Part shown: one piece after another, positions 1 to 64,000 of the stretch | How the letters are laid out: every line of letters begins with the position of its first letter | How positions within the stretch are numbered: position 1 is the stretch's first letter | Origin: Amoebidium appalachense | Taxonomy: Eukaryota > Protista > Ichthyosporea | Direction: 5' to 3' | Length of the DNA stretch: 64,000 nucleotides | Assembly: GCA_963693365.1 (NCBI GenBank) | Contig: CAVNZM010000012.1 | Span: 1,984,001 to 2,048,000 of the forward strand | Notes under the pieces: model-generated | Database searches by the model: none | What the model was told of the DNA's origin: nothing | Seen by the model: the letters and a program-made list of their open reading frames with translations, nothing else | Translations under genes and position numbers: made by a program

Positions 1-15
1 ATCAAAGGAGGGGGT

Positions 16-37
16 GATTGGTGGTGGTGGTGGTGGT

Positions 38-74
<37 letters not shown>

Positions 75-144
75 CTATAGCACTGTTAACACGTGCAAGT
101 GCCACACAAGCTGGGCACTGGGAGAGGGGGGGGGGAGGGGAGAA

Positions 145-177
<33 letters not shown>
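16..177. repeat. (GGT)n and poly-G tracts
   Basis: Direct reading. Further poly-G/poly-C tracts lie near 1105-1180, 2581-2625, 3929-4051 and 4396-4451. Confidence 0.95.
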
Positions 178-178
<1 letters not shown>

Positions 179-316
179 GCTAAGGAATATGCATTTGATT
201 TTTGTGGAGCGAAGAGAAAAACGTTGGTGCTGTGGCTTTTTGGCTGAGTTTTTTGCTTCCCTCTATGACATGCAGCGCGGCTTCATGCAAAGGCACTCGG
301 TGAAGGGGTTGAGATT

Positions 317-1104
317 GTGCCCCGGCGGGGCCCACATGCTGCAGCAGCCACCGGGGTGGTGCTGGCTGTGCAGCCGGAGCGCTGGGGGGGCATGAAGGTG
401 GGCAAGAAGCATGCAGTGGTGCGGGTGGATCAGGTGCTGTCGCCGGCCATGCAGGTGCCCTTTGGCCCCGACAAGGGCAAGACCCTGGGAGAGCTGGGCC
501 CGCCGCCCTTTGAGCTGATGGTGCACCTGCAGTGGCTACGGCCCATTCAGCCCCCACCGGACCCAGGTGCCGAGGTGCCGGTGGTCCCTGACCCAGCCCC
601 TCCCCCTGCCGAGCAGCAGCAACCCCTTGCCGGCCCACAGGCACCCCCCCAGGACCCCCAGGCAGCCCCGGGGGGCCTTGAGGCAGCCCCAGGGGGACCC
701 GAGGCAGCTCCCAGAGAGGGCATGTTGGGCCAGGCACCGCCTGGGGAGGTGGTGTGGCAGACTGTGCTGAATGACGCCTTCCACTCCATTGCAAACACGG
801 CGGACGGCACGTACAAGTCACACCCCCGCAGGGCTGAGTACGCACGCGCACTCAGCGAGGCAATATTTGTGTGGAATGAAGAGGATTACGGACATGTGAA
901 GGTGCCCCCCCCTCCCCCCCCCCCCCCAAAATAAAAAATAAAAAATAAAAATAAAAAAAACGGCAACAACAACATGCGTGACTGACGCGCACACACACAT
1001 ACACTCGTTAGCACACACTCACCATTCCACCCACAACCATGCACACCTTCGACAAAACTTCTGAGGGAAGAGAGAGAGCCTGAGCCTCAGAGAGAGGGGG
1101 GCAA

Positions 1105-1171
<67 letters not shown>

Positions 1172-2498
1172 GGGGGGGAGGAGAGTGGGGGTTATTCATA
1201 TGCCTAGAGAGAAATAATGTAGGGTTGTGGGGGGGAAAGAGCCACATGCATTTTTTACTTGTGTTGGGGGAGAAGATGGGGGGGGTGGAGGGGAGGGGTC
1301 CTACAATAACGGCAGGTATCAAAGTCTACCAAACCCAAATTGCAGTGTGCGTAGTAAATTAATATTGGCATCCTGCCTCACAGGGGGTGCCAATGGCGTG
1401 ATGGGCGGGCCAGAGGACTGTGAGGTCGAGGAGGGTGACGGTGCTGCCATGGGGGGGGGCAACCAGGTGGCGCGTGGTGCACCACAGCCGGACCCTGCAC
1501 TGAGGGGCGACTACAAGTTCCTGGCGCAGAAGCAACATGTGGCCATCCCCTTCCTTCCGGTGCTTACCCCTCAGGAGCGCAAGCTATTCAGCACGCTGCT
1601 CCTGGGCACCTACAAGGCACATGCAAAGCCCAACGGCCAGCTGTTCGAGGCTTTGGCCCAAGACTTCAACAAGGCTGCCTCTGTGGCTGGGGGAATCTAC
1701 ATGAAGGATGCGGCCTACATCAAGAAGCATTTCGACAAGTGGAAGACCTGGCAGACGGCACATGCACAGCGCTCCACACACGAGGGCCTGGCAGATCACC
1801 GCAAGCGTATGCGCGAGGAGAGGGCAGACGCTGTGCCAGCAACCATACGGCCTGCCCCCTTGCCACCCCTCCCTGTTCCAGACGGTGTCGATGCAGGGGC
1901 GCAGCGTGAGCGGCCCTTGCCCATGCTAGTGGGCAAAAAGCATCGCAACATTGGCCCTGAGGGGCCCCTGCAGATGGATTTGCCGGTGCCCCCTCCTATG
2001 CAGCCACCCCAGAGAGCCCCCAAGACCTGCAAGACGTGTGGCCGCCAGGGCAAGGGCTGCCCCGGCTCCAATCGGGCCAAGAGCTGCCCACGTTGGGTTG
2101 CAGCCAATCAGGATGCCATGCCACCAGCACCCGCGCTTGACATGCAGCAGGGCCATGTGCCGCACATGCCCCCTGCACCCCATCCAGGCCCGCACCACCC
2201 ACATGGCTGGCCCCCACCGTGGGGCATCATGCCGCCTCAGCCCGGCCCTGCCTTCCCCATGCCTGGGCTACTGCCGCAGCACGGTCCCCATCCTTACTTG
2301 GGCCATGTGGGCCAGCCCTCGGCTGGTGGGCAGTTCCCACCCCCTTCTCGTGCATCTGCTGTGCTGGGCCTGGCGTTGCCACCTGCTGGAGAGACGCAGC
2401 TGCAATGGCACGATCGAAAGCAAAGTAATCGTGGCCGCAAGTCTGCAGGCAGCCAATCAGGATCTCAGAGTAGTCAGAGTAGCCAAACTAGTGTCTAA
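317..2498 (+). pseudogene. Fragmentary intron-containing gene resembling large DUF6729-associated, putatively transposon-derived proteins; central part apparently missing
   Basis: ORF 317-934 has VLNDAFH...HPRRAEYARALSEAIF. ORF 1227-2498 has YKFLAQKQ...LPVLTPQERKLF...IYMKDAAYIKKHFDKW and a CxxC-x5-CPG-x6-C tail. These motifs are recalled from that family, not searched. Donor AAG|GT at 902 and acceptor CAG at 1383 are out of phase and separated by poly-G. Confidence 0.35.
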
Positions 2499-2577
2499 TA
2501 TTGGAATGTACACCAATGTAACGGATCTCATATGTGTTGTAGTGCTTCAAGTTATACCTGTTCTTCGTACAGTCATG

Positions 2578-2624
<47 letters not shown>

Positions 2625-2928
2625 CTAGCTTTCATTCCGAAGTTTACTGTAAAGAATTAAAATTTAGAATCTGAGTAATAGTACAGAGCCTTTGCACTTT
2701 TCTCTGTTTGTTAGGAATTCTTTGTGATCGAGAGTATGGTGTGTTAGACTATTGGTGTTAATGTGTCCTGGAAGGTGTATAATGTCTGCTGGCCGTAGTC
2801 AGTATCTATTTTTAGGTATATAGTATATTTTTAAATGTTGGCCGCTGGCCAATAAATAGCAAATAATAAACACACGATAAAGTCAACAGCGTGCCAAAAA
2901 ACTAATCCCCAGCGAGCGCACCCAGTGA

Positions 2929-3142
<214 letters not shown>

Positions 3143-3927
3143 TATGTGTGGTGTGGTGTGTGCGCGGCTTGTACATATGTACGTGTTCATGTGCACCTGT
3201 GTCGGACCTACGAAGTACATGAAAGTAAATTTTGACAGCATCGATCTGCCGGTGTGTATGTGTATGTGTGCCAGTGCAGCAGGTGTGCCTTGTAACTGAT
3301 AGCTTCGCATTTTACGTGTGTGTATATATAGTAGTACGCATAGACACTTGCTGATCATTCGGATCGACATTAATATTTAATCTGTCGGTCCTCGGTTTTT
3401 TGAGTGAATGATGATCAAGTGTAAGAGCATTCACTTGGCAAGTATTAATGTTGCAGAGGCTAGCTGCAGCTGCAAGCGTCGGATGCACACTGACAATTGT
3501 CTTTTCAGCGAGTCTAACCTGCAGGCAGCAGCTGCACACATATAGGGTTGTTATCTTGCGGCACATGCACGGTGATCATTTCAGAGTAATAGAGTTCAGA
3601 GCAATGAAAATAATGAAAATAACTAAACTTTGTGACTACTTTAAAGTTGCTGAGATCATACGTGGTGCAAGCTGCACTATGAACACATGTATAGTGCTAG
3701 TAATTAATACATTTTTGTTGCCTTCTGCAGGGTTATCGTAGCTACGTCACGGCCTGCACTCAGGGGGGGGGGGAGGGGGGGGGGGAGAGGGGGGATGATT
3801 CGAAGGGGGTATAAATAAGAACATGCAGCTAAAGGTCTTTCCCGTGGATCCTCCCCCCTCCCCCCCCCACCTCTCCCTCCCCCGGGGCCCCATACTATGA
3901 TATCTAGGCCCAATATTATATGCCCCT

Positions 3928-3962
<35 letters not shown>

Positions 3963-4363
3963 CCTCTCCGGATCCCCGGACCCCACTTCCCTACCCGGAG
4001 GCTCAAGAGCTCCCCCCTTCCCCCCCCCTCCCCCCCCCCCCCCCCCCCCCCAAGGCTTACGGGGGCCCTTCTTCATCGAGGGGGAGGGGGTGGGGGTGGG
4101 GGGGGGTGGGGGGTGGGGGTGGGGGGAGGGAAGTGGAAGGCGGGGGTGGATGCATGTCAGCCTAGGTGAATTCAATTGTTTAACTCCAGTGTGCAGGACT
4201 GGTCTGAAGGCTTAAGAAAACAACGAGGAAATGGGGTCCAGTGGAGGTGGTGGTGGTGTTCTGTGTGTGTGTGTACACGTGCACGTATGTGTGTGGTTTT
4301 TCTAAGGGGTGAGTGGTGGTGGTGGTGGTGGTGGTGGTCACCGTGGTGGTGGTGTGTGTGTCT

Positions 4364-4452
<89 letters not shown>

Positions 4453-5446
4453 TAGAAAGAAAAACTGCTCGTGGGTCACTGTTTTTCGTCACTGTATTTG
4501 TAACGGGCCGCTCATATTTATATAACTACTTTAATTTAAGTACACGTGTTCATTATCATATACGATGGCCAAATATAGAAATTTTGGCGTCGAAGTTCTT
4601 GGAGCTAAAAAAACGTTTAAAAGGGGGAAATAATAGCTTGGCCCCAAATTTACCTTGCCGTTTTTAGCGAATGTATTTTTTATTCATGAGTTCTAGTGAT
4701 TCAGTGAGTGCACGTGCCTGCCTCAGGCTGATCATGACAACTGCAACACACCATTCCTACATGGATATCAACCAAAAGAAAATAGTATATACTGTGGTGG
4801 TCTCCTAAACCTTGTGCGGCATGCGCATACATGATATTACAGTGACGCATGTGCATATTATTGTTCTGTACACCGGAGTGTGCCGGTGCACGTGGCTGTT
4901 TTGTGCACATGTTACAATAGCAGCACGATCTCCCTAAACTCCATGTTTACACATCCCTCACCCTGGCTCTGCCTTGTCGGTGCTCCAAAACACACATACA
5001 AATCCCCCTAGACTCAGTGCCTGCACATGGTCGCATTCACGTGCAGGTCACGTGACACATGCGATGCCATACTGCCGTCTACAGCAACAACCACGGCAGC
5101 ATGTATACCGGCCCAGCACGAAATATACTTATCGGCAGCCCACTGAACTCGCCCATTTTCTCTTTTTCATGTATGTCCCTCCTTTTTTGTAAAATCACCC
5201 TTTTTGGCCTCCCGGTAGTGGATTTTGCAGGATTTGACTTCTTTGAGGTCCAAAAACCTCAAATTTTCCCCGGCGGGGCCGGGGAGGGAGAATTCAAAAA
5301 TTGCCCGCTCCTGATATGGTACCCGGGCCCAAATCGGTACCGATTTGGCTCACTCTCGGTAGAATCACCCTAAACTGTAATGTATATGCGCCATATAGGC
5401 GGATCCCCCCTGACCACGTAAAAACAATTCATGTTATGTTCAAATA

Positions 5447-6306
5447 ATGGCACTGCACGATTCTATGCAAGTTGGTGCACAATATGTTGGCTTTATTGAT
5501 TGGAAAACTGCTTACGATTCTGTCTCCCCTGGTCTCCTATGGGAAAAGCTTGCTGCACGGGGTGTACCACACTGCATTGGTGTTCTGTTAGAAGCACTCT
5601 TGTCTCAAACCTATGGTAGAGCTGTGGTTAATGGGCATCTTTCACATGGTTTTGCTCGTACTAGAGGTCTCTTGCAGGGTTCATTGCTTAGCCCCTTTTT
5701 GTTTAACCTATTTATAGATGATTTGGCTGTCAAGATTTACGCCGAAAACGATGACCCTATTAATAACTTTCCGCCTGCACTTCTCTATGCTGATGATCTG
5801 TCCCTCCTTGCCCGTACCCCTAGACGCCTGCAAAGATTGTTCGATGTAGTGTCAGAGTGGTGCAAGGCAAACCTTATGATCCTTAACATAGACAAATGTG
5901 GTGTTCTTGTACCTGATATAGCTAACAATTTACACACATTTACATTATCATCTAAACCTGTACCTATAGTTCCAGAATACAAATATCTTGGTGTTCCGGT
6001 TGATTCTGTTGGTGTTATGTTTCCCCATATGGTCGAAAAGAGGGTAGAGTTGGCTCGTAAGCGGTTAGCTTTCTTCTCGGCTAATATTTTTAAAGACACA
6101 CCCCTCCATCCTTCTATTAGACTTACATTTATTCGCACTTTTGTCTTCCCGGCATGTGAATATGGTTTACCCCTTCTCGCCGCTTGGATCAAGAAAGAGA
6201 GAACTAGAGCGCTTAAACCCTTGGCAAATTTCCTTGAAGCAGAAGTTGCCTCCTTTCTATCTAACAACTGTTGTAAACCTGGGCCTGTAACGCTCTCGAT
6301 ATATGG
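5447..6306 (+). pseudogene. Non-LTR (LINE-like) retrotransposon reverse transcriptase, 5'-truncated and interrupted by virus copy A
   Basis: RT motifs FIDWKTAYDSV, GLLQGSLLSPFLFNLFIDDL, LLYADD and YKYLG. AT-richer than flanks. The frame runs into the viral terminus at 6307. Confidence 0.9.
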
Positions 6307-6768
6307 ACTACATTAAGGGGCGCGGCACCCCACGTTAGTGACGTCACAAAGTGTGACGTCACTAACGCAGGGTGGCGCACCCCTTAGGATATGGCAGATA
6401 TGCATATGGGATATGGCGATATGCAGTATGATATGGGTGTATATTGTGATTAGGATATGGATATGGGTATGGATATGTACAGGAGCACGTGCACACACTG
6501 TGTGTGTGTGTGCATAAACACGTGCAGAGCACGTGGATTTAATTAAAATATTAAAGGGAAAACGTGTCATGTGTGCGCGTGCACGCACGCGCACATGCGA
6601 CACGTACACAGTTCTGAGATCAAAGGAATGCGACAGTGTGCACAAGGCGGCCAATGAGAATTCGAATTCCGAATTCCTTGTACAAGGCGGCCAATAGTAA
6701 TGCGGATGCACAAGGCAGCCAATGATAATTCAGTTCCAAAAAGCCAGTTGCCGCACAAGGCGGCCAAT
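6307..6768 (+). repeat. Left terminal inverted repeat of copy A (462 bp)
   Basis: Matches copy B TIR apart from one extra TG unit and a few substitutions. Confidence 0.93.
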
Positions 6769-6986
6769 CGGAGTTCAGGTTGGCACATTTTGGTTTAGGC
6801 GGCCAATAAGGACACAGAGATTAAGGATTTCGGTCCTCATTGGCCACAAGCGCACCCAGCATGTCGCCGCTGTGTACATAAGCATCCGCACACAGGCAAC
6901 ATCACACCAAGCAAACATGAGCCATACGTACACAGTTGAGGTGCACACCACAGTCACGTTCACCACACCCCCCAAACAACAGCAAA

Positions 6987-7534
6987 ATGGTCAAGCCAAC
7001 CCTGCTGCGTCAAACGACTGGTCTGTCCACCGTCAAAAGGACCAGCATCGCCGCGGCAAGCAGTGGCAAAGAAAACACCAACAACAGTGAGGGGCCCAAG
7101 ATGGTGCAGTACAAGGAGGTGTTCCTCAACGGTGTGGGCAAGGCCACCATGGGCGCACCCTGGGTGATGAACGGCGTGTTGGCCGTGCAGCTGTACAACC
7201 TGCCCAACATCAACATCAACGGGCAGATGCTCATCGAGTTGGTCCCCAGCACGGTTGCCTGGGATGCCAAGCCCACCATTAGGGTCAAGTCGCAACACCG
7301 CCCTGAGCCCTTTGAGGTGGCCTACGCCGTTGACCTGTGGCCCTACGTGTGCAGCATGGCCAGGGACGTGTTGTGGATGCACAAGGACCACGAGATGCTC
7401 AAGGGGGTGGACGTGGACACCGTGCCTGTCAAGACCAGCAGCAACCTGTGGTCCAGGCACACCCCCAGCCTGTACGATGTGCTGGGTGCCGACCCCGTCG
7501 GCAAGGAGGACATGGTGGAGGCACTGGGCGGCAC
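6987..7534 (+). pseudogene. Copy A ORF1, 5' part (split by Gypsy element)
   Basis: Near-identical to 15519-16065; continues at 45144. Confidence 0.9.
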
Positions 7535-8144
7535 TGTAAACATCTGTACACGCCGTACATGTTTACTATTACGAATATACTGTACATATCATAGTGATCA
7601 CGTAGATATTGTGTACATATGATCAGATCAATATCACACGCGACAGCCGCGGGCTGCGGCTCACGACTGAGCCGCGGCGCCGGCAATATGCAGTGGCCGT
7701 GCAGTCAGTATGAACCAATAGAATTCGAGAACCGCTAGGATAGGAATGCAAGTCTCATCCACTACGGAGGCGACATCTATAGCTAAACGAACGGAACCAA
7801 TAAGGAAATCAGACCCAGTTGCATAAACCTAAACGGGCTTAAGTATTGACCAATCATTTGCCACAAAGTTATCCTTTTAGTTAGCTTCATGTTATTGGTG
7901 CACTGTGTGCACATAAAGACGACCGCACTCTTCTGACTGGTCAGAAGTCACGAAGGCATCAATGCCACCCATCCAGATGATCTGGAACCTGGGGGCTATA
8001 TAAACAAGCCGTCCCAGTACGGGGGATCACTCTGAACGAGCACATTAAATAGTAACCTGGCCGCGTGTGCCTTACTACCCGTTCTCTGTCTTTATTCTGA
8101 TTCAGTTGTTCTCTGCCTTATCCCAACTAGTTCAACTGTTTACA
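7535..8144 (+). repeat. 5' LTR (610 bp)
   Basis: TGTAAACA...TGTTTACA; direct repeat of 44529-45138 with one substitution noticed (7983 T vs 44977 C); TATATAAA at 7997-8004. Confidence 0.97.
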
Positions 8145-8145
8145 T

Positions 8146-8162
8146 TGGCGACCGCGCAGTTC
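8146..8162 (+). promoter_or_regulatory. Primer-binding site TGGCGACCGCGCAGTTC, probably tRNA-Arg
   Basis: TGG one base after the LTR; complementary to a tRNA 3' end ...CGCGGUCGCCA. The tRNA identity is inferred. Confidence 0.8.
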
Positions 8163-8196
8163 CAGAATCTCACATCTTTCAAGAATCTCTTCAACC

Positions 8197-10196
8197 ATGG
8201 CGGGCGAATTTGACGACTACCCTGTACTCTCGGACAATGAAAGCAAACTGACACGTGACACCAAGAAGCCTACCGCAGTCAAACCGCCGCCCCCAACGCA
8301 GAAGAAAGCCAAGACTCCGGGGCAGGGCACGAAAACACTCCCCACCCCTCCCCCTACACAGCCTCGTGCTCCCCAGAAACCGAACACGATCACAAAACCC
8401 AACACACACACGAACACAAAGGCAACTACGAAGCCCACTGGCAACGAACAAACGAAGCCCAACGAAAGCACGAAACCCAAAGACAAAACGAAGCGCAACG
8501 AACACACGAAAACCAACGAACATACGAACACCAACGAACACACGAACACCAACAAACACACGAACGAACTTCAAGTAGCAACGAAGGAAAAAACGAAACA
8601 AGACCGGGACACTGCCACAGCTCTGGCAGAGGTGCGGGGCCGTGTTCTCTCCAAGTTCTATCGTATTGAAACTCTGAGACGTGCCATTCAAACTGCAATC
8701 GATGCTGGGCGGCCTGTGATGGACCTCGAAGCTGATGTCGCGCAGATTTACAGTGAGATTTCGCAGATGGAAGACACCACACTGTCTAGAATGTTGTGCA
8801 CGTCCGCGAAATGGTCTGAGTTGGAGCGGGAAGCACAGTTGGTGGCTGAGGCACGTGTGAAAAATACGACGGTGCCCACCACCCCCCGTCCTCCCCCACC
8901 CACCACAGGCAAGAAGCCTTTGTCCCCGGTCCCATCTGGGTGCACTGATCCCAAGGTAATTGCACCTCCCGCACCCCCCACTAAATTTACATATAAGGAT
9001 GTGCTTGCGCGCACACTCAGCTACACTGATTCTGATGCTGAAAATGAAGAAAAACACGAACAAAGTTACGAAGACACACCCACAAACGAAAACGAACACA
9101 TGACTGCGAAAGTGCATGAAGAAGATCACTTCGACCAGCCTAAAGCACCCGTATTTAACGAAATCCCCCTTGCAGGATCCCCTCTGGCGTCTGCAGGTGG
9201 ACTGGCAGGCACGCCAAGTCGCCCGAGAGGCTCTGATGTCAGCACAGGCTCAGGAGGTAAGGCTGGGTCTATATTGAACAAGCACTTTGCAGAGCACGAA
9301 AAACTGTGGTTGCACCCTCTCCGCCAGTTGCATGCATCCGAATACGGCCCCATCTTGGCTGCATTGAAACTACCAGAATACAAGGGTGACTTGCAGGATA
9401 AATGCACGGTGATTGAATGGCTGCACGAATTTTCCCAGCAGATGTTTTGCATTGCAGGGGTCCCCCCACACTTGCTGTTCGCTGGGCGGTGCAGTGCTTT
9501 CCTCTTGCTTCCCCCGCCCGTGTGTGGTACACGAATTTTACCAGGACACAGGGAGAACTCACGTTTGATGCATTTGCACATGCACTAGTTACGAAATTTC
9601 ACGACCAGCGTGTGCAAGAGGCACTCAGTGCCGAATTAAATGCACTCAAACAAGGCAAGCAAAAGGTGGCCGAATTTGCAAGCAGGCATGCGCGTTTGTG
9701 GGCACGTGTGTACCCCCTTAAGTCTGAGGCACACCAAATTTTGGATTTGTCTCACCGATTGGGTGGGGAAGACGAACAAGAATTTCGCAAATATCAACTC
9801 AGACAAACACGAAAAGAAGAAGAATTGACCCTGTCTGGAGTTGTTGCCTATCTCGCAGAAAAAGAAAGAGACAGGCACACACGAACCCCATCCACCATTC
9901 TAACACAGAAACCCCCCACAAAACAGCAACCCGGTGGTGGATCTGGTGCCAGCGAGAAGCCGTCTATTTTTTCGCGCATGGGCACCACCCCCTGCAACCG
10001 TGGGTGCAAGTACGGCAGCCACGCCGAAGGCAAGACGTGCCCGGCCCTCAAATTCGAATGCCACTCCTGCAAGCAGAAGGGGCACTTTGGGGGGTCACCA
10101 ATTTGCCCCAAGTACGACCCCAACTTTAAGAAGGGAACCCGCAAGGCAGAGATTGAGGCTAATCGGGCCAAGTTCAAGAGAGCACGTGTAGAATAG
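8197..10196 (+). CDS. gag: Gag, in two overlapping frames (8197-9588 and 9417-10196; -1 shift near 9440-9490)
   Basis: LPEYKG..IEWL in frame 1; capsid-like ARVWY...LKQGKQKVAEFASR and zinc knuckles C-x3-C-x4-H-x5-CPA-x4-CxxC-x3-GH-x6-C in frame 2. Confidence 0.85.
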
Positions 10197-13100
10197 GAAG
10201 GCGGGCAAGGGACTGGTCTCTCCCCAGTAGAACATAATGTATTTGATTTAATAGCAGAGCTGGAACTGTGTTCCCCTCTGGCAGATAAATTGCAAAATAA
10301 ATCTACTGGTGCGGAAATTTCTGTTGTCTCGGAGCCCTCCGACGAATCTGCATGTGCCCCACCCCCCCACGAACAGTTACCCCCGTGTACTGACCCCCCC
10401 ATGCACACGCACACCCCGCCCCCGCGCAAAAAGAAAAATGTGCATTTTGCTGACCGTGTGCACTCCTCCATTGCAGAACCACGGCATGAAAATGCCACTG
10501 TGTGCACATTAACCCACGAAAATAAATGCACAGCCACACTTGCGCGAATGTATGTGCATGGGAAGCTAGTCACAGTAGTTGTCGACTCTGGTGCTAGCCA
10601 TAGCTGTATAAGCACAGCATTTTACGAATCTCTCCCTGTAGTGGCAAGAAAACGAATTCAGCATGTTCCTAATTTTAGTGTACTGGATGCACAAAGTAAC
10701 GAAATGACATGCCAAGGAAGTATATCTCTCACTCTCGCCATTCCCAACGAATCTGCTCTAGTGGTGCACAGATGGCATGTGATTGATAATCTACCATATG
10801 ATGCCTTATTAGGTGTTGATTTCATGGGGCCACAACAGGGACGAATTGATTACGGTGCTGCAGAACTTTCGTTCATGTATGCTAAGGGAAATCGCAGGTG
10901 CAGTATTCCGGTGTGGTGGTTGCGTGGGAGTGCGGAGGAGACAGCTGTTTCTCGCGTATTAATTACCACCACAGGTATTCACCTCCCGGTAGATGCGTCA
11001 AATATCGCAACGTGTAAAATAAAACTCGCTGCCGGCGCACCACCACCACGAACTTTAGACTGTTGTATGGGCACAGTGGTTCCATGTGGTCCACTTAATT
11101 CACGGGCTTACACAACAGCATGCAGTGTCACCAGTTTAGCTCGAATTTCGAATAACGAACCCCCCCTCTCCACTAGCGAAGAAAGTGTGATCGAGGACGA
11201 ATACGAATGCAAGGTGTTGTTGACTAACACATCGGACCATCATGTGTACCTAGGCCCTGGTACGGAGGTGGCCATGTTTATTCCCTTGCAATCAGATGAC
11301 ACTGTTACTCTTTTAGCACGTCCACACTCCGGTAATGGAACCAGGAGGGCGACAACCCCACACCCTGGCCATCCATTAGGTACCTCTGCTAAAACGAACT
11401 TTTCTTCGCAGGAATCAACCGAAGAACCCACCGAACACGAACCACACACTTTCCAGGCGGCTACTAATATTAACGGTAGTATTAAGGTGTGTGAACGGAG
11501 TAAAATTATGAATATGAGTACGAAAGAGAACACCACACAGCGCAGTTCCACGAAAATGAATGGTTTTGGTAATCCAGCACGAACAAAACCAGAGGTAGGG
11601 CCACCTACTATCGAAGCAGCAGATGGGGCACCATCTACCACTGCACTGGAGGATACGAATAATTTACGAAAGCGTACGCACGAATGTACCTCCGACGGGG
11701 AAGCCGCCACAGACGACGACTTGCCTTTTGGGGTCAAACCTCCAGAAGAATACGACATGCCTGGAACTCCCCCAGACCAACGGAAACCGTTGGCGAAACG
11801 GATACGAAAACTGCTTAAGAAATGGAAGCATGTGTTCTCTGCACACGACAACGACTTTGGTTTGAGTACCTTAGACGAACTGTCGATCGAAGTAACTACC
11901 ACCATACCACAGTACCGCAGGCCCTATAACATCCCACATCACCTTCGCGATAGCCTAAACAAACAAATTCAAAATTGGGTAGAGTTTGGAGTGATTGAGC
12001 CTGCGTCCAGCCCTTACTCCGCTCCGATGGTGTTGGTGGCGAAAAAGGACGGGTCTTTAAGAGTCTGCATTGATTTTAGAATGCTGAACTTGATTACGAA
12101 GAAAGACGGTTACCCTTTACCACGAATTGACATGGCTCTGGGTATGCTCAGAGGTGCCCGCGTGTTTTCCGCACTTGATTTAAACGGTGGTTACCACCAA
12201 GTCAAAGTAGCCGATAACGACAAAGAAAAACTTGCATTTACCACCCCCTGGGGGCAGTATCAATTCGCACGCGCACCTTTTGGAGTAAGTAACATGCCTG
12301 CTGTCTTTTCAAGGATGATGAACCGTGTATTCGCTGGTATGCTGTGGACACATGTACTCATATATCTCGATGATATATTAGTTATGTCACCCACTATCGA
12401 AGAACATTTTGGGCATTTAGATTCATGTTTTTCCCGGCTCTGTGATGCAGGATTAAAACTGAAAGGCAGAAAATGCTCTTTGTTCATGGAAGAAGTTGGC
12501 TATTTAGGCCATCGCGTATGCCCGGATGGTATTAAGGTAGACCCAGAAAAAGTGGCAGCAATAAAGAATAAAAGCTACCCACAAAATTTATCTGAGCTAC
12601 GAAGTGACCTCGGGTTATTTTCATATTATCGAATATTTGTGGACGATTTCAGCCATACGGCTGAACCACTCACGCGAATGCTGGGCACCTCGAAGGAGGA
12701 TTCAGAATTACTAAAACGAATTCACGCAAAAATGCCCCCCTCTACGAAACCCGCCAAACGCAACGGCAGCGCAAAACAACGAAAAGACGAAGCAAAAAAT
12801 TTGCATGCCGATTCTGCAGCTATTTTGGCCACGAAAAAGAAAGCACAGAAAAATGCTGCATGGGTGTGGGGTACGGAACAGGAGAAAGCATACGATACCC
12901 TTAAGAATGCGTTAATTAATGCACCTGTGCTTGCTCACCCCGATTTCACCAAACCTTTTATTGTTGACTCAGATGCTTCACAGTATGCTCTGGGCGCAGT
13001 GATTTCGCAGGTAGGTGATGACGGCAAAGAACGACCCATAGCTTATGCTAGCAGAACACTCTCTAAGAGTGAACGAAATTATGCGGCGAATAAAAGGGAA

Positions 13101-14840
13101 GCCTTAGGTGTGTATTGGGCTGTGTGCAAAGCATTTCGCGCTTACACCTATGGGGCTCCTTTCTTGTTACGAACCGACCACTCCAGCTTGACGCGCATTC
13201 TGTCTACCGGCGATGCACCGGAACCTGTTGTTGCAGGCTGGCAAATGGCGCTTTCCGCATACACATACGAAATTCAGCACAGGGCGGGCAAACACCACAG
13301 CAATGCTGATGGACTCTCTCGGCCATCTAAAGAAAATGCGCAACCAGGACCCGAAGATACTGAGCTGACATACCCCTCACTGATCGGCACAGTCTCGGGC
13401 TCGTCCACGGTGTTTGCGGTAACACGCTCCGCCGCAGCGACAGCGCAGGCACAAGCTGCCACCCACCCACCCCCAGCTGAACCCACGAAACCTAATACCA
13501 CGCCGCCAGAATTTATTCCCCCAAAAGCGGATGGACGAATGCCCACCTATGAACAGTATGTGTCAGCACAGAAGGCTGCTAAACACATTGCGAAAGTCAG
13601 GGCCTACCTGGAAAAAGCACCGGGCTACGAATTATTTGGCAACGAAATCGCGATGGAAGCTAGTCGCTGCACCATAGACAATGACCTTGTGTATGTGTGG
13701 GTCCTAGAACAGCGTGGCCCCCGCAAACCCAGCAAGGAACCACGAATTTGGGTGCCGTCTACGCTTGTGCGCCTCGTTTTGGCCGCATGTCACGACGCCC
13801 CAACCGCAGGTCACCTCGACGCAGCACGCACCTTCCACCGTGTTACCCAGATAGCATGGTGGCCACGTGTATGGCAAGACTCGGTGCAGTGGGTAACCAC
13901 ATGCAAAGCCTGTCAATACCGGAAGACACCCCGAATGCAAAAGAAACTACGAATTCACGATGGTTTTATCCCCACCTATCCCTTTCAATACGTGTCTATG
14001 GACATTACTGAGATGCCTACGAAATCTGATCTCAGAGTTTCCCTGTTGGTGTTTCTCGACCTCTTCACTCGCTGGCCGGAAGTGATTTTATTTCACAAAA
14101 CACCCACAGCCGAAGATGTGGCAAAGGCATTCGAAGACTCCATCTACTGCCGTCACGGTCGTCCGGAATTTTTAGTATCAGACAACGGCGCGAATTTGGC
14201 AGCTATGTTGGTCACAGATGTCTGTCGAGTGTTGGCTACAAAACGAATTTTTGCAAGTCCCTACAGCCCCCAGACCAATGGTGCCGTAGAGCGATTCAAT
14301 CGCACACTTAAGAATATTCTTGCCACTCTCGTGCAGGATAAACACCACGAATGGATTGACTACTTACCGCAAGTACTGTTTTCCTACCGCACCGCCTACC
14401 ACTCTTCCTTGGGGGACACGCCATTCTTCATGCTTTATGGCAGAGATCCGGTCGAGCCCCCCCGCCCCCCAATTGCGGCTTCATGTGGGATGGAGACGGA
14501 GGAACACCGTCGAGAACTACTGCAACGAGTGCAGTATGCCCGGCAAACGGTCACACGAATTATTTCTGAAGCTGCCCGTCGTAGTAAAATCACGGCTAAC
14601 AAAAATGCTCGTGAACCCACAGAACTCGAGGGTCTGGTGTTGAAAGCAGTCACAGACTCCACCACCGACCACAGTCTACCCACGGCACTCAGACCTAAAT
14701 GGGAAGGTCCGTATCGCGTCCTGCGGCGCGTTACCGACGCCCCCATGTCTTACGAAATTCAGCGGGTTGGGTCAACGGACACCGTTCGAGCACACGCACG
14801 TCACTTGAAGCCGTATTTTCCCCGTGACGACGTTGATATG
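10197..14840 (+). CDS. pol: Pol polyprotein (protease, RT, RNase H, integrase), interrupted by copy B
   Basis: VDSGA protease; PFG and YLDD RT; DSDAS/RTDH/ADGLSR RNase H; H-x6-H...CKAC zinc finger; SMDI, SDNG and VERFNRTLK integrase; PKWEGPY motif. Confidence 0.97.
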
Positions 14841-15300
14841 ACTACATTAAGGGGCGCGGCACCCCACGTTAGTGACGTCACAAAGTGTGACGTCACTAAC
14901 GCAGGGTGGCGCACCCCTTAGGATATGGCAGATATGCATATGGGATATGGCGATATGCAGTATGATATGGGTGTATATTGTGATTAGGATATGGATATGG
15001 GTATGGATATGTACAGGAGCACGTGCACACACTGTGTGTGTGTGCATAAACACGTGCAGAGCACGTGGATTTAATTAAAATATTAAAGGGAAAACGTGTC
15101 ATGTGTGCGCGTGCACGCACGCGCACATGCGACACGTACACGGTTCTGAGATCAAAGGAATGCGACGGTGTGCACAAGGCGGCCAATGAGAATTCGAATT
15201 CCGAATTCCTTGTACAAGGCGGCCAATAGTAATGCGGATGCACAAGGCGGCCAATGATAATTCAGTTCCAAAAAGCCAGTTGCCGCACAAGGCGGCCAAT
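14841..15300 (+). repeat. Left TIR of copy B (460 bp)
   Basis: Reverse complement of 43742-44201, one mismatch noticed. Confidence 0.97.
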
Positions 15301-15340
15301 CGGAGTTCAGGTTGGCACATTTTGGTTTAGGCGGCCAATA
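15175..15340 (+). promoter_or_regulatory. Cluster of (CA)AGGCGGCCAAT CCAAT-box motifs upstream of ORF1
   Basis: Five copies here; mirrored at the right end (about 43655-43870) upstream of pPolB. Confidence 0.6.
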
Positions 15341-15518
15341 AGGACACAGAGATTAAGGATTTCGGTCCTCATTGGCCACAAGCGCACCCAGCATGTCGCC
15401 GCTGTGTACATAAGCATCCGCACACAGGCAACATCACACCAAGCAAACATGAGCCATACGTACACAGTTGAGGTGCACACCACAGTCACGTTCACCACAC
15501 CCCCCAAACAACAGCAAA

Positions 15519-16433
15519 ATGGTCAAGCCAACCCTGCTGCGTCAAACGACTGGTCTGTCCACCGTCAAAAGGACCAGCATCGCCGCGGCAAGCAGTGGCA
15601 AAGAAAACACCAACAACAGTGAGGGGCCCAAGATGGTGCAGTACAAGGAGGTGTTCCTCAACGGTGTGGGCAAGGCCACCATGGGCGCACCCTGGGTGAT
15701 GAACGACGTGTTGGCCGTGCAGCTGTACAACCTGCCCAACATCAACATCAACGGGCAGATGCTCATCGAGTTGGTCCCCAGCACGGTTGCCTGGGATGCC
15801 AAGCCCACCATTAGGGTCAAGTCGCAACGCCGCCCTGAGCCCTTTGAGGTGGCCTACGCCGTTGACCTGTGGCCCTACGTGTGCAGCATGGCCAGGGACG
15901 TGTTGTGGATGCACAAGGACCACGAGATGCTCAAGGGGGTGGACGTGGACACCGTGCCTGTCAAGACCAGCAGCAACCTGTGGTCCAGGCACACCCCCAG
16001 CCTGTACGATGTGCTGGGTGCCGACCCCGTCGGCAAGGAGGACATGGTGGAGGCACTGGGCGGCACCTACTTCAACGTGACGTTGGAGCTCCCCAACCCC
16101 CTTGGCCGCAACCCCTGCCTCTTCAAGCTGGGCAACAACGCTGCCTCCATCGACGAGTTTGTGGAGTTTATGAACTCCCAACGTGCCAAGTGCCGTGAGG
16201 TGACTGCCTGGGTGTCTGCAGCTGCCACCAGCGTCATCTACAACAAGAAGAACAACACTGTGCGTACCAAGCTCGTTGCCCGCAAGGTTCAGGTGTTTGA
16301 CTTAGATGGCCTGATGGAGTTGGTTGGTGGTGAGGGGGGCGAGGGGGAGGGGGGTGAGGTAGACTTGGGGCAGGCTAAGCGTGCAGGCACGCCCATGCCC
16401 GGTAATGACGATGCCAAAATGCTCAGAATGTAA
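15519..16433 (+). CDS. ORF1, 304 aa; possible OB-fold ssDNA-binding protein
   Basis: Intact ORF with strong GC3 bias. Beta-strand-like C-terminal segment EVTAWVSAAATSVIYNKKNNTVRTKLVARKVQV followed by an acidic Gly/Glu tail. Function is inference. Confidence 0.7.
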   Translation: MVKPTLLRQTTGLSTVKRTSIAAASSGKENTNNSEGPKMVQYKEVFLNGVGKATMGAPWVMNDVLAVQLYNLPNININGQMLIELVPSTVAWDAKPTIRVKSQRRPEPFEVAYAVDLWPYVCSMARDVLWMHKDHEMLKGVDVDTVPVKTSSNLWSRHTPSLYDVLGADPVGKEDMVEALGGTYFNVTLELPNPLGRNPCLFKLGNNAASIDEFVEFMNSQRAKCREVTAWVSAAATSVIYNKKNNTVRTKLVARKVQVFDLDGLMELVGGEGGEGEGGEVDLGQAKRAGTPMPGNDDAKMLRM

Positions 16434-16674
16434 TGACACACGACTGTATATTGAGAACATATTTGTCTGCGGGTGATTGCCACGAAATAAACGGTCAAAA
16501 AAACTTGTGTTTTTGGGGAAAAACGAACACTGTGAGCTACGTGACCGACTTGACTTGTGGCGCAATGAGAGGGAGTGTCAAAGACTTGCGCAAGTATGAG
16601 CCGATGAAATTTTGCGAATTTATCTCCAGGAATGCCCAGCATGTCGTTTTTTCTTCTCTTTCCCTTTCTTTCTC

Positions 16675-16757
16675 AAAAAAAAACTTGAAAATCCTTTTCA
16701 ATCATCTCTTTTCGTAGAAAAAAGTCTTTTAAAGTTTTTGTTACCGTAGTAGACAAA

Positions 16758-16806
<49 letters not shown>

Positions 16807-16908
16807 CTCGTTTCCTTTCGTTAGTTTTGTGAAAAAACTTGAAAATCCTTTTCAATCATCTCTTTTCGTAGAAAAAAGTCTTTTAAAGTTTTTTGTTACT
16901 TAGACAAA

Positions 16909-16963
<55 letters not shown>
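16675..16963 (+). repeat. Two tandem ~155-bp AT-rich units each ending in (CA)n
   Basis: AAAAAACTTGAAAATCCTTTTCAATCATCTCTTTTCGTAG occurs twice; the same duplication is in copy A at about 45750-46030. Confidence 0.9.
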
Positions 16964-16966
<3 letters not shown>

Positions 16967-16986
16967 CTTAGGGTCAGAAAGCAATC

Positions 16987-18029
16987 ATGCCTCCTCGTCG
17001 TAGACAACCCACTTCTCGTTTCATGAGAAAGGCAAAAAGCCCAACCAAGTTTGACCAATTTTTGAACCTCTTTTGTGTTGCGTACGTGGCTGTTTTCAAC
17101 GCAGCATACGAGTACATTCAGTACATCACAAAGGGTGATTGGGCCCAGCGCCCACGTTGTCCCAACCTGGTGGAGTGCTATCATAACTGGGCAGAGGCTG
17201 AGGAGACACTTATCGAGGCAAACGTTGCAGAGAAGGACGAGATTCTGGAACGTGAGCGTCTGATTAGTGCCATACAGATTGGCGTTGTGTCATGGTCATT
17301 CTCGCAGAAGGAGGCCCTACCGGGGGTTCTAAACGAGGTTTTTCATACGGACGTGTTTAAGTGGGACTGCAAGGACGGGGTGTGGTCGGTCGGCATCGCT
17401 GTGCCTGTGTATGACACCGGTATGGATGATGGTTATGGCGAGGCCGAGTCGATCTTTAAAGACCGTGACGACACGTTCACTTTCACCCGCAAGTGCTTCG
17501 ATTTCATGCAGGGGGTGGTCAACATACTCGAACGGGCCGGGAAGTTAGATTTGATGCTACACCAACACGTCATCGACACCTACACCGACACCATGGATAT
17601 TTGGGGAGCAGCATGCAAGTACAAAAAGTTTATCAATGGAGAGTGGTTTGCCCCCGTCATACCCATGTACGACTTCTACCCGGCATCCAGACAGGAGAAA
17701 CAGGTGGAATTGGGTAGAGAGACGGTCGAGAAGGTCATGGATGCCCTCGAGCTACTTACCCATGGACACGTTGCCTACCCCCGTGACATTATGGACCTGC
17801 TGAACGAATGCATCGGCATACCTCAGCTGTTTAGTGTGGTTTACGAGAGAGTCAGCAAGAGCACACGGTATGCTAAAAAACGCCCCAAATTCCAGAATTC
17901 TGTGATGAGAAAGACGGAGTATGTGTCGGTGTGGACCCTTATACTGGCAGCCCCACCCGAAAGCCCCAACGCACCCACCGAGCGCCAACCCATCACACTG
18001 CAGAAATTAATGCTTAAAGATGGGGAGTA

Positions 18030-18030
<1 letters not shown>
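16987..18030 (+). CDS. Hypothetical viral protein, 347 aa
   Basis: ATG-initiated ORF intact in both copies; basic N-terminus. Confidence 0.8.
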
Positions 18031-18065
<35 letters not shown>

Positions 18066-18357
18066 CACACATGCACATGCACACTTAAATCGTTGTCTTC
18101 TTAGGCACACACACGTGCAGGCACACGTGTGCAATGCACCGCAGTAGTCTTGGGTTTGTACTCAGCTTGTTTTTCGTAAAAATAAAAGTTTATTTTTGCC
18201 GTCGATTGTCTTTGTAAAAAAGAAAAAACGTGGAAATAAAGGGCTCTGCCCATTGTCTTCACAAAAAAACGTGTCTATGGTCATGGACGAGCTGAGAGGG
18301 TAAAAAACGTATAAAACGTGCAAGTATAGGGCACAGCCCTGCACGGTCACCCCTAAC

Positions 18358-19479
18358 CTAACCACTTAGGTAGATGACGTCGCTGTTCACAGTCTTGAGG
18401 AGGGAAGAAGTACGGGGCTTAGACACCTGGACCCCACCGTAGAAGTAGCGAGCACCGTGGGCCATCTTGTTGTTGTTGTTGTTGTAGGTGATGTTTCTGT
18501 TGCAGCTGCTGCAGATGGTGTAGAGGGGGGCACGGTTCTCCTTGTGATCTGGGGCAAGCTCCGGGACAGACTTGCGCCGTGACGGGGCCTCCTTGGCAAT
18601 GTTTTTCTTGATCAACCCTGCAAAGTGAATCTTTTCACCTAAACCACACGCACGCTCCTCTGCAATAGTGCGCAGCAGGGCCTGCATTTCATGCAGGATA
18701 TCCAGGGGAACCCCTTTGAAGATGGGTGTGGACTTTAACTTGGCAGCCTTGGCAGTGGCCACCATGGCCTGCAGGAATCCTACAAGAACATGGGCCAGGA
18801 GGTGCACAAGCTCGTCCTCACGGTAGGGAGACACAGTCCCTGACTTGCACATAGCGGCAATGGGCTGCCAGCCGTCCTCTACCTGGTGCATGTACCTGTG
18901 GATGTAGTCGCCAACCAGCTGAGGATCTGTCTCGGCCTTGTACCTGATAGACCTGTCGTGCTCGTTGAACAGTGGCAGGAGGAGGTCTACCACAGCAGCC
19001 GCCACCCCCTTGAGCATGAGGGCGTTGCGGCACGCGAGTGTTAGCTTAATCGAATCGGTGTGCAAGTCTGCCAGGTCTGCCAACCCACGTACGTTGTCAC
19101 GCAACAGTGCCTCAGGCAGCCACATCCCAACAAAATCGTTGTGACCAGCGAAGCGTTTCTGGAAGTAGACTTTCCCCCCTGGGTTGTAACCAGCCTGGAA
19201 GAAGCCATCAACCGTGGCGGGATGGAGGTAGGCCGAGTTCTCCACAACACCGGGCTGTGCAGCATACCCCTCAGCCAGCGTGCGGTGGAGCTTGTAGAAG
19301 GGGTCAGGAACAAGGGCGGAAACATCTATGTCGGCCCAGGAGAAGGTGCGTAGATCATTGAAACAAGGATAGCCAAAGGATGTGACCATGGGTGTAGGTA
19401 CAGAAAGGGCGGATGCTGCAGCAGCCTGAGCAACAGCTGTGCCATTGCAAAGAGGGGGTAGGGGAGAGAGAGGGTTCAT
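18358..19479 (-). CDS. Hypothetical viral protein, about 373 aa
   Basis: Long ORF from MNPLSPLPP; homolog in copy A is split by an LTR element. Confidence 0.8.
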   Translation of the reverse strand: MNPLSPLPPLCNGTAVAQAAAASALSVPTPMVTSFGYPCFNDLRTFSWADIDVSALVPDPFYKLHRTLAEGYAAQPGVVENSAYLHPATVDGFFQAGYNPGGKVYFQKRFAGHNDFVGMWLPEALLRDNVRGLADLADLHTDSIKLTLACRNALMLKGVAAAVVDLLLPLFNEHDRSIRYKAETDPQLVGDYIHRYMHQVEDGWQPIAAMCKSGTVSPYREDELVHLLAHVLVGFLQAMVATAKAAKLKSTPIFKGVPLDILHEMQALLRTIAEERACGLGEKIHFAGLIKKNIAKEAPSRRKSVPELAPDHKENRAPLYTICSSCNRNITYNNNNNKMAHGARYFYGGVQVSKPRTSSLLKTVNSDVIYLSG

Positions 19480-19748
19480 GTTTAAAAAGTTCGCTGTTTG
19501 CAAAAAAGGCAGGCTAGAGTGGCTTAGAATAAAGGAAAAATGTTTGAAGAATGGACCGTTTGCAGGTGGTTTTTTGTGCCCTCCGGCACACATGCTGCCA
19601 TTGCTCCAAACTTTGGTGACTCGCGTTGCACTAGGGGCCAATCAAAGCGCAGGAAGGCTACCAATGGAATGAAAGTCAACAAACCTTATTGGTTCCTCGC
19701 ACCGCCCGCCAACGGTGTTTCCTGTGTGCACTTACCATATATGGGTTT

Positions 19749-20363
19749 TCAATTAGCTCTGCGACCCGAGACGTGTGGCGGCCTTGCCGGTGGCCAGACG
19801 TAGGGTTTGCCACCCACAAGCACCTGTGCACCACCCCCTCCGCCCCCTCTCCACTCATAACCACCACCTGTGTGCGGGCGTGTACCCGTGGGCACACTCC
19901 CCCCACCACCACTACTGCCTGCAGCGTTGTATGGACCATAACCCGCAGCATTCTGTGCAGTGTGTAGCATATAGTTACCCGCGTCCCTTGTGCCATTCCT
20001 CAGTGTCTTCCACGCGCTGAACGAGCCATTCTGGATCCCCTGACCCACATGCTGTGTGCCCTGCAGGGCGGCATCGCCTGTGGCACGTGCGGCCCCTTTG
20101 AGCCCCTTGAACGCTGTCCCCCCCACCTCCCCGGCCTTTTCTGCACTGTAGGTGGCTGCATCTGCTGCCTTGTTGTACATGTAGTTACCCACCCCCCTTG
20201 CTATGTCCCCCTTGTGTTTCCACGCATAATACCCCCCTGCCCCCAAGGCAGCACCGCCTGCCAGAGCCCCCACCCACTTAGCCACCTCTGACGCCTTGTT
20301 TGGTTGGTTTTGCACGTAGATGACGCGCGTGTTTCCGTTCCTGCCTCGCGATGACACACCCAT
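19749..20363 (-). CDS. Gly/Ala-rich protein with one hydrophobic segment, 204 aa
   Basis: CACCATG start; WVGALAGGAALGAGGYYAW; intact in both copies. Confidence 0.75.
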   Translation of the reverse strand: MGVSSRGRNGNTRVIYVQNQPNKASEVAKWVGALAGGAALGAGGYYAWKHKGDIARGVGNYMYNKAADAATYSAEKAGEVGGTAFKGLKGAARATGDAALQGTQHVGQGIQNGSFSAWKTLRNGTRDAGNYMLHTAQNAAGYGPYNAAGSSGGGGSVPTGTRPHTGGGYEWRGGGGGGAQVLVGGKPYVWPPARPPHVSGRRAN

Positions 20364-20432
20364 GGTGGTGGTGTGGCTTGCACTTTTACTTATGTGGGCA
20401 TATTATTTTTTATTGCCAGAGTCATGTTCCTG

Positions 20433-20702
20433 CTAGCGCACGACCCTGCCATGTGCACGCCTGAGTGCTGCAAAGGTAGGACGTCTCCGGGTACTAGGAG
20501 CACGGTTGCCTGCTGAGGAGCCAGCCACAGTGGTTGGTTTAAGGAAAGAAGGGTGGCGTGTGTTGCGTGGACATATACTGTCTGCAATGGATCTTGCCAT
20601 GGCCTGCTGGCCATAAAAGCTAAAGTCTGTGCGCGTGGCGTTTGACGTGCGCTCAGTGAGGGGTTGAAATTGGTCATTGAGCACAACTTGGTAGGTGGCC
20701 AT
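20433..20702 (-). CDS. Small basic protein, 89 aa (possible core protein)
   Basis: CACCATG start; Arg-rich C-terminus; conserved in copy A. Confidence 0.6.
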   Translation of the reverse strand: MATYQVVLNDQFQPLTERTSNATRTDFSFYGQQAMARSIADSICPRNTRHPSFLKPTTVAGSSAGNRAPSTRRRPTFAALRRAHGRVVR

Positions 20703-20752
20703 GGTGGTGTGCTGGTACCTTATACACTCTACCACACATTTTTATGATCTGG

Positions 20753-21298
20753 CTAGAATTCCAACCCCAGCACACCCCCTGTCTTTGAGCTGCGCGGGTA
20801 TGTCTCAGGCACCCACGACACTACACGTGGGCCACCCACTGGCTGGGGCTCTGTAAACAGAAGCAGGCACACGCCCTCTGGTGATGGTCTCTTGAACCCC
20901 TCAAACTTGACCCTGCCCCGCAAAATGCGCACCTCTGCAGCGTACCTAAACGCCAGGTCATGAAACCAGCGTGCCTCTGTGCGTGCAGGTACAAGCAGTA
21001 CGCTCTTTCTACCCTTTGACATGTACATCTGTATGGCCTTGCGTATGAAGGGGGAAATATCGGAGAACGGTGGGTTGACATAGTTGATTTTCTCGCTGGA
21101 CCACACACTGTCATCTGTGAGTGCGCAAGGGTCCTCCCCCTCTCGCCAGGTGATGGGGCAGGGGTCATTGAGTGTGCCAAACTCTTTTTCAAGCGCTTCC
21201 AGCAGCCATGCAGGCGTCTGCACCTTGTCTGTGTCCACACCGGTCCTCCTCTTGTCCACCGTCGACTTGTACACTCCGCAGCAACTCCCAAGCCCCAT
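20753..21298 (-). CDS. Phage Dam-type DNA N6-adenine methyltransferase
   Basis: QTPAWL...LNDPCP, YVNPPFS, VLLVPARTEARWFH and RILRGRVKF motifs. Confidence 0.9.
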   Translation of the reverse strand: MGLGSCCGVYKSTVDKRRTGVDTDKVQTPAWLLEALEKEFGTLNDPCPITWREGEDPCALTDDSVWSSEKINYVNPPFSDISPFIRKAIQMYMSKGRKSVLLVPARTEARWFHDLAFRYAAEVRILRGRVKFEGFKRPSPEGVCLLLFTEPQPVGGPRVVSWVPETYPRSSKTGGVLGLEF

Positions 21299-21615
21299 GA
21301 TCACACAGTCCCGCACCTGTGTGCTGTGAAAATTTCGCGGGCCACGGACCGGGCCGGATCCTGCCGGGTCCGGGTCGGAGCGGGCCGTAAATGGGTCGGG
21401 TGGTCCGCAAAGGGCAGATTCGGGTCAGGACCAGTGGTCCGCACATGGAGGATTAGCCTGATTTGGCAGGTGACCAAATAGGGCTAGTTTTGATGGTTGC
21501 GGGTTGGTGGGGCGTCGCCTGTTTGTGCAAACATTCCATTAAACCAATTTAAAACATAATTGCGGTCGCTCATTGGTGGGGAGTCTCTGTTTTTTTCAAG
21601 ACATGGGAGGCTGCC

Positions 21616-22935
21616 CTAACGGCGTGCGTGCCTTTCACTGCGACGCAGACCCACTTGCTCCGGTTGATGTTCAAACGCGAGTTTTTTCCGTTCCCGTGCC
21701 TTGCGTTCTTCTTTTTCCTTTTGGATTTGTCCACGTGTGCCCTTTCGGGGCACCAGCTCACGGCCTTCAAACGCCAGCTCTTCCACGGCTTTTTCCTTGG
21801 CTGTCTCCTTACGGGCTTTACGCATCTCGCTGCTGTGCGGTACGGGCACACTGGTAGGTGGTACCTTCTTCAGCATGGTGTCTGGCCAAGCGTAGCGTAG
21901 GCCTGGCGTGTGTCTCCTCATCTCCCCTGTGGCTGCGTTGCGTAGGGCCCACCCACTTGCATCCTTGTAGGCAAGCGTGTAGACGTCCTTAGACCAGTTT
22001 CTGCCTTCTTTTTCAAACGGTCCCTTTGGTTTCTTGAGTGCACGTACGTGCACACCCGCTGTGTGGCCCATCCTTTCACGTAGCTTACGCTTCTGTTTCC
22101 TGTTCTCCAGCCACGTGTTGATGCTGTTCCACCGTTCTGCCCGCTGGGTCATGCTGTCGGGGTCTCTGCCTATGGAACCATGGTACGTATCGTTGTAATC
22201 CTCCAGCACGTCTTCCAACCCTTCCCCTATCCACTTGCCCGTGTTGTTGGTCTCCATGTACTTGGTCAGTCCTTGCTTTAGAGTACGGTGGAACCGTTCC
22301 ACCATGGCTACATTGCGTGGTTTTCTGCCTGGTTTTTGCGGGAGAATGGTGATGTCATTGTCGCCGTAGTACTTTTTCATGGTGTTGCTAAGAAACTCCG
22401 TGCCCTTGTCCGTAAAGATTTGCTTCACCTCTGTAGGTTGTAGGTTTTCCTCCCCCTCGTTGCTTTCGTCCTTCATCTCCTTGATTGTGTGTAGGGCCTT
22501 ATCCACTGCCCTCCTCATCTCTGGCCCGTTGCTGATGGTGAGGTGCTCACTCTTCCCGGTCCCCGAGCTCTTTGTTTTTATGGGTACGACTGTTGCTTGC
22601 CGCGTGTTCATGTCAATCACACTCAATCCCCCCTTGTACCCCCTGTTTGCCTTTGAGTAACGTGGCATGAAAAACAGGTCGGCTGCCACACTGTTTGGCC
22701 GTGCTGTTGTGGTGAGGTAGTCCTTCCTCTTAATCCTATGGGGGGCCATCACCTCCGTGAGGGACTCCTGCAGCCCCGAGTGTCTCCTGGACAGGTAGGC
22801 ACGCACGGCCGGTTGCCCCACCCTCTTGTCTTTTGCTTTTGCACGATGCCATAGGGCTTGTACGGAGGGGGGGAGCTTGAAGGTGTCGTAGGTTTCATCA
22901 ATCACCTGCTCAATGTCCTTCCCGTGGGCCACCAT
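21616..22935 (-). CDS. Retroviral-like (RVE) DDE integrase, 439 aa
   Basis: AADLFFM (D), FTDKGTEF (D), VERFHRTLK (E), YNDTYHGSIG. No C-terminal chromodomain seen. Confidence 0.93.
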   Translation of the reverse strand: MVAHGKDIEQVIDETYDTFKLPPSVQALWHRAKAKDKRVGQPAVRAYLSRRHSGLQESLTEVMAPHRIKRKDYLTTTARPNSVAADLFFMPRYSKANRGYKGGLSVIDMNTRQATVVPIKTKSSGTGKSEHLTISNGPEMRRAVDKALHTIKEMKDESNEGEENLQPTEVKQIFTDKGTEFLSNTMKKYYGDNDITILPQKPGRKPRNVAMVERFHRTLKQGLTKYMETNNTGKWIGEGLEDVLEDYNDTYHGSIGRDPDSMTQRAERWNSINTWLENRKQKRKLRERMGHTAGVHVRALKKPKGPFEKEGRNWSKDVYTLAYKDASGWALRNAATGEMRRHTPGLRYAWPDTMLKKVPPTSVPVPHSSEMRKARKETAKEKAVEELAFEGRELVPRKGTRGQIQKEKEERKARERKKLAFEHQPEQVGLRRSERHARR

Positions 22936-22956
22936 GGTTGTTTCTTGTGCTTCCTA

Positions 22957-23547
22957 CTAGTCGGTCGACACTTTCTCCTTTGGGATCCTTCTTGGTCTGC
23001 GTGCAGCTGTGGTCTTTTTGGCTGTCTTTTTGGCCTTGGGGGCAGGGGGTGGTTGTAGCTTGATGGGGTGGTCGGGCATGAGTGGCCGGGGGTGCAATGG
23101 TGTGATGTCCTGCTCCGTGTCTGTGCTTGCGGGTACATCCTCATCGTCGTCGAGTAGTGTGAGCACGGAGGGTTGTTGCTCTTGGAGTGGTGGGGGAGAG
23201 GCGGGAGGGGTGGGGAAGGCAAAGAGGGGCTCATAAAGGGGTGTTGGGGAGAGGGCGTCGTGGGGAAAAGGGGTGTCTGGTCGGGGAAAGTGGGGGGGAA
23301 GAGAGGGGAAGGGGGAGGGGGTGGGGTACTCTTGCAGTAGCACGTCCCTTATGGTGCTTGCATGCTCTTTCAACCACTCTGTGAAGGATTTCCACTCTAG
23401 CCCCTGCTCTGTGCACACTAGCATGTCCCCTTCCTTGGGTCGGTATCTAGGAAAGACAAGGGTATAGGATTCGGTCGATGAGTGGGCTTGCACACCCACG
23501 TACTCTCCCGATCGCGTGAGCAGATTGAGTCTGTGTACGTTAGACAT
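22957..23547 (-). CDS. Pro-rich protein with fiber-like N-terminal module, 196 aa
   Basis: YVGVQAHSSTESYTLVFP motif shared with the 25817-26359 and 26378-27859 proteins. Confidence 0.7.
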   Translation of the reverse strand: MSNVHRLNLLTRSGEYVGVQAHSSTESYTLVFPRYRPKEGDMLVCTEQGLEWKSFTEWLKEHASTIRDVLLQEYPTPSPFPSLPPHFPRPDTPFPHDALSPTPLYEPLFAFPTPPASPPPLQEQQPSVLTLLDDDEDVPASTDTEQDITPLHPRPLMPDHPIKLQPPPAPKAKKTAKKTTAARRPRRIPKEKVSTD

Positions 23548-23593
23548 GGTGGTTGTTTGCCTTTATTGTAGTTGCACATTTTTTCGCACCGTG

Positions 23594-24352
23594 ATGGTAC
23601 CAGACAACTGGAGAATGATTGTCAACCTGGCTCGAATCTACTTTACGACATGCTGTGCTATCATGTGTGTTGCATTGGTTGCTGCATCCTACGGCACAGT
23701 CACAATGATACCAGAGTTCGCAAAACGTACATGCATGTTTTGGCTCATCATCCTGCCCCTCACAGGTGTGGTCATGTGTCAAGCACAATGGGTGGCGTAT
23801 GCCTGGCTCGACGTGGACACCCACCCTGACGTGGCCGGCCACTGTGTGATGTGGGCGCCCTACTGGCTGGGCTCGTGGCTGTATGTGGCCTCCCCCCTCG
23901 CCTACATGCTGGCAGCAGCGTGCTGGGCCCGATCCATGCGTGTGACGACCACGTTGTTCTTCCCACGGGCCGTGGCGTACATGGTGTGTGCCTCCCTCCT
24001 CCCCCTAAGTGCCCTCTACGGCATGACGTGCGTGTTTGAACCGTCGGTGTTTGGCTACGTGTTTCTTGTGTCGAGGGGCGTGCTGGCGTGTGCCACCCTC
24101 GTCTGTGCACGGTACATGCTCTCCCTGTCCGTGCCCGTGCTCACCAGGAACATTGTGCTGTGCGTGTGCGTGCATGCAGGCCTTGCACTGGCGGGCATTG
24201 TGTTTGACGAGCTCCACTGGAACCTGTTGGAGTTTGGGTTTTTGGAGAACGGGTTTCTGACCACCTTGGGGTACACACTGCTCGCCTGCTGCCTGCTTGC
24301 CCTCTGGTACCTCATACTCTACTGCATGGACGTGCTGGGCCCCTACACGTAG
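23594..24352 (+). CDS. Multi-pass membrane protein, about 7 TM helices, 252 aa
   Basis: Seven hydrophobic stretches by eye; protein identical in both copies. Confidence 0.75.
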   Translation: MVPDNWRMIVNLARIYFTTCCAIMCVALVAASYGTVTMIPEFAKRTCMFWLIILPLTGVVMCQAQWVAYAWLDVDTHPDVAGHCVMWAPYWLGSWLYVASPLAYMLAAACWARSMRVTTTLFFPRAVAYMVCASLLPLSALYGMTCVFEPSVFGYVFLVSRGVLACATLVCARYMLSLSVPVLTRNIVLCVCVHAGLALAGIVFDELHWNLLEFGFLENGFLTTLGYTLLACCLLALWYLILYCMDVLGPYT

Positions 24353-24354
24353 TT

Positions 24355-25716
24355 TTAGGGCATGGTCCATTTTGGCCCGTTGTCCCAGTCACCCACATCC
24401 ACGACGTTGTGGTCGGGCCCGTACTTACCCTGGTTGTTCTTCCAGGCCTCGAGCTCGGCGGCGTAGTTGTCGTAGTCGGTGGCGGCCCGGCGTGCCTTCC
24501 TCTTGCCCATCTTGCCAATGCCCGTGCCTAGCTTCCCTCCGTACCTCTGTGCGAGTTTGCATGCCCCCTTGCCCACGGCAGACACGGCATCACCGACCAC
24601 AGGTATGACCCCCATCAGGTCCATCACACTCTCCACAATGTCCAACGGGCTTGGTTTGAACGTTTCCTCTTCGACGAAGTCTCTCAGCACGGGCACAAAG
24701 TTGATCTCCCTCGGCCTCACCATGAACCACAGGTCGTTTTCCTGCATGCTCTGTGGCACCTTTCCGTTGGGCATGTGTGCACGTATGGTGTTGAGGTACT
24801 GTTTGAGGGCCGAGCCCACCGGTTCCCATAGCTGGTCCACCTCGTCCCAGGGGTCGGGGGAAACGGCTTCGTTGTAGTTTAGACGTAGCACCCGGCTTGT
24901 CACCCTGTACGTGAGCTCCATTTCCGGGTGGGGTAGTGACCCCTTTGGGCCCGAATACACGCTCTTGTTGGTCCCCCCCAAATCACCGACGGCGCTGACG
25001 GTGGTTTCGTATTGAAACATGACGCTGGGAAACTTGTAGTGGACCTTGTGGTCAAGTTTCACGTAGCCCATGCGTGTGGTGGTGTAGTCGTTGGGGCCCC
25101 TGTTGGAGAAGTGCAGGAGGCCCGGCCTGAAGTACCGTGTCTTGGTTGTGCCCGTTATGGTCTCCTGCTCCTGTGCCCACACCCTGCTCTTTATCCAGTT
25201 TGTGAGAACCTTGTCGTCGTAGGGGAACTTTCCGCCCCCGGGCAGGTCGGGGTTGTCCTCGTTGATGTAGTCCATGTGCCAGTCGTTGTTGGTGTCGTGC
25301 AGGTCCGTGTGGTCAACCTCTGTGTTGATGATGGGCACGTCGTGCAGGTACTCGGCCTTCTCGACGACGACCTGGTTGAGCTCGTACAGCTGGCTGCTGT
25401 CTAGGTTGGCGGTGAGCTTGCCGGCAATGTGCTGCTGCAGCGGCTCCCCCCGGGGCACGGTGCCCATGACAATGTCGTACGTCATGAACGGTAAGACCCT
25501 GCTGATGCCCTTCTTGTTGTAGGCGTAGTTGTTGTTGAGGGGGTACGTGTTTGATGATATGACGGCCTCCATGGTTGGGGTGTAGGGCCAAAGGGTGGCG
25601 TGTCTTGCCTCGTCCGTTTCGTTTTCGTAGAAGTTGGTGTACGTGTGGCCATCGTCCTTGTCCTGCCCGTTTATGCCGACATGGTCGAACTTGAAGCATG
25701 CGGTTCGTGCAGACAT
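24355..25716 (-). CDS. Putative virion protein, at least 453 aa (probably the C-terminal part of a longer gene with 25817-26359)
   Basis: Strong codon bias; C-terminal DLMGVIPVVGDAV motif; frame stays open upstream of the ATG. Confidence 0.8.
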   Translation of the reverse strand: MSARTACFKFDHVGINGQDKDDGHTYTNFYENETDEARHATLWPYTPTMEAVISSNTYPLNNNYAYNKKGISRVLPFMTYDIVMGTVPRGEPLQQHIAGKLTANLDSSQLYELNQVVVEKAEYLHDVPIINTEVDHTDLHDTNNDWHMDYINEDNPDLPGGGKFPYDDKVLTNWIKSRVWAQEQETITGTTKTRYFRPGLLHFSNRGPNDYTTTRMGYVKLDHKVHYKFPSVMFQYETTVSAVGDLGGTNKSVYSGPKGSLPHPEMELTYRVTSRVLRLNYNEAVSPDPWDEVDQLWEPVGSALKQYLNTIRAHMPNGKVPQSMQENDLWFMVRPREINFVPVLRDFVEEETFKPSPLDIVESVMDLMGVIPVVGDAVSAVGKGACKLAQRYGGKLGTGIGKMGKRKARRAATDYDNYAAELEAWKNNQGKYGPDHNVVDVGDWDNGPKWTMP

Positions 25717-25816
25717 GGGGTAGTGGTGGGTCTGGAACGTGATGGTCTGTCTCTCCTCGTCCCAGCTCCCAAAGAAGAGGGGGTGCCCATGCTGTGTGGG
25801 GTGTCTGGGTTGCTTA

Positions 25817-26359
25817 TCATGGGAAACTTGGGTAGTCGGGTCGTTCGGGCAGGGCCGTCTTGATCTGTCTGTTTATGGTACGCACCGACGTCCACCCGTC
25901 GGAAAACAGAAAGTTTGGTCGGACCCACATGGAGTAGGGAAATATCGGGTCGGGGGTTAGGCCCTCCAGCCTCAGCAGGCGACGTACAATGTTGTCCTCG
26001 AAGTTCTCCTTGTCGTCCCCCCACAGCACCTTTACTATAGTGTCCAAGGTTTCCTTCATGGTGTCGTAGACGGTGTGCTCGTCCCAGTTCTTGACCATAC
26101 CCTTTTCCAACAGCACCACCCTCCTCTCCAGGTCGTCCAGCCGGTCGGTCACCTCCGCCACGGGCATGAAGGTACCGGCCCCCACCTCGTCCACCTTCAA
26201 GAAGGCAGGCCCCCCTCGGGGGAGGGTTTTGGGCAGCTCGAGGACGTAGCTGTCGTGCCCGTGCCCGCTCGAATCGGGTCGGATGCCGACGTAGTAGTCT
26301 GCGCTCTTCGGGCCCACCAGGGAGAGCCCCTGGGCAACGTGCCACGCTAAAGCGCTCAT
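25817..26359 (-). CDS. Fiber-like N-terminal module plus coiled coil, 180 aa
   Basis: WHVAQGLSL...YYVGI...DSYVLELP followed by heptads VTDRLDDLERRVVLLE. Confidence 0.75.
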   Translation of the reverse strand: MSALAWHVAQGLSLVGPKSADYYVGIRPDSSGHGHDSYVLELPKTLPRGGPAFLKVDEVGAGTFMPVAEVTDRLDDLERRVVLLEKGMVKNWDEHTVYDTMKETLDTIVKVLWGDDKENFEDNIVRRLLRLEGLTPDPIFPYSMWVRPNFLFSDGWTSVRTINRQIKTALPERPDYPSFP

Positions 26360-26377
26360 GGTGGGTTTACTAGTGTG

Positions 26378-27859
26378 TTAGAAATAATTTTGCGTCCCCC
26401 ATTCAAGGTCTGCATAGTAGGTGGGAGGGTGGGTGACTATGTTGGTGCGGGGAATGCTGGCCTTGTCCTTGTAGTCGGTAAACCGTGGGTACTTTGCCAA
26501 CACCAGCACGTCAAAGTTGTTGTAGCCGGCAACGCTTGCATAGCTCTCTGTGTCGGTCTGGAAGAGCTTTGTCAGCCTTACCTTGAGCTTGAACCGAAAG
26601 TCATCCCCTGTGGGAACAACGGCCCCCTCCAACATGCCGGAGCCTAGCGCAAACGGGTAGATGTTGTTTATGTCCCACGGGGACACGCACGACATGGGTA
26701 GGGAGCCCACGTGGGTGACATACTTGCGTACACCGTTGGTCCCTAGTGTCCAGAAGTAGACAATCACTATGAGTTCGGCCCCCGGCGATGATATGCACTG
26801 GGGTTTAATGACTGGCTCGTACGTTGACCTGTATATGCTGATCGTGTCCTCCCATGCAGCCTTTCCGGCAACGTTCCACCCCTGGGCGGCAGCATGGTGT
26901 ACTTTCACCGTCAGGTAGGCCGGGCCCGTGCGCCGGCTCCCGTACGTGTTGCTGAGCAGCATGCCCTCGCCGGCCGGTGGCATACGGGGTTTGATGGTAC
27001 CCATGTCTGTGGTCAGGGTAGCCACGGTCGTGTCGTGGAGATTCACGAGCGTGTTGAGCCGGTTGACGTCGAGGCCAAGTGTCGTGCTACTACTCTTCAG
27101 ACCGGCAATGTCCGTGTTCTGTGTCGTGTTGACCGTCACTGCACCGTTGGCCGTGTTGAGGGCATTGGTGGCTTTCGCCTCCACGGCCGTCAGCCGGGCG
27201 TCGAGGGACCCTGTGGTAGTTTTGAGGCCGGCAATGTCGTTTGTCTGCGTGGTGTTGACCGTCACTGCACCGTTGGCCGTGTTGAGGGCGGTGGTGGCCT
27301 TGCCCTCCACTGCCGTCAGCCTCGTGTCCAGGCTCCCCGTGGTGGTCTTGAGGCCGGCAATGTCCGTGTTCTGTGTGGTGTTGACCGTCACTGCGCCGTT
27401 GGCCGTGTTGAGGGCGGTGGTGGCCTTGCCCTCCACTACCGTCAGCCTCGTGTCCAGACCTCCTGCCGTGGTTTTGAGCCCGACAATGTCCGTGTTCTGC
27501 ATGGTGTTCACACCCTCCACGGCCGTCATTCGGGTACCCAGACCTTCCGTTGTGGTTTTGAGACCGGCAATGTCCGTGTCCTGTGTGGTGTTTACTTCTT
27601 CTACGGTAGCCACCCTGGCCCCCAGTGCCTGCACGGTTGCATCGGACGGCACGTCGGCAGCGTCCACAAACGACATGTTGCCGTTGGGGTCACATGCCAT
27701 GTAGGCAAATGTAGCCGGCCCGGTCAAGGGCAATGTCAGATCGTATGCATCGTGTTTGTGGCCTGTTGTGTTGGCCACCACCCCCACGTAGTAGCCGTCT
27801 TTTCGTCGGTTCGTGAGTGCAAGCCCGTCAGCCACGGTCCAGTTGAGTGATTTGGGCAT
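26378..27859 (-). CDS. Putative fiber/spike protein (N-terminal module, coiled-coil shaft, C-terminal head), 493 aa
   Basis: 28-aa and 42-aa (126-bp) heptad-multiple repeats TTQNTDIAGLKTTTGSLDTRLTAVEGK; divergently adjacent to the minor capsid gene. Confidence 0.8.
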   Translation of the reverse strand: MPKSLNWTVADGLALTNRRKDGYYVGVVANTTGHKHDAYDLTLPLTGPATFAYMACDPNGNMSFVDAADVPSDATVQALGARVATVEEVNTTQDTDIAGLKTTTEGLGTRMTAVEGVNTMQNTDIVGLKTTAGGLDTRLTVVEGKATTALNTANGAVTVNTTQNTDIAGLKTTTGSLDTRLTAVEGKATTALNTANGAVTVNTTQTNDIAGLKTTTGSLDARLTAVEAKATNALNTANGAVTVNTTQNTDIAGLKSSSTTLGLDVNRLNTLVNLHDTTVATLTTDMGTIKPRMPPAGEGMLLSNTYGSRRTGPAYLTVKVHHAAAQGWNVAGKAAWEDTISIYRSTYEPVIKPQCISSPGAELIVIVYFWTLGTNGVRKYVTHVGSLPMSCVSPWDINNIYPFALGSGMLEGAVVPTGDDFRFKLKVRLTKLFQTDTESYASVAGYNNFDVLVLAKYPRFTDYKDKASIPRTNIVTHPPTYYADLEWGTQNYF

Positions 27860-27939
27860 GGTTGCACAAGTGTGCACGTTACTACATGACGTTGAATTTT
27901 TGTACGGTGTTTATAACGGTATGTGTGCCCACTACCACC

Positions 27940-28998
27940 ATGGACCAAGCCCCAACACACCTCGTAGTCATGCAACACGTCGGTGACTTTGTGCAAGGCC
28001 AGAAGGACCCAGCCCCTGTGGAAATGAAGGCCATGCTGTCTCCCCCGATAGGGTTCCAGCAGAACACGTCGTTGGGGGTCAAGTGGGTGAGCACCATGAC
28101 CACCCCCACCACCTTCTACTACCCGTACCCCCGTGACGAGTGCTATGTCAACATGGCCCGCCAGCTCCCGACCCCGGGAGGGGGGTGGGGCTCACCCACC
28201 GACATCCAGCGCCTGTACTTTGAAGCCACACCCGACGAGTTGCAAATCGAACCTGGCAAGAAGGTGTGGCGTACCATTCCCCTGTGGGAGTTAGGGGTGA
28301 GCCCGACGGGTGCCTTTGTGGGTCGTGGGAGCAGCAACGAGTTATCCAGAGACCTGGCGAGTACTGAAAACGTCTTTGGGTCGTATATGGGGTATTGGTT
28401 GCAGTTCCTGCTGGATAGGTACCTTACGAGCGTACTTGGCAACGACAAACCTGCCGACGGGGAAGTGGAGTTGAGCTACGACGAGAAGACCGGTCGGATT
28501 AAGTTCGTAAACCGTGCACCCGATACCAGGTACCTCATGTGGTTCGACTCGCCGGTGGTGGCTGCTGCAGCCGGTATGAACGTGGGGGATAGCCTGGTTA
28601 GCTCAAAGCCCGGCAGGGACGAGACCACGGCCCCTAATGTTGGGTGTTTCCCCACCCACTTCCTCCTCGAGCTTCACGGTGTGAACTCAGAGTCGTCCGT
28701 GAGTATAGCCAACGCCGACGTCAAGTTTCAGTCCTCCTACCCCAGCAAGGACGTGCTGGCCGTCATTCCTGCCTTTCCCAACATCACCGTCCCGTTCTTT
28801 GACAACGGGGCAGTCATCGAGCTACCACTCGACGTCAGCACGCACATCAACTCTCTCACAGTGAGGCTGGTGAGCTGTTACGGCAACGTTGTACGGATGA
28901 GAGGTGACGTGACCTTTTTATTGTGCCTGAGGCGTATTCCCAGACCCACAGGGTCCACGGTCGTCCGACCCATGAGCAAGCCACAACGGTTCGGCTAG
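27940..28998 (+). CDS. Minor capsid (penton) protein, 352 aa
   Basis: DVLAVIP and C-terminal INSLTVRLVSCYGNVVRMRGDVTFLLCLRR match the Polinton/PLV penton pattern. Confidence 0.8.
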   Translation: MDQAPTHLVVMQHVGDFVQGQKDPAPVEMKAMLSPPIGFQQNTSLGVKWVSTMTTPTTFYYPYPRDECYVNMARQLPTPGGGWGSPTDIQRLYFEATPDELQIEPGKKVWRTIPLWELGVSPTGAFVGRGSSNELSRDLASTENVFGSYMGYWLQFLLDRYLTSVLGNDKPADGEVELSYDEKTGRIKFVNRAPDTRYLMWFDSPVVAAAAGMNVGDSLVSSKPGRDETTAPNVGCFPTHFLLELHGVNSESSVSIANADVKFQSSYPSKDVLAVIPAFPNITVPFFDNGAVIELPLDVSTHINSLTVRLVSCYGNVVRMRGDVTFLLCLRRIPRPTGSTVVRPMSKPQRFG

Positions 28999-29044
28999 GT
29001 GTTGCATATTTTCACCACCACTCAATGAAGACATTACTACCACC

Positions 29045-29284
29045 ATGAATTTTCAACAAGGCACGGGCTATACCAACGACTCCGAGTACTGGCGACCGCC
29101 ACGGCCGGACCGAACGGCAGCACCACGCAACCACACCCTTATTGTCCACCCCAACGAGCACTGGGATAGGTTTCAGACGGTGTTGAACATTGGTCGTGCT
29201 GCCCAAAACGTGGCCTACGTCGGCAGCAACATCAACTACATGCAGAGGTCCTTCAGGCGGGGTGGGGGTCGGTCGTACCCCTAG
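29045..29284 (+). CDS. Small hypothetical protein, 79 aa
   Basis: CACCATG start; identical in copy A. Confidence 0.55.
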   Translation: MNFQQGTGYTNDSEYWRPPRPDRTAAPRNHTLIVHPNEHWDRFQTVLNIGRAAQNVAYVGSNINYMQRSFRRGGGRSYP

Positions 29285-29574
29285 ATGTTGGTCTCCCCCT
29301 CCTGTTTCTGTATGTGGGCAAGCATGCGGGCATCCAGCTGGGCCTCGTACTCCAGCACCTTCCTCAGCTCCTCCTGCCGGTCCACCGGCACCTTCTTCTT
29401 CAACTGCCGGAACTTTTTCTCGATTTTGTTTTCGGGCTTCTTCCCTTCCGTGTTGCCGGCCGGGTCAAACTGTTTGTCGGTGCCGTGGCGTATGTAGAAC
29501 TGCAAGTAGTCGTCAAAGGTGAAGGGTGACGAGTATGCCGACGGCAAATTCTTCATGTTCTTCGGGGTGGCCAT
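29281..29574 (-). CDS. Small hypothetical protein, about 97 aa
   Basis: Charged helical ORF; conserved in copy A. Confidence 0.6.
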   Translation of the reverse strand: MATPKNMKNLPSAYSSPFTFDDYLQFYIRHGTDKQFDPAGNTEGKKPENKIEKKFRQLKKKVPVDRQEELRKVLEYEAQLDARMLAHIQKQEGETNI

Positions 29575-29615
29575 GCCTGCATGTAGCCTAGCTACTAGTG
29601 GTATGTGTGAATTTT

Positions 29616-30239
29616 TCACCACGAGATGAGGTTGGCAATGTGGTCACTGTAACTACGCTGCGGGGGAGGGGGCTGCTGTGATGCTGCCTGTGTGTGGTAC
29701 GTGCCGTAGCCCGTGTGGGGCATGCTGTGACGTATCGGTGGAGGCCCGAAGCTGCCCGGTGCACCCATGGGGTGTGGGGGTGGGGGTGGGGGCACGTAAT
29801 AGTGCTCATAGTACGGGTTGTACGGGTTGTCATACCCGTCACTCTCCTCGTAGCTGTCCTCCTCTTCATAGGTCACCCGTGCCAAGGGCTTTCGTGGGGC
29901 CTTCTTCTGCTTTGGCCGGGGGGCCTTTGGGGGTGCTACCAGTACCGGTGCTGCTGCTGGGGGTGGGGGGTCGGCTGGGCGGGTCTCCAGCACCTGCAGC
30001 TTCTGCTCAAGTTCACGGATATAGTCCTTGTTCCTACGCATGCGTTCCACCCTTGTGCTCCTACCCTTCTCCAAGGCCTCCAGCTGCCGTGCTGTGGGTT
30101 GCCGTTTGGCCCTTGCCGCGTTGCCGGCTTCCAGCACCATGGGGTCCACACCCATACCGGTGTTGGTGGTTTCGTTGGACACCGGTTGGTCGGCCTCACC
30201 GTCCGACATGCGCTCGATTTGGTTCTCGTCGGTTGACAT
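29616..30239 (-). CDS. Hypothetical protein with coiled coil and Pro/Tyr-rich tail, 207 aa
   Basis: KRQPTARQLEALEKGR motif; copy A has a nonsense codon. Confidence 0.7.
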   Translation of the reverse strand: MSTDENQIERMSDGEADQPVSNETTNTGMGVDPMVLEAGNAARAKRQPTARQLEALEKGRSTRVERMRRNKDYIRELEQKLQVLETRPADPPPPAAAPVLVAPPKAPRPKQKKAPRKPLARVTYEEEDSYEESDGYDNPYNPYYEHYYVPPPPPPHPMGAPGSFGPPPIRHSMPHTGYGTYHTQAASQQPPPPQRSYSDHIANLISW

Positions 30240-30332
30240 TGTTGGTGTTACCAATAGGGACACATTTTTTCCAACGTTGGGCGTACATACGTCCAAAAAA
30301 TGTGTGCCCACTATCAAACACGGTCAACCAAC

Positions 30333-30569
30333 ATGGTCGGCACAACGTCCAAGAGCGCGTCCGACACGGATGCCGAGCCGTGGCAGCACGCGTGCGACTT
30401 CTGTGGGCACTGGTTCCGGTGTGCCACGCAGGAGGAGGGGCCAGGCTGTGACTTTGACTGTGGGTGCACCATGACGTGGCTGGGGGACGAGCCTACGTAC
30501 CTCTGCAGTTTCAAGTGCCTCGACGAGTTTACCGTCTACAACGTGCAGATCGACAGCTGCCGTCATTAA
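30333..30569 (+). CDS. Small Cys-rich (zinc-finger-like) protein, 78 aa
   Basis: CDFC...CDFDCGC...CSFKC; conserved in copy A. Confidence 0.6.
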   Translation: MVGTTSKSASDTDAEPWQHACDFCGHWFRCATQEEGPGCDFDCGCTMTWLGDEPTYLCSFKCLDEFTVYNVQIDSCRH

Positions 30570-30597
30570 TTTTAGCCACCCTACACTGAGTGACACC

Positions 30598-31341
30598 ATG
30601 CACCCTACCCCACCCATAGCCGTCAACCCCTTGCCGGCACCACTGTCGGTGGAGCACATTCCGATGACGTGTGACACCAAACTGAACGTGCCCTACCCCC
30701 TCATGGACAACGTGTTCTTCTTTTTGCTTATTGGCCAGCCTGGTTCTGGCAAGTCCAACCTGCTCGTCAACCTCATTGCCCGGGAGGGCGAGTTCTACAA
30801 TAAACAGTTTGACCGTGTGTACATTTTCAGCCCGAGCATGCACACCCTCGGCACGGCCCTGAAAATTCCCAAGGCCCGCCTGCACCAGGACGTCACCTTC
30901 CTCCCCGAGATTCTCAAACTGTCCCTCCAACACAAGAAGGTCAACCCAAATTACCGGATGTTGTTGGTGTTCGACGACATGTCCCATATTTTCCGAAAAT
31001 CCGGCAACCTCCGTGAATTTGTACGTATGGCACAGAACCGACGACACATTGGTGTGTCGGTGATGATGGTGGGGCAGAAATTGAACAAGATCCCCCTTGA
31101 GCTACGTAGCCAGGCCGATGCCTTGGCCTATTTTAAGAACACCAACAACACCGAGCTCAAGGTGTTGAGGGACGAGTTCTTGCCGGCCCTCGAAACCCCC
31201 CAGTTTTTCGAGCTCATGGACACGGTCTACCGGGACAAGCACGTCTTTCTTTTTATCCGGCTGAACGAGGGTCGGATGTTTCGCAATTTTGAGGAGGAGG
31301 TGGTGCTCGGCACGAATGAAAAAAATGTCGACCATGTGTAA
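30598..31341 (+). CDS. A32/FtsK-like genome packaging ATPase
   Basis: Walker A GQPGSGKS, Walker B LLVFDD, arginine finger and sensor NRRHIGVSVMMVGQ. Confidence 0.95.
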   Translation: MHPTPPIAVNPLPAPLSVEHIPMTCDTKLNVPYPLMDNVFFFLLIGQPGSGKSNLLVNLIAREGEFYNKQFDRVYIFSPSMHTLGTALKIPKARLHQDVTFLPEILKLSLQHKKVNPNYRMLLVFDDMSHIFRKSGNLREFVRMAQNRRHIGVSVMMVGQKLNKIPLELRSQADALAYFKNTNNTELKVLRDEFLPALETPQFFELMDTVYRDKHVFLFIRLNEGRMFRNFEEEVVLGTNEKNVDHV

Positions 31342-31353
31342 CACACCGGCAAC

Positions 31354-33102
31354 ATGGCAGCCCCCTACGACGCCTCCGTGCCCCTCAACCTGGCCTACCA
31401 CAAGCTGACGGACGCCGGCACCTACTCACCTGTCGAGCTCAGCCACATTAACCGCCGATCGACCGTCAAGACCTATCCGGTGACCGGCTCGACGTACAGC
31501 TCCAAGGGGCAGCGTGTGATTCGATTCTCCCTGCCTGCCGTGGGCTTCCTGGACTGTCTCAACAGCTACATGACGTTCCAGTTCAAGGCCAACGTCCCCA
31601 ACGCCCCCGAGAACGTGGGTGTCAAGGTGGAGAGACTGCGGAAGTTCCCCCTCCCTGACCAGCTCGACCACCCCATCAGCAACAACCAGGACACTGTCGG
31701 CTATGAGGGTACCACTGTGCCCCAGACCGGGACGGCTGATTCTGACACCCTCAATCCGGCGGCTGTTGCCAGTAAGGACATTTTCCCTCTCAAGGTCCGT
31801 AACCTGGAGGGTATGGCTATGATGGGTGGTCACCTGTGCTCCTCGGCTGCCCCCTTTGACCGTGCCCGCGTGTCCATCAACGGCACTACCGTGGAGGACA
31901 TTTCTGGGTACAACCACCTCATGATCAACCTTGAACGCTTCCTGTCGTCGGCCGACTACGGCAACTGCCCTGCCGGCCGCATGCATGGCACCTACGGGCC
32001 CCAGGACGACGACTGGGAGTACGCAGACAAGTGGAATACGGCTGTCGATAGTAAATACGCTCTCTTCAACCCCGACCCGCTCAAGAGGCTGTTTGGCATT
32101 GAAAAGCTCAAGGACGTAGCCCCCCTTGCCAATGACACCTTGATACCCACACCCGCCGAGGCCGACAGTGTACCCGGCAAGGACCGCATTACAGACGGCA
32201 AGTACCTCGACTACACCAAGAAGGTGGCCAAGTGGCCACCCCAGCAGGTCAACGTTCAGGCCCAGATCGATGCCACTGACGGGTTCACCTACATTCATCA
32301 GCTCAAGCTCGGCCTCATGCGTTCCGGCAGGTACCTGCCCCTGTCATACATGGGGGAGGTACAGATCGAGCTGTCGCTGGGGGAGGCCAACCAGGTGCTG
32401 TACGTGCCCACCGAGAACGCGGAATGGGTGAAGGACGTGTCCTACGAGATTATCAACCCCGTCTTCCACTGTGAAATTATTGAGTGGAACGCCGTGTACA
32501 CGGCCGGCTTTGAGAAGGCTCTGATGGAGAAGAACGTGTATATTCCATACAGCACGTTCACCCATTTCCAGAGCTACGTCAAGGGGGGCAGTCCTGCCGA
32601 CCTGCACATTTCGTTCCGGGGGCGGAACGTCAAGTCCCTGCTGTCCCTGGTGAGGAGTGGCAACGACTGGGCCCAAGCAAACAGCGAGACGTTCAGGTCC
32701 AAGCGTAGTAACATCACCAGCTACCAGATCAAGATAGGACCCTACCAGAAGCCCCTCGACGAGATTCGAGTGTCCTCGAACAACTGTGCCGAGGCATGGG
32801 CGGAGTTGGCCAAGGCCCTGTACTTCTTGGGTGACGTCACGGCCGACTGCATGTACAACAGCACTGCCTGGCCGGATAAACAGTTCATGATTGCCCTTGA
32901 CCTGGAGAGGGACCGTGACCTGTACTCTGGCCTCGACACCAGCTCCGATGCTACCCCCATTCTGCTGCACCTCAACACGGAGAAGTTCACCAGCGGTACC
33001 TCCAGAGCCAACGAGTACGACGACCTGACCCTTGACACGTTTGTGCACCATGAAAACGTGCTTGTGCTGTCTGGTGCCCGTGAGGTGACGGTGGAGGCCT
33101 AG
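31354..33102 (+). CDS. Major capsid protein (double jelly-roll, Polinton/PLV-like), 582 aa
   Basis: VIRFSLP..GFLDCLNSYMTFQF, FDRARVSINGTTVEDISGYNHL, RYLPLSYMGEVQIELSL and FMIALDLE; directly follows the ATPase. Confidence 0.88.
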   Translation: MAAPYDASVPLNLAYHKLTDAGTYSPVELSHINRRSTVKTYPVTGSTYSSKGQRVIRFSLPAVGFLDCLNSYMTFQFKANVPNAPENVGVKVERLRKFPLPDQLDHPISNNQDTVGYEGTTVPQTGTADSDTLNPAAVASKDIFPLKVRNLEGMAMMGGHLCSSAAPFDRARVSINGTTVEDISGYNHLMINLERFLSSADYGNCPAGRMHGTYGPQDDDWEYADKWNTAVDSKYALFNPDPLKRLFGIEKLKDVAPLANDTLIPTPAEADSVPGKDRITDGKYLDYTKKVAKWPPQQVNVQAQIDATDGFTYIHQLKLGLMRSGRYLPLSYMGEVQIELSLGEANQVLYVPTENAEWVKDVSYEIINPVFHCEIIEWNAVYTAGFEKALMEKNVYIPYSTFTHFQSYVKGGSPADLHISFRGRNVKSLLSLVRSGNDWAQANSETFRSKRSNITSYQIKIGPYQKPLDEIRVSSNNCAEAWAELAKALYFLGDVTADCMYNSTAWPDKQFMIALDLERDRDLYSGLDTSSDATPILLHLNTEKFTSGTSRANEYDDLTLDTFVHHENVLVLSGAREVTVEA

Positions 33103-33150
33103 AGTGCTAAATTGTGTCTGGCTATATAAAAACAAGCACACACGGCAAAC

Positions 33151-33525
33151 ATGGCTACCGACACTGCTATTGTACCGTGGGCACCTACACCAACCCAGGC
33201 AGCCGTGTACGGCTACAAGGTGGCTCCACAGGCCGAGTACGAGGCAGCCTATGTTGCCCCCTACCGTGTACCTCACACGGACGGCACCTTCCAGGCCGGG
33301 GTGTACGGTGTGCCGTTCCGTGAGCTGCCGACTTTCGGCAACCTGCCCGCCGACAACCACCTACCCTCCATGCCGGGCAGGAGTGGTCTGGGTAGCAGGG
33401 GTCTCCCGTTCAACAACCAGACCTACTACCTGGACTTTGCACCCGTGAGGGTGGGCCGTAGTGGTGACCCCCAGAACAGCTTTACCAGGCAACCCATGGC
33501 ACAGTATGCCGGGTTCTCCAAATAA
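33151..33525 (+). CDS. Hypothetical protein, 124 aa
   Basis: TATATAAA about 25 bp upstream; ATG start; GC3 bias. Confidence 0.7.
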   Translation: MATDTAIVPWAPTPTQAAVYGYKVAPQAEYEAAYVAPYRVPHTDGTFQAGVYGVPFRELPTFGNLPADNHLPSMPGRSGLGSRGLPFNNQTYYLDFAPVRVGRSGDPQNSFTRQPMAQYAGFSK

Positions 33526-33558
33526 TAAACACCAGTTTACAACAATACCGTGTCCACC

Positions 33559-35977
33559 ATGTCCCCCAACGTGCAGCAGCCTCATGGGCACGCTGATGAC
33601 TTGGACAAGCATTTGGGTTGGTTACAACGTGTGGGCCATTACCGTGTCAGCTACAAGCACCCACACGAGGTCGCCGGGGAAACGTGGCGTGAGCTCCCTG
33701 TCGGTTTGTTTGGGTCTTTGCAGCAGCGGTTGCACCCGGATGAATACCGTAAGCTCATTAGGGAGGGTCCCGAGGCCTTCCTCAGGCTCAAGTACATGGA
33801 CCCTGACCATGGGTCTTTGTGGGGTGGGCATCCGCCGGAGGTGGTTAAGGTGGACCTAGACTACATGGACTACTACTCCCACCTCAAGGACAAGTACGGT
33901 AGCTCGTACGTGTGGACCAGACCCCGACCACCCCCTCCCCCCGTGCCTGACGTGACCCCACTGACACCCCCTCCCCTCCCCCACCCCGTCCGACCACCCA
34001 ACCAAGTCAGCTGACCCTCCCATACCCTACCCACCCCCGGGCTGGCACCCTGGACCACCACCACCACGGCCAACGTCTGCCATACGTCCCCCTGCCCGTG
34101 TCTCCAAGGGACCGCTGACACCCCACACGGGCGGCTCGACCACGAGTCCCCGACCGTCGGGTTTCCTAGGGCAGAAGGGACCCAAACCCACCCGTACACC
34201 CCTCCCGTACCCACCCCCCAACTGGCACCCCGGCCCACTGCCCACGACCCCTGCAGCACCCCACCTGCCTGCCAAGCCCGACGGGCCACCCCTCCCGTAC
34301 CCACCCCCCAACTGGCGCCCCGGCCCACTGCCCACGACCCCTGCAGCACCCCACCTGCCTGCCAAGCCCGACGGGCCACCCCTCCCGTACCCACCCCCCA
34401 ACTGGCACCCCGGCCCACTGCCCACGACCCCTGCAGCACCCCACCTGCCCGCCAAGCCCGACGGGCCACCCCTCCCGTACCCACCCCCCAACTGGCACCC
34501 CGGCCCACTGCCCACGACCCCTGCAGCACCCCACCTGCCTGCCAAGCCCGACGGGCCACCCCTCCCGTACCCACCCCCCAACTGGCACCCCGGCCCACTG
34601 CCCACGACCCCTGCGGCACCCCACCTGCCGGCCATGGCACCAACCAGCACGGCAACTTCTGCAACACCGACCGAGACTCAGCTAGCCGAAGCCACCACTG
34701 CTGCCGTTGCCACTATTGAGGACGACTCCTTTTGGGCCCCCCTCTCGGAGCTGGAGAGGTGGCTCATGTTGAACCACCCGAATTGGTGGAGGGTGGCACA
34801 GATAGGTGGCCTCGCTCTTGTCAAGTGGATCCTCTGGGGTCTCGGGGACAAGGGCAACCAGGCGAGGGCTGCAAGGGCTGCCGGGAGGGAGTTTGGCCGT
34901 GTTCTAAGTGCACCACCACCACTGGCATTCCTAACCGAGACTCCGACGGTTCACCCCTCCCTTGCTGCCACCTACTACCCAACGACTAAAAAGTCGGTCA
35001 CCATGAAGGGGGGAGGGACGACACCTGCACTCTGGAGACCCCCCACGAGCCCGGCTGCACCGTCAACCACTCTGCAAGGGGGACTCGAGGGTCCCACGTC
35101 TGCTACCCCACCCGATGAGGGGACCTATGAGCCCGTACCGGTGACCCGTACCGACAAGGGTTCCTCCGGTATGAACGCGTTGCTGGGGCCACTCAAACGG
35201 ATGCACGGTGAGAGCCTGGAGGAGTATGAGAGACGGATGTACGAGCAAAACTCAGTGTTTGACAACCCGGCCTTGACACCCTATATGAAATCGGTGTTGA
35301 AACGTGGCGTTGAAGCACTTTCAGCGGGTGGGGAGAGGCTGGCTAGTGTGGTCGGAGGGGGCAGCCTGCAGGAAGCTGTGTTGGGTGACCAGGGCCTTAT
35401 CACCGAGGTGAAAAACGTCGGAAAGCACTTGCTGGAGTACTACGTGCAGCAGCACAAGTCGACTCCACCGGCCTCCTCCACCCCTCTAGCTATAGAGCAC
35501 GACCCTTCGGGTGGCCGTAGGTCCGGGAGAAAGCCTCCCCCTGCAGGCCCCTCTGCAGAACCAAGTCCGGCTACGCGTCATGACGGCTACAAGTCGGGGG
35601 ACCTACCACACCACACACAGCACCCACACGTCCGAGCAGCCCTTCCGTTGGTTAGGGCAGCCCTACCGACTGTTGGCCGGGCCCTTGGTTTTCAACCGGA
35701 CACTGTGAGACTGGCACAGCTTGCACTGGACTACACCACTGGTACCACCGAGGAGGATAAGAAGAAGAAAGACACCAAGAAGAAGGGTACGAAGAAGAAG
35801 GACGGCAAGAAGAAGGACACCAAGAAGAAGGAGGACACCAAGAAGAAGGACACCAAGAAGAAGGACGTCAAGAAGAAGGAGGACACCAAGAAGAAGGACA
35901 CCAAGAAGAAGAAGGACACCAAGAAGAAACCAGCGGCAAGAAGAAGGGTAAATAATCTACGCCACAGGCAACAGTGA
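33559..35977 (+). CDS. Large Pro-rich protein with Lys/Asp-rich tail, apparently one gene with a frameshift at 33965-34014
   Basis: Frame 1 is open 33559-34014 and frame 2 is open 33965-35977. The overlap lies in C-homopolymer runs. Confidence 0.6.
34197..34633 (+). repeat. 90-bp tandem repeat, about 4.8 copies (LPYPPPNWHPGPLPTTPAAPHLPAKPDGPP)
   Basis: Units start at 34201, 34291, 34381, 34471 and 34561. Confidence 0.95.
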
Positions 35978-36270
35978 CACCACCACCACCAATATGGCAC
36001 CCGGCACGGAGCACATGCGCATGTATGCGTTGCCACACACCCTTGCCCCCCTCCCCGTACCCCCTCCCCTACCGCACCCGACCGACCCCCGGGCCTGTAC
36101 CCCAAACCCGACCGTTCTACGGGCCGGGAAACACCGTCATTGAGGGCCCAGGGGGGACCATGAGGCCGAGGCCGGCCACGTACACACCTTGGCCTGTGGC
36201 TGCCGACAAGAGCTCCTTCCAGAACTATTAAATATTGTGTGTGGTTGTGTAAACACCCTACTTCTGCAAC

Positions 36271-36462
36271 ATGGAGCTCAACATTGGCGGGCCCCCCATA
36301 CGTAAGAAGCCGTTCATTTTTCCGGAGCAGAACAACAGCTTAAACGTCATGGACGTCTCGACCATACGTGACTTCCGGGAACGCCCGTTGGCCTACACCG
36401 TACCGTTGTCCGGCATCAACGCCAACCGTCCCATACGCACGGCACCTGTGGTGTTTAAATAA
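36271..36462 (+). CDS. Small hypothetical protein, 63 aa
   Basis: CAACATG start; ends at AAATAAA. Confidence 0.5.
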   Translation: MELNIGGPPIRKKPFIFPEQNNSLNVMDVSTIRDFRERPLAYTVPLSGINANRPIRTAPVVFK

Positions 36463-36579
36463 ACTTGAGTGGGTCGACGGTAGTGTGGGCACGTGCTGGC
36501 ACACCCCCTACCACCACCTGCTACCCCTAACATATTGTGCACATGTCTTGTATTTAGGTCACGGTACAGTAGCACCAGG

Positions 36580-37467
36580 CTACAGGTAAAACATGTTGTA
36601 TTCCACAAGCATGTGGTAGTTTTTAAGGTCCCTCTCCAGCTGCACCCACACCTTGTCACTCTTGACTCTAGTCACCTTGCTTTTGACGGCCGGCACCAGC
36701 CTAGCCACCACCTCAGCATCCATACCACCCACTAATTCCACCATTTTCACCAGCAGGAACGGGTACCCCACAAAGTTCTTCCTTGTGTCCTCCTTGTGCC
36801 TCCTATGCCACGACAAGGAGAACTTAAACATGCCCATCAACAGCTCGAGCTGTTCACACGTGAACCTAGGGAGGGGGTGACCGTACAGCCTGTTTAATAT
36901 ATAAGGTACACGCATGTAGTGTTTTGTAAGCTTGTTCTGTCTCAACACCCTCCTTGCCTGGTCTGCATTCTCTATGTGTGCCACACCCCTGAATGCTGCC
37001 ACCACCCCCTCCTGCATGTCCCCCATGGAAGCATTCAACCCCTGCACCGACTGAAGTAGCTGCTTGAAGTGGTTGATGTGTCTGTATGGCTGTGACCTCT
37101 TCCTGTCCCAGAAGGCCGTGCACCCCTCATAGGTCTTCCTCCCCTCACCGTCACTCCCCTCCCACCCCCTCCCGTCGTACACCCAGTCCTCCTCCCCCTC
37201 TCCCTCCCCCTCCTCCCCCCCTTTCCCTCCCCCCTCCTCGTACACGTACTCCTGGACTCCTCCGTCGTGCCCGTAGTCGTCGTGTCCCCCCGTGGACGTC
37301 TCCCTGTTGCAGTATGCCCACCAACATGCATTCGGTGGTTGTAGTGGGGGTGGGGGTGGGGGTGTGGTCGGGCTACAGTACATGTCGAAGAGGAAGGGGC
37401 ATAAGTCTAGCAGCTTCTCGGGGTCTGTGGTGTCTGCCACCATACTTAGCAGTGTGTCTTCATCCAT
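36580..37467 (-). CDS. Poxvirus VLTF3 (A2)-like late transcription factor
   Basis: YRHINHFKQLLQSVQG, RKNFVGYPFLLVKMVELVG and KS-x5-KSDKVWVQLERDL match NCLDV VLTF3 C-terminal motifs. Confidence 0.82.
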   Translation of the reverse strand: MDEDTLLSMVADTTDPEKLLDLCPFLFDMYCSPTTPPPPPPLQPPNACWWAYCNRETSTGGHDDYGHDGGVQEYVYEEGGGKGGEEGEGEGEEDWVYDGRGWEGSDGEGRKTYEGCTAFWDRKRSQPYRHINHFKQLLQSVQGLNASMGDMQEGVVAAFRGVAHIENADQARRVLRQNKLTKHYMRVPYILNRLYGHPLPRFTCEQLELLMGMFKFSLSWHRRHKEDTRKNFVGYPFLLVKMVELVGGMDAEVVARLVPAVKSKVTRVKSDKVWVQLERDLKNYHMLVEYNMFYL

Positions 37468-37972
37468 TTTTAATTTTGATTTTTTCGTGTGTTGCCTGTT
37501 TTCGTGTTGGAAAAAGTGAGGTATCTTTGCACATGTGTGTGCCTTTTATATGTGCTGGTGCCTGCTCTTTTTGGCAAGTCTCCCCCCCTTGTATGCATGT
37601 ATGGTGCTGTTGTTGGTGTTCATGCTTCTGCCCAAGGCCACATTGGAAGGGTTTGTGTTTGCATTAAACTCTGATTTTATTTGCTGCTTCCCCTCATGCA
37701 TACGGTGCACGTGGTGTATGCCCAAAAACACCGTCTTTTTCTTTAAGTTTTTCTTCTGACCCCCTTTCCCATGCACACTGCACCCCATTTTTCCTTTTTT
37801 CTGAAGCTAAGTTAACAGACACCCCATATAATTTTCATGTCTACCCTAACGTATTCCCTGCATACTTTGATACTTTGATTTAACTTTGATTTAAAAATTG
37901 CATACTTTAACTTAAAATGCTAACTAACCCTTCCCCTTCCCTCCCCCTCCCTCCCCCTCCCCCTCCCCCCAC

Positions 37973-40900
37973 TCAAAACTGCAGAGTCCCCTCCGGTGCT
38001 GCCCACCCAATGGGGTAGCTGCGTACACTGCCGTCGGCTGCCTCAAACACCCCCCTCTTGTCGAAGGCCCCCGACTGTGTCTTCCTCTGGTCCTTGCTGG
38101 CCAGGTGGTAGTTGTGGGGCACCCCGGGCACGGGCTCGCGCAGCAGCCGGTGGTTGGTGACACTCACACTCGGCATCTCCCCGTGCACCAGCATACGGAG
38201 GCTGGGGAGGTTCACCATGTCGGCTGCACGACGGGAGAGGGTGATGCCCTTGACCTTGACGTCGGTCTTGCCGTCCTGGGTGCGGTAGGCATAGGTCTTG
38301 GGGGCCACTCCAACAAACTCGACGATGGGGGCGGTGGTCTCGTTCTTCCAGTTGCCCAGCAAGTCCCCGTTGGTGGAGTCGATGTTGTGGCTGAGGTGGG
38401 GCACCCTGCTGTCGTAGTGGTAGACGATGGAGTCCGTGTCCATGTACACCACCTGCTGGGGGGAGAGGGACCGGAGGGCACCATAGAGGTGCAGCCGTGC
38501 ATGGGCCGTCACGAACGTGCCGATGGCGATGTTCGCGTAGGAGGGGGGTGGGGCCGTCTCCTTCTTGGGCCTGTACTTGATGGCCACCCTCTGCTCGCCG
38601 ATGGGCTCGACGTCCAGCACCAAGATGTTGGGGTTGGTCACCAGCAGACTCAGCCGATCGACATCGTCGACAAACTCGATGGTGTCGAGCCCTGCCCTCT
38701 GCACCAGCTTGCCCCAGAGGCTGTTCAAAAACAGCTTGCTGATGGTACGAAGGGCAGGGTTGGGGCTGAACTCGTCGGCCGTCACCGTGATGCCGTAGTG
38801 CTCCTTGAACAGGTGCACGAGGGCGGGTATGTCGGCAGGATCCACGGTGGTGCTGGTGAGCTTCACCTTCAGGAAGGTCTGCACGTACTTCCGAAACAGG
38901 TTCTTGGTGCGTTTCTTGAAATGCACCACATCGTACACATCGAGGATGGTGTACCCATCACGCACGGCCACCTTCAGCTCCTCCGTCGTCCACGTGCCGA
39001 CCAGTGCCCTCTCCTCGTCCGTGTGTGTGCATTGCACATGCTCACGCACCCGGGGGTTGCCCTCCTCGTCCATGCAGGTGGCCAGGGCCTCCTCCTTGCT
39101 GCTGCAGGCCCTGCACAGCACAAAGCCCAGCTTGTCGTACCCCTGGGCACCCGTCATACGCACAGGCAGCACGGGGATGAAGAGATCCTTGGGGGGGAGC
39201 ACCCTCACACGTGCAACACCAAAGTACCCCTTGGTCCTGGCCTTGGGGGAGCCGGGGGTCATACGGCACGTCTTGTCGAGCCTCTCCTTGAGCACCTGGG
39301 GGTCCGTGACGATGACCGAGGGGTGGTCCTCCGGCTTGATGGGCAGTGACGTGAACCACTGTGACTTGCCCACCGGCATGTACTTGTCAATCATCACGTA
39401 CGGGTAGAGGGACGTGACGTCGACGTACTTGAGCCCTGCCTGTGGCCAGTCCTCCTCCTTGACCTCGATGTGACGAGTGATGACCTCCGTACGGCCACCA
39501 AAGAAGGCATCACGGAACTGCACCGGGCCCGTGGGCACGGGGGCCACCCTGCCGGTGCCCTCCCTCCGTGCTGCCTGTGCTGCAAGTGCTGCCTTCACCT
39601 CCGGGCTCTGCCGAAGCCTGTCCCACCTGCACTCCCACATGCTCTGCACCTTGTGCCCCTGGGCACGGATGTACCTCTCGTGGCCCATGGTGCTGTCGTA
39701 GGCCTCCTTGGCCGACCTCTTCACCACCCTCATCGTCAGATCCTCGTGCATATTGCATTCGGGGCACCCGTGGAACACACACCCGTGGAAGAAGTAGTAG
39801 GTGCACGTGCCGTCGTCGTGGGTGGCCTTGGCATCGGCCGTGGCCCGCCCGTGGGGGCCGTACCCGGTGGCCTCGTGCCGTGCAATGTCGTCGGGCCCCA
39901 CCCCCAGCCCGTGGGTGACGTAGTCGATGTACTCCTGCTCCTTCTTGCTGCTGTTGACGTTGCCCATGGTCTGGTCTCGAAGCACAGCCACGTCCTTGGG
40001 CATGGCCTGTGAGATCCAGAAGTGCATGGCCAGTGCTGCAAGGGTCACACACGTGAAGGGGTCGATGCCCGTCAGCTCAATGAGTTTGGACATGAAGGCC
40101 TTGACCACCTGCTGCAGCAGCACCACGTCCTTGACACAGTAGTCCTCACACTGCTGCACAATGTCGTAGCACGTGGCTGCCGGGGCCCCCTCAAGCAGAC
40201 GTGCCTGCTCCTCGTGCCACCACTGCATGAAGGCAGCATGCTGTCTGGGCTTCATGTCCTGGGCACCAAAGTCCTCGGGCCCGGGGAAGGGAATGGTGCC
40301 GGCCTTGAAGTTGGCAAAGGTGGCTGCATGGTGGGGGAAGTGGCCCTTGGTCTCCTCACACCCCATGGCCTTGCCCGCATCTGACAGGGACATGGTGAGG
40401 AAGTTGAGGGTGTCCACGAACGTCAGCTCCACCACCGTGGTACGGCTACCGCCCCCCCTCTCCCCCCCGTGCCGTCTCTTGTGGCCGGTGCCTGCTGCTG
40501 CTGCTGCTGCTGCTGCTGCCTGCTGCTGCACATCACCATGGCCATCACCATCCACCGGCATGGGTGTGGGCTCGGGGTCTGCTGCACCGGCACCCTTGAG
40601 GTAGTGACGTATACGGCAGGACTTGATCTTGCTGTTGGTCATGATGGGCACGTACACATAGTCCTGGCTGCCCACCACCCTCTTGGTCACAAAGTGGAAG
40701 TCGAAGCCACTGCCGTTGTGGCAAAACACCCGGCCACCGGCGTGGGCAGGGGTGTCAAACAGCCACTTGACCACCTTGTCAATCACGTGGTGGTTGTCGT
40801 CCATCAACACGTCCCAGGCGTCCTTGCCGTCGGCCGAGGGCTCCGGCCAGAAGATGATGGGGCCAGTCGGTTGGCCATCTGACGGCTCGACGTACATGGC

Positions 40901-43531
40901 CACAGCAAGGTACACAATGTGGATGAAGTGGGGGTTGTCGGGTGTGTGGTCGGGGGCTGGCACCGGCATGGTCTCAAAGTCCAGCACAATGTCCCTGATG
41001 GGCTGCCTGGTCTGCTTCCACACACCCCCGGGTCCGCTGCCGTCATTGTCGGGCACGTGCCGTTTGCACACGTGTGCACCCACCCTGCTGCCGGCAGCAT
41101 CCACCCTGACCCTCTGCCGTGCAGGTGACTCTCCCCCCTCCTCCCCCTCCCCCTGCTCGTTGGAGAAGCATGCCACCCTGTCACACACCGCACCGTCTGC
41201 ATCCGTGTGTGTGCACATATACACACGCCGTTGGCCACTGAGCTTGCTACGTATGAGGCACGTGTGGTTGCCGGGCATATAGCCCCCACAGCCCTTGCAG
41301 GCGTAGTCGGTGCACAGGTGTTGTGTCCACGTGTCGTCCTTCTTGGCCCCGTGCTCACCCCCCTCACCCCCCTCCCCCTCCCCCTCAGACATCTGCATGA
41401 GGTCGACGGCATCATCCTCGTCATCACTCTCACTCTCGTCGTCTGACGACTCGACAAGGCAGGGTGGGGGGTCTGTGCCTGTGTCGGAGTCCTCCCCCTC
41501 CGTGTCCGTGGCATAGTCCCAGTCCTCCCCCTCGTCGTTGGGGCCTGCATCTGCCCCTGCATCGTACCCCCCTTGCTCCTGGGCAGTGTGCAGCCGGCGT
41601 AGACGGCGCACGCTGGCGTACTTGAACTTGTAGAAGAACCGGCCGGCAGGATTGCCCGACACACACACCCTGAGGGCATCATCTCCACTGCCAATCATCC
41701 TGTACCCCTGCAGGCCGTGGGTGCACGTGGCCAGCCGGCACCAGAACACGGTGTCACAGAAGGATTGTTGCCGGCCGTCGGCCCTGGCCCCGGCCCCCTT
41801 GAGCTTGGTGCTGTGGTTGGCCATGCACCTGGCCGAAGGGAAGAGGCCACAGCAGTCGTCACAACGGTAAGGCCATGCATCCTCCCCCACCCGTGCTAGC
41901 TCCACACGGCGCCCGGGGGTCCACACACAGGCATCTGCCTGGTCGATGTGGTTCCCCTTTGATCCACAGTTCCCACACCGGTTCACACAACGGTGCACCC
42001 CCATGTTCTTGGATTGCACGGTCTGGTTGCAGTGGAAGCAGGTGCTGAGGCTCCGACGTACGGCCCCCGTGTGGTTGCCGTTGCGCAGGCGCTCGATGGT
42101 GTTGCTGACATTGGAGGGGATGGCCATGAAGTGGCCCAGCTTCTGGGAGTGGCCAAGGTACATGGTGCACAGCTTGCCGGGGGGAAGGGCCGAGCTCACG
42201 TCCCCGTACCTTCTTGCCACCCTACCCTTGCTGTCCAGGTCCACCACCACCAGCCGTAGACGGGTGACTGACTGGGTCTCACTGGCAATCTGCATGTTGA
42301 GGGCATCCACGGCTGCACCCAACTGATCCACCGTCAGCCCGTCCTCTGCAGGCACAGGCAGCTTGTACTTGGCCCACAGCCGGCGGGTGGCCCTTGCCAG
42401 CCTGCGCAGGTAGCGGTCCTGGAAGTTGCTCCTTGGGTTGATGGGTGGCTGCAGCAGGTTGCACACCCCACAGCCGGAAGACACAGACCTACCCAGAGCC
42501 TTGTTGCCAATACCAATCACATCCATAGGGTCCAGTAGTTGGCACAGCACGTGGTGGTCCTTGAGCTTCATGAGGTCACCCCCATTGCCCAGGTTCTTAC
42601 GAGTGTGCTCGGAGGGCAGGCTGCCGTTCTCGTTGCTGTTGGCTGCCTTGCTGACCCACATTGCCATACAGTACACCAGGCACAGCTGGGCACAGGAGGG
42701 GCCGTCGGCAATCTCAAGCAGCTGATGGTGGTCAAGCTCCTTCTCCCCTGTCACCTGCGGGTCGTTGCTGCTGCAGGCTGCCTTCACCAGGGTGGTCACA
42801 TCCACCACGGCCTTGGCCTCCACCAGCTCCCGCAGCCACTGGGCTGTCACCCCTGTGAGGGTGGACAGGGACCCGCAGGCACCCTTCCTCACCATGTCCT
42901 TGGGCCGGACCACGGTCAGATGCACACTGGATCGCCCGTCCATAAAGGTCTCGGCTGCACTCTGGGTGCGTTGGCGTATGTTCTCCATCAGCTTGAGCAC
43001 CACGGCATTCACATCACCGTTGAACACGTCCATGGGGCCTGCCGTAAACACACGACGGTTGGTGACATCGGCGTTGGGGTTGCCGTCATCCCCCACCTGG
43101 TTGTCCACACCATTGGCCTGCACGTGCAAGCTGATGATGCGTACGATGATCATGTCCCCCACCTGCACATCTGCACGGGCGATGGCATCAAACAGCATAG
43201 CTGCAAAGAACTGGGGGAACTCGGTGACGTCCATGGTGCGCAGGGGTTGGTACTCGAGGGTGTGGCCGCGTACGCCCAACCCCCTTGCCTGCATGTCATC
43301 CACCCGTGAACGCAGCTGCCAGTTGCCCTCGGCAGGCATGGCAATGATCTGGGGGTCATCTGGGTGGTTGATGGGGGCGGGGGCAGGGGGGAGGCCGGGG
43401 GGGGGTGGGGGTGGGGGTGGTGGGCCCTGCAGGGCCTGCAGAAACGGGTTGGCTTGCAGGGCCTGCTGCGGGTCGGCATCCAGTGCCCGCAGCAGGTCCT
43501 CTATGAAACCTTCCTGGCTGTCGTCTAACAT
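37973..43531 (-). CDS. Protein-primed family B DNA polymerase, 1852 aa
   Basis: Exonuclease LDFET, HNGSGFD, YCVKDV; polymerase FFGGRTE, DVTSLYP, KLFLNSLWGK, YMDTDS, KTYAY; Vsr-like insert FHGCVFHGC...MWECRW; long Cys-rich N-terminus. Confidence 0.97.
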   Translation of the reverse strand: MLDDSQEGFIEDLLRALDADPQQALQANPFLQALQGPPPPPPPPPGLPPAPAPINHPDDPQIIAMPAEGNWQLRSRVDDMQARGLGVRGHTLEYQPLRTMDVTEFPQFFAAMLFDAIARADVQVGDMIIVRIISLHVQANGVDNQVGDDGNPNADVTNRRVFTAGPMDVFNGDVNAVVLKLMENIRQRTQSAAETFMDGRSSVHLTVVRPKDMVRKGACGSLSTLTGVTAQWLRELVEAKAVVDVTTLVKAACSSNDPQVTGEKELDHHQLLEIADGPSCAQLCLVYCMAMWVSKAANSNENGSLPSEHTRKNLGNGGDLMKLKDHHVLCQLLDPMDVIGIGNKALGRSVSSGCGVCNLLQPPINPRSNFQDRYLRRLARATRRLWAKYKLPVPAEDGLTVDQLGAAVDALNMQIASETQSVTRLRLVVVDLDSKGRVARRYGDVSSALPPGKLCTMYLGHSQKLGHFMAIPSNVSNTIERLRNGNHTGAVRRSLSTCFHCNQTVQSKNMGVHRCVNRCGNCGSKGNHIDQADACVWTPGRRVELARVGEDAWPYRCDDCCGLFPSARCMANHSTKLKGAGARADGRQQSFCDTVFWCRLATCTHGLQGYRMIGSGDDALRVCVSGNPAGRFFYKFKYASVRRLRRLHTAQEQGGYDAGADAGPNDEGEDWDYATDTEGEDSDTGTDPPPCLVESSDDESESDDEDDAVDLMQMSEGEGEGGEGGEHGAKKDDTWTQHLCTDYACKGCGGYMPGNHTCLIRSKLSGQRRVYMCTHTDADGAVCDRVACFSNEQGEGEEGGESPARQRVRVDAAGSRVGAHVCKRHVPDNDGSGPGGVWKQTRQPIRDIVLDFETMPVPAPDHTPDNPHFIHIVYLAVAMYVEPSDGQPTGPIIFWPEPSADGKDAWDVLMDDNHHVIDKVVKWLFDTPAHAGGRVFCHNGSGFDFHFVTKRVVGSQDYVYVPIMTNSKIKSCRIRHYLKGAGAADPEPTPMPVDGDGHGDVQQQAAAAAAAAAGTGHKRRHGGERGGGSRTTVVELTFVDTLNFLTMSLSDAGKAMGCEETKGHFPHHAATFANFKAGTIPFPGPEDFGAQDMKPRQHAAFMQWWHEEQARLLEGAPAATCYDIVQQCEDYCVKDVVLLQQVVKAFMSKLIELTGIDPFTCVTLAALAMHFWISQAMPKDVAVLRDQTMGNVNSSKKEQEYIDYVTHGLGVGPDDIARHEATGYGPHGRATADAKATHDDGTCTYYFFHGCVFHGCPECNMHEDLTMRVVKRSAKEAYDSTMGHERYIRAQGHKVQSMWECRWDRLRQSPEVKAALAAQAARREGTGRVAPVPTGPVQFRDAFFGGRTEVITRHIEVKEEDWPQAGLKYVDVTSLYPYVMIDKYMPVGKSQWFTSLPIKPEDHPSVIVTDPQVLKERLDKTCRMTPGSPKARTKGYFGVARVRVLPPKDLFIPVLPVRMTGAQGYDKLGFVLCRACSSKEEALATCMDEEGNPRVREHVQCTHTDEERALVGTWTTEELKVAVRDGYTILDVYDVVHFKKRTKNLFRKYVQTFLKVKLTSTTVDPADIPALVHLFKEHYGITVTADEFSPNPALRTISKLFLNSLWGKLVQRAGLDTIEFVDDVDRLSLLVTNPNILVLDVEPIGEQRVAIKYRPKKETAPPPSYANIAIGTFVTAHARLHLYGALRSLSPQQVVYMDTDSIVYHYDSRVPHLSHNIDSTNGDLLGNWKNETTAPIVEFVGVAPKTYAYRTQDGKTDVKVKGITLSRRAADMVNLPSLRMLVHGEMPSVSVTNHRLLREPVPGVPHNYHLASKDQRKTQSGAFDKRGVFEAADGSVRSYPIGWAAPEGTLQF

Positions 43532-43741
43532 CCTGAACAGTAATCTTAGATCTTAGCCACAATGTAATTGCCAGGCAGCGCCGGCAGCAAAAACATCAAT
43601 AAACAGAACGCAAAATAATGATCCTGTGCGTGCGTAAGTGCGCCACCATTGTTTACACAAGGCGGCCAATAGGAAACCCAGGTTGACCGATCCGGGCGCT
43701 CATTGGCCGCCTTGGAAATGGAATGTGCTATCTTAATGTTC

Positions 43742-44201
43742 ATTGGCCGCCTTGTGCGGCAACTGGCTTTTTGGAACCGAATTATCATTGGCCGCCTTGT
43801 GCATCCGCATTACTATTGGCCGCCTTGTACAAGGAATTCGGAATTCGAATTCTCATTGGCCGCCTTGTGCACACCGTCGCATTCCTTTGATCTCAGAACC
43901 GTGTACGTGTCGCATGTGCGCGTGCGTGCACGCGCACACATGACACGTTTTCCCTTTAATATTTTAATTAAATCCACGTGCTCTGCACGTGTTTATGCAC
44001 ACACACACAGTGTGTGCACGTGCTCCTGTACATATCCATACCCATATCCATATCCTAATCACAATATACACCCATATCATACTGCATATCGCCATATCCC
44101 ATATGCATATCTGCCATATCCTAAGGGGTGCGCCACCCTGCGTTAGTGACGTCACACTTTGTGACGTCACTAACGTGGGGTGCCGCGCCCCTTAATGTAG
44201 T
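43742..44201 (-). repeat. Right TIR of copy B (460 bp)
   Basis: Reverse complement of 14841-15300. Confidence 0.97.
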
Positions 44202-44203
44202 AT

Positions 44204-44464
44204 ATGACGCCAGCCGACTCTGGTCCGCAAGATTCACCCACCCCCACCTTCGAAGTGGCAAAAATTATTGCCCACAAGTACGACTCGGCAACTGCCCAAG
44301 CCCTTTACAAAGTTCGTTGGAAAGGGTACACGGCTAAGAACGACACCTGGGAACCTCACTCCGGCCTGCAAGACACAGCCGCAGGAGCACTCACAGACTA
44401 CCTAGGTACTTTGGTGGCCGGCCCTGCCAGCCAGCCCGCACGAAAGAAGCGCCGACGTCGCTAA
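44204..44464 (+). pseudogene. Displaced C-terminus of Gypsy Pol: chromodomain plus basic NLS-like tail
   Basis: FEVAKII...YKVRWKGY...DTWEP and RKKRRRR; in frame with pol once copy B is removed. Confidence 0.93.
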
Positions 44465-44515
44465 CTTCCCTCAGCCTGGTGGTTTACCGTCTCCAGACCA
44501 TACCACCAGGCTCCC

Positions 44516-44528
44516 GAGAAGGGGGGAG
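44516..44528 (+). promoter_or_regulatory. Polypurine tract GAGAAGGGGGGAG
   Basis: Abuts the 3' LTR. Confidence 0.9.
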
Positions 44529-45138
44529 TGTAAACATCTGTACACGCCGTACATGTTTACTATTACGAATATACTGTACATATCATAGTGATCACGTAGA
44601 TATTGTGTACATATGATCAGATCAATATCACACGCGACAGCCGCGGGCTGCGGCTCACGACTGAGCCGCGGCGCCGGCAATATGCAGTGGCCGTGCAGTC
44701 AGTATGAACCAATAGAATTCGAGAACCGCTAGGATAGGAATGCAAGTCTCATCCACTACGGAGGCGACATCTATAGCTAAACGAACGGAACCAATAAGGA
44801 AATCAGACCCAGTTGCATAAACCTAAACGGGCTTAAGTATTGACCAATCATTTGCCACAAAGTTATCCTTTTAGTTAGCTTCATGTTATTGGTGCACTGT
44901 GTGCACATAAAGACGACCGCACTCTTCTGACTGGTCAGAAGTCACGAAGGCATCAATGCCACCCATCCAGATGATCCGGAACCTGGGGGCTATATAAACA
45001 AGCCGTCCCAGTACGGGGGATCACTCTGAACGAGCACATTAAATAGTAACCTGGCCGCGTGTGCCTTACTACCCGTTCTCTGTCTTTATTCTGATTCAGT
45101 TGTTCTCTGCCTTATCCCAACTAGTTCAACTGTTTACA
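44529..45138 (+). repeat. 3' LTR (610 bp)
   Basis: Direct repeat of 7535-8144. Confidence 0.97.
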
Positions 45139-45143
45139 GGCAC

Positions 45144-45510
45144 CTACTTCAACGTGACGTTGGAGCTCCCCAACCCCCTTGGCCGCAACCCCTGCCTCTT
45201 CAAGCTGGGCAACAACGCTGCCTCCATCGACGAGTTTGTGGAGTTTATGAACTCCCAACGTGCCAAGTGCCGTGAGGTGACTGCCTGGGTGTCTGCAGCT
45301 GCCACCAGCGTCATCTACAACAAGAAGAACAACACTGTGCGTTCCAAGCTCGTTGCCCGCAAGGTTCAGGTGTTTGACTTAGATGGCCTGATGGAGCTGG
45401 CTGGTGGTGAGGGGGGCGAGGGGGAGGGGGGTGATGTAGACTTGGGGCAGGCTAAGCGTGCAGGCACGCCCATGCCCGGTAATGACGATGCCAAAATGCT
45501 CAGAATGTAA
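45144..45510 (+). pseudogene. Copy A ORF1, 3' part
   Basis: YFNVTLELPNP... matches 16066-16433. Confidence 0.9.
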
Positions 45511-45833
45511 TGACACACGACTGTATATTGAGAACATATTTGTCTACGGGTGATTGCCACGAAATAAACGGTCAAAAAACTTGTGTTTTTGGGGAAAAAC
45601 GAACACTGTGAGCTATGTGACCGACTTGACTTGTGGCGCAATGAGAGGGAGTGTCAAAGACTTGCGCAAGTATGAGCCGATGAAATTTTGCGAATTTATC
45701 TCCAGGAATGCCCAGCATGTCGTTTTTTCTTCTCTTTCCCTGTCTTTCTCAAAAAAAAACTTGAAAATCCTTTTCAATCATCTCTTTTCGTAGAAAAAAG
45801 TCTTTTAAAGTTTTTGTTACCGTAGTAGACAAA

Positions 45834-45878
<45 letters not shown>

Positions 45879-45986
45879 CTCGTTTCCTTTCGTTAGTTTT
45901 GTGAAAAAACTTGAAAATCCTTTTCAATCATCTCTTTTCGTAGAAAAAAGTCTTTTAAAGTTTTTTTGTTACTTAGACAAATCTTT

Positions 45987-46032
<46 letters not shown>

Positions 46033-46054
46033 GACTTAGGGTCAGAAAGCAATC

Positions 46055-47098
46055 ATGCCTCCTCGTCGTAGACAACCCACTTCTCGTTTCATGAGAAAGG
46101 CAAAAAGCCCAACCAAGTTTGACCAATTTTTGAACCTCTTTTGTGTTGCGTACGTGGCTGTTTTCAACGCAGCATACGAGTACATTCAGTACATCACAAA
46201 GGGTGATTGGGCCCAGCGCCCACGTTGTCCCAACCTGGTGGAGTGCTATCATAACTGGGCAGAGGCTGAGGAGACACTTATCGAGGCAAACGTTGCAGAG
46301 AAGGACGAGATTCTGGAACGTGAGCGTCTGATTAGTGCCATACAGATTGGCGTTGTGTCATGGTCATTCTCGCAGAAGGAGGCCCTACCGGGGGTTCTAA
46401 ACGAGGTTTTTCATACGGACGTGTTTAAGTGGGACTGCAAGGACGGGGTGTGGTCGGTCGGCATCGCTGTGCCTGTGTATGACACCGGTATGGATGATGG
46501 TTATGGCGAGGCCGAGTCGATCTTTAAAGACCGTGACGACACGTTCACTTTCACCCGCAAGTGCTTCGATTTCATGCAGGGGGTGGTCAACATACTCGAA
46601 CGGGCCGGGAAGTTAGATTTGATGCTACACCAACACGTCATCGACACCTACACCGACACCATGGATATTTGGGGAGCAGCATGCAAGTACAAAAAGTTTA
46701 TCAATGGAGAGTGGTTTGCCCCCGTCATACCCATGTACGACTTCTACCCGGCATCCAGACAGGAGAAACAGGTGGAATTGGGTAGAGAGACGGTCGAGAA
46801 GGTCATGGATGCCCTCGAGCTACTTACCCATGGACACGTTGCCTACCCCCGTGACATTATGGACCTGCTGAACGAATGCATCGGCATACCTCAGCTGTTT
46901 AGTGTGGTTTACGAGAGAGTCAGCAAGAGCACACGGTATGCTAAAAAACGCCCCAAATTCCAGAATTCTGTGATGAGAAAGACGGAGTATGTGTCGGTGT
47001 GGACCCTTATACTGGCAGCCCCACCCGAAAGCCCCAACGCACCCGCCGAGCGCCAACCCATCACACTGCAGAAATTAATGCTTAAAGATGGGGAGTAA
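46055..47098 (+). CDS. Copy A homolog of 16987-18030
   Basis: One amino-acid difference (T/A). Confidence 0.8.
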   Translation: MPPRRRQPTSRFMRKAKSPTKFDQFLNLFCVAYVAVFNAAYEYIQYITKGDWAQRPRCPNLVECYHNWAEAEETLIEANVAEKDEILERERLISAIQIGVVSWSFSQKEALPGVLNEVFHTDVFKWDCKDGVWSVGIAVPVYDTGMDDGYGEAESIFKDRDDTFTFTRKCFDFMQGVVNILERAGKLDLMLHQHVIDTYTDTMDIWGAACKYKKFINGEWFAPVIPMYDFYPASRQEKQVELGRETVEKVMDALELLTHGHVAYPRDIMDLLNECIGIPQLFSVVYERVSKSTRYAKKRPKFQNSVMRKTEYVSVWTLILAAPPESPNAPAERQPITLQKLMLKDGE

Positions 47099-47526
47099 GC
47101 ACACACACACACACACACACACACATGCACACATGCACATGCACACTTAAATCGTTGTCTTCTTAGGCACACACACGTGCAGGCACACGTGTGCAATGCA
47201 CCGCAGTAGTCTTGGGTTTGTACTCAGCTTGTTTTTCGTAAAAATAAAAGTTTATTTTTGCCGTCGATTGTCTTTGTAAAAAAGAAAAAACGTGGAAATA
47301 AAGGGCTCTGCCCATTGTCTTCACAAAAAAACGTGTCTATGGTCATGGACGAGCTGAGAGGGTAAAAAACGTATAAAACGTGCAAGTATAGGGCACAGCC
47401 CTGCACGGTCACCCCTAACCTAACCACTTAGGTAGATGACGTCGCTGTTCACAGTCTTGAGGAGGGAAGAAGTACGGGGCTTAGACACCTGGACCCCACC
47501 GTAGAAGTAGCGAGCACCGTGGGCCA

Positions 47527-48006
47527 TGTAAACAGTTGAACTAGTTAGGATAAGGCAGAGTACAACTGAATCAAAATAAAGACAGAGAACGGGTAGAAAG
47601 GCACACGCGGCCAGGTTGCTTTTACTATGGGCCGACTCAGTCTGTCTCAGACTTCACTGATGTGATCCCCGTACTGGGACGGCTTTGTTATATAGCCCCC
47701 AGGTTTCGGATCAAGGCCCAGGATTGGTTCATCCGCGGCCAGCGCGGGTGGCAACATGCCATTCGTGATTCTGGTGCGGTCCGAGCCAGTCAGACCTTTG
47801 TCCTATTTATGCAAACCTCTTATTGGTTCACTTCGTTTATGTGGTATGCAGCTGAAGAACCATATATGGTTCAATTCTTAGGTCAGAGTAAGTCCTATTG
47901 GTGCGGACATAATATTTATGTGATATTCATGACAAAGCACGAATCGTGTGGTAGTAGATCACATTCTTTAGTAAACATGTACAGTTCAGGTGTACAGTTG
48001 TTTACA
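47527..48006 (-). repeat. 3' LTR of non-autonomous element (480 bp)
   Basis: Direct repeat of 50602-51229 without the 148-bp duplication. Confidence 0.95.
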
Positions 48007-50601
48007 CTCCCCCCCTTGTCGGGAGCCTGGTGGTGTCGTTAGACAAGCAAACCACCAGGCTGAGAGGCGATAAACAACCTTCAGCGAGAATTCTTGTGTG
48101 TGCCGAGCTGCTGGACAGAACAGAGCAAGGACGGTGGAATAGAGTTGTGCACGTCTATGAGCACTTCTTCATTTGCCAAAACGTAAATTCATGCAGCATT
48201 CTTCTGTGATTTCATTTTCGTGGCGAAGATTGTTGCAGAGTGTGCGTGCGAATAATTCGCTAAGCCTTCGTCTCTGTGCTTGGCTTTTCTGTAGAAGTAG
48301 TATTTTCCTTTTTGGGAATTTTTCCTTTTTAGGATACTCCCGCAGATTCGTTTTCAATTGCGAGTAATTTGGTTGTGTGGATGAATGATCATACCAAACA
48401 TTCGATAATGAATATAACTCAAGCCTTAGGTCACTTCGTACTCAGGTAGTGGTGGATAGCTTCAAGGCTTAGCCACTGCTCCTTATCCCGGTTCTACCTT
48501 AAGACTGTAAGGCGAGTCACCATGGCCGGAAAAGCCACTTCTTTCATGAACAAAGAGCACTTCTTTCCTTTCAGCTTTAACCCTGCATCATCGGAGCCGG
48601 GAATAACATGAATAAAAATGCCCTAAGTGTTCTTCGTTGGGCGACATAAAGAAATATATCAGCCCGTCAGAACCAGTAAAAACCCGGTTCATAATTCATA
48701 AGAAGAGGGTAGGCAGAGCAAGTCTTCTTCAGAAAACACATGCTTCCATTCGTGAGCAGTTTTCGTATCCCATTTGCCAGCCATTTTCGTTGAGCAGGGG
48801 GATTCCAGGCATAATACATTCTTCTGGAGGCTTGGCCTAAAAAGAAAAGTCGTCGGAGTCGCCCTTTCTTTTGTAAGCAACTTCGTGAGCGCGCTTCGTG
48901 TTTTCATATCCTCCAGTGCAGGTCTGGATGGTGCCCCATCCTCTGCTTCATTTGTAGGTGGCCCTACTGTAGGTTCTGTTCGTTGTGTGGAATACCAAAA
49001 CCATTCGTATTCGTGGAACTGCTTTGTGCTGTGCTTTCTTTCGTGTTGGTGTTCATGAAGTTACCCCGTTCACACACCCTACTTCTTACATACATTAGAT
49101 GTAAGTAGCTGCCTGGTGAGTGTGTGGTTCGTGTTCGTGGCATTCTTCTGTTCCTTCGTGAGAAGAATATTCGTTTTAGCAGAGGTGCCCAATAAGGCAG
49201 CTTGTGGGGTTGTCTCCCGCATGTGCCCATTGGTGGGGTATGCACGTGCTAAATTGTTACAGTGTCATCATATTGCAAGGGAATAACATGGTCACCTCCG
49301 TACCAGGGCCTAGTAGGTACACATGATGGTCCGATGTGTTAGTCAACAACACCTTGCATTCGTATTCGTATTTGTCTTCCACGTCACTTTCTTCAGTAGT
49401 GAAGGAGGGTATTCGTAATTCGAAACTGAAAGGCTTCCAGCCAAAATACTGACACTGTATGATGGGGTTGTGAGGGAGCGGTGCCCATACCACATTCTTT
49501 TGTTCTGGTGGGGGTGTGCCGGCAGCTAGTGCAAGGCTTGACAGTGTAATTGGTATGTTACACCGTATTGCCACAGACGGGCATTCACCTTAAAATTCGT
49601 ACCCAACACCTTCTTTGTTTTTCACATGCATGAACAAAAGTTCTGCATCGACTTTATTACATGCCTTTTGTGCACCAAGAGTGCAAATTCGTTAGGGCGT
49701 GGCACCAGGAAGGGCCGCCATACATGAGTCAGGCATATGTTCGTAATGTGTTTAGGCATGCCAGCATACATTCATGCGCATGTTGTGCATCCTGGGCGCT
49801 AAACTATGGGGCATGCTGTATTCGAGAACAGCAAGGGATTCGAAGCATGCATGCAACACTACTTTCATAAGATCTTAGGTCCTACATGCTATAGCAACAG
49901 CGACTATCTTCTTCGTTAAGTGCATTTGTGCTGAAAGTGGCCGTGCATCTGGCTTGCGAGTGTGGACGTGCATGCGGTGGCATGGACACGATGGCAGTGT
50001 GCAATAGGGCAATGCACGCAAGGGCAACGGTTTTATTTTCTTCCTAACATAGAGGGGGCTGTGTGCATTGCAACCCAAGCAGTGTTGTGCATTCGTCCTT
50101 TCATTTTCGTATTTCCAGTTCATTTTGCTTTCGTTTTTCGTTTTTTGTCGTTTGATAACTTCGTTACTTCGTTTTGTTTTCGTGTTGCATTCATTTCGTA
50201 TTTCCTCTATGCAATCGTTTGTCGTTAATTCTTTATTTCATTGCGTATTCGTGATGGTTCGTTTTTCGTTGGTTCATTGCTTCGTTAGCAATTCTTTATT
50301 CGTTTGTTCGTGTATTCGTTGTTTCGTTGTGTATTCGTTTTTCTTCACATTTTTGATGTGTCGTAGCAAAAGAAGTTTTACATGCTTTCAATTCTTTCCG
50401 TGTAGGTGGGCTGGCCACTTCAAACTTGTAGGTGTATATATTCTAAGCCGGACAAGGAAAGATGTGCCTATCATCGGGGTAAAAAGGATTGTGATCGGCC
50501 ATGGGAGATTCTTGAGCTGATTGAAAGATGTGAGATTCTTGAACTGATTGAAAGATGTGAGATTCGAAGGATGCGAGATTCTTGAACTGCGCGGTCGCCA
50601 A

Positions 50602-51229
50602 TGTAAACAGTTGAACTAGTTAGGATAAGGCAGAGTACAACTGAATCAAAATAAAGACAGAGAACGGGTAGAAAGGCACACGCGGCCAGGTTGCTTTTAC
50701 TATGGGCCGACTCAGTCTGTCTCAGACTTCACTGATGTGATCCCCGTACTGGGACGGCTTTGTTATATAGCCCCCAGGTTTCGGATCAAGGCCCAGGATT
50801 GGTTCATCCGCGGCCAGCGCGGGTGGCAACATGCCATTCGTGATTCTGGTGCGGTCCGAGCCAGTCAGACCTTTGTCCTATTTATGCAAACCTCTTATTG
50901 GTTCACTTCGTTTATGTGGTATGCAGCTGAAGAACCATATATGGTTCAATTCTTAGGTCAGAGTGAGTCCTATTGGTGCGGACATAATATTTATGTGATA
51001 TTCATGAGCCAGTCAGACCTTTGTCCTATTTATGCAAACCTCTTATTGGTTCACTTCGTTTATGTGGTATGCAGCTGAAGAACCATATATGGTTCAATTC
51101 TTAGGTCAGAGTGAGTCCTATTGGTGCGGACATAATATTTATGTGATATTCATGACAAAGCACGAATCGTGTGGTAGTAGATCACATTCTTTAGTAAACA
51201 TGTACAGTTCAGGTGTACAGTTGTTTACA
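50602..51229 (-). repeat. 5' LTR of non-autonomous element (628 bp, with internal 148-bp tandem duplication)
   Basis: GAGCCAGTCAGACC begins at both 50858 and 51006. Confidence 0.95.
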
Positions 51230-52518
51230 GGCCATCTTGTTGTTGTTGTTGTTGTAGGTGATGTTTCTGTTGCAGCTGCTGCAGATGGTGTAGAGGGGGG
51301 CACGGTTCTCCTTGTGATCTGGGGCAAGCTCCGGGACAGACTTGCGCCGTGACGGGGCCTCCTTGGCAATGTTTTTCTTGATCAACCCTGCAAAGTGAAT
51401 CTTTTGACCTAAACCACACGCACGCTCCTCTGCAATAGTGCGCAGCAGGGCCTGCATTTCATGCAGGATATCCAGGGGAACCCCTTTGAAGATGGGTGTG
51501 GACTTTAACTTGGCAGCCTTGGCAGTGGCCACCATGGCCTGCAGGAATCCTACAAGAACATGGGCCAGGAGGTGCACAAGCTCGTCCTCACGGTAGGGAG
51601 ACACAGTCCCTGACTTGCACATAGCGGCAATGGGCTGCCAGCCGTCCTCTACCTGGTGCATGTACCTGTGGATGTAGTCGCCAACCAGCTGAGGATCTGT
51701 CTCGGCCTTGTACCTGATAGACCTGTCGTGCTCGTTGAACAGTGGCAGGAGGAGGTCTACCACAGCAGCCGCCACCCCCTTGAGCATGAGGGCGTTGCGG
51801 CACGCGAGTGTTAGCTTAATCGAATCGGTGTGCAAGTCTGCCAGGTCTGCCAACCCACGTACGTTGTCACGCAACAGTGCCTCAGGCAGCCACATCCCAA
51901 CAAAATCGTTGTGACCAGCGAAGCGTTTCTGGAAGTAGACTTTCCCCCCTGGGTTGTAACCAGCCTGGAAGAAGCCATCAACCGTGGCGGGATGGAGGTA
52001 GGCCGAGTTCTCCACAACACCGGGCTGTGCAGCATACCCCTCAGCCAGTGTGCGGTGGAGCTTGTAGAAGGGGTCAGGAACAAGGGCGGAAACATCTATG
52101 TCGGCCCAGGAGAAGGTGCGTAGATCATTGAAACAAGGATAGCCAAAGGATGTGACCATGGGTGTAGGTACAGAAAGGGCGGATGCTGCAGCAGCCTGAG
52201 CAACAGCTGTACCATTGCAAAGAGGGGGTAGGGGAGAGAGAGGGTTCATGTTTAAAAAGTTCGCTGTTTGCAAAAAGGCAGGCTAGAGTGGCTTAGAATA
52301 AAGGAAAAATGTTTGAAGAATGGACCGTTTGCAGGTGGTTTTTTGTGCCCTCCGGCACACATGCTGCCATTGCTCCAAACTTTGGTGACTCGCGTTGCAC
52401 TAGGCGGCCAATCAAAGCGCAGGAAGGCTACCAATGGAATGAAAGTCAACAAACCTTATTGGTTCCTCGCACCGCCCGCCAACGGTGTTTCCTGTGTGCA
52501 CTTACCATATATGGGTTT

Positions 52519-53133
52519 TCAATTAGCTCTGCGACCCGAGACGTGTGGCGGCCTGGCTGGTGGCCAGACGTAGGGTTTGCCACCCACAAGCACCTGTGCA
52601 CCGCCCCCTCCGCCCCCTCTCCACTCATAACCACCACCTGTGTGCGGGCGTGTACCCGTGGGCACACTGCCCCCACCACCACTACTGCCTGCAGCGTTGT
52701 ATGGACCATAACCCGCAGCATTCTGTGCAGTGTGTAGCATATAGTTACCCGCGTCCCTTGTGCCATTCCTCAGTGTCTTCCACGCGCTGAACGAGCCATT
52801 CTGGATCCCCTGACCCACATGCTGTGTGCCCTGCAGGGCGGCATCGCCTGTGGCACGTGCGGCCCCTTTGAGCCCCTTGAACGCTGTCCCCCCCACCTCC
52901 CCGGCCTTTTCTGCACTGTAGGTGGCTGCATCTGCTGCCTTGTTGTACATGTCGTTACCCACCCCCCTTGCTATGTCCCCCTTGTGTTTCCACGCATAAT
53001 ACCCCCCTGCCCCCAAGGCAGCACCGCCTGCCAGAGCCCCCACCCACTTAGCCACCTCTGACGCCTTGTTTGGTTGGTTTTGCACGTAGATGACGCGCGT
53101 GTTTCCGTTCCTGCCTCGCGATGACACACCCAT
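52519..53133 (-). CDS. Copy A Gly/Ala-rich protein
   Basis: Homolog of 19749-20363. Confidence 0.75.
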   Translation of the reverse strand: MGVSSRGRNGNTRVIYVQNQPNKASEVAKWVGALAGGAALGAGGYYAWKHKGDIARGVGNDMYNKAADAATYSAEKAGEVGGTAFKGLKGAARATGDAALQGTQHVGQGIQNGSFSAWKTLRNGTRDAGNYMLHTAQNAAGYGPYNAAGSSGGGGSVPTGTRPHTGGGYEWRGGGGGGAQVLVGGKPYVWPPARPPHVSGRRAN

Positions 53134-53202
53134 GGTGGTGGTGTGGCTTGCACTTTTACTTATGTGGGCATATTATTTTTTATTGCCAGAGTCATGTTCC
53201 TG

Positions 53203-53472
53203 CTAGCGCACGACCCTGCCATGTGCACGCCTGAGTGCTGCAAAGGTAGGGCGTCTCCGGGTACTAGGAGCACGGTTGCCTGCTGAGGAGCCAGCCACAG
53301 TGGTTGGTTTAAGGAAAGAAGGGTGGCGTGTGTTGCGTGGACATATACTGTCTGCAATGGATCTTGCCATGGCCTGCTGGCCATAAAAGCTTAAGTCTGT
53401 GCGCGTGGCGTTTGACGTGCGCTCAGTGAGGGGTTGAAATTGGTCATTGAGCACAACTTGGTAGGTGGCCAT
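53203..53472 (-). CDS. Copy A small basic protein
   Basis: Homolog of 20433-20702. Confidence 0.6.
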   Translation of the reverse strand: MATYQVVLNDQFQPLTERTSNATRTDLSFYGQQAMARSIADSICPRNTRHPSFLKPTTVAGSSAGNRAPSTRRRPTFAALRRAHGRVVR

Positions 53473-53522
53473 GGTGGTGTGCTGGTACCTTATACACTCT
53501 ACCACACATTTTTATGATCTGG

Positions 53523-54068
53523 CTAGAATTCCAACCCCAGCACACCCCCTGTCTTTGAGCTGCGCGGGTATGTCTCAGGCACCCACGACACTACACGTGG
53601 GCCACCCACTTGCTGGGGCTCTGTAAACAGAAGCAGGCACACGCCCTCTGGTGATGGTCTCTTGAACCCCTCAAACTTGACCCTGCCCCGCAAAATGCGC
53701 ACCTCTGCAGCGTACCTAAACGCCAGGTCATGAAACCAGCGTGCCTCTGTGCGTGCAGGTACAAGCAGTACGCTCTTTCTACCCTTTGACATGTACATCT
53801 GTATGGCCTTGCGTATGAAGGGGGAAATATCGGAGAACGGTGGGTTGACATAGCTGATTTTCTCGCTGGACCACACACTGTCATCTGTGAGTGCGCAAGG
53901 GTCCTCCCCCTCTCGCCAGGTGATGGGGCAGGGGTCATTGAGTGTGCCAAACTCTTTTTCAAGCGCTTCCAGCAGCCATGCAGGCGTCTGCACCTTGTCT
54001 GTGTCCACACCGGTCCTCCTCTTGTCCACCGTCGACTTGTACACTCCGCAGCAACTCCCAAGCCCCAT
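53523..54068 (-). CDS. Copy A Dam-type N6-adenine methyltransferase
   Basis: NPPF intact; homolog of 20753-21298. Confidence 0.9.
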   Translation of the reverse strand: MGLGSCCGVYKSTVDKRRTGVDTDKVQTPAWLLEALEKEFGTLNDPCPITWREGEDPCALTDDSVWSSEKISYVNPPFSDISPFIRKAIQMYMSKGRKSVLLVPARTEARWFHDLAFRYAAEVRILRGRVKFEGFKRPSPEGVCLLLFTEPQQVGGPRVVSWVPETYPRSSKTGGVLGLEF

Positions 54069-54385
54069 GATCACACAGTCCCGCACCTGTGTGCTGTGAA
54101 AATTTCGCGGGCCACGGGCCGGGCCGGATCCTGCCGGGTCCGGGTCGGAGCGGGCCGTAAATGGGTCGGGTGGTCCGCAAAGGGCAGATTCGGGTCAGGA
54201 CCAGTGGTCCGCACATGGAGGATTAGCCTGATTTGGCAGGTGACCAAATAGGGCTAGTTTTGACGGTTGCGGGTTGGTGGGGCGTCGCCTGTTTGCGCAA
54301 ACATTCCATTAAACCAATTTAAAACATAATTGCGGTCGCTCATTGGTGGGGAGTCTCTGTTTTTTTCAAGACATGGGAGGCTGCC

Positions 54386-55704
54386 CTAACGGCGTGCGTG
54401 CCTTTCACTGCGACGCAGACCCACTTGCTCCGGTTGATGTTCAAACGCGAGTTTTTTCCGTTCCCGTGCCTTGCGTTCTTCTTTTTCCTTTTGGATTTGT
54501 CCACGTGTGCCCTTTCGGGGCACCAGCTCACGGCCTTCAAACGCCAGCTCTTCCACGGCTTTTTCCTTGGCTGTCTCCTTACGGGCTTTACGCATCTCGC
54601 TGCTGTGCGGTACGGGCACACTGGTAGGTGGTACCTTCTTCAGCATGGTGTCTGGCCAAGCGTAGCGTAGGCCTGGCGTGTGTCTCCTCATCTCCCCTGT
54701 GGCTGCGTTGCGTAGGGCCCACCCACTTGCATCCTTGTAGGCAAGCGTGTAGACGTCCTTAGACCAGTTTCTGCCTTCTTTTTCAAACGGTCCCTTTGGT
54801 TTCTTGAGTGCACGTACGTGCACACCCTCTGTGTGGCCCATCCTTTCACGTAGCTTACGCTTCTGTTTCCTGTTCTCCAGCCACGTGTTGATGCTGTTCC
54901 ACCGTTCTGCCCGCTGGGTCATGCTGTCGGGGTCTCTGCCTATGGAACCATGGTACGTATCGTTGTAATCCTCCAGCACGTCTTCCAACCCTTCCCCTAT
55001 CCACTTGCCCGTGTTGTTGGTCTCCATGTACTTGGTCAGTCCTTGCTTTAGAGTACGGCGGAACCGTTCCACCATGGCTACATTGCGTGGTTTTCTGCCT
55101 GGTTTTTGCGGGAGAATGGTGATGTCATTGTCGCCGTAGTACTTTTTCATGGTGTTGCTAAGAAACTCCGTGCCCTTGTCCGTAAAGATTTGCTTCACCT
55201 CTGTAGGTTGTAGGTTTTCCTCCCCCTCGTTGCTTTCGTCCTTCATCTCCTTGATTGTGTGTAGGGCCTTATCCACTGCCCTCCTCATCTCTGGCCCGTT
55301 GCTGATGGTGAGGTGCTCACTCTTCCCGGTCCCCGAGCTCTTTGTTTTTATGGGTACGACTGTTGCTTGCCGCGTGTTCATGTCAATCACACTCAATCCC
55401 CCCTTGTACCCCCTGTTTGCCTTTGAGTAACGTGGCATGAAAAACAGGTCGGCTGCCACACTGTTTGGCCGTGCTGTTGTGGTGAGGTAGTCCTTCCTCT
55501 TAATCCTATGGGGGGCCATCACCTCCGTGAGGGACTCCTGCAGCCCCGAGTGTCTCCTGGACAGGTAGGCACGCACGGCCGGTTGCCCCACCCTCTTGTC
55601 TTTTGCTTTTGCACGATGCCATAGGGCTTGTACGGAGGGGGGAGCTTGAAGGTGTCGTAGGTTTCATCAATCACCTGCTCAATGTCCTTCCCGTGGGCCA
55701 CCAT
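54386..55704 (-). pseudogene. Copy A RVE integrase with 1-bp frameshift near 55640
   Basis: G6 run versus G7 in copy B (could be a homopolymer read error); also ERFH changed to ERFR. Confidence 0.85.
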
Positions 55705-55725
55705 GGTTGTTTCTTGTGCCTCCTA

Positions 55726-56316
55726 CTAGTCGGTCGACACTTTCTCCTTTGGGATTCTTCTTGGTCTGCGTGCAGCTGTGGTCTTTTTGGCTGTCTTTTT
55801 GGCCTTGGGGGCAGGGGGTGGTTGTAGCTTGATGGGGTGGTCGGGCATGAGTGGCCGGGGGTGCAATGGTGTGATGTCCTGCTCCGTGTCTGTGCTTGCG
55901 GGTACATCCTCATCGTCGTCGAGTAGTGTGAGCACGGAGGGTTGTTGCTCTTGGAGTGGTGGGGGAGAGGCGGGAGGGGTGGGGAAGGCAAAGAGGGGCT
56001 CATAGGGGGGTGTTGGGGAGAGGGCGTCGTGGGGAAAAGGGGTGTCTGGTCGGGGAAAGTTGGGGGGAAGAGAGGGGAAGGGGAAGGGGGTGGGGTACTC
56101 TTGCAGTAGCACGTCCCTTATGGTGCTTGCATGCCCTTTCAACCACTCTGTGAAGGATTTCCACTCTAGCCCCTGCTCTGTGCACACTAGCATGTCCCCT
56201 TCCTTGGGTCGGTATCTAGGAAAGACAAGGGTATAGGATTCGGTCGATGAGTGGGCTTGCACACCCACGTACTCTCCCGATCGCGTGAGCAGATTGAGTC
56301 TGTGTACGTTAGACAT
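55726..56316 (-). CDS. Copy A homolog of 22957-23547
   Basis: Near-identical protein. Confidence 0.7.
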   Translation of the reverse strand: MSNVHRLNLLTRSGEYVGVQAHSSTESYTLVFPRYRPKEGDMLVCTEQGLEWKSFTEWLKGHASTIRDVLLQEYPTPFPFPSLPPNFPRPDTPFPHDALSPTPPYEPLFAFPTPPASPPPLQEQQPSVLTLLDDDEDVPASTDTEQDITPLHPRPLMPDHPIKLQPPPAPKAKKTAKKTTAARRPRRIPKEKVSTD

Positions 56317-56362
56317 GGTGGTTGTTTGCCTTTATTGTAGTTGCACATTTTTTCGCACCGTG

Positions 56363-57121
56363 ATGGTACCAGACAACTGGAGAATGATTGTCAACCTGGC
56401 TCGAATCTACTTTACGACATGCTGTGCTATCATGTGTGTTGCATTGGTTGCTGCATCCTACGGCACAGTCACAATGATACCAGAGTTCGCAAAACGTACA
56501 TGCATGTTCTGGCTCATCATCCTGCCCCTCACAGGTGTGGTCATGTGCCAAGCACAATGGGTGGCGTATGCCTGGCTCGACGTGGACACCCACCCTGACG
56601 TGGCCGGCCACTGTGTGATGTGGGCGCCCTACTGGCTGGGCTCGTGGCTGTATGTGGCCTCCCCCCTCGCCTACATGCTGGCAGCAGCGTGCTGGGCCCG
56701 ATCCATGCGTGTGACGACCACGTTGTTCTTCCCACGGGCCGTGGCGTACATGGTGTGTGCCTCCCTCCTCCCCCTAAGTGCCCTCTACGGCATGACGTGT
56801 GTGTTTGAACCGTCGGTGTTTGGCTACGTGTTTCTTGTGTCGAGGGGCGTGCTGGCGTGTGCCACCCTCGTCTGTGCACGGTACATGCTCTCCCTGTCCG
56901 TGCCCGTGCTCACCAGGAACATTGTGCTGTGCGTGTGCGTGCATGCAGGCCTTGCACTGGCGGGCATTGTGTTTGACGAGCTCCACTGGAACCTGTTGGA
57001 GTTTGGGTTTTTGGAGAACGGGTTTCTGACCACCTTGGGGTACACACTGCTCGCCTGCTGCCTGCTTGCCCTCTGGTACCTCATACTCTACTGCATGGAC
57101 GTGCTGGGCCCCTACACGTAG
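56363..57121 (+). CDS. Copy A 7-TM membrane protein
   Basis: Same protein as 23594-24352. Confidence 0.75.
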   Translation: MVPDNWRMIVNLARIYFTTCCAIMCVALVAASYGTVTMIPEFAKRTCMFWLIILPLTGVVMCQAQWVAYAWLDVDTHPDVAGHCVMWAPYWLGSWLYVASPLAYMLAAACWARSMRVTTTLFFPRAVAYMVCASLLPLSALYGMTCVFEPSVFGYVFLVSRGVLACATLVCARYMLSLSVPVLTRNIVLCVCVHAGLALAGIVFDELHWNLLEFGFLENGFLTTLGYTLLACCLLALWYLILYCMDVLGPYT

Positions 57122-57123
57122 TT

Positions 57124-58485
57124 TTAGGGCATGGTCCATTTTGGCCCGTTGTCCCAGTCACCCACATCCACGACGTTGTGGTCGGGCCCGTACTTACCCT
57201 GGTTGTTCTTCCAGGCCTCGAGCTCGGCGGCGTAGTTGTCGTAGTCGGTGGCGGCCCGGCGTGCCTTCCTCTTGCCCATCTTGCCAATGCCCGTGCCTAG
57301 CTTCCCTCCGTACCTCTGTGCGAGTTTGCATGCCCCCTTGCCGACTGCAGACACGGCATCGCCGACCACAGGTATGAACCCCATCAGGTCCATCACACTC
57401 TCCACAATGTCCAACGGGCTTGGTTTGAACGTTTCCTCTTCGACGAAGTCTCTCAGCACGGGCACAAAGTTGATCTCCCTCGGCCTCACCATGAACCACA
57501 GGTCGTTTTCCTGCATGCTCTGTGGCACCTTTCCGTTGGGCATGTGTGCGCGTATGGTGTTGAGGTACTGTTTGAGGGCCGAGCCCACCGGTTCCCATAG
57601 CTGGTCCACCTCGTCCCAGGGGTCGGGGGAAACGGCTTCGTTGTAGTTTAGACGTAGCACCCGGCTTGTCACCCTGTACGTGAGCTCCATTTCCGGGTGG
57701 GGTAGTGACCCTTTGGGGCCCGAATACACGCTCTTGTTGGTCCCCCCCAAATCACCGACGGCGCTGACGGTGGTTTCGTATTGAAACATGACGCTGGGAA
57801 ACTTGTAGTGGACCTTGTAGTCAAGTTTCACGTAGCCCATGCGTGTGGTGGTGTAGTCGTTGGGGCCCCTGTTGGAGAAGTGCAGGAGGCCCGGCCTGAA
57901 GTACCGTGTCTTGGTTGTGCCCGTTATGGTCTCCTGCTCCTGTGCCCACACCCTACTCTTTATCCAGTTTGTGAGAACCTTGTCGTCGTAGGGGAACTTT
58001 CCGCCCCCGGGCAGGTCGGGGTTGTCCTCGTTGATGTAGTCCATGTGCCAGTCGTTGTTGGTGTCGTGCAGGTCCGTGTGGTCAACCTCTGTGTTGATGA
58101 TGGGCACGTCGTGCAGGTACTCGGCCTTCTCGACGACGACCTGGTTGAGCTCGTACAGCTGGCTGCTGTCTAGGTTGGCGGTGAGCTTGCCGGCAATGTG
58201 CTGCTGCAGCGGCTCCCCCCGGGGCACGGTGCCCATGACAATGTCGTACGTCATGAACGGTAAGACCCTGCTGATGCCCTTCTTGTTGTAGGCGTAGTTG
58301 TTGTTGAGGGGGTACGTGTTTGATGATATGACGGCCTCCATGGTTGGGGTGTAGGGCCAAAGGGTGGCGTGTCTTGCCTCGTCCGTTTCGTTTTCGTAGA
58401 AGTTGGTGTACGTGTGGCCATCGTCCTTGTCCTGCCCGTTTATGCCGACATGGTCGAACTTGAAGCATGCGGTTCGTGCAGACAT
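57124..58485 (-). CDS. Copy A homolog of 24355-25716
   Basis: Near-identical; motif reads DLMGFIPVVGDAV. Confidence 0.8.
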   Translation of the reverse strand: MSARTACFKFDHVGINGQDKDDGHTYTNFYENETDEARHATLWPYTPTMEAVISSNTYPLNNNYAYNKKGISRVLPFMTYDIVMGTVPRGEPLQQHIAGKLTANLDSSQLYELNQVVVEKAEYLHDVPIINTEVDHTDLHDTNNDWHMDYINEDNPDLPGGGKFPYDDKVLTNWIKSRVWAQEQETITGTTKTRYFRPGLLHFSNRGPNDYTTTRMGYVKLDYKVHYKFPSVMFQYETTVSAVGDLGGTNKSVYSGPKGSLPHPEMELTYRVTSRVLRLNYNEAVSPDPWDEVDQLWEPVGSALKQYLNTIRAHMPNGKVPQSMQENDLWFMVRPREINFVPVLRDFVEEETFKPSPLDIVESVMDLMGFIPVVGDAVSAVGKGACKLAQRYGGKLGTGIGKMGKRKARRAATDYDNYAAELEAWKNNQGKYGPDHNVVDVGDWDNGPKWTMP

Positions 58486-59129
58486 GGGGTAGTGGTGGGT
58501 CTGGAACGTGATGGTCTGTCTCTCCTCGTCCCAGCTCCCAAAGAAGAGGGGGTGCCCATGCTGTGTGGGGTGTCTGGGTTGCTTATCATGGGAAACTTGG
58601 GGAAGTCGGGTCGTTCGGGCAGGGCCGTCTTGATCTGTCTGTTTATGGTACGCACCGACGTCCACCCGTCGGAAAACAGAAAGTTTGGCCGGACCCACAT
58701 GGAGTAGGGAAATATCGGGTCGGGGGTTAGGCCCTCCAGCCTCAGCAGGCGACGTACAATGTTGTCCTCGAAGTTCTCCTTGTCGTCCCCCCACAGCACC
58801 TTTACTATAGTGTCCAAGGTTTCCTTCATGGTGTCGTAGACGGTGTGCTCGTCCCAGTTCTTGACCATACCCTTTTCCAACAGCACCACCCTCCTCTCCA
58901 GGTCGTCCAGCCGGTCGGTCACCTCCGCCACGGGCATGAAGGTACCGGCCCCCACCTCGTCCACCTTCAAGAAGGCAGGCCCCCCTCGGGGGAGGCTTTT
59001 GGGCAGCTCGAGGACGTAGCTGTCGTGCCCGTGCCCGCTCGAATCGGGTCGGATGCCGACGTAGTAGTCTGCGCTCTTCGGGCCCACCAGGGAGAGCCCC
59101 TGGGCAACGTGCCACGCTAAAGCGCTCAT
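58440..59129 (-). CDS. Copy A homolog of 25817-26359 (extended by a 1-bp indel)
   Basis: Matches copy B up to ERPD, then reads in a different frame. Confidence 0.7.
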   Translation of the reverse strand: MSALAWHVAQGLSLVGPKSADYYVGIRPDSSGHGHDSYVLELPKSLPRGGPAFLKVDEVGAGTFMPVAEVTDRLDDLERRVVLLEKGMVKNWDEHTVYDTMKETLDTIVKVLWGDDKENFEDNIVRRLLRLEGLTPDPIFPYSMWVRPNFLFSDGWTSVRTINRQIKTALPERPDFPKFPMISNPDTPHSMGTPSSLGAGTRRDRPSRSRPTTTPCLHEPHASSSTMSA

Positions 59130-59158
59130 GGTGGGTTTACTAGTGTGTTAGAAATAAT

Positions 59159-59218
59159 TTAGTTTCTCGGTGCCAGTAGGGGAATTCCCTGGGAAACGTG
59201 CCACTGCAAATGACTCAT
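59159..59218 (-). pseudogene. 19-codon remnant (MSHLQWHVSQGIPLLAPRN*) of a divergent homolog of the downstream gene
   Basis: 10/19 identities to MSALAWHVAQGLSLVGPKS; CACCATG start; absent from copy B. Confidence 0.85.
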
Positions 59219-59260
59219 GGTGAGTCTTAATACCCCGTAGAGAAAAATTCACCTTGGCAC

Positions 59261-60688
59261 CTAGGGTAGCCAGCTACCTGTCTCGGTTGCATATGGGTAG
59301 TCGGCAAAGTAGTTTGGATCGTGGAAGTTGAGGTCTGTTCTCGGAATGCTAGATTTGTTGACATATTCGCTAAAGTGGGGGTACCTGGCAATCACCTGCA
59401 CGTTGAATGCATTGTAGCCTGACGCATTGCCAAAGCTATAGGTGTCAGAGGCTCTATTGGTCACCCTTATTCGTAGCCAGAAATCTGTCCCGTTTCCTGT
59501 GGGCTGTAGTTCCCCCTCGATCAGACCACACCCTATGGCAAACGGGTAATGGCCGTTCGGACTAACAGGGTCCACACAGGCCATGGACACCCGACCTTCC
59601 TGCACCATGAACTGGAATTGTTTGTTGCCGAGCGCCTTCCAAAACTCGTGCACGATGAGCAGTTCGGCCCCTGGCTGTGTCATCCACCCAAGGTTGATGT
59701 TTGGGTCGGTGCCCGACTTGAGGCTAAAAATGTCACCCCATGCAGCGGCTGTATCGCCCAAGAGGGAGCTCCACGTTCGGTTGGTAATGTGGTACACCTT
59801 CACTGCCTTGTACGCTGGGCCGGTCCTCTGCCTCACCCACGCTTCATCGGCCAGCCTGTTGGTGTTGGCAGGGAGTCTGTTCTTGATGGCCGTCATGTCC
59901 GTTGTGAGTGTACCGGTGGTAGTCTTGAGGCCGGCAATGTCCGTGTTCTGTGTGGTGTTGACCGTCACTGCGCCGTTGGCCGTGTTGAGGGCGGTGGTGG
60001 CCTTGCCCTCCACTGCCGTCAGCCTCGTGTCCAGGCTCCCCGTGGTGGTCTTGAGGCCGGCAATGTCCGTGTTCTGTGTGGTGTTGACCGTCACTGCGCC
60101 GTTGGCCGTGTTGAGGGCGGTGGTGGCCTTGCCCTCCACTGCCGTCAGCCTCGTGTCCAGGCCCCCCGTGGTGGTCTTGAGGTCGGCAATGTCCGTGTTC
60201 TGTGTGGTGTTGACCGTCACTGCGCCGTTGGCCGTGTTGAGGGCGGTGGTGGCCTTGCCCTCCACTACCGTCAGCCTCGTGTCCAGACCTCCTGCCGTGG
60301 TTTTGAGCCCGACAATGTCCGTGTTCTGCATGGTGTTCACACCCTCCACGGCCGTCATTCGGGTACCCAGACCTTCCGTTGTGGTTTTGAGACCGGCAAT
60401 GTCCGTGTCCTGTGTGGTGTTTACTTCTTCTACGGTAGCCACCCTGGCCCCCAGTGCCTGCACGGTTGCATCGGACGGCACGTCGGCAGCGTCCACAAAC
60501 GACATGTTGCCGTTGGGGTCACATGCCATGTAGGCAAATGTAGCCGGCCCGGTCAAGGGCAATGTCAGATCGTATGCATCGTGTTTGTGGCCTGTTGTGT
60601 TGGCCACCACCCCCACGTAGTAGCCGTCTTTTCGTCGGTTCGTGAGTGCAAGCCCGTCAGCCACGGTCCAGTTGAGTGATTTGGGCAT
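59261..60688 (-). CDS. Copy A fiber/spike protein with alternative head domain, 475 aa
   Basis: N-terminus and shaft match copy B; the C-terminal ~215 aa are homologous but strongly diverged. Confidence 0.85.
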   Translation of the reverse strand: MPKSLNWTVADGLALTNRRKDGYYVGVVANTTGHKHDAYDLTLPLTGPATFAYMACDPNGNMSFVDAADVPSDATVQALGARVATVEEVNTTQDTDIAGLKTTTEGLGTRMTAVEGVNTMQNTDIVGLKTTAGGLDTRLTVVEGKATTALNTANGAVTVNTTQNTDIADLKTTTGGLDTRLTAVEGKATTALNTANGAVTVNTTQNTDIAGLKTTTGSLDTRLTAVEGKATTALNTANGAVTVNTTQNTDIAGLKTTTGTLTTDMTAIKNRLPANTNRLADEAWVRQRTGPAYKAVKVYHITNRTWSSLLGDTAAAWGDIFSLKSGTDPNINLGWMTQPGAELLIVHEFWKALGNKQFQFMVQEGRVSMACVDPVSPNGHYPFAIGCGLIEGELQPTGNGTDFWLRIRVTNRASDTYSFGNASGYNAFNVQVIARYPHFSEYVNKSSIPRTDLNFHDPNYFADYPYATETGSWLP

Positions 60689-60768
60689 GGTTGCACAAGT
60701 GTGCACGTTACTACATGACGTTGAATTTTTGTACGGTGTTTATAACGGTATTTGTGCCCACTACCACC

Positions 60769-61827
60769 ATGGACCAAGCCCCAACACACCTCGTAGTCAT
60801 GCAACACGTCGGTGACTTTGTGCAAGGCCAGAAGGACCCTGCCCCTGTGGAAATGAAGGCCATGCTGTCTCCCCCGATAGGGTTCCAGCAGAACACGTCG
60901 TTGGGGGTCAAGTGGGTGAGCACCATGACCACCCCCACCACCTTCTACTACCCGTACCCCCGTGATGAGTGCTATGTCAACATGGCCCGCCAGCTCCCGA
61001 CCCCGGGAGGGGGGTGGGGCTCACCCACCGACATCCAGCGCCTGTACTTTGAAGCCACACCCGACGAGTTGCAAATCGAACCTGGCAAGAAGGTGTGGCG
61101 TACCATTCCCCTGTGGGAGTTAGGGGTGAGCCCGACGGGTGCCTTTGTGGGTCGTGGGAGCAGCAACGAGTTATCCAGAGACCTGGCGAGTACTGAAAAC
61201 GTCTTTGGGTCGTATATGGGGCATTGGTTGCAGTTCCTGCTGGATAGGTACCTTACGAGCGTACTTGGCAACGACAAACCTGCCGACGGGGAAGTGGAGT
61301 TGAGCTACGACGAGAAGACCGGTCGGATTAAGTTCGTAAACCGTGCACCCGATACCAGGTACCTCATGTGGTTCGACTCGCCGGTGGTGGCTGCTGCAGC
61401 CGGTATGAACGTGGGGGATAGCCTGGTTAGCTCAAAGCCCGGCAGGGACGAGACCACGGCCCCTAATGTTGGGTGTTTCCCCACCCACTTCCTCCTCGAG
61501 CTTCACGGTGTGAACTCAGAGTCGTCCGTGAGTATAGCCAACGCCGACGTCAAGTTTCAGTCCTCCTACCCCAGCAAGGACGTGCTGGCCGTCATTCCTG
61601 CCTTTCCCAACATCACCGTCCCGTTCTTTGACAACGGGGCAGTCATCGAGCTACCACTCGACGTCAGCACGCACATCAACTCTCTCACAGTGAGGCTGGT
61701 GAGCTGTTACGGCAACGTTGTACGGATGAGAGGTGACGTGACCTTTTTATTGTGCCTGAGGCGTATTCCCAGACCCACAGGGTCCACGGTCGTCCGACCC
61801 ATGAGCAAGCCACAACGGTTCGGCTAG
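60769..61827 (+). CDS. Copy A minor capsid (penton) protein
   Basis: Homolog of 27940-28998, one substitution (Y/H). Confidence 0.8.
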   Translation: MDQAPTHLVVMQHVGDFVQGQKDPAPVEMKAMLSPPIGFQQNTSLGVKWVSTMTTPTTFYYPYPRDECYVNMARQLPTPGGGWGSPTDIQRLYFEATPDELQIEPGKKVWRTIPLWELGVSPTGAFVGRGSSNELSRDLASTENVFGSYMGHWLQFLLDRYLTSVLGNDKPADGEVELSYDEKTGRIKFVNRAPDTRYLMWFDSPVVAAAAGMNVGDSLVSSKPGRDETTAPNVGCFPTHFLLELHGVNSESSVSIANADVKFQSSYPSKDVLAVIPAFPNITVPFFDNGAVIELPLDVSTHINSLTVRLVSCYGNVVRMRGDVTFLLCLRRIPRPTGSTVVRPMSKPQRFG

Positions 61828-61873
61828 GTGTTGCATATTTTCACCACCACTCAATGAAGACATTACTACCACC

Positions 61874-62113
61874 ATGAATTTTCAACAAGGCACGGGCTAT
61901 ACCAACGACTCCGAGTACTGGCGACCGCCACGGCCGGACCGAACGGCAGCACCACGCAACCACACCCTTATTGTCCACCCCAACGAGCACTGGGATAGGT
62001 TTCAGACGGTGTTGAACATTGGTCGTGCTGCCCAAAACGTGGCCTACGTCGGCAGCAACATCAACTACATGCAGAGGTCCTTCAGGCGGGGTGGGGGTCG
62101 GTCGTACCCCTAG
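61874..62113 (+). CDS. Copy A homolog of 29045-29284
   Basis: Identical protein. Confidence 0.55.
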   Translation: MNFQQGTGYTNDSEYWRPPRPDRTAAPRNHTLIVHPNEHWDRFQTVLNIGRAAQNVAYVGSNINYMQRSFRRGGGRSYP

Positions 62114-62403
62114 ATGTTGGTCTCCCCCTCCTGTTTCTGTATGTGGGCAAGCATGCGGGCATCCAGCTGGGCCTCGTACTCCAGCACCTTCCTCAGCTCC
62201 TCCTGCCGGTCCACCGGCACCTTCTTCTTCAACTGCCGGAACTTTTTCTCGATTTTGTTTTCGGGCTTCTTCCCTTCCGTGTTGCCGGCCGGGTCAAAAT
62301 GTTTGTCGGTGCCGTGGCGTATGTAGAACTGCAAGTAGTCGTCAAAGGTGAAGGGTGACGAGTATGCCGACGGCAAATTCTTCATGTTCTTCGGGGTGGC
62401 CAT
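62110..62403 (-). CDS. Copy A homolog of 29281-29574
   Basis: One substitution. Confidence 0.6.
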   Translation of the reverse strand: MATPKNMKNLPSAYSSPFTFDDYLQFYIRHGTDKHFDPAGNTEGKKPENKIEKKFRQLKKKVPVDRQEELRKVLEYEAQLDARMLAHIQKQEGETNI

Positions 62404-62444
62404 GCCTGCATGTAGCCTAGCTACTAGTGGTATGTGTGAATTTT

Positions 62445-63068
62445 TCACCACGAGATGAGGTTGGCAATGTGGTCACTGTAACTACGCTGCGGGGGAGGGG
62501 GCTGCTGTGATGCTGCCTGTGTGTGGTACGTGCCGTAGCCCGTGTGGGGCATGCTGTGACGTATCGGTTGAGGCCCGAAGCTGCCCGGTGCACCCATGGG
62601 GTGTGGGGGTGGGGGTGGGGGCACGTAATAGTGCTCATAGTACGGGTTTTACGGGTTGTCATACCCGTCACTCTCCTCGTAGCTGTCCTCCTCTTCATAG
62701 GTCACCCGTGCCAAGGGCTTTCGTGGGGCCTTCTTCTGCTTTGGCCGGGGGGCCTTTGGGGGTGCTACCAGTACCGGTGCTGCTGCTGGGGGTGGGGGGT
62801 CGGCTGGGCGGGTCTCCAGCACCTGCAGCTTCTGCTCAAGTTCACGGATATAGTCCTTGTTCCTACGCATGCGTTCCACCCTTGTGCTCCTACCCTTCTC
62901 CAAGGCCTCCAGCTGCCGTGCTGTGGGTTGCCGTTTGGCCCTTGCCGCGTTGCCGGCTTCCAGCACCATGGGGTCCACACCCATACCGGTGTTGGTGGTT
63001 TCGTTGGACACCGGTTGGTCGGCCTCACCGTCCGACATGCGCTCGATTTGGTTCTCGTCGGTTGACAT
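62445..63068 (-). pseudogene. Copy A homolog of 29616-30239 with premature stop at 62649
   Basis: TAC changed to TAA relative to copy B. Confidence 0.75.
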
Positions 63069-63164
63069 TGTTGGTGTTACCAATAGGGACACATTTTTTC
63101 CAACGTTGGGCGGCGTACATACGTCCAAAAAATGTGTGCCCACTATCAAACACGGTCAACCAAG

Positions 63165-63401
63165 ATGGTCGGCACAACGTCCAAGAGCGCGTCCGACACG
63201 GATGCCGAGCCGTGGCAGCACGCGTGCGACTTCTGTGGGCACTGGTTCCGGTGTGCCACGCAGGAGGAGGGGCCAGGCTGTGACTTTGACTGTGGGTGCA
63301 CCATGACGTGGCTGGGGGACGAGCCTATGTACCTCTGCAGTTTCAAGTGCCTCGACGAGTTTACCGTCTACAACGTGCAGATCGACAGCTGCCGTCATTA
63401 A
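63165..63401 (+). CDS. Copy A small Cys-rich protein
   Basis: Homolog of 30333-30569. Confidence 0.6.
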   Translation: MVGTTSKSASDTDAEPWQHACDFCGHWFRCATQEEGPGCDFDCGCTMTWLGDEPMYLCSFKCLDEFTVYNVQIDSCRH

Positions 63402-63429
63402 TTTTAGCCACCCTACACTGAGTGACACC

Positions 63430-64000
63430 ATGCACCCTACCCCACCCATAGCCGTCAACCCCTTGCCGGCACCACTGTCGGTGGAGCACATTCCGATGAC
63501 GTGTGACACCAAACTGAACGTGCCCTACCCCCTCATGGACAACGTGTTCTTCTTTTTGCTTATTGGCCAGCCTGGTTCTGGCAAGTCCAACCTGCTCGTC
63601 AACCTCATTGCCCGGGAGGGCGAGTTCTACAATAAACAGTTTGACCGTGTGTACATTTTCAGCCCGAGCATGCACACCCTCGGCACGGCCCTGAAAATTC
63701 CCAGGGCCCGCCTGCACCAGGACGTCACCTTCCTCCCCGAGATTCTCAAACTGTCCCTCCAACACAAGAAGGTCAACCCAAATTACCGGATGTTGTTGGT
63801 GTTCGACGACATGTCCCATATTTTCCGAAAATCCGGCAACCTCCGTGAATTTGTACGTATGGCACAGAACCGACGACACATTGGTGTGTCGGTGATGATG
63901 GTGGGGCAGAAATTGAACAAGATCCCCCTTGAGCTACGTAGCCAGGCCGATGCCTTGGCCCATTTTAAGAACACCAACAACACCGAGCTCAAGGTGTTGA
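63430..64000 (+). CDS. Copy A packaging ATPase (runs off window end)
   Basis: Homolog of 30598-31341; GQPGSGKS intact. Confidence 0.93.
   Translation, partial: MHPTPPIAVNPLPAPLSVEHIPMTCDTKLNVPYPLMDNVFFFLLIGQPGSGKSNLLVNLIAREGEFYNKQFDRVYIFSPSMHTLGTALKIPRARLHQDVTFLPEILKLSLQHKKVNPNYRMLLVFDDMSHIFRKSGNLREFVRMAQNRRHIGVSVMMVGQKLNKIPLELRSQADALAHFKNTNNTELKVL

What the first reader, a model, noticed from the sequence alone, without database searches (positions are those of the whole stretch)
5447..51234. Four-layer Russian-doll nest: LINE > virus A > Gypsy > virus B, with reciprocal virus/retrotransposon targeting
Seen: every junction with both ends visible has a clean 5-bp TSD (GGCAC, ATATG, GGCCA), and removing each insert restores the interrupted ORF. 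Both virus copies landed in retroelement coding sequence, and both LTR elements landed in viral ORFs. Gypsy LTRs differ by about 1/610 and copy B TIRs by about 1/460, so the events are recent. Inference: virus and retrotransposon family are co-active and preferentially insert into each other or into the same silenced chromatin. This parallels Ngaro retrotransposons in Cafeteria endogenous mavirus-like elements, but here it is two-way and involves an LTR element.
Basis: partly seen in the sequence, partly recalled or inferred. Interest (0 to 1): 0.85.

Follow-up and report, generated by a model that had tools for sequence, protein, structure and literature searches.

The report
Virus inside transposon inside virus
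In what is likely the genome of a single-celled relative of animals, a DNA virus sits inside a jumping gene that sits inside an older copy of the same virus; the nesting is real, but it likely reflects insertions piling up in silenced DNA rather than virus and transposon seeking each other out.

Summary
The nest is real. A 5'-truncated LINE is cut at 6306 by Polinton/adintovirus-like copy A. A carries an 8.2-kb Gypsy and a 3.7-kb non-autonomous relative. The Gypsy carries copy B (29,361 bp; 460-bp TIRs; pPolB, rve, ATPase, VLTF3, Dam). All three closable junction pairs have exact 5-bp duplications, and the empty sites exist in copy B or in public contigs. The LINE is 96.5% identical to an Amoebidium protein, and the virus matches the published Amoebidium 'adintoviruses'. 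Reciprocal targeting is not shown: the virus is 83% coding, that genus' genome is about 50% TE, and two-way PLV/TE nesting is already reported in Halocafeteria. (1) The Gypsy is a chromovirus: B splits off a chromodomain whose best structural matches are H3K9me readers, which gives a likely route into silenced viral DNA. (2) B cannot be a copy of A: it lacks A's inserts, A/B differences are enriched for synonymous changes, and the head of a fibre-like gene is only 40% identical in otherwise 99.6% identical genomes. So these are two separate integrations of sister viral genotypes. Good textbook example, modest novelty.

The parts
5417..6306 (+). 5'-truncated LINE fragment (RT region), broken by virus A at 6306
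   Evidence: RVT_1 E 9e-23; 96.5% aa to EukProt Amoebidium parasiticum P0002; uninterrupted family contigs continue both before 5417 and after 6306
6307..7534 (+). Virus A, left end: TIR and 5' part of the 304-aa ORF
   Evidence: 5 substitutions vs B 14846-16066; TIR start at 6307
7530..7534 (+). TSD GGCAC, left copy (right copy 45139-45143)
   Evidence: single copy in B at 16062-66
7535..8144 (+). Gypsy 5' LTR (610 bp, TG..CA), followed by PBS
8197..10196 (+). Gypsy gag, in two frames in the window; all 4 runs have one more base in the C run at 9461, likely an assembly indel
   Evidence: Retrotrans_gag, Ty3_capsid; table 4
10401..14840 (+). Gypsy pol PR-RT-RH-INT, cut by virus B after the integrase
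14836..14840 (+). TSD ATATG, left copy (right copy 44202-44206)
14841..44201 (.). Virus B, 29,361 bp, no insertion seen, TIRs 14841-15300 and 43742-44201
15519..16433 (+). 304-aa viral ORF; its counterpart in A is hit by the Gypsy near codon 183
   Evidence: GC3 0.82 vs 0.57/0.41 at other positions; no family match
18358..19479 (-). About 373-aa viral ORF; its counterpart in A is hit by the second LTR element near codon 340
   Evidence: no family match
20753..21298 (-). Dam adenine methyltransferase
   Evidence: PF05869 E 1e-15
21616..22935 (-). rve-type integrase; A's copy differs by a one-base indel in a G run
   Evidence: rve_3 E 0.005, below cut-off; D-D-E motifs visible
26378..27859 (-). 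Fibre-like protein of B (repeat stalk, C-terminal beta-rich head); function inferred
30598..31341 (+). A32-like packaging ATPase
   Evidence: Pox_A32 E 4e-9
31354..33102 (+). 582-aa putative major capsid protein (by position next to the ATPase and size; fold not confirmed)
   Evidence: one relative P0001 at 54%; model pLDDT 27
36580..37467 (-). VLTF3-like late transcription factor
   Evidence: Pox_VLTF3 E 8e-12
37973..43531 (-). Protein-primed family B DNA polymerase, 1852 aa
   Evidence: DNA_pol_B_2 E 4e-37; top hits 36-41% identical, named ones from nematode, coral and frog genomes
44249..44392 (+). Group-I-type chromodomain of the Gypsy pol, in frame with the part left of virus B
   Evidence: Chromo E 1.6e-11; MPP8, Clr4, CDY, HP1 best PDB hits; frame
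44529..45138 (+). Gypsy 3' LTR, preceded by PPT
45139..47526 (+). Virus A, middle piece
   Evidence: 9 substitutions vs B 16062-18464
47527..51229 (-). Non-autonomous LTR element, 3703 bp: LTRs 628 and 480 bp, same PBS/PPT/termini type as the Gypsy, deleted and frame-broken pol; TSD GGCCA 47522-26 / 51230-34
51230..64000 (.). Virus A continued, runs off the window; right end expected about 13,033 bp further if uninterrupted
59261..59920 (-). Alternative head of A's fibre-like gene, 40% aa identity to B's
   Evidence: A-type joint also in run X13

Best explanation
This is a real stack of sequential insertions (LINE, then virus A, then two LTR retrotransposons, then virus B inside one of them) that likely built up because silenced, dispensable DNA both tolerates new insertions and is predicted to attract the chromodomain-bearing Gypsy. 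Shown: the order LINE < A < Gypsy < B and A < second LTR element; 5-bp staggered integration at three sites; the chromodomain; B is not derived from A. Inferred steps: (1) a LINE lands already 5'-truncated; (2) virus A integrates into it through its rve integrase; (3) the host methylates and silences it, as published for Amoebidium adintoviruses; (4) the Gypsy integrase is tethered by its chromodomain to H3K9-methylated chromatin and inserts into A, and a deleted relative with the same PBS, PPT and termini is moved in trans; (5) a sister viral genotype, from another locus or a new infection, integrates with little site preference and is kept because it only breaks an already dispensable Gypsy. 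No specific virus-retrotransposon recognition is needed.
For: TSDs and empty sites. Chromodomain with aromatic residues matching MPP8 (FEV..VRWKGY), best hits all H3K9me-type readers. A group I chromodomain of MAGGY binds H3K9me2/3 and is proposed to steer integration (PMC3350952 passages). Amoebidium adintoviruses are hypermethylated, ~30 kb, 44 copies in a ~50% TE genome, and secondary TE insertions in viral regions are mentioned (PMC11244446 passages). Chance levels are unremarkable: 0.69 and 0.04-0.25. B lacks both inserts of A; 22 of 48 coding differences are synonymous vs 23-28% expected, P 4e-4 to 7e-3; fibre-like head 40% identical. One other TIR-bearing contig (X17 record 17) has 499 flanking bases that lie on neither this LINE fragment nor this Gypsy.
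Against: No chromatin data: H3K9 methylation at this locus or in this organism was not seen in anything I read, and chromodomain binding is a prediction. All four insertions did land in another mobile element, which is also what targeting predicts. The viral integrase shows no chromodomain, so step 5 relies on retention alone. Host identity rests on one protein match. The second LTR element has lost the region that would hold a chromodomain, so its tethering would have to come in trans.
Confidence: 0.6

Rival explanations
1. Pure chance plus purifying selection: all elements insert without chromatin bias, and nests survive because they harm no gene.
For: About 50% TE genome in the likely host genus; probabilities; no site preference reported for EMALEs.
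Against: The Gypsy keeps an intact-looking chromodomain; two LTR insertions in the 16.3 kb of A that is visible.
Confidence: 0.22
2. Specific reciprocal targeting: this Gypsy family seeks endogenous viruses, like type-1 Ngaro in EMALEs, and the virus seeks retroelements.
For: 4 of 4 insertions in the window fit the pattern; precedent of 91% of type-1 Ngaros in EMALEs; both LTR elements share PBS, PPT and termini.
Against: n = 2 per direction in a window chosen for the pattern. The Gypsy is a multi-copy family whose uninterrupted form is what contigs show in 3 of 4 runs. The two LTR-flank consensus strings displayed match nothing in the window (weak, as they are mixed consensus of 3 and 2 contigs).
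Confidence: 0.12
3. Assembly artefact: repeats were chained wrongly.
For: Homopolymer indels at 9461, 30264, 44520 disagree with all 4 runs laid, so the assembly has errors; no bridging record was displayed.
Against: Each junction pair closes with its own exact TSD and resumes at the right base. The B/Gypsy and Gypsy/A junctions on the right are only 937 bp apart. A and B differ at 63 sites plus a swapped domain.
Confidence: 0.04
4. Local hop: virus A copied itself into the Gypsy it carries.
For: 99.6% identity and proximity.
Against: When B inserted, A already held the Gypsy, yet B has the empty site; B also has a different fibre-like head and selection-shaped differences.
Confidence: 0.02

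Closest known systems
Amoebidium endogenous 'adintoviruses' (Sarre et al. 2024, PMC11244446; passages and supplement passages read)
   Same: About 29-30 kb with terminal repeats; VLTF3, Dam, PolB closest to adintovirus type; multi-copy; host genus matches the LINE hit.
   Different: In the passages I saw the paper reports no virus-in-Gypsy-in-virus nest, TSD length or fibre-head variation ('nested', 'target site', 'Gypsy': 0 hits in the main text). I did not determine whether this window comes from any assembly of that paper.
Nested PLVs and virophages in Halocafeteria seosinensis (bioRxiv 10.64898/2026.07.28.741278; passages)
   Same: Viruses inside viruses, viruses in LINE/MULE regions, TEs inside viruses: already two-way.
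   Different: TEs are MULE and LINE, not a chromoviral Gypsy; different host and virus lineages.
Ngaro in Cafeteria EMALEs (PMC8547959; passages)
   Same: Retrotransposon inside an integrated Polinton-related virus.
   Different: Ngaro is a tyrosine-recombinase element with measured preference (91% for type 1); here a DDE-integrase LTR element and no measured preference.
Retrotransposons nested in cryptophyte PLVs, incl. a Copia in G. theta (PMC12220804; passages)
   Same: LTR-type elements disrupting PLV genes; PLV fibre proteins described.
   Different: No virus inside the retrotransposon in the passages seen.
Chromoviruses with group I chromodomain, e.g. MAGGY (PMC3350952; passages)
   Same: PR-RT-RH-INT-chromodomain, 5-bp TSD.
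   Different: Ichthyosporean-like host; binding not tested.

Membership tests
Polinton/Maverick/adintovirus (Polintoviricetes) | Protein-primed PolB | tested here: met
   PF03175 E 4e-37
Polinton/Maverick/adintovirus (Polintoviricetes) | rve integrase | tested here: met
   rve_3 E 0.005, under the curated cut-off; D-D-E motifs read; TSD of integrase type
Polinton/Maverick/adintovirus (Polintoviricetes) | Packaging ATPase | tested here: met
   Pox_A32 E 4e-9
Polinton/Maverick/adintovirus (Polintoviricetes) | TIRs and 5-6 bp TSD | tested here: met
   460-bp TIR, 5-bp TSD; 5-6 bp norm quoted
Polinton/Maverick/adintovirus (Polintoviricetes) | Double jelly-roll major capsid protein of Polinton type | tested here: inconclusive
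   No Pfam, PHROG or PDB match; model pLDDT 27; one unnamed relative
Adintoviridae sensu Starrett 2021 | Adenain maturation protease and OTU-like PolB N-terminus | tested here: inconclusive
   Not detected by Pfam or by a motif pattern over ORFs of 70 aa or more; features from PMC8502044 passages. A divergent copy is not excluded.
Amoebidium adintovirus-like elements | VLTF3 + Dam + PolB, about 29-30 kb | tested here: met
Amoebidium adintovirus-like elements | Placement in one of the published clades; hypermethylation | not testable with these tools
   Published sequences and methylome not held
Chromovirus (Ty3/Gypsy) | LTRs, PBS, PPT, PR-RT-RH-INT order | tested here: met
Chromovirus (Ty3/Gypsy) | C-terminal chromodomain with aromatic cage | tested here: met
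Chromovirus (Ty3/Gypsy) | RT phylogeny within chromoviruses | not tested
   No tree built
Ngaro-EMALE-type targeted association | Tyrosine-recombinase retrotransposon | tested here: not met
   rve integrase LTR element
Ngaro-EMALE-type targeted association | Genome-wide enrichment of the retrotransposon in viral DNA | not testable with these tools
   No genome held

The most novel reading that the evidence does not exclude
A chromoviral Gypsy family uses its H3K9me-type chromodomain to home in on freshly silenced endogenous Polinton-like viruses and so disables them, while a still-circulating virus population that swaps fibre heads keeps re-integrating into the same silenced retroelements: a measurable two-way enrichment linking host silencing, retrotransposon targeting and virus turnover in an animal relative.
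Probability: 0.15. Interest if true: 0.65.

Novelty: new member of a known kind. Interest (0 to 1): 0.33.

Why it matters
The nest gives a clean relative chronology: this Polinton-like virus integrated both before and after a Gypsy insertion, so the two were active in the same period. The two copies are sister genotypes with selection-shaped differences and different heads on a fibre-like protein, which hints that these elements still move as viruses rather than only as transposons; no virions are known for Maverick-Polintons. The chromodomain makes a simple test available of whether host silencing of endogenous viruses invites the retrotransposons that destroy them. As it stands it is one locus in a known class of events.

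Tried and rejected
No genome held, so no genome-wide junction count. The look-up of sequencing runs: no RNA holder listed. Read laying: no further LTR-to-virus or TIR-to-Gypsy joint among 6 of 6 rows and 15 of 17 rows; contigs drop rare variants, so this is no evidence of absence. Run X18 has no cover over most of the virus end: not interpreted. Summed contig depths were not used as copy numbers. Related loci: none in viral contigs (ATPase; capsid alignment) or metagenome contigs. Capsid candidate: no fold, no PDB or PHROG hit; the ESM Atlas gave no answer in six tries. Fibre head model pLDDT 51: no significant PDB match, best VIA Z 5.7 at rmsd 4.0 over 100 residues, generic beta-sandwiches with several phage tail proteins at Z 4-5, weak BFVD hits: 'fibre' stays an inference. 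A trimer prediction was not run. Two loose ends inside virus B in X17 match nothing in the window. A clock test of A/B divergence (0.41%) against LTR divergence (1/610) is uninformative, P 0.29. A 6-bp TSD for B was considered and rejected: the LINE continues with a different base after 6306, so the first A belongs to the TIR. No TIR or TE identity found for the flank 2600-5416. Earlier scan notes: none. Gao et al. 2008 not held.

Full report
Observation. A self-comparison of the window and junction read-outs give this layout: LINE 5417-6306; virus A from 6307; Gypsy 7535-45138 with TSD GGCAC; virus B 14841-44201 inside the Gypsy with TSD ATATG; virus A again 45139-47526; a second LTR element 47527-51229 on the minus strand with TSD GGCCA; virus A to the window end. 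Copy B holds each LTR target 5-mer once, so it shows the empty sites. The Gypsy LTRs differ at 1 of 610 sites and B's TIRs at 1 of 460; the 95% intervals reach 0.9% and 1.2%. Public contigs show the uninterrupted Gypsy (joint from 14842 to the LTR in X10, X13, X17; 3 of 4 runs) and the uninterrupted LINE (loose ends at 5417 in 3 of 4 and at 6306 in 2 of 4 runs among the rows shown). A's right end should lie about 13,033 bp past the window. Read support for the window's own junctions was not seen, but the piece tables were cut to 32 rows each.

Host. The LINE fragment is 96.5% identical over 229 aa to a EukProt protein labelled Amoebidium parasiticum. I infer an Amoebidium-like ichthyosporean host from this one match.

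The virus. B is 29,361 bp, about 83% covered by non-overlapping ORFs of 100 aa or more. It encodes pPolB, an A32 ATPase, VLTF3 and Dam and an rve-type integrase (weak Pfam hit; motifs). Of the ten top PolB relatives looked up, the three with organism names are from a nematode, a coral and a frog. This matches the Amoebidium 'adintoviruses' of PMC11244446 (passages and supplement passages: VLTF3, Dam, capsid proteins, PolB, a 29-kb example, 44 copies, hypermethylated). The capsid candidate 31354-33102 could not be confirmed and no adenain was detected, so family-level membership in Adintoviridae is open.

The retrotransposons. The Gypsy has gag, PR, RT, RH, INT. The piece to the right of B continues pol in frame and is a chromodomain (E 1.6e-11) whose best solved relatives are MPP8, Clr4, CDY and HP1 (that these read H3K9me is recalled, and for HP1 stated). 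B therefore separates the integrase from its chromodomain. The second element shares termini, PBS and PPT type but is 75-83% identical in patches, deleted and frame-broken; its LTRs are near-identical apart from a ~150-bp duplication, so it was likely moved in trans. In run X17 two joints in gag have canonical GT..AG ends and are absent from the other 3 runs: a hint of spliced Gypsy RNA, though the run is not on record as RNA.

A versus B. B cannot be a copy of A, because A already carried the Gypsy when B inserted and B has the empty site. Outside the fibre-like gene (its 20-odd stalk differences and one boundary site were left out) they differ at 63 of 15,340 sites; 22 of 48 coding changes are synonymous against 23-28% expected (P 4e-4 to 7e-3), so much of the divergence arose under selection, before integration. 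A has a stop in one ORF that B lacks. The C-terminal ~220 aa of the repeat-stalk protein are only 40% identical, and an A-type joint is also present in X13 beside the B-type. The head folds weakly as a beta-sandwich with no decisive match; the N-terminus is paralogous to the neighbouring ORF. 'Fibre with swapped head' is an inference from architecture.

Targeting. Two LTR hits in ORFs: P 0.69. Two virus copies in TE DNA: P 0.25 at the ~50% TE content reported in PMC11244446, 0.04-0.12 at assumed retroelement shares, before correcting for a window chosen because it looked striking. One further TIR contig has a flank that is neither this LINE fragment nor this Gypsy (record 17), and two LTR-flank consensus strings match nothing in the window (weak). 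In favour of targeting, all four insertions did hit another mobile element. The genome-wide test could not be run.

Mechanism and rivals. Best: sequential integrase-mediated insertions accumulating in silenced DNA, with a predicted chromodomain bias for the Gypsy and neutral retention for the virus (0.6). Rivals: chance plus selection (0.22), specific reciprocal targeting (0.12), misassembly (0.04), local self-copy (0.02).

Known parallels. Halocafeteria already shows viruses in viruses, in LINE/MULE regions, and TEs in viruses (bioRxiv 10.64898/2026.07.28.741278, passages). Cryptophyte PLVs carry nested retrotransposons including a Copia (PMC12220804, passages). Ngaro-EMALE has a measured preference (PMC8547959, passages). 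LTR nesting is common in plants (PMC6911290, listing only). Mosaicism in these viruses is reported for replication modules (10.64898/2026.10.13.758929, passages). I found no report of this nest or of a fibre-head swap in Amoebidium elements in searches and the in-text finds; subscription journals and unseen supplements are not covered.

Verdict. Observation confirmed; interpretation partly supported; new member of a known kind; interest 0.33.

Noticed in passing
window 26378-27091 vs 59160-59920: Head domain of the fibre-like gene is swapped (40% aa) between otherwise 99.6% identical viruses; an X17 joint 26359-26859 may be a third allele or an antisense spliced RNA (plus-strand GT..AG ends).
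   Followed up: partly
window 8953-9174 and 9254-9925: Two canonical-looking splice joints in Gypsy gag in run X17 only.
   Followed up: partly
window 9461, 30264, 44520, 36060, 55636: Homopolymer indels; the first three disagree with all 4 runs, likely assembly errors, so the gag frameshift and perhaps A's integrase frameshift may not be real.
   Followed up: partly
window 37973-43531: PolB region draws many more 90-95% variants than the capsid module in the laid contigs, a hint of a second viral lineage sharing the polymerase.
   Followed up: no
window 22957-23547, 25817-26359, 26378-27859: Three minus-strand ORFs begin with a similar N-terminal motif; tested for two (E 1e-12), third by eye.
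   Followed up: partly
window 34197-34634: About five 90-bp tandem copies inside virus B; the region varies among contigs.
   Followed up: no
window 392-2498: Two ORFs without family match, between long G runs; possibly exons of a host gene or another transposon.
   Followed up: no
window 14841-14925: The TIR starts with an internal inverted repeat of about 73 bp.
   Followed up: no

What the first reader, a model, noticed from the sequence alone, without database searches (positions are those of the whole stretch)
14841..44201. Complete, near-intact 29.4-kb Polinton-like virus with a non-canonical gene set
Seen: pPolB, RVE integrase, ATPase, MCP and penton are all open, with near-perfect 460-bp TIRs. 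Departures from canonical Polintons (15-25 kb, 6-bp TSD, adenain-like protease, chromodomain integrase): larger size, 5-bp TSD with ACTAC termini, no recognisable stand-alone protease, no integrase chromodomain, a 582-aa PLV-like MCP, plus VLTF3, Dam methylase, a 7-TM protein and several fibers. Inference: possibly an undescribed lineage that can still form virions.
Basis: partly seen in the sequence, partly recalled or inferred. Interest (0 to 1): 0.8.

Follow-up and report, generated by a model that had tools for sequence, protein, structure and literature searches.

The report
Protist polinton-like provirus, spliced capsid transcript
This is a complete, very recently inserted 29-kb DNA virus in the genome of what is likely the protist Amoebidium, matching a virus family already described there; what appears new is a swapped tail-fibre tip and a likely spliced RNA running into its capsid genes.

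Summary
The element is real. It spans 14841-44201, with 460-bp perfect inverted ends and a 5-bp target duplication. Its polymerase, integrase, ATPase, Dam and VLTF3 genes are open, and its capsid folds as a double jelly-roll.

It is probably not an undescribed lineage. Gene set and size match the Amoebidium 'adintoviruses' of Sarre et al. 2024, and the closest named capsid relative is from the ichthyosporean Sphaeroforma. The label 'adintovirus' fits poorly: it pairs a Polinton-type polymerase with a PLV-type capsid and shows no detectable adenain. The penton was not confirmed here.

Three things were not found in my paper searches:
(1) It is nested inside an LTR element inside a 99.4%-identical sister copy, so it moved recently.
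(2) The two copies carry different fibre heads (43% identity against 97% in the rest of the fibre).
(3) Contigs from three runs that look like RNA show GT-AG splicing (seven introns in all) and a poly(A) end, and they cover the capsid block. This is more likely cryptic splicing of a derepressed provirus than an adenovirus-like late unit (2-kb leader, 41 ATGs).

The parts
14841..15300 (+). Left TIR, starts ACTAC; two TGACGTCA palindromes and inward GCGGCCAAT repeats (recalled as CRE-like and CCAAT-box-like host promoter sites)
43742..44201 (-). Right TIR
14836..14840 (+). Target-site duplication ATATG (second copy 44202-44206)
   Evidence: empty-site contigs
15519..16433 (+). 304-aa ORF, no family hit (SSB-like ending is recalled only)
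16987..18030 (+). 347-aa ORF, unknown
18358..19593 (-). ORF of up to 411 aa, unknown
19749..20363 (-). 204-aa Gly-rich ORF, unknown
20753..21298 (-). Dam-type adenine methyltransferase
   Evidence: PF05869 E 1e-15; phrog_111
21616..22935 (-). RVE/DDE integrase, no chromodomain hit
22957..23547 (-). 196-aa Pro-rich ORF; fibre-like N-terminus by eye only
   Evidence: BLAST not significant
23546..24352 (+). 268-aa multi-pass membrane protein, no retinal-binding lysine
24355..26359 (-). 453-aa and 180-aa ORFs; probably one fibre-like gene split in this copy or assembly at homopolymer runs
26378..27859 (-). 493-aa fibre with repeat shaft; head (about 26390-27090) is the block that differs between the two copies
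27940..28998 (+). Probable penton (352 aa from the well-contexted ATG); not confirmed
30598..31341 (+). A32-like packaging ATPase
   Evidence: PF04665 E 3.9e-9
31354..33102 (+). Major capsid protein, double jelly-roll, PLV-type family
33559..35977 (+). 151-aa ORF, 90-bp repeats and 447-aa ORF with Lys-rich tail; probably one gene split here at a homopolymer run
36580..37467 (-). VLTF3 late transcription factor
   Evidence: PF04947 E 8.4e-12
37973..43531 (-). Protein-primed PolB with Exo and Pol motifs and a vOTU-like His
21824..36530 (+). Span of an inferred spliced, polyadenylated RNA of the family (last exon base / next exon base: 21853/22111, 22182/22678, 22794/23766, 23983/24446, 24602/25348, 25490/26114, 26360/26860; poly(A) after 36530)
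7535..45138 (+). Ty3/gypsy LTR retrotransposon whose pol gene the virus interrupts
6307..64000 (+). Outer sister copy of the virus, in three pieces (6307-7534, 45139-47526, 51230 to beyond 64000), broken by two LTR elements

Best explanation
This is a complete, recently inserted polinton-like provirus that likely belongs to the Amoebidium 'adintovirus' family already described, pairing a Polinton-type protein-primed polymerase and integrase with a PLV-type double-jelly-roll capsid. SHOWN: integration with a 5-bp duplication, perfect ends, open core genes, recent movement, and exchange of the fibre head between copies. INFERRED: the integrase joins the linear genome to host DNA; pPolB copies it from the ends; host RNA polymerase II reads it in the nucleus, with early genes driven from CCAAT/CRE-like boxes in the ends; its own VLTF3 would switch on late, one-gene-at-a-time promoters (candidate motif AAAAAT[TG]); the ATPase would fill capsids that need no maturation protease; fibre-head exchange would retune receptor use. 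The host likely keeps it silent by methylation (from the paper). The spliced RNA across 21.8-36.5 kb is most likely a by-product: a long read-through transcript of derepressed copies, cut at strong cryptic splice sites.
For: Anatomy. Match to the published family in genes and size. Closest named MCP relative is Sphaeroforma arctica SARC_11267 (E 3e-53). pPolB is 30-33% identical to its best hits, which include animal sequences, while the MCP family sits among unnamed Preplasmiviricota clusters; such polymerase/capsid mosaics are common. Recent movement: 87 of 15,540 differences between the copies outside the fibre head; host LTR pair differs at 4 of 618 sites. Nuclear Pol II exposure: 7 canonical introns. 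By-product reading: 2,064 nt and 41 ATGs before the penton start against a 188-203-nt adenovirus leader; no joint from the leader to the ATPase or MCP is listed; AAAAAT[TG] lies 30-42 nt before 6 of 21 starts against 1.8% of random windows.
Against: Identity with the published elements was not tested by sequence, and the host is inferred. The penton is unconfirmed. The promoter motif was chosen after seeing the data, intergenic DNA is AT-rich, and the motif also occurs on the opposite strand in 3 of 21 windows. Against 'by-product': splicing is confined to the leader region, 13 equally scored donor-like sites in 27.0-36.5 kb have no listed joint, and coding strands show no purge of donors (56 observed, 52.7 +/- 6.4 expected). 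The motif resembles the mimiviral AAAATTGA used by a helper-dependent PLV, which favours the helper rival. No particles were seen after demethylation.
Confidence: 0.62

Rival explanations
1. The spliced RNA is a true late transcription unit, like the adenovirus major late unit: one internal promoter near 21.8 kb, non-coding leader exons lying antisense to the integrase and fibre genes, feeding the capsid block.
For: Seven introns: all 7 donors score 7 of 9 (2.9% of 519 GT sites do) and all 7 acceptors are CAG (26% of 226 AG sites are). Cover starts inside the element near 21.8 kb and is near zero over 18.7-21.3 kb in X8 and X14; it runs through penton, ATPase and MCP to a poly(A) end. The last acceptor is kept in both diverged fibre heads. 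No splicing is listed inside the capsid block.
Against: The leader is 2 kb with 41 ATGs. Only one acceptor into the block is seen, so the mRNA would be polycistronic. Genes have their own AT-rich upstream motifs. The evidence is contigs, from one study, with library type not on record, pooled over sibling copies.
Confidence: 0.2
2. The provirus is a helper-dependent (virophage-like) parasite whose late genes need a co-infecting giant virus; integrated copies act as an inducible defence.
For: The candidate promoter resembles AAAATTGA, shared by Gezel/PgVV and its helper. The published host carries many giant-virus insertions, and the authors link VLTF3 to giant viruses. Demethylation alone gave no particles. 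Not exclusive of the main anatomy.
Against: It carries its own polymerase and VLTF3; the ends hold host-type promoter boxes (names recalled); its RNA is spliced, which points to the nucleus. No helper was tested.
Confidence: 0.3
3. The family now spreads only as a self-synthesising transposon inside the genome; its capsid genes are intact merely because the copies are young.
For: Insertion next to and inside a sister copy, 0.56% divergence; no particles reported; no related locus in IMG/VR or JGI metagenome scans (low sensitivity).
Against: A fibre head at 43% identity within a 99.4%-identical backbone implies recombination with a diverged relative at a host-attachment gene; a 54-56% relative keeps full-length MCP and penton-like genes.
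Confidence: 0.15

Closest known systems
Amoebidium 'adintoviruses' (Sarre et al. 2024, PMC11244446)
   Same: VLTF3, Dam, minor and major capsid, PolB, terminal repeats, 29-30 kb.
   Different: The passages and legends read give no TSD, termini, fibre variation or splicing. They report no reactivation of capsid genes, whereas RNA-like contigs here cover the MCP and penton region (run conditions unknown).
Adintoviridae / Polintoviricetes (Starrett et al. 2021, PMC8502044)
   Same: pPolB of PF03175 type with a vOTU-like His, RVE integrase, A32 ATPase, TIRs.
   Different: No adenain detected, no integrase chromodomain, MCP not PF21738-type, 5-bp TSD, likely protist host; that paper finds adintovirus virion proteins restricted to animals.
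Polinton-like viruses in the broad sense (e.g. Gezel/PgVV, TsV-N1, cryptophyte PLVs)
   Same: Size, TIRs, 5-6-bp TSD, DJR capsid, ATPase, fibres, methyltransferase, no core protease.
   Different: VLTF3 is uncommon (about 30% of some Zephyrvirus clusters); the MCP matches no named profile available here; PgVV genes are monocistronic with no spanning transcripts.
Adenovirus major late transcription unit
   Same: Long spliced non-coding leader upstream of the capsid genes.
   Different: Leader about 2 kb with 41 ATGs against 188-203 nt; no alternative acceptors or multiple poly(A) sites seen.

Membership tests
Amoebidium 'adintovirus' family (Sarre 2024) | VLTF3 + Dam + MCP + PolB in about 29-30 kb with terminal repeats | tested here: met
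Amoebidium 'adintovirus' family (Sarre 2024) | Sequence identity with the published insertions; host identity | not testable with these tools
   No genome held; nearest named MCP is from an ichthyosporean
Adintoviridae / Polintoviricetes | Protein-primed PolB (PF03175) | tested here: met
Adintoviridae / Polintoviricetes | RVE integrase | tested here: met
   (weak Pfam score, below cut-off)
Adintoviridae / Polintoviricetes | Integrase chromodomain | tested here: not met
   No Chromo hit at E<=0.1
Adintoviridae / Polintoviricetes | Adenain/Ulp1 maturation protease | tested here: inconclusive
   0 of 23 ORFs hit a protease family; strict six-frame motif scan 0 hits, loose scan 2 implausible hits; unknown ORFs were not folded
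Adintoviridae / Polintoviricetes | Polinton-type MCP (PF21738) | tested here: not met
   No hit for the query or for 40 of 40 homologues scanned out of 150 listed; for homologue P0004 the PF21738 cluster ranks below unnamed viral clusters (TM 0.58 against 0.69)
Adintoviridae / Polintoviricetes | 6-bp TSD typical of rve-INT | tested here: not met
   5 bp
Polinton-like viruses (broad) | Double-jelly-roll MCP | tested here: met
   pLDDT 77.5; Z 27.5, rmsd 3.1 over 359 residues to a PBCV-1 capsid chain
Polinton-like viruses (broad) | A32-like ATPase | tested here: met
Polinton-like viruses (broad) | Single-jelly-roll penton | tested here: inconclusive
Polinton-like viruses (broad) | Placement in a named PLV group by MCP HMM or ATPase tree | not testable with these tools
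   The preprint's HMM set is not available; hits are unnamed
Mriyaviricetes / NCLDV-like PLVs | VLTF3 | tested here: met
Mriyaviricetes / NCLDV-like PLVs | NCLDV-like MCP, HUH endonuclease, Mriya48 | tested here: inconclusive
   No Capsid_NCLDV or HUH hit; best fold matches are NCLDV capsids at about 10% identity, a generic result
Virophaviricetes | Virophage-type MCP and cysteine protease | tested here: inconclusive
   No Pfam hit; Sputnik and mavirus capsids rank below NCLDV capsids (Z 19.7 and 18.6)

The most novel reading that the evidence does not exclude
An unclassified ichthyosporean PLV lineage expresses its capsid block through an adenovirus-like, multi-exon spliced late transcription unit and diversifies its fibre head by cassette exchange, which would put spliced late transcription in a protist relative of the adenovirus ancestor and make a culturable host available to test it.
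Probability: 0.2. Interest if true: 0.78.

Novelty: already known. Interest (0 to 1): 0.42.

Why it matters
The family is published but seems misfiled: it is a Polinton-polymerase / PLV-capsid mosaic, not an adintovirus by the capsid and protease criteria. It is very young, nested and varies at its fibre head, so it is a good candidate for catching an integrated polinton-like virus in its viral phase in a culturable relative of animals. The RNA-like contigs over the capsid genes sit awkwardly with the published statement that capsid genes are not reactivated. They make a concrete question testable with existing kinds of data: how are polinton/PLV late genes transcribed, and does adenovirus-style late splicing have a precursor in this group?

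Tried and rejected
6-bp TSD (ATATGA) with asymmetric ends: rejected by three independent left flanks and the symmetric right end.
Joints as DNA deletions: rejected; canonical sites, absent from X2 and X7.
Spliced exons as a hidden coding gene: rejected; longest open stretch on + is 90 codons over six internal exons.
Splice-donor purging of coding strands: a raw strand asymmetry vanished against synonymous shuffles.
Membrane ORF as a rhodopsin: no lysine in the last helix. As a shadow frame: GC3 0.73, and no longer opposite frame.
Penton fold: pLDDT 28.6, not searched.
Related loci: none in viral contigs, metagenome contigs or phages; these scans need short exact words.
PDB sequence searches gave nothing significant.
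No RNA holder was listed by record.
Earlier findings: none.
Low cover of pPolB, VLTF3 and 18.7-21.3 kb in X8, X11 and X14 is not proof of silence.
The protein atlas answered only for a homologue.
Full report
1. OBSERVATION. The ends are 460-nt inverted repeats at 14841-15300 and 43742-44201, 100% complementary. The flanks read ATATG|ACTAC and GTAGT|ATATG. A 6-bp reading is formally possible with asymmetric ends. However, the sister copy at 6307 and one X8 contig have different flanks that stop at the same base, and contigs of the empty site join the two flanks through a single copy of the 5-mer. The TSD is therefore 5 bp.

Of 23 element ORFs scanned, five have viral family hits: Dam, integrase (weak), A32 ATPase, VLTF3 and pPolB. 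None hits a protease or chromodomain family. A strict adenain-type motif scan of six frames found nothing (pattern recalled). The pPolB has Exo and Pol motifs. It also has a His aligned in 13 of 13 homologues at the place expected for the vOTU domain; the Cys motif is by eye only (concept from passages of 10.1101/2024.03.18.585575).

The 582-aa ORF, folded with 119 of the 150 listed homologues, gives a double jelly-roll (pLDDT 77.5; Z 27.5, rmsd 3.1, 359 aligned to a PBCV-1 chain). The penton could not be confirmed: one homologue at 56%, model pLDDT 28.6. Contigs from several runs differ from this copy by single-base indels in homopolymer runs. Stop positions per frame suggest that the 180+453-aa and the 151+447-aa ORF pairs are single genes in siblings, or that the assembly errs there.

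2. SETTING. The virus interrupts the pol gene of a Ty3/gypsy element (7535-45138; TSD GGCAC; LTRs differ at 4 of 618 sites). That element sits inside a second copy of the virus, which is broken again by another LTR element at 47527-51229. Outside the fibre head the two copies differ at 87 of 15,540 aligned sites. The inner insertion is thus very young. In one sharply bounded block (about 26390-27090) the copies diverge: the fibre proteins are identical at 242 of 249 N-terminal and 95 of 220 C-terminal aligned residues. The heads are homologous. I infer recombination with a diverged relative at the likely receptor-binding domain; this rests on two copies only.

3. IDENTITY. The MCP has one close relative (54%) and 410 relatives at E<=0.001. 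Of the 20 looked up, one names an organism: Sphaeroforma arctica, an ichthyosporean. None of 40 scanned matches a capsid Pfam family. For that homologue the atlas lists unnamed, mostly Preplasmiviricota clusters ahead of the Polinton DJR family. The polymerase is 30-33% identical to its best hits, including frog and lizard sequences.

Sarre et al. 2024 (PMC11244446; passages, section 9 in full, supplementary legends, no figures) describe Amoebidium elements with VLTF3, Dam, minor and major capsid and PolB, complete at about 30 kb, 44 in the reference genome, one shown at 29 kb, named adintoviruses from PolB alone. A preprint (passages) reports adintovirus-related Dam genes in the same host; its test of such enzymes in E. 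coli was negative. I put identity with that family at about 0.85-0.9; it was not tested by sequence. Starrett et al. (passages) found adintoviruses through adenain and restrict their virion proteins to animals. The name therefore fits the polymerase but not the capsid module. Size, 5-6-bp TSDs and fibres are ordinary for PLVs (PMC12220804 passages). A core protease is limited to one major PLV group and VLTF3 occurs in some others (10.64898/2026.06.19.733378, parts 1-3 of 5; its HMM supplement could not be seen and bears on placement). Polymerase/capsid mosaics are frequent (passages).

4. A SPLICED RNA. Twenty of 24 listed runs hold the stretch; none is on record as RNA. I laid contigs of five runs. 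X2 and X7 cover the element throughout. X8, X11 and X14 (one study) behave as RNA. Of 15 joints shown (2 more hidden), 7 are GT..AG on the + strand and occur only in X8 or X14. The last is also in X11 and not in X7 (X11 was laid only on 26200-44400). One X14 contig carries three exons in a row. All 7 donors score 7 of 9 against 2.9% of 519 GT sites, and all 7 acceptors are CAG against 26% of 226 AG sites. One X11 contig ends in 23 untemplated A after 36530. Cover begins near 21.8 kb and is present in every bin across the penton, ATPase, MCP and 447-aa ORF, with no GT..AG joint listed there.

Limits: contigs only, library type unknown, one study, sibling copies pooled (the spliced X11 piece differs from this copy at 4 of 169 nt), and contigs cannot show one transcript.

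For a regulated late unit: splicing is confined to the leader; 13 equally scored donor-like sites downstream have no listed joint; the last acceptor is kept in both fibre heads. Against: 2,064 nt and 41 ATGs precede the penton start, against a 188-203-nt adenovirus leader (PMC5429599 passages); only one acceptor enters the block; and a post hoc motif AAAAAT[TG] lies 30-42 nt before 6 of 21 starts, which suits per-gene promoters as in Gezel/PgVV (passages). A test for purging of donors from coding strands was negative, so I cannot explain why splicing stops at the block. I favour a cryptic by-product and give the late-unit reading 0.2. Searches (listings), and passages, found no report of such splicing in polintons or PLVs; one search found no second description of this family. 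The library lacks most subscription journals.

5. MECHANISM. Shown: integration with a 5-bp duplication, perfect ends, open replication and capsid genes, recent movement, fibre-head difference, host-type splicing of family RNA. Inferred: protein-primed replication; nuclear Pol II transcription from GCGGCCAAT and TGACGTCA boxes (five inward GCGGCCAAT at each end, none in the non-viral parts examined; factor names recalled); VLTF3-dependent late promoters; protease-free assembly. Rivals are helper dependence (0.3, not exclusive) and transposon-only spread (0.15). The paper saw no particles and no capsid reactivation after demethylation. The cover seen here may reflect multi-mapping, other conditions or untranslatable RNA.

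6. VERDICT. Real and well preserved, but most probably an already described family under a poorly fitting name. The fibre-head exchange and the spliced RNA are leads that were not found in the searches named above. Interest 0.42.

Noticed in passing
window 7535-45138 and 47527-51229: Two related LTR elements (TGTAAAC...GTTTACA ends, 5-bp TSDs GGCAC and GGCCA, LTRs over 99% identical within each pair) both landed inside the outer virus copy. The gypsy pol continues after the inner virus into a chromodomain-like ORF at 44204-44464 (name recalled).
   Followed up: partly
window 5447-6316: A LINE-like reverse transcriptase ORF runs into the left end of the outer copy. Its flank (ATATGG) resembles the inner target (ATATG), a possible target preference.
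   Followed up: no
window 59160-59282: The outer copy has about 120 extra bases between the two fibre genes, with a degenerate echo of a fibre N-terminus and an AAAAATT motif.
   Followed up: no
window 34027-34634 and 35700-35977: 90-bp tandem repeats encoding Pro-rich units, and a tail with 41 Lys/Arg in the last 90 residues; possibly a DNA-condensing or core protein. Contig depth is highest here, next to the poly(A) end.
   Followed up: partly
window 33156-33191: Contigs of X7, X8 and X14 carry a short tandem duplication in the 124-aa ORF that this copy and an X11 contig lack.
   Followed up: no
window 31428, 33606, 38573, 42246 (loose ends): Contigs that match briefly and then diverge, in two or three of the RNA-like runs, suggest a diverged clade of the family is also present in them.
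   Followed up: no
window 15519-16433: The 304-aa ORF ends in a beta-rich motif and an acidic/Gly tail, recalled as typical of viral single-stranded DNA-binding proteins; no search supported it.
   Followed up: partly

Follow-up and report, generated by a model that had tools for sequence, protein, structure and literature searches.

A truncated next-gene start behind a fiber-like gene as the probable scar of a captured head cassette in a Polinton-type virus

The window analyzed here, that is, the whole 64-kb stretch of DNA, contains two nested copies, A and B, of one ∼29-kb Polinton-type virus (Table 1). Copy B, whose terminal inverted repeats have 460-nt arms that are 100% complementary and which is flanked by its 5-bp target duplication on both sides, is housed by a Ty3 element (LTRs at 7535-8144 and 44529-45138, with 2 differences in 611 columns). 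The Ty3 element in turn lies within the near-identical copy A, so that 6307-64000 forms a triple nesting. It follows from this arrangement that copy B inserted here after copy A, and the near-identical terminal repeats of all the nested elements indicate that the insertions are recent. Copy A also carries a second LTR-bounded insert (47527-51229) with a 5-bp duplication, of which 48395-49464 is an inverted, diverged (74-76%) fragment of the Ty3 pol (11116-12639), with related LTR ends. Outside the swapped fiber head described below, the alignment of A with B has 66 substitutions over 15,465 columns (99.6% identity). Small clusters of these substitutions (4 in 36 nt at 57343-57378 and 4 in 115 nt at 52555-52669) are possibly short conversion tracts.

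Table 1. Positions in the window of the virus copies, the fiber-like gene and the parts of the putative scar
Feature	Position	Strand	Remarks
Copy B, complete Polinton-type element	14841-44201		29.4 kb; terminal inverted repeats, 5-bp target duplication
Copy A, main block	51230-64000		continues past window end
Copy A, further blocks	6307-7534 and 45139-47526		flank the Ty3 element
Fiber-like gene of copy B, 493 aa	26378-27859	-	last bases are the 13-mer
Fiber N-terminal part, common to A and B	60302-60688	-	first ∼70 aa paralogous to next-gene N-terminus
Three 126-nt shaft repeats, copy A	59924-60301	-	predicted homotrimeric coiled coil
A-type C-terminal head (probable imported part)	59261-59923	-	divergent from B head
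42-nt donor-type spacer	59219-59260	-	own AT-rich box, CACC before ATG
19-codon stub MSHLQWHVSQGIPLLAPRN plus stop	59159-59218	-	ATG at 59218, stop 59161-59159
13-nt putative remnant AAATTATTTCTAA	59148-59160	-	identical to end of B-type fiber gene
Resident spacer before next gene	59130-59147	-	same in copy B
Third-allele segment	59043-59134	-	16 substitutions in all four bridging contigs; copy A equals copy B there
Resident next gene	57124-59129	-	single ORF in homolog P0001 (633 aa); frame broken in window

Searches of the element's proteins against Pfam identified a protein-primed family B polymerase (37973-43531; PF03175, E 4.4e-37), an A32-like packaging ATPase (30598-31341; PF04665, E 3.9e-9), VLTF3 (PF04947, E 8.4e-12) and a Dam methyltransferase (PF05869, E 8.5e-16). 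An integrase candidate (21616-22935) matches rve_3 below the cut-off (E 0.005) and a PHROG transposase (E 1.3e-6), and the 5-bp target duplication fits a DDE enzyme as the integrase of copy B. The candidates for the double jelly-roll major capsid protein and the penton (31354-33102 and 60715-61827, respectively) were picked by size and position only; Pfam, PHROG and PDB gave no match for them, and a structure model reached a pLDDT of 27.2. The capsid candidate has a single homolog (P0015, 54%), and a related-locus scan with it returned 0 loci. A comparison of 58 proteins (56 window ORFs and 2 homologs) with Pfam, whose sensitivity is limiting for adenain-like cysteine proteases, found no protease family outside the Ty3 pol. 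Because no adenain-like protease was matched, we do not class the virus as an Adintovirus or group 1 Maverick-Polinton (the animal type), taking the family definitions from the accessible parts of bioRxiv 10.64898/2026.06.19.733378 and PMC8502044. Endogenous ∼30-kb "adintovirus" elements have been described, in the accessible text of PMC11244446, in the ichthyosporean protist Amoebidium. Judged by gene content and not by sequence identity or polymerase clade, the window virus shares with them VLTF3, the Dam methyltransferase, the family B polymerase, a length of ∼30 kb and terminal repeats, and the Amoebidium elements likewise comprise several co-resident clades with TE insertions. The same text reports that the CGC/GCG context is widely methylated in Amoebidium and, as far as it is accessible, contains nothing on fiber genes or on recombination between clades. 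In the window, CGC/GCG is depleted in the virus DNA (14841-44201; observed/expected 0.32) and CGT is not (1.11), which is likely a footprint of context-specific host methylation. Taken together, the gene content and this depletion point to a protist as the host.

The gene next to the penton candidate is likely a fiber gene, as suggested by an N-terminal domain shared with a second gene, heptad repeats, a variable head, the neighboring penton candidate and a predicted trimer. Its first ∼70 aa are paralogous to the N-terminus of the next gene (38% identity over 68 aa, E 3e-13 in a pairwise comparison). This ∼70-aa domain, common to the fiber (60620-60688), the next gene (59060-59129) and P0001, is a candidate capsid-anchoring domain of no known family. 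Between the divergently oriented fiber and penton-candidate genes lies a single AT-rich box (60715-60760; 27886-27937 in B), which, from its sequence and position, may serve both directions. The three shaft units of copy A are alike (118-125 of 126 nt), whereas in copy B the 3' part of unit 2 and unit 3 diverge (103-108 of 126). In copy A, units 2 and 3 each open with 77 nt that equal the beginning of B unit 2 and finish like unit 1; the A head begins in register with a shaft repeat. The A and B heads have 41% amino acid identity over 217 residues, and the head is a putative receptor-binding module.

When the last repeat and the head were modeled in three copies, the score was 0.87, against 0.00 for the best of 3 controls, on a scale whose mark was met by 21 of 30 proteins solved as one-chain pairs and by 0 of 23 single chains (17 of 29 and 0 of 30 for eukaryotes), a calibration outside which three copies fall. 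Its runs share at least 51% of contacts at a pLDDT of 44-45, with confident contacts in residues 2-77 (the shaft) only, and a coiled coil may score well because the predictor has learned from solved examples. The shaft has a weak PDB match to the tail needle gp26 (E 0.11). For the head, there was no family match in Pfam or PHROG and no PDB match, and its single-chain model has low confidence (pLDDT 31.5). Pfam detected no Peptidase_S74, laminin G, collagen or adenovirus fiber domains in the fiber-like protein. A homolog search with this protein gave 12 matches, the 5 examined aligning through shaft-like repeats only, and 3 related loci matching the fiber were dropped as alike only in the shaft (26-29%).

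The frame of the next gene is broken in both copies at short homopolymers (58545-58600 in A and ∼25780-25830 in B). Contigs from sequencing runs X14 and X16 differ in length at 58545-58600, and the breaks may reflect either decay or sequencing error. Yet the gene is a real conserved ORF, as shown by the single frame of P0001, whose identity is 41% with the N-terminal frame and 35% with the C-terminal one. P0001 is the true ortholog among the 2 matches of a HMMER library search; the other, P0002, is a repeat protein and a spurious match. A related-locus scan with the next gene returned 0 loci, and neither donor nor resident next-gene proteins were found among 840 candidates of 125-401 aa. An AT-rich box stands 30-45 nt before the ATG at 9 of 20 element gene starts compared with 2.2% of random places, the motif having been chosen post hoc, so that the p value is inflated. 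The box of the next gene lies in the last fiber codons of B; A keeps all but its first base, and the box truncated in this way fails to match the chosen motif.

In copy A, the fiber stop (59263-59261, minus strand) is followed by the donor-type spacer, the stub and 13 nt of fiber end, a layout that the earlier note had described and that is present to the base. The 13-mer occurs exactly 2 times in the 64 kb, behind the A stub and at the end of the B fiber gene, where it makes up the in-frame last codons and stop (26390-26378). Two bases of the stub's stop codon are already the opening of the 13-mer, and copies A and B are identical again from exactly 59160/26390 onward. Of the 127,882 19-mers in the six-frame translation of the window, those at the two resident next-gene starts score 61 against the stub (BLOSUM62) and the best unrelated 19-mer scores 30; the stub agrees with the resident start at 39/57 nt and 10/19 aa. 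The paralogous fiber start scores only 26, and an origin of the stub from a fiber paralog was rejected (24/57 nt, 6/19 aa, and a continuation, described below, that fits the next gene). These similarities suggest that the stub is likely the beginning of the next gene as the donor lineage carried it. Exact stub patterns had 0 matches in viral contigs and metagenome contigs.

We examined contigs of 8 out of 24 sequencing runs (X1, X2, X5, X7, X13, X14, X16 and X17), and what we say of these runs rests on the contigs and differences listed. One X7 contig (record 22; 326 nt, depth 51) aligns to 59163-59293 with 13 mismatched and 2 gapped letters, which makes it ∼89% identical to the A fiber end, spacer and stub. 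At least 50/56 nt of the stub are identical, the spacer part has several differences and a 2-letter insertion, and on the fiber side 9 loose letters, read by eye, give the same three residues as A with three synonymous third-position changes. Past the stub, the contig has 184 letters unlike the window, and the first 30, which are visible, keep the stub frame open for nine more codons without a stop. Compared by eye, this continuation matches the resident next gene at 22/30 bases (codons 19-29) and 7/9 residues (codons 20-28), with chance values of 3e-8 and 6e-8; 5 of the 8 base mismatches are at third positions, and the paralogous fiber start matches at 3/9 residues. The earlier note had derived the cassette from a divergent sister virus with the same gene order and suggested looking for a second virus family in which the stub reads on. 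The in-frame continuation, over the 30 of 184 letters visible, indicates that such a donor-type lineage exists, and its ∼89% identity to the cassette makes it a sister of the donor and not the donor itself. Among the contigs listed, it was found in 1 of the 8 runs, and its overlap with the A head is limited to the final 14 codons; no contig listed for the 8 runs contains the rest of a donor-type head, and neither donor protein nor donor DNA was found in protein, viral or metagenome collections. A 180-nt contig of X16 (record 22; 59191-59370, 1 difference), which ends inside the stub, could be a closer donor relative.

The scar itself is spanned by single contigs in X1, X2, X5 and X7 (4 of 8 runs, 3 samples, among the contigs listed), which equal the window at every base between 59135 and 59263. 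In the same four runs, intact B-type fiber ends join at 59160 or 59157. No contig covers 59131-59190 in X13, X14, X16 and X17, a hole that proves nothing. Further variants include an A-like head that departs from the window at 33 letters and by 6 gaps within 59624-59900 (X1 and X7), a truncated B head joined directly to the next-gene ATG (X13, X14 and X16) and an A-head derivative joined to the next-gene ATG in X16 and likewise in X14, where the intervening part is not covered. In X13, X14 and X16, a high-depth family (59130, 58883) combines the truncated B head with a further internal deletion in the next gene, and its loose end at 58883 resembles, by eye, sequence near 58230-58260. These high-depth derivatives are possibly a non-autonomous lineage.

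We consider it quite probable that the stub joined to 13 B-type fiber bases behind the A head is the scar of a captured putative receptor-binding cassette. Two sister viruses would have been co-replicating in one cell, and the left crossover would have taken place within the homologous shaft repeats, where it is not placeable to the base. That this crossover was homologous follows from the A units being built from parts of B units and from the head being in register. At the right junction, the stub end and the replaced B sequence have no shared bases, making the join near-blunt as seen in the window and, presumably, with respect to the true donor as well. Both junctions are thus of the types that the earlier note had assigned to them, the left one within the 126-nt shaft repeats and the right one without usable homology. 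On the donor side, the right join would lie 42 nt and 19 codons past the fiber gene, and on the recipient side 13 nt before the fiber stop. Homology to the donor type reaches 59163 and identity to B sets in at 59160, so that these two boundaries are within 2 nt of each other. A recombinant of this kind would have survived because the exchange spared the next gene of the recipient together with most of the AT-rich box upstream of it, and selection to keep this putative promoter may explain the 13-nt remnant. A microhomology join at AAATT was rejected, since A has five extra bases before AAATT, which leaves a near-blunt join unless the true donor had a different sequence there. We also rejected a scenario in which the A locus is older and a B head arrived at the same base by coincidence, since this would need two independent junctions within 2 nt. 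The capture would have been followed by a second event, a homologous patch or crossover in the 26 identical bases at 59135-59160, which likely accounts for the two next-gene-start alleles behind the same scar.

These alleles complicate the direction of the exchange. All four bridging contigs carry a third allele of the next-gene start, which spans its first 29 codons (the X2 record covers 10 of the 16 changes) and whose changes include one upstream base, six third-position and seven amino acid changes, with no stop. At least two events must therefore have shaped the A type. A further contig (X16 record 20) ties an A-type head to the third allele across a deletion, with the stub absent, and no contig among those listed combines the A head with a B-type next-gene start, as the window does. 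This combination may be a low-copy recombinant lost in contig simplification, the oldest recombinant form or a polishing chimera. Three histories fit these data: (i) the donor cassette entered the B backbone and the next-gene start was patched later; (ii) the capture took place in a third lineage with a B-like fiber end, and the composite then moved to the B backbone; or (iii) the capture took place as in (ii), but the third lineage owns the backbone and the B segment is a later import. In all three, a B-like fiber end preceded the A head here, since donor identity ends where B identity begins. The conclusion of the earlier note that the B-type head is ancestral consequently stands for this fiber end and, given the third allele, is not established for the present head of copy B as the ancestor on the shared backbone. 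For that backbone, the proposed direction holds in histories (i) and (ii) and fails in (iii), and we favor it modestly.

History (iii) is accordingly the most serious alternative, and we regard it as plausible, if the less probable direction. The scar would then be native to the third lineage, and copy B would have imported its last shaft repeats, head and next-gene start later through two homologous crossovers, making its present head derived. The third allele as the rule among A types (4/4 bridging contigs listed plus X16 record 20) and the odd last shaft repeat of B, next to three A units that are alike, speak for this history, and both ends of the full difference (in the shaft repeats and at ∼59043) lie in homologous sequence. 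Against it, the 26 bases at 59135-59160 are identical to B beside a 17%-diverged segment (0.007 if unconstrained), which fits a later patch on a B-derived scar and speaks for history (i). GC3s is 0.65 in the A head (p 8e-6) and 0.72 in the B head (p 0.02), each compared with 0.80 in the capsid candidate and next gene, and 0.64 in the fiber N-terminus common to A and B; the two heads do not differ significantly (p 0.10), so that GC3s leans only weakly toward B as native. B-type ends also have the higher contig depth (B/A 48.6/20.5 in X1, 374.9/118.7 in X5 and 1670.8/359.7 in X7), depth being no copy number. Finally, the B fiber stop is followed by CACAC with the AT-rich box embedded in the last codons, mirroring the ATPase-to-capsid-gene junction, which makes the B fiber end look native.

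The stub is likely a functionless passenger of the capture. Its intact ATG context, its own AT-rich box and its unchanged state in four runs would also suit a sequence under selection, which could act as an upstream ORF that tunes the next gene or encode a decoy peptide from the N-terminal domain that the two genes share. However, the whole A cassette has 1-3 differences in the bridging contigs, so that invariance fits recency, and the A-head derivative in X16 record 20 has the stub deleted; we therefore hold such selection to be improbable. Still less credible is an origin without any donor, in which the resident start was duplicated locally long ago, or a second fiber paralog was once present, and the stub is what decay has left of it. 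The paralogous N-terminal domain of the fiber and next gene does show that tandem paralogs arise in this module, but the stub is far closer to the contig that continues as a next-gene ortholog (at least 50/56 nt) than to the resident start (39/57 nt), it is without decay in four runs, and B identity begins where donor identity ends. The condition under which the earlier note would have given up its reading, namely that only such a duplication and no donor-type gene exist, is contradicted by the X7 contig, which continues as the next gene. That the copy A junction is an assembly chimera is the least believable reading of all, because single contigs bridge the scar in 4 runs from 3 samples, even though no listed contig has the A head with a B-type start, both copies have homopolymer frame breaks, and a chimera may apply to copy A at 59043-59134 through polishing with reads of the commoner B type.

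The probable capture is a known kind of process, receptor-module exchange, in a new setting, a Polinton-type virus; adenovirus fibers undergo the same kind of receptor-domain exchange. In phage tailspikes and fibers, as described in the accessible part of PMC10408124, the C-terminal receptor domain is exchanged on a conserved anchor. As in those tailspikes, the locus described here combines a conserved N-terminal anchor and an exchanged C-terminal domain in the most variable gene of a conserved synteny, and homology on one side aids recombination. Unlike in phages, the virus is a eukaryotic integrating one, and the non-homologous junction overshoots into the next gene, leaving a stub. The phage paradigm concerns receptor exchange, whereas the heads were compared here by their sequences, and their receptor specificity is putative. 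In Polisuviricotina, recombination at the module and sub-gene level has been reported for polintons, PLVs and virophages (bioRxiv 10.64898/2026.10.13.758929). That work, in its accessible text, deals with replicase modules at deep distances and does not mention breakpoints, receptors or fibers, whereas we describe a recent exchange in a structural gene with its junctions and donor lineage visible. Fiber proteins of PLVs have been cataloged (PMC12220804), and "Fiber" ORFs of MELD viruses have been named (PMC8502044). According to the accessible parts of these texts, such fibers resemble the protein described here in being modular and likely homotrimeric, with repeats and a terminal head, but the head in the window is, unlike those cataloged in PMC12220804, of no known family. 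We found no report of fiber-head exchange in such elements, in a literature search that covered subscription journals little.

Deep gene trees, chiefly of replicases, have already shown that polintons and PLVs are mosaic. The exchange described here is recent and lies inside a structural gene; its two junctions and the piece left behind are visible, and sequence data from the same host group contain an extant sister of the donor. With at least three types of head, three next-gene starts and recurrent deletions ending at the ATG, this 1-kb stretch of an otherwise 99.6% identical backbone may be a hypervariable tropism cassette. We speculate, tentatively and with more doubt than conviction, that endogenous viruses residing in one host genome repeatedly swap fiber heads, for which that genome would serve as a permanent store of alleles. 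Two natural heads on one backbone lend themselves to a comparison of what these viruses bind, and to the question whether the viruses enter cells on their own. If such a store exists, Polinton-type viruses would have a receptor-switching system that draws on silenced relatives of their own.

Follow-up and report, generated by a model that had tools for sequence, protein, structure and literature searches.

How two copies of one mobile element, almost identical along the rest of their length, come to carry the same gene with different ends is the question raised by a locus of Amoebidium appalachense. Self-comparison of the window, the whole stretch of 64,000 nucleotides that was analysed, revealed two nested copies, A and B, of a Polinton-like element of approximately 29 kb. 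Copy B (14841-44201) is full-length with 29.4 kb and has TIRs, the first 423 bp of which are identical, and a 5-bp target duplication, ATATG; its host site is a Ty3/Gypsy element with LTRs that are identical except at one of 609 sites. Copy A (6307-64000) lies in three pieces (6307-7535, 45139-47526, and from 51230 up to the end of the window) that are separated by two LTR elements; the second of these occupies 47527-51229, and the target duplications at these interrupting insertions are GGCAC and GGCCA. The nesting thus has three levels (6307-51229), with copy B in the Ty3/Gypsy element and the latter in copy A, and the 5-bp duplications are intact. Because each insertion carries its own 5-bp duplication, the nesting is biological and copy A represents the older insertion. 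All nested insertions look recent.

On copy B, Pfam identified a protein-primed-type family B DNA polymerase (37973-43531, minus strand; PF03175, E=4e-37) and an A32-like packaging ATPase (30598-31341, plus strand; PF04665, E=4e-9), both above the cutoff, as well as a Dam-type methyltransferase (20753-21298, minus strand) and a VLTF3-like factor (36580-37467, minus strand). A hydrophobic 268-aa ORF (23546-24352, plus strand) is identical between the copies. The putative rve-type integrase (21616-22935, minus strand) matched rve_3 below the cutoff (E=0.005) and is frameshifted in copy A; the 5-bp target duplication fits an integrase of this type. Adjoining the ATPase, an ORF of 582 aa (31354-33102, plus strand) is a candidate for the double jelly-roll major capsid protein by position and size, with one homolog (P0002, 54%), no family, Pfam, PDB-sequence or fold match, and a structure model at a pLDDT of 27. 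Position also points to a 370-aa ORF without a Pfam match as the candidate penton protein (single jelly-roll). A cysteine maturation protease, part of the complete morphogenetic module of virophages and classical Polintons, did not appear when 29 ORFs were compared with Pfam, a scan that does not extend to small ORFs or to remote homology, and pattern-seeded, insensitive searches of viral and metagenome contigs returned no relatives of the capsid candidate, the ATPase or the polymerase. Judged by its gene set, the element is a Polinton or Polinton-like virus; the accessible part of PMC12220804 gives such a gene set for these elements and describes, as found here, lengths of 14-40 kb, TIRs, a short target duplication, pPolB, an A32-like ATPase and many copies in host genomes.

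The copies align at 99.46% over 18460-26390/51230-59160 and at 98.97% over 27091-31168/59920-64000, and BLASTN gave no alignment between them at 59161-59919. Outside this swap and a 179-bp shoulder, we counted 66 substitutions in 15,460 bp (0.43%), some of them clustered at 24574-24609, which confirms the claim of a first-pass annotation that the copies are otherwise near-identical with scattered substitutions. The end of the fiber gene is the sole diverged block between the window copies over the 15.5 kb compared. Eight shared ORFs hold 17 synonymous and 14 nonsynonymous backbone differences (pN/pS 0.25; p=1.4e-4 for the 17:14 skew against a synonymous site fraction of 0.23), and in a 453-aa ORF, a probable structural gene, 2 of 9 substitutions change a residue. 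This synonymous excess indicates that the copies descend from selected, replicating lineages, the probable structural gene included. Such selection fits a particle stage, short of proving it; the same skew could also come from short conversion tracts out of older relatives. Copy A itself shows decay, with its two LTR interruptions, the integrase frameshift and a nonsense change in a 207-aa ORF.

The diverged block falls into a gene for a putative fiber, fiber 1, of 475 aa in allele A (59261-60688, minus strand) and 493 aa in allele B (26378-27859, minus strand), and the peptides previously quoted for the two copies are found in these two frames. The protein is composed of an N-terminal module, a repeat shaft and a C-terminal head. 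Residues 1-168 are identical between A and B, and nearly so up to residue 255, after which the identity falls to 41% over a C-terminal domain of about 190 aa. The N-terminal module, a putative virion anchor (60479-60688, minus strand), is common to the next gene and, more weakly, to a 196-aa gene, with scores of 119 and 45 that 0 of 1000 shuffles reached. Homologous starts of about 60 aa were observed in three genes on the same strand (22957-23547, 25817-26359 and 26378-27859, minus strand). From its sequence, this shared module is a possible capsid-docking domain of no known family; pattern-seeded, insensitive searches for its homologs returned 0 of 1423 candidates and 0 of 54.

The shaft of fiber 1 contains two repeats of 28 aa and three of 42 aa. 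In allele A, the latter are encoded by three 126-bp units (59924-60301, minus strand), the putative upstream homology arm of the exchange, and repeats 4 and 5 are one site apart. The divergence between the alleles begins at about 60098/27269, inside repeat 4, with 23 substitutions in 179 bp. In allele B, the last 1.4 repeats are diverged, and about 21 extra coil residues precede the head (26378-26938). Two long antisense ORFs overlap each fiber allele (59549-60679 and 59583-60533 in A, 26894-27850 and 26961-27704 in B, all plus strand); these are probably a by-product of GC-rich third positions.

Head A comprises residues 285-475 (59261-59836, minus strand), is beta-rich in a low-confidence model, and found no homolog outside the window. 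Heads A and B share 75 of 185 residues (41%; pairwise E=8e-49), so that the C-terminal part, earlier put at about 215 aa, is indeed homologous yet diverged, with the homologous head itself closer to 190 aa. Their nucleotide identity is 55%, and 15 of 39 fourfold sites are alike. Both heads are open reading frames, with dN of 0.57, dS of 1.34 and a codon-position order of 2>1>3. The shared residues together with the near-saturated synonymous sites mark the heads as genuine homologs whose divergence long predates the backbone split of about 0.4%, both having been kept under purifying selection. The dN/dS, proposed earlier as a check on the heads, came to about 0.42 and agrees with old divergence under purifying selection; as a test for diversifying selection we rejected it because synonymous sites are near saturation, which bars a reading as positive selection. 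Conserved residues make up 28 of 65 strand positions and 30 of 83 loop positions; strands being hardly more conserved than loops, there is no clear pattern of hypervariable loops.

The other side of the block holds a record of the exchange. Behind the stop of allele A, the next gene is set off by about 90 additional bases. This scar (59161-59260, minus strand) is absent from B and consists of a 42-nt intergenic stretch and an ATG at 59218 opening a truncated start of 19 codons (MSHLQWHVSQGIPLLAPRN). The remnant MSHLQWHVSQGIPLLAPRN is identical at 45 of 66 nt to the start of the next gene, MSALAWHVAQGLSLVGPKS, and no other match in the window attains 36 or more. The adjoining 13 nt (59148-59160, minus strand), which the window has at 59160 and 26390 and nowhere else, encode the end of the B fiber including its stop; they are unused in A and serve also as the AT-rich upstream sequence of the next gene. 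Because a 19-codon start of the donor's next gene appears stranded behind the stop of A, allele A is best read as a recombinant.

The next gene (57124-59129, minus strand; 24355-26359, minus strand, in copy B) appears as two ORFs in both copies, with a frame break between 58485 and 58600. These ORFs of 180/229 aa and 453 aa are probably one gene for a second fiber-like protein of about 670 aa. As contigs from the sequencing runs show other G-run lengths near the frame breaks, the breaks may be long-read errors. The 453-aa ORF has no similarity to fiber 1 and does not start with the anchor module. The start of the next gene (59043-59134, minus strand) is B-type in the window. Listed A-type contigs have up to 16 other letters there, all 16 in the common A-type contig, of which 15 are coding (6, 3 and 6 at codon positions 1, 2 and 3), as well as a last repeat with a signature resembling repeat 4 of B (59942-59946). 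The common A cassette extends from the end of the shared repeat into the next gene. Since the common A contig is unlike the window for about 120 bp further downstream, the edges seen in the window are not those of the cassette, and 59160/61 is the scar. The breakpoints formerly placed near 59920 and at 59160/59161 therefore describe the alignment gap between the window copies; the divergence starts already at about 60098, and the cassette extends past 59160/61.

The stretch is present in 20 of 24 listed sequencing runs, and we examined seven of them over 58300-60900. Their contigs show that the fiber locus is variable at several scales, with at least two further versions. In 4 of 4 runs (X4, X6, X8 and X13; depth 173-546), a third gene leaves the fiber after codon 26. 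This gene, aligned at 60611-60763 and absent from the window, shares only codons of about 6-26, differs in the stretch upstream, and continues with up to 255 or more unlike letters; by visual inspection, both histidines of the anchor are retained in register over the ten codons that follow the shared part. A shaft version approximately 85-90% alike and 84 bp shorter occurs in X4 and X6, and a mosaic patch of about 290 bp inside head A, about 87% alike, in X6 and X10. One contig of depth 29 in X6, with a joint from 58969 to 59163, might be an unscarred donor-type copy, which was not seen at 90% likeness in X6 or X10. In X8, a 24-letter AT-rich loose end at 60212 in the shaft, absent from the window, is possibly another insertion in some copy.

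We consider it probable that this multicopy Polinton-like element carries anciently diverged heads on a predicted trimeric fiber, which are exchanged as a recombination cassette and would alter attachment while leaving anchor and shaft intact. The starting point is observed: two homologous, open heads far older than the 0.4% divergence of the backbone. The scar strongly suggests, at the level of sequence, that head A was donated by a relative whose genes stand in the same order. The transferred fragment would have extended across the donor's intergenic DNA as far as codon 19 of the donor's next gene, and its junction, shifted by 89 nt, would lie directly before the upstream sequence native to the recipient, which left the recipient's next gene expressible. 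Homologous crossovers, within the 126-bp shaft repeats at one end and where the next gene begins at the other, would then have carried the scarred cassette from one near-identical backbone to another. The head would be a distal attachment domain, of which several alleles may persist through binding different partners, putatively on the host surface or on a helper giant virus.

The strongest competitor, which we regard as unlikely, is neutral reshuffling: ectopic gene conversion among integrated copies would place the edges at domain borders simply where homology ends, with no present effect on fitness. Such conversion has a substrate in the large number of near-identical copies, of which two lie nested at a distance of 33 kb, and short mosaic patches (the 87% patch, the 16-site patch and the cluster at 24574-24609) look like its tracts. 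In the same direction point letters common to both window copies and missing from the main contigs, at 58420 and in the G-run near 58547, and the interruption of copy A by two LTR elements. Conversion without consequence fits poorly, however, with two intact heads under long purifying selection, with a single diverged block over 15.5 kb, and with at least four versions at the fiber locus in the contigs (58300-60900).

Whether the protein is a fiber at all bears on the exchange cassette as an attachment module. A three-copy model of residues 214-475 reached 0.87 in each of three runs, whereas none of three controls scored above 0.00; its pLDDT was 44-46. Contact agreement was at least 50% and pLDDT at least 43, and the mark, calibrated on two copies, was attained there by 21 out of 30 solved homo-pairs and by none of 23 single chains. 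Confident contacts between the chains lie in residues 215-292 with the 3-4 residue spacing of coiled coils, and include no head residue beyond 292. A homotrimeric elongated shaft is therefore predicted for the shaft only, and a coiled coil can pass by its likeness to solved ones. The trimer prediction suggested earlier thus came out in favour of the shaft, whereas the head beyond residue 292 was left unplaced, with a low-confidence, beta-rich model.

Modeled alone, the head has about eight strands and a beta-rich core at a pLDDT of 50-75 (mean 52). The best fold match in VIA was CspB at Z 5.9, and domains of phage fiber tips and baseplates followed at Z 4.5-5.3, none diagnostic; an adenovirus knob was absent from the 50 VIA rows and from the Foldseek rows shown. 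Foldseek gave no PDB match at E<=0.001 and, against BFVD, one unnamed viral model (E=8e-4, TM 0.29). Pattern-seeded, insensitive sequence searches yielded 255 candidates of 261-832 residues only, none at E<=0.001, and 0 of 57 pattern matches in metagenome contigs; PDB sequences and phage records returned 0 each. The sole head match among 1.84 billion representatives, P0001, was rejected as spurious, being a tandem-repeat protein with no matched stretch. The Pfam scan left Peptidase_S74, collagen, laminin G and avian-fiber domains all unmatched, and the P22 tail needle gp26 (E=0.06) and a PHROG virion structural family (E=8e-4) are weak hints, none diagnostic.

With no sequence or fold match naming the head, the exchange could be real and the protein a trimeric coiled coil of another kind, such as one that stays internal or interacts with the host. 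We give this reading little credence in view of the fiber-like layout, in which a short shared N-terminal module, a repeat stalk and a variable beta-rich tip stand beside the ATPase/capsid block; the gp26, PHROG and phage-tip matches add hints that are weak and non-diagnostic. For fiber 1, the prediction supports a trimeric stalk with a distal beta-rich domain, and by analogy the head may be a receptor-binding domain. What stands of the modular receptor-binding-domain exchange first proposed is a C-terminal domain recombined on a repeat shaft, with a head that lacks a homolog or a clear fold match. The fiber would be located on the virion, and an extracellular stage of the particle bearing it is a reasonable inference from the gene content and the selection on the copies.

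A chimeric assembly at the breakpoints, which the first-pass annotation had named as fatal to its claim, is contradicted by the contigs, which bridge 59160/61 in 5 of the 7 runs (X2, X4, X6, X8 and X10; three samples dated 2011, 2020 and 2024, one maybe the window's own source) and 59920 in X4, X8 and X13. Single short-read contigs run from backbone through scar and head to shaft in X4 (59013-59980) and X8 (59091-59981). The depths of the A head and the flank in the five bridging runs were 84/328, 119/472, 226/853, 360/2031 and 16/54 (about 0.18-0.29); at about a fifth to three tenths of the flank, A is a common allele, depth not being equal to copy number. The exact A haplotype of the window occurs in no listed contig, so its flanks may reflect gene conversion or assembly cross-talk, and as contigs drop rare variants, conversion and overwriting of the flanks during assembly are both compatible with the contig data. 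That head A was stitched into copy A from another element during assembly is thus very improbable and, for the allele, largely refuted, since false consensus, a risk in polishing near-identical endogenous viruses according to the available portion of PMC10120064, could account for the unmatched flanking letters and touch only about 120 bp of flank, not an allele carried through the scar by single contigs and three samples.

The two remaining runs at the scar, X13 and X16, skip 59160/61 via intron-like joints. These connect 59130 to 59580 and 59130 to the B head (26860) in X13 and X16, and 58259 to 58884 in X13, the latter from a 29-letter loose end; all are GT..AG in splice-like contexts on the plus strand, spanning 58259-59580, and the acceptor in A lies 3 nt ahead of an ATG at 59583. 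We infer that both, guessed as 'DNA?', are RNA runs and that the fiber genes of alleles A and B are each traversed by spliced transcription in antisense.

A farther-reaching form of the exchange, unlikely in our estimate, is that the host genome permanently stores a set of interchangeable fiber cassettes on a near-clonal backbone. Copies reactivated together would recombine in the shaft repeats and anchor genes and release particles with varied tips that track changing host surfaces or giant-virus partners; an orphan head domain and spliced antisense RNA across the cassette would belong to this picture. If true, a eukaryotic chromosome would hold a stock of diversity resembling antigenic variation. 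Near-isogenic natural copies differing mainly in one candidate attachment domain make it testable whether integrated Polinton-like elements continue to move as particles and what determines the range of hosts or helper viruses. The scar is a record of how a new head entered the lineage, and the coexistence of several alleles within a single host would point to endogenous copies as a reservoir of attachment diversity. Should the head do no more than drift among defunct copies, the finding amounts to ordinary mosaicism.

Exchange of fiber tips is established in phages and adenoviruses. As in phage tail fibers, a conserved N-terminal attachment part is combined here with a variable C-terminal tip and recombination in conserved flanks. 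Unlike the phage systems, the setting is an integrated eukaryotic element without homology to phage fibers, and neither an invertase nor a diversity-generating reverse transcriptase lies beside the fiber gene among the ORFs scanned. With the adenovirus fiber, our element has in common the same broad virus supergroup, the layout of tail, shaft and head, and a recombination-prone capsid gene. The adenovirus shaft is a triple beta-spiral of repeats of about 15 aa, whereas the shaft repeats here have 28 or 42 aa with contacts spaced by 3-4 residues and no match to the adenovirus shaft in Pfam.

Closer relatives offer nearer precedents. Fiber-like genes of Polinton-like viruses appear in the accessible parts of PMC12220804, PMC10748475 and 10.1101/2025.10.09.676808, the latter including one truncated tail-fiber gene. 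The first of these proposes modular fiber genes with penton attachment and host-cell recognition; as far as its available text goes, the variety of domains is among elements, whereas we observed allele exchange between 99.5%-identical copies, with a predicted coiled-coil shaft and an orphan head. One block replaced in otherwise similar elements, with nested retrotransposons, is also found in the excerpts of PMC10748475, for pPolB in Polintons, and PMC8547959, for the EMALE02 capsid module in endogenous virophages. Those excerpts concern whole genes or modules, whereas here the replaced unit is a domain within a gene, its junction is still marked by a scar, and near-identical copies carry several alleles. 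In the Guarani virophage, an 81-nt repeat deletion in the collagen-like ORF8 was tested in culture and linked to partner range, according to PMC7242381. It too is a repeat-containing, fiber-like gene of a small eukaryotic dsDNA virus; our case is a domain replacement seen in the sequence. The available parts of PMC13620141 and PMC7805220 report adhesion-rich islands in giant viruses and variable minor capsid genes, respectively. We found no account of head-domain alleles among near-identical endogenous Polinton-like copies in full-text literature searches, supplements and most subscription papers being outside that scope. The principle is a familiar one; new are its setting, the junction scar and the orphan head.
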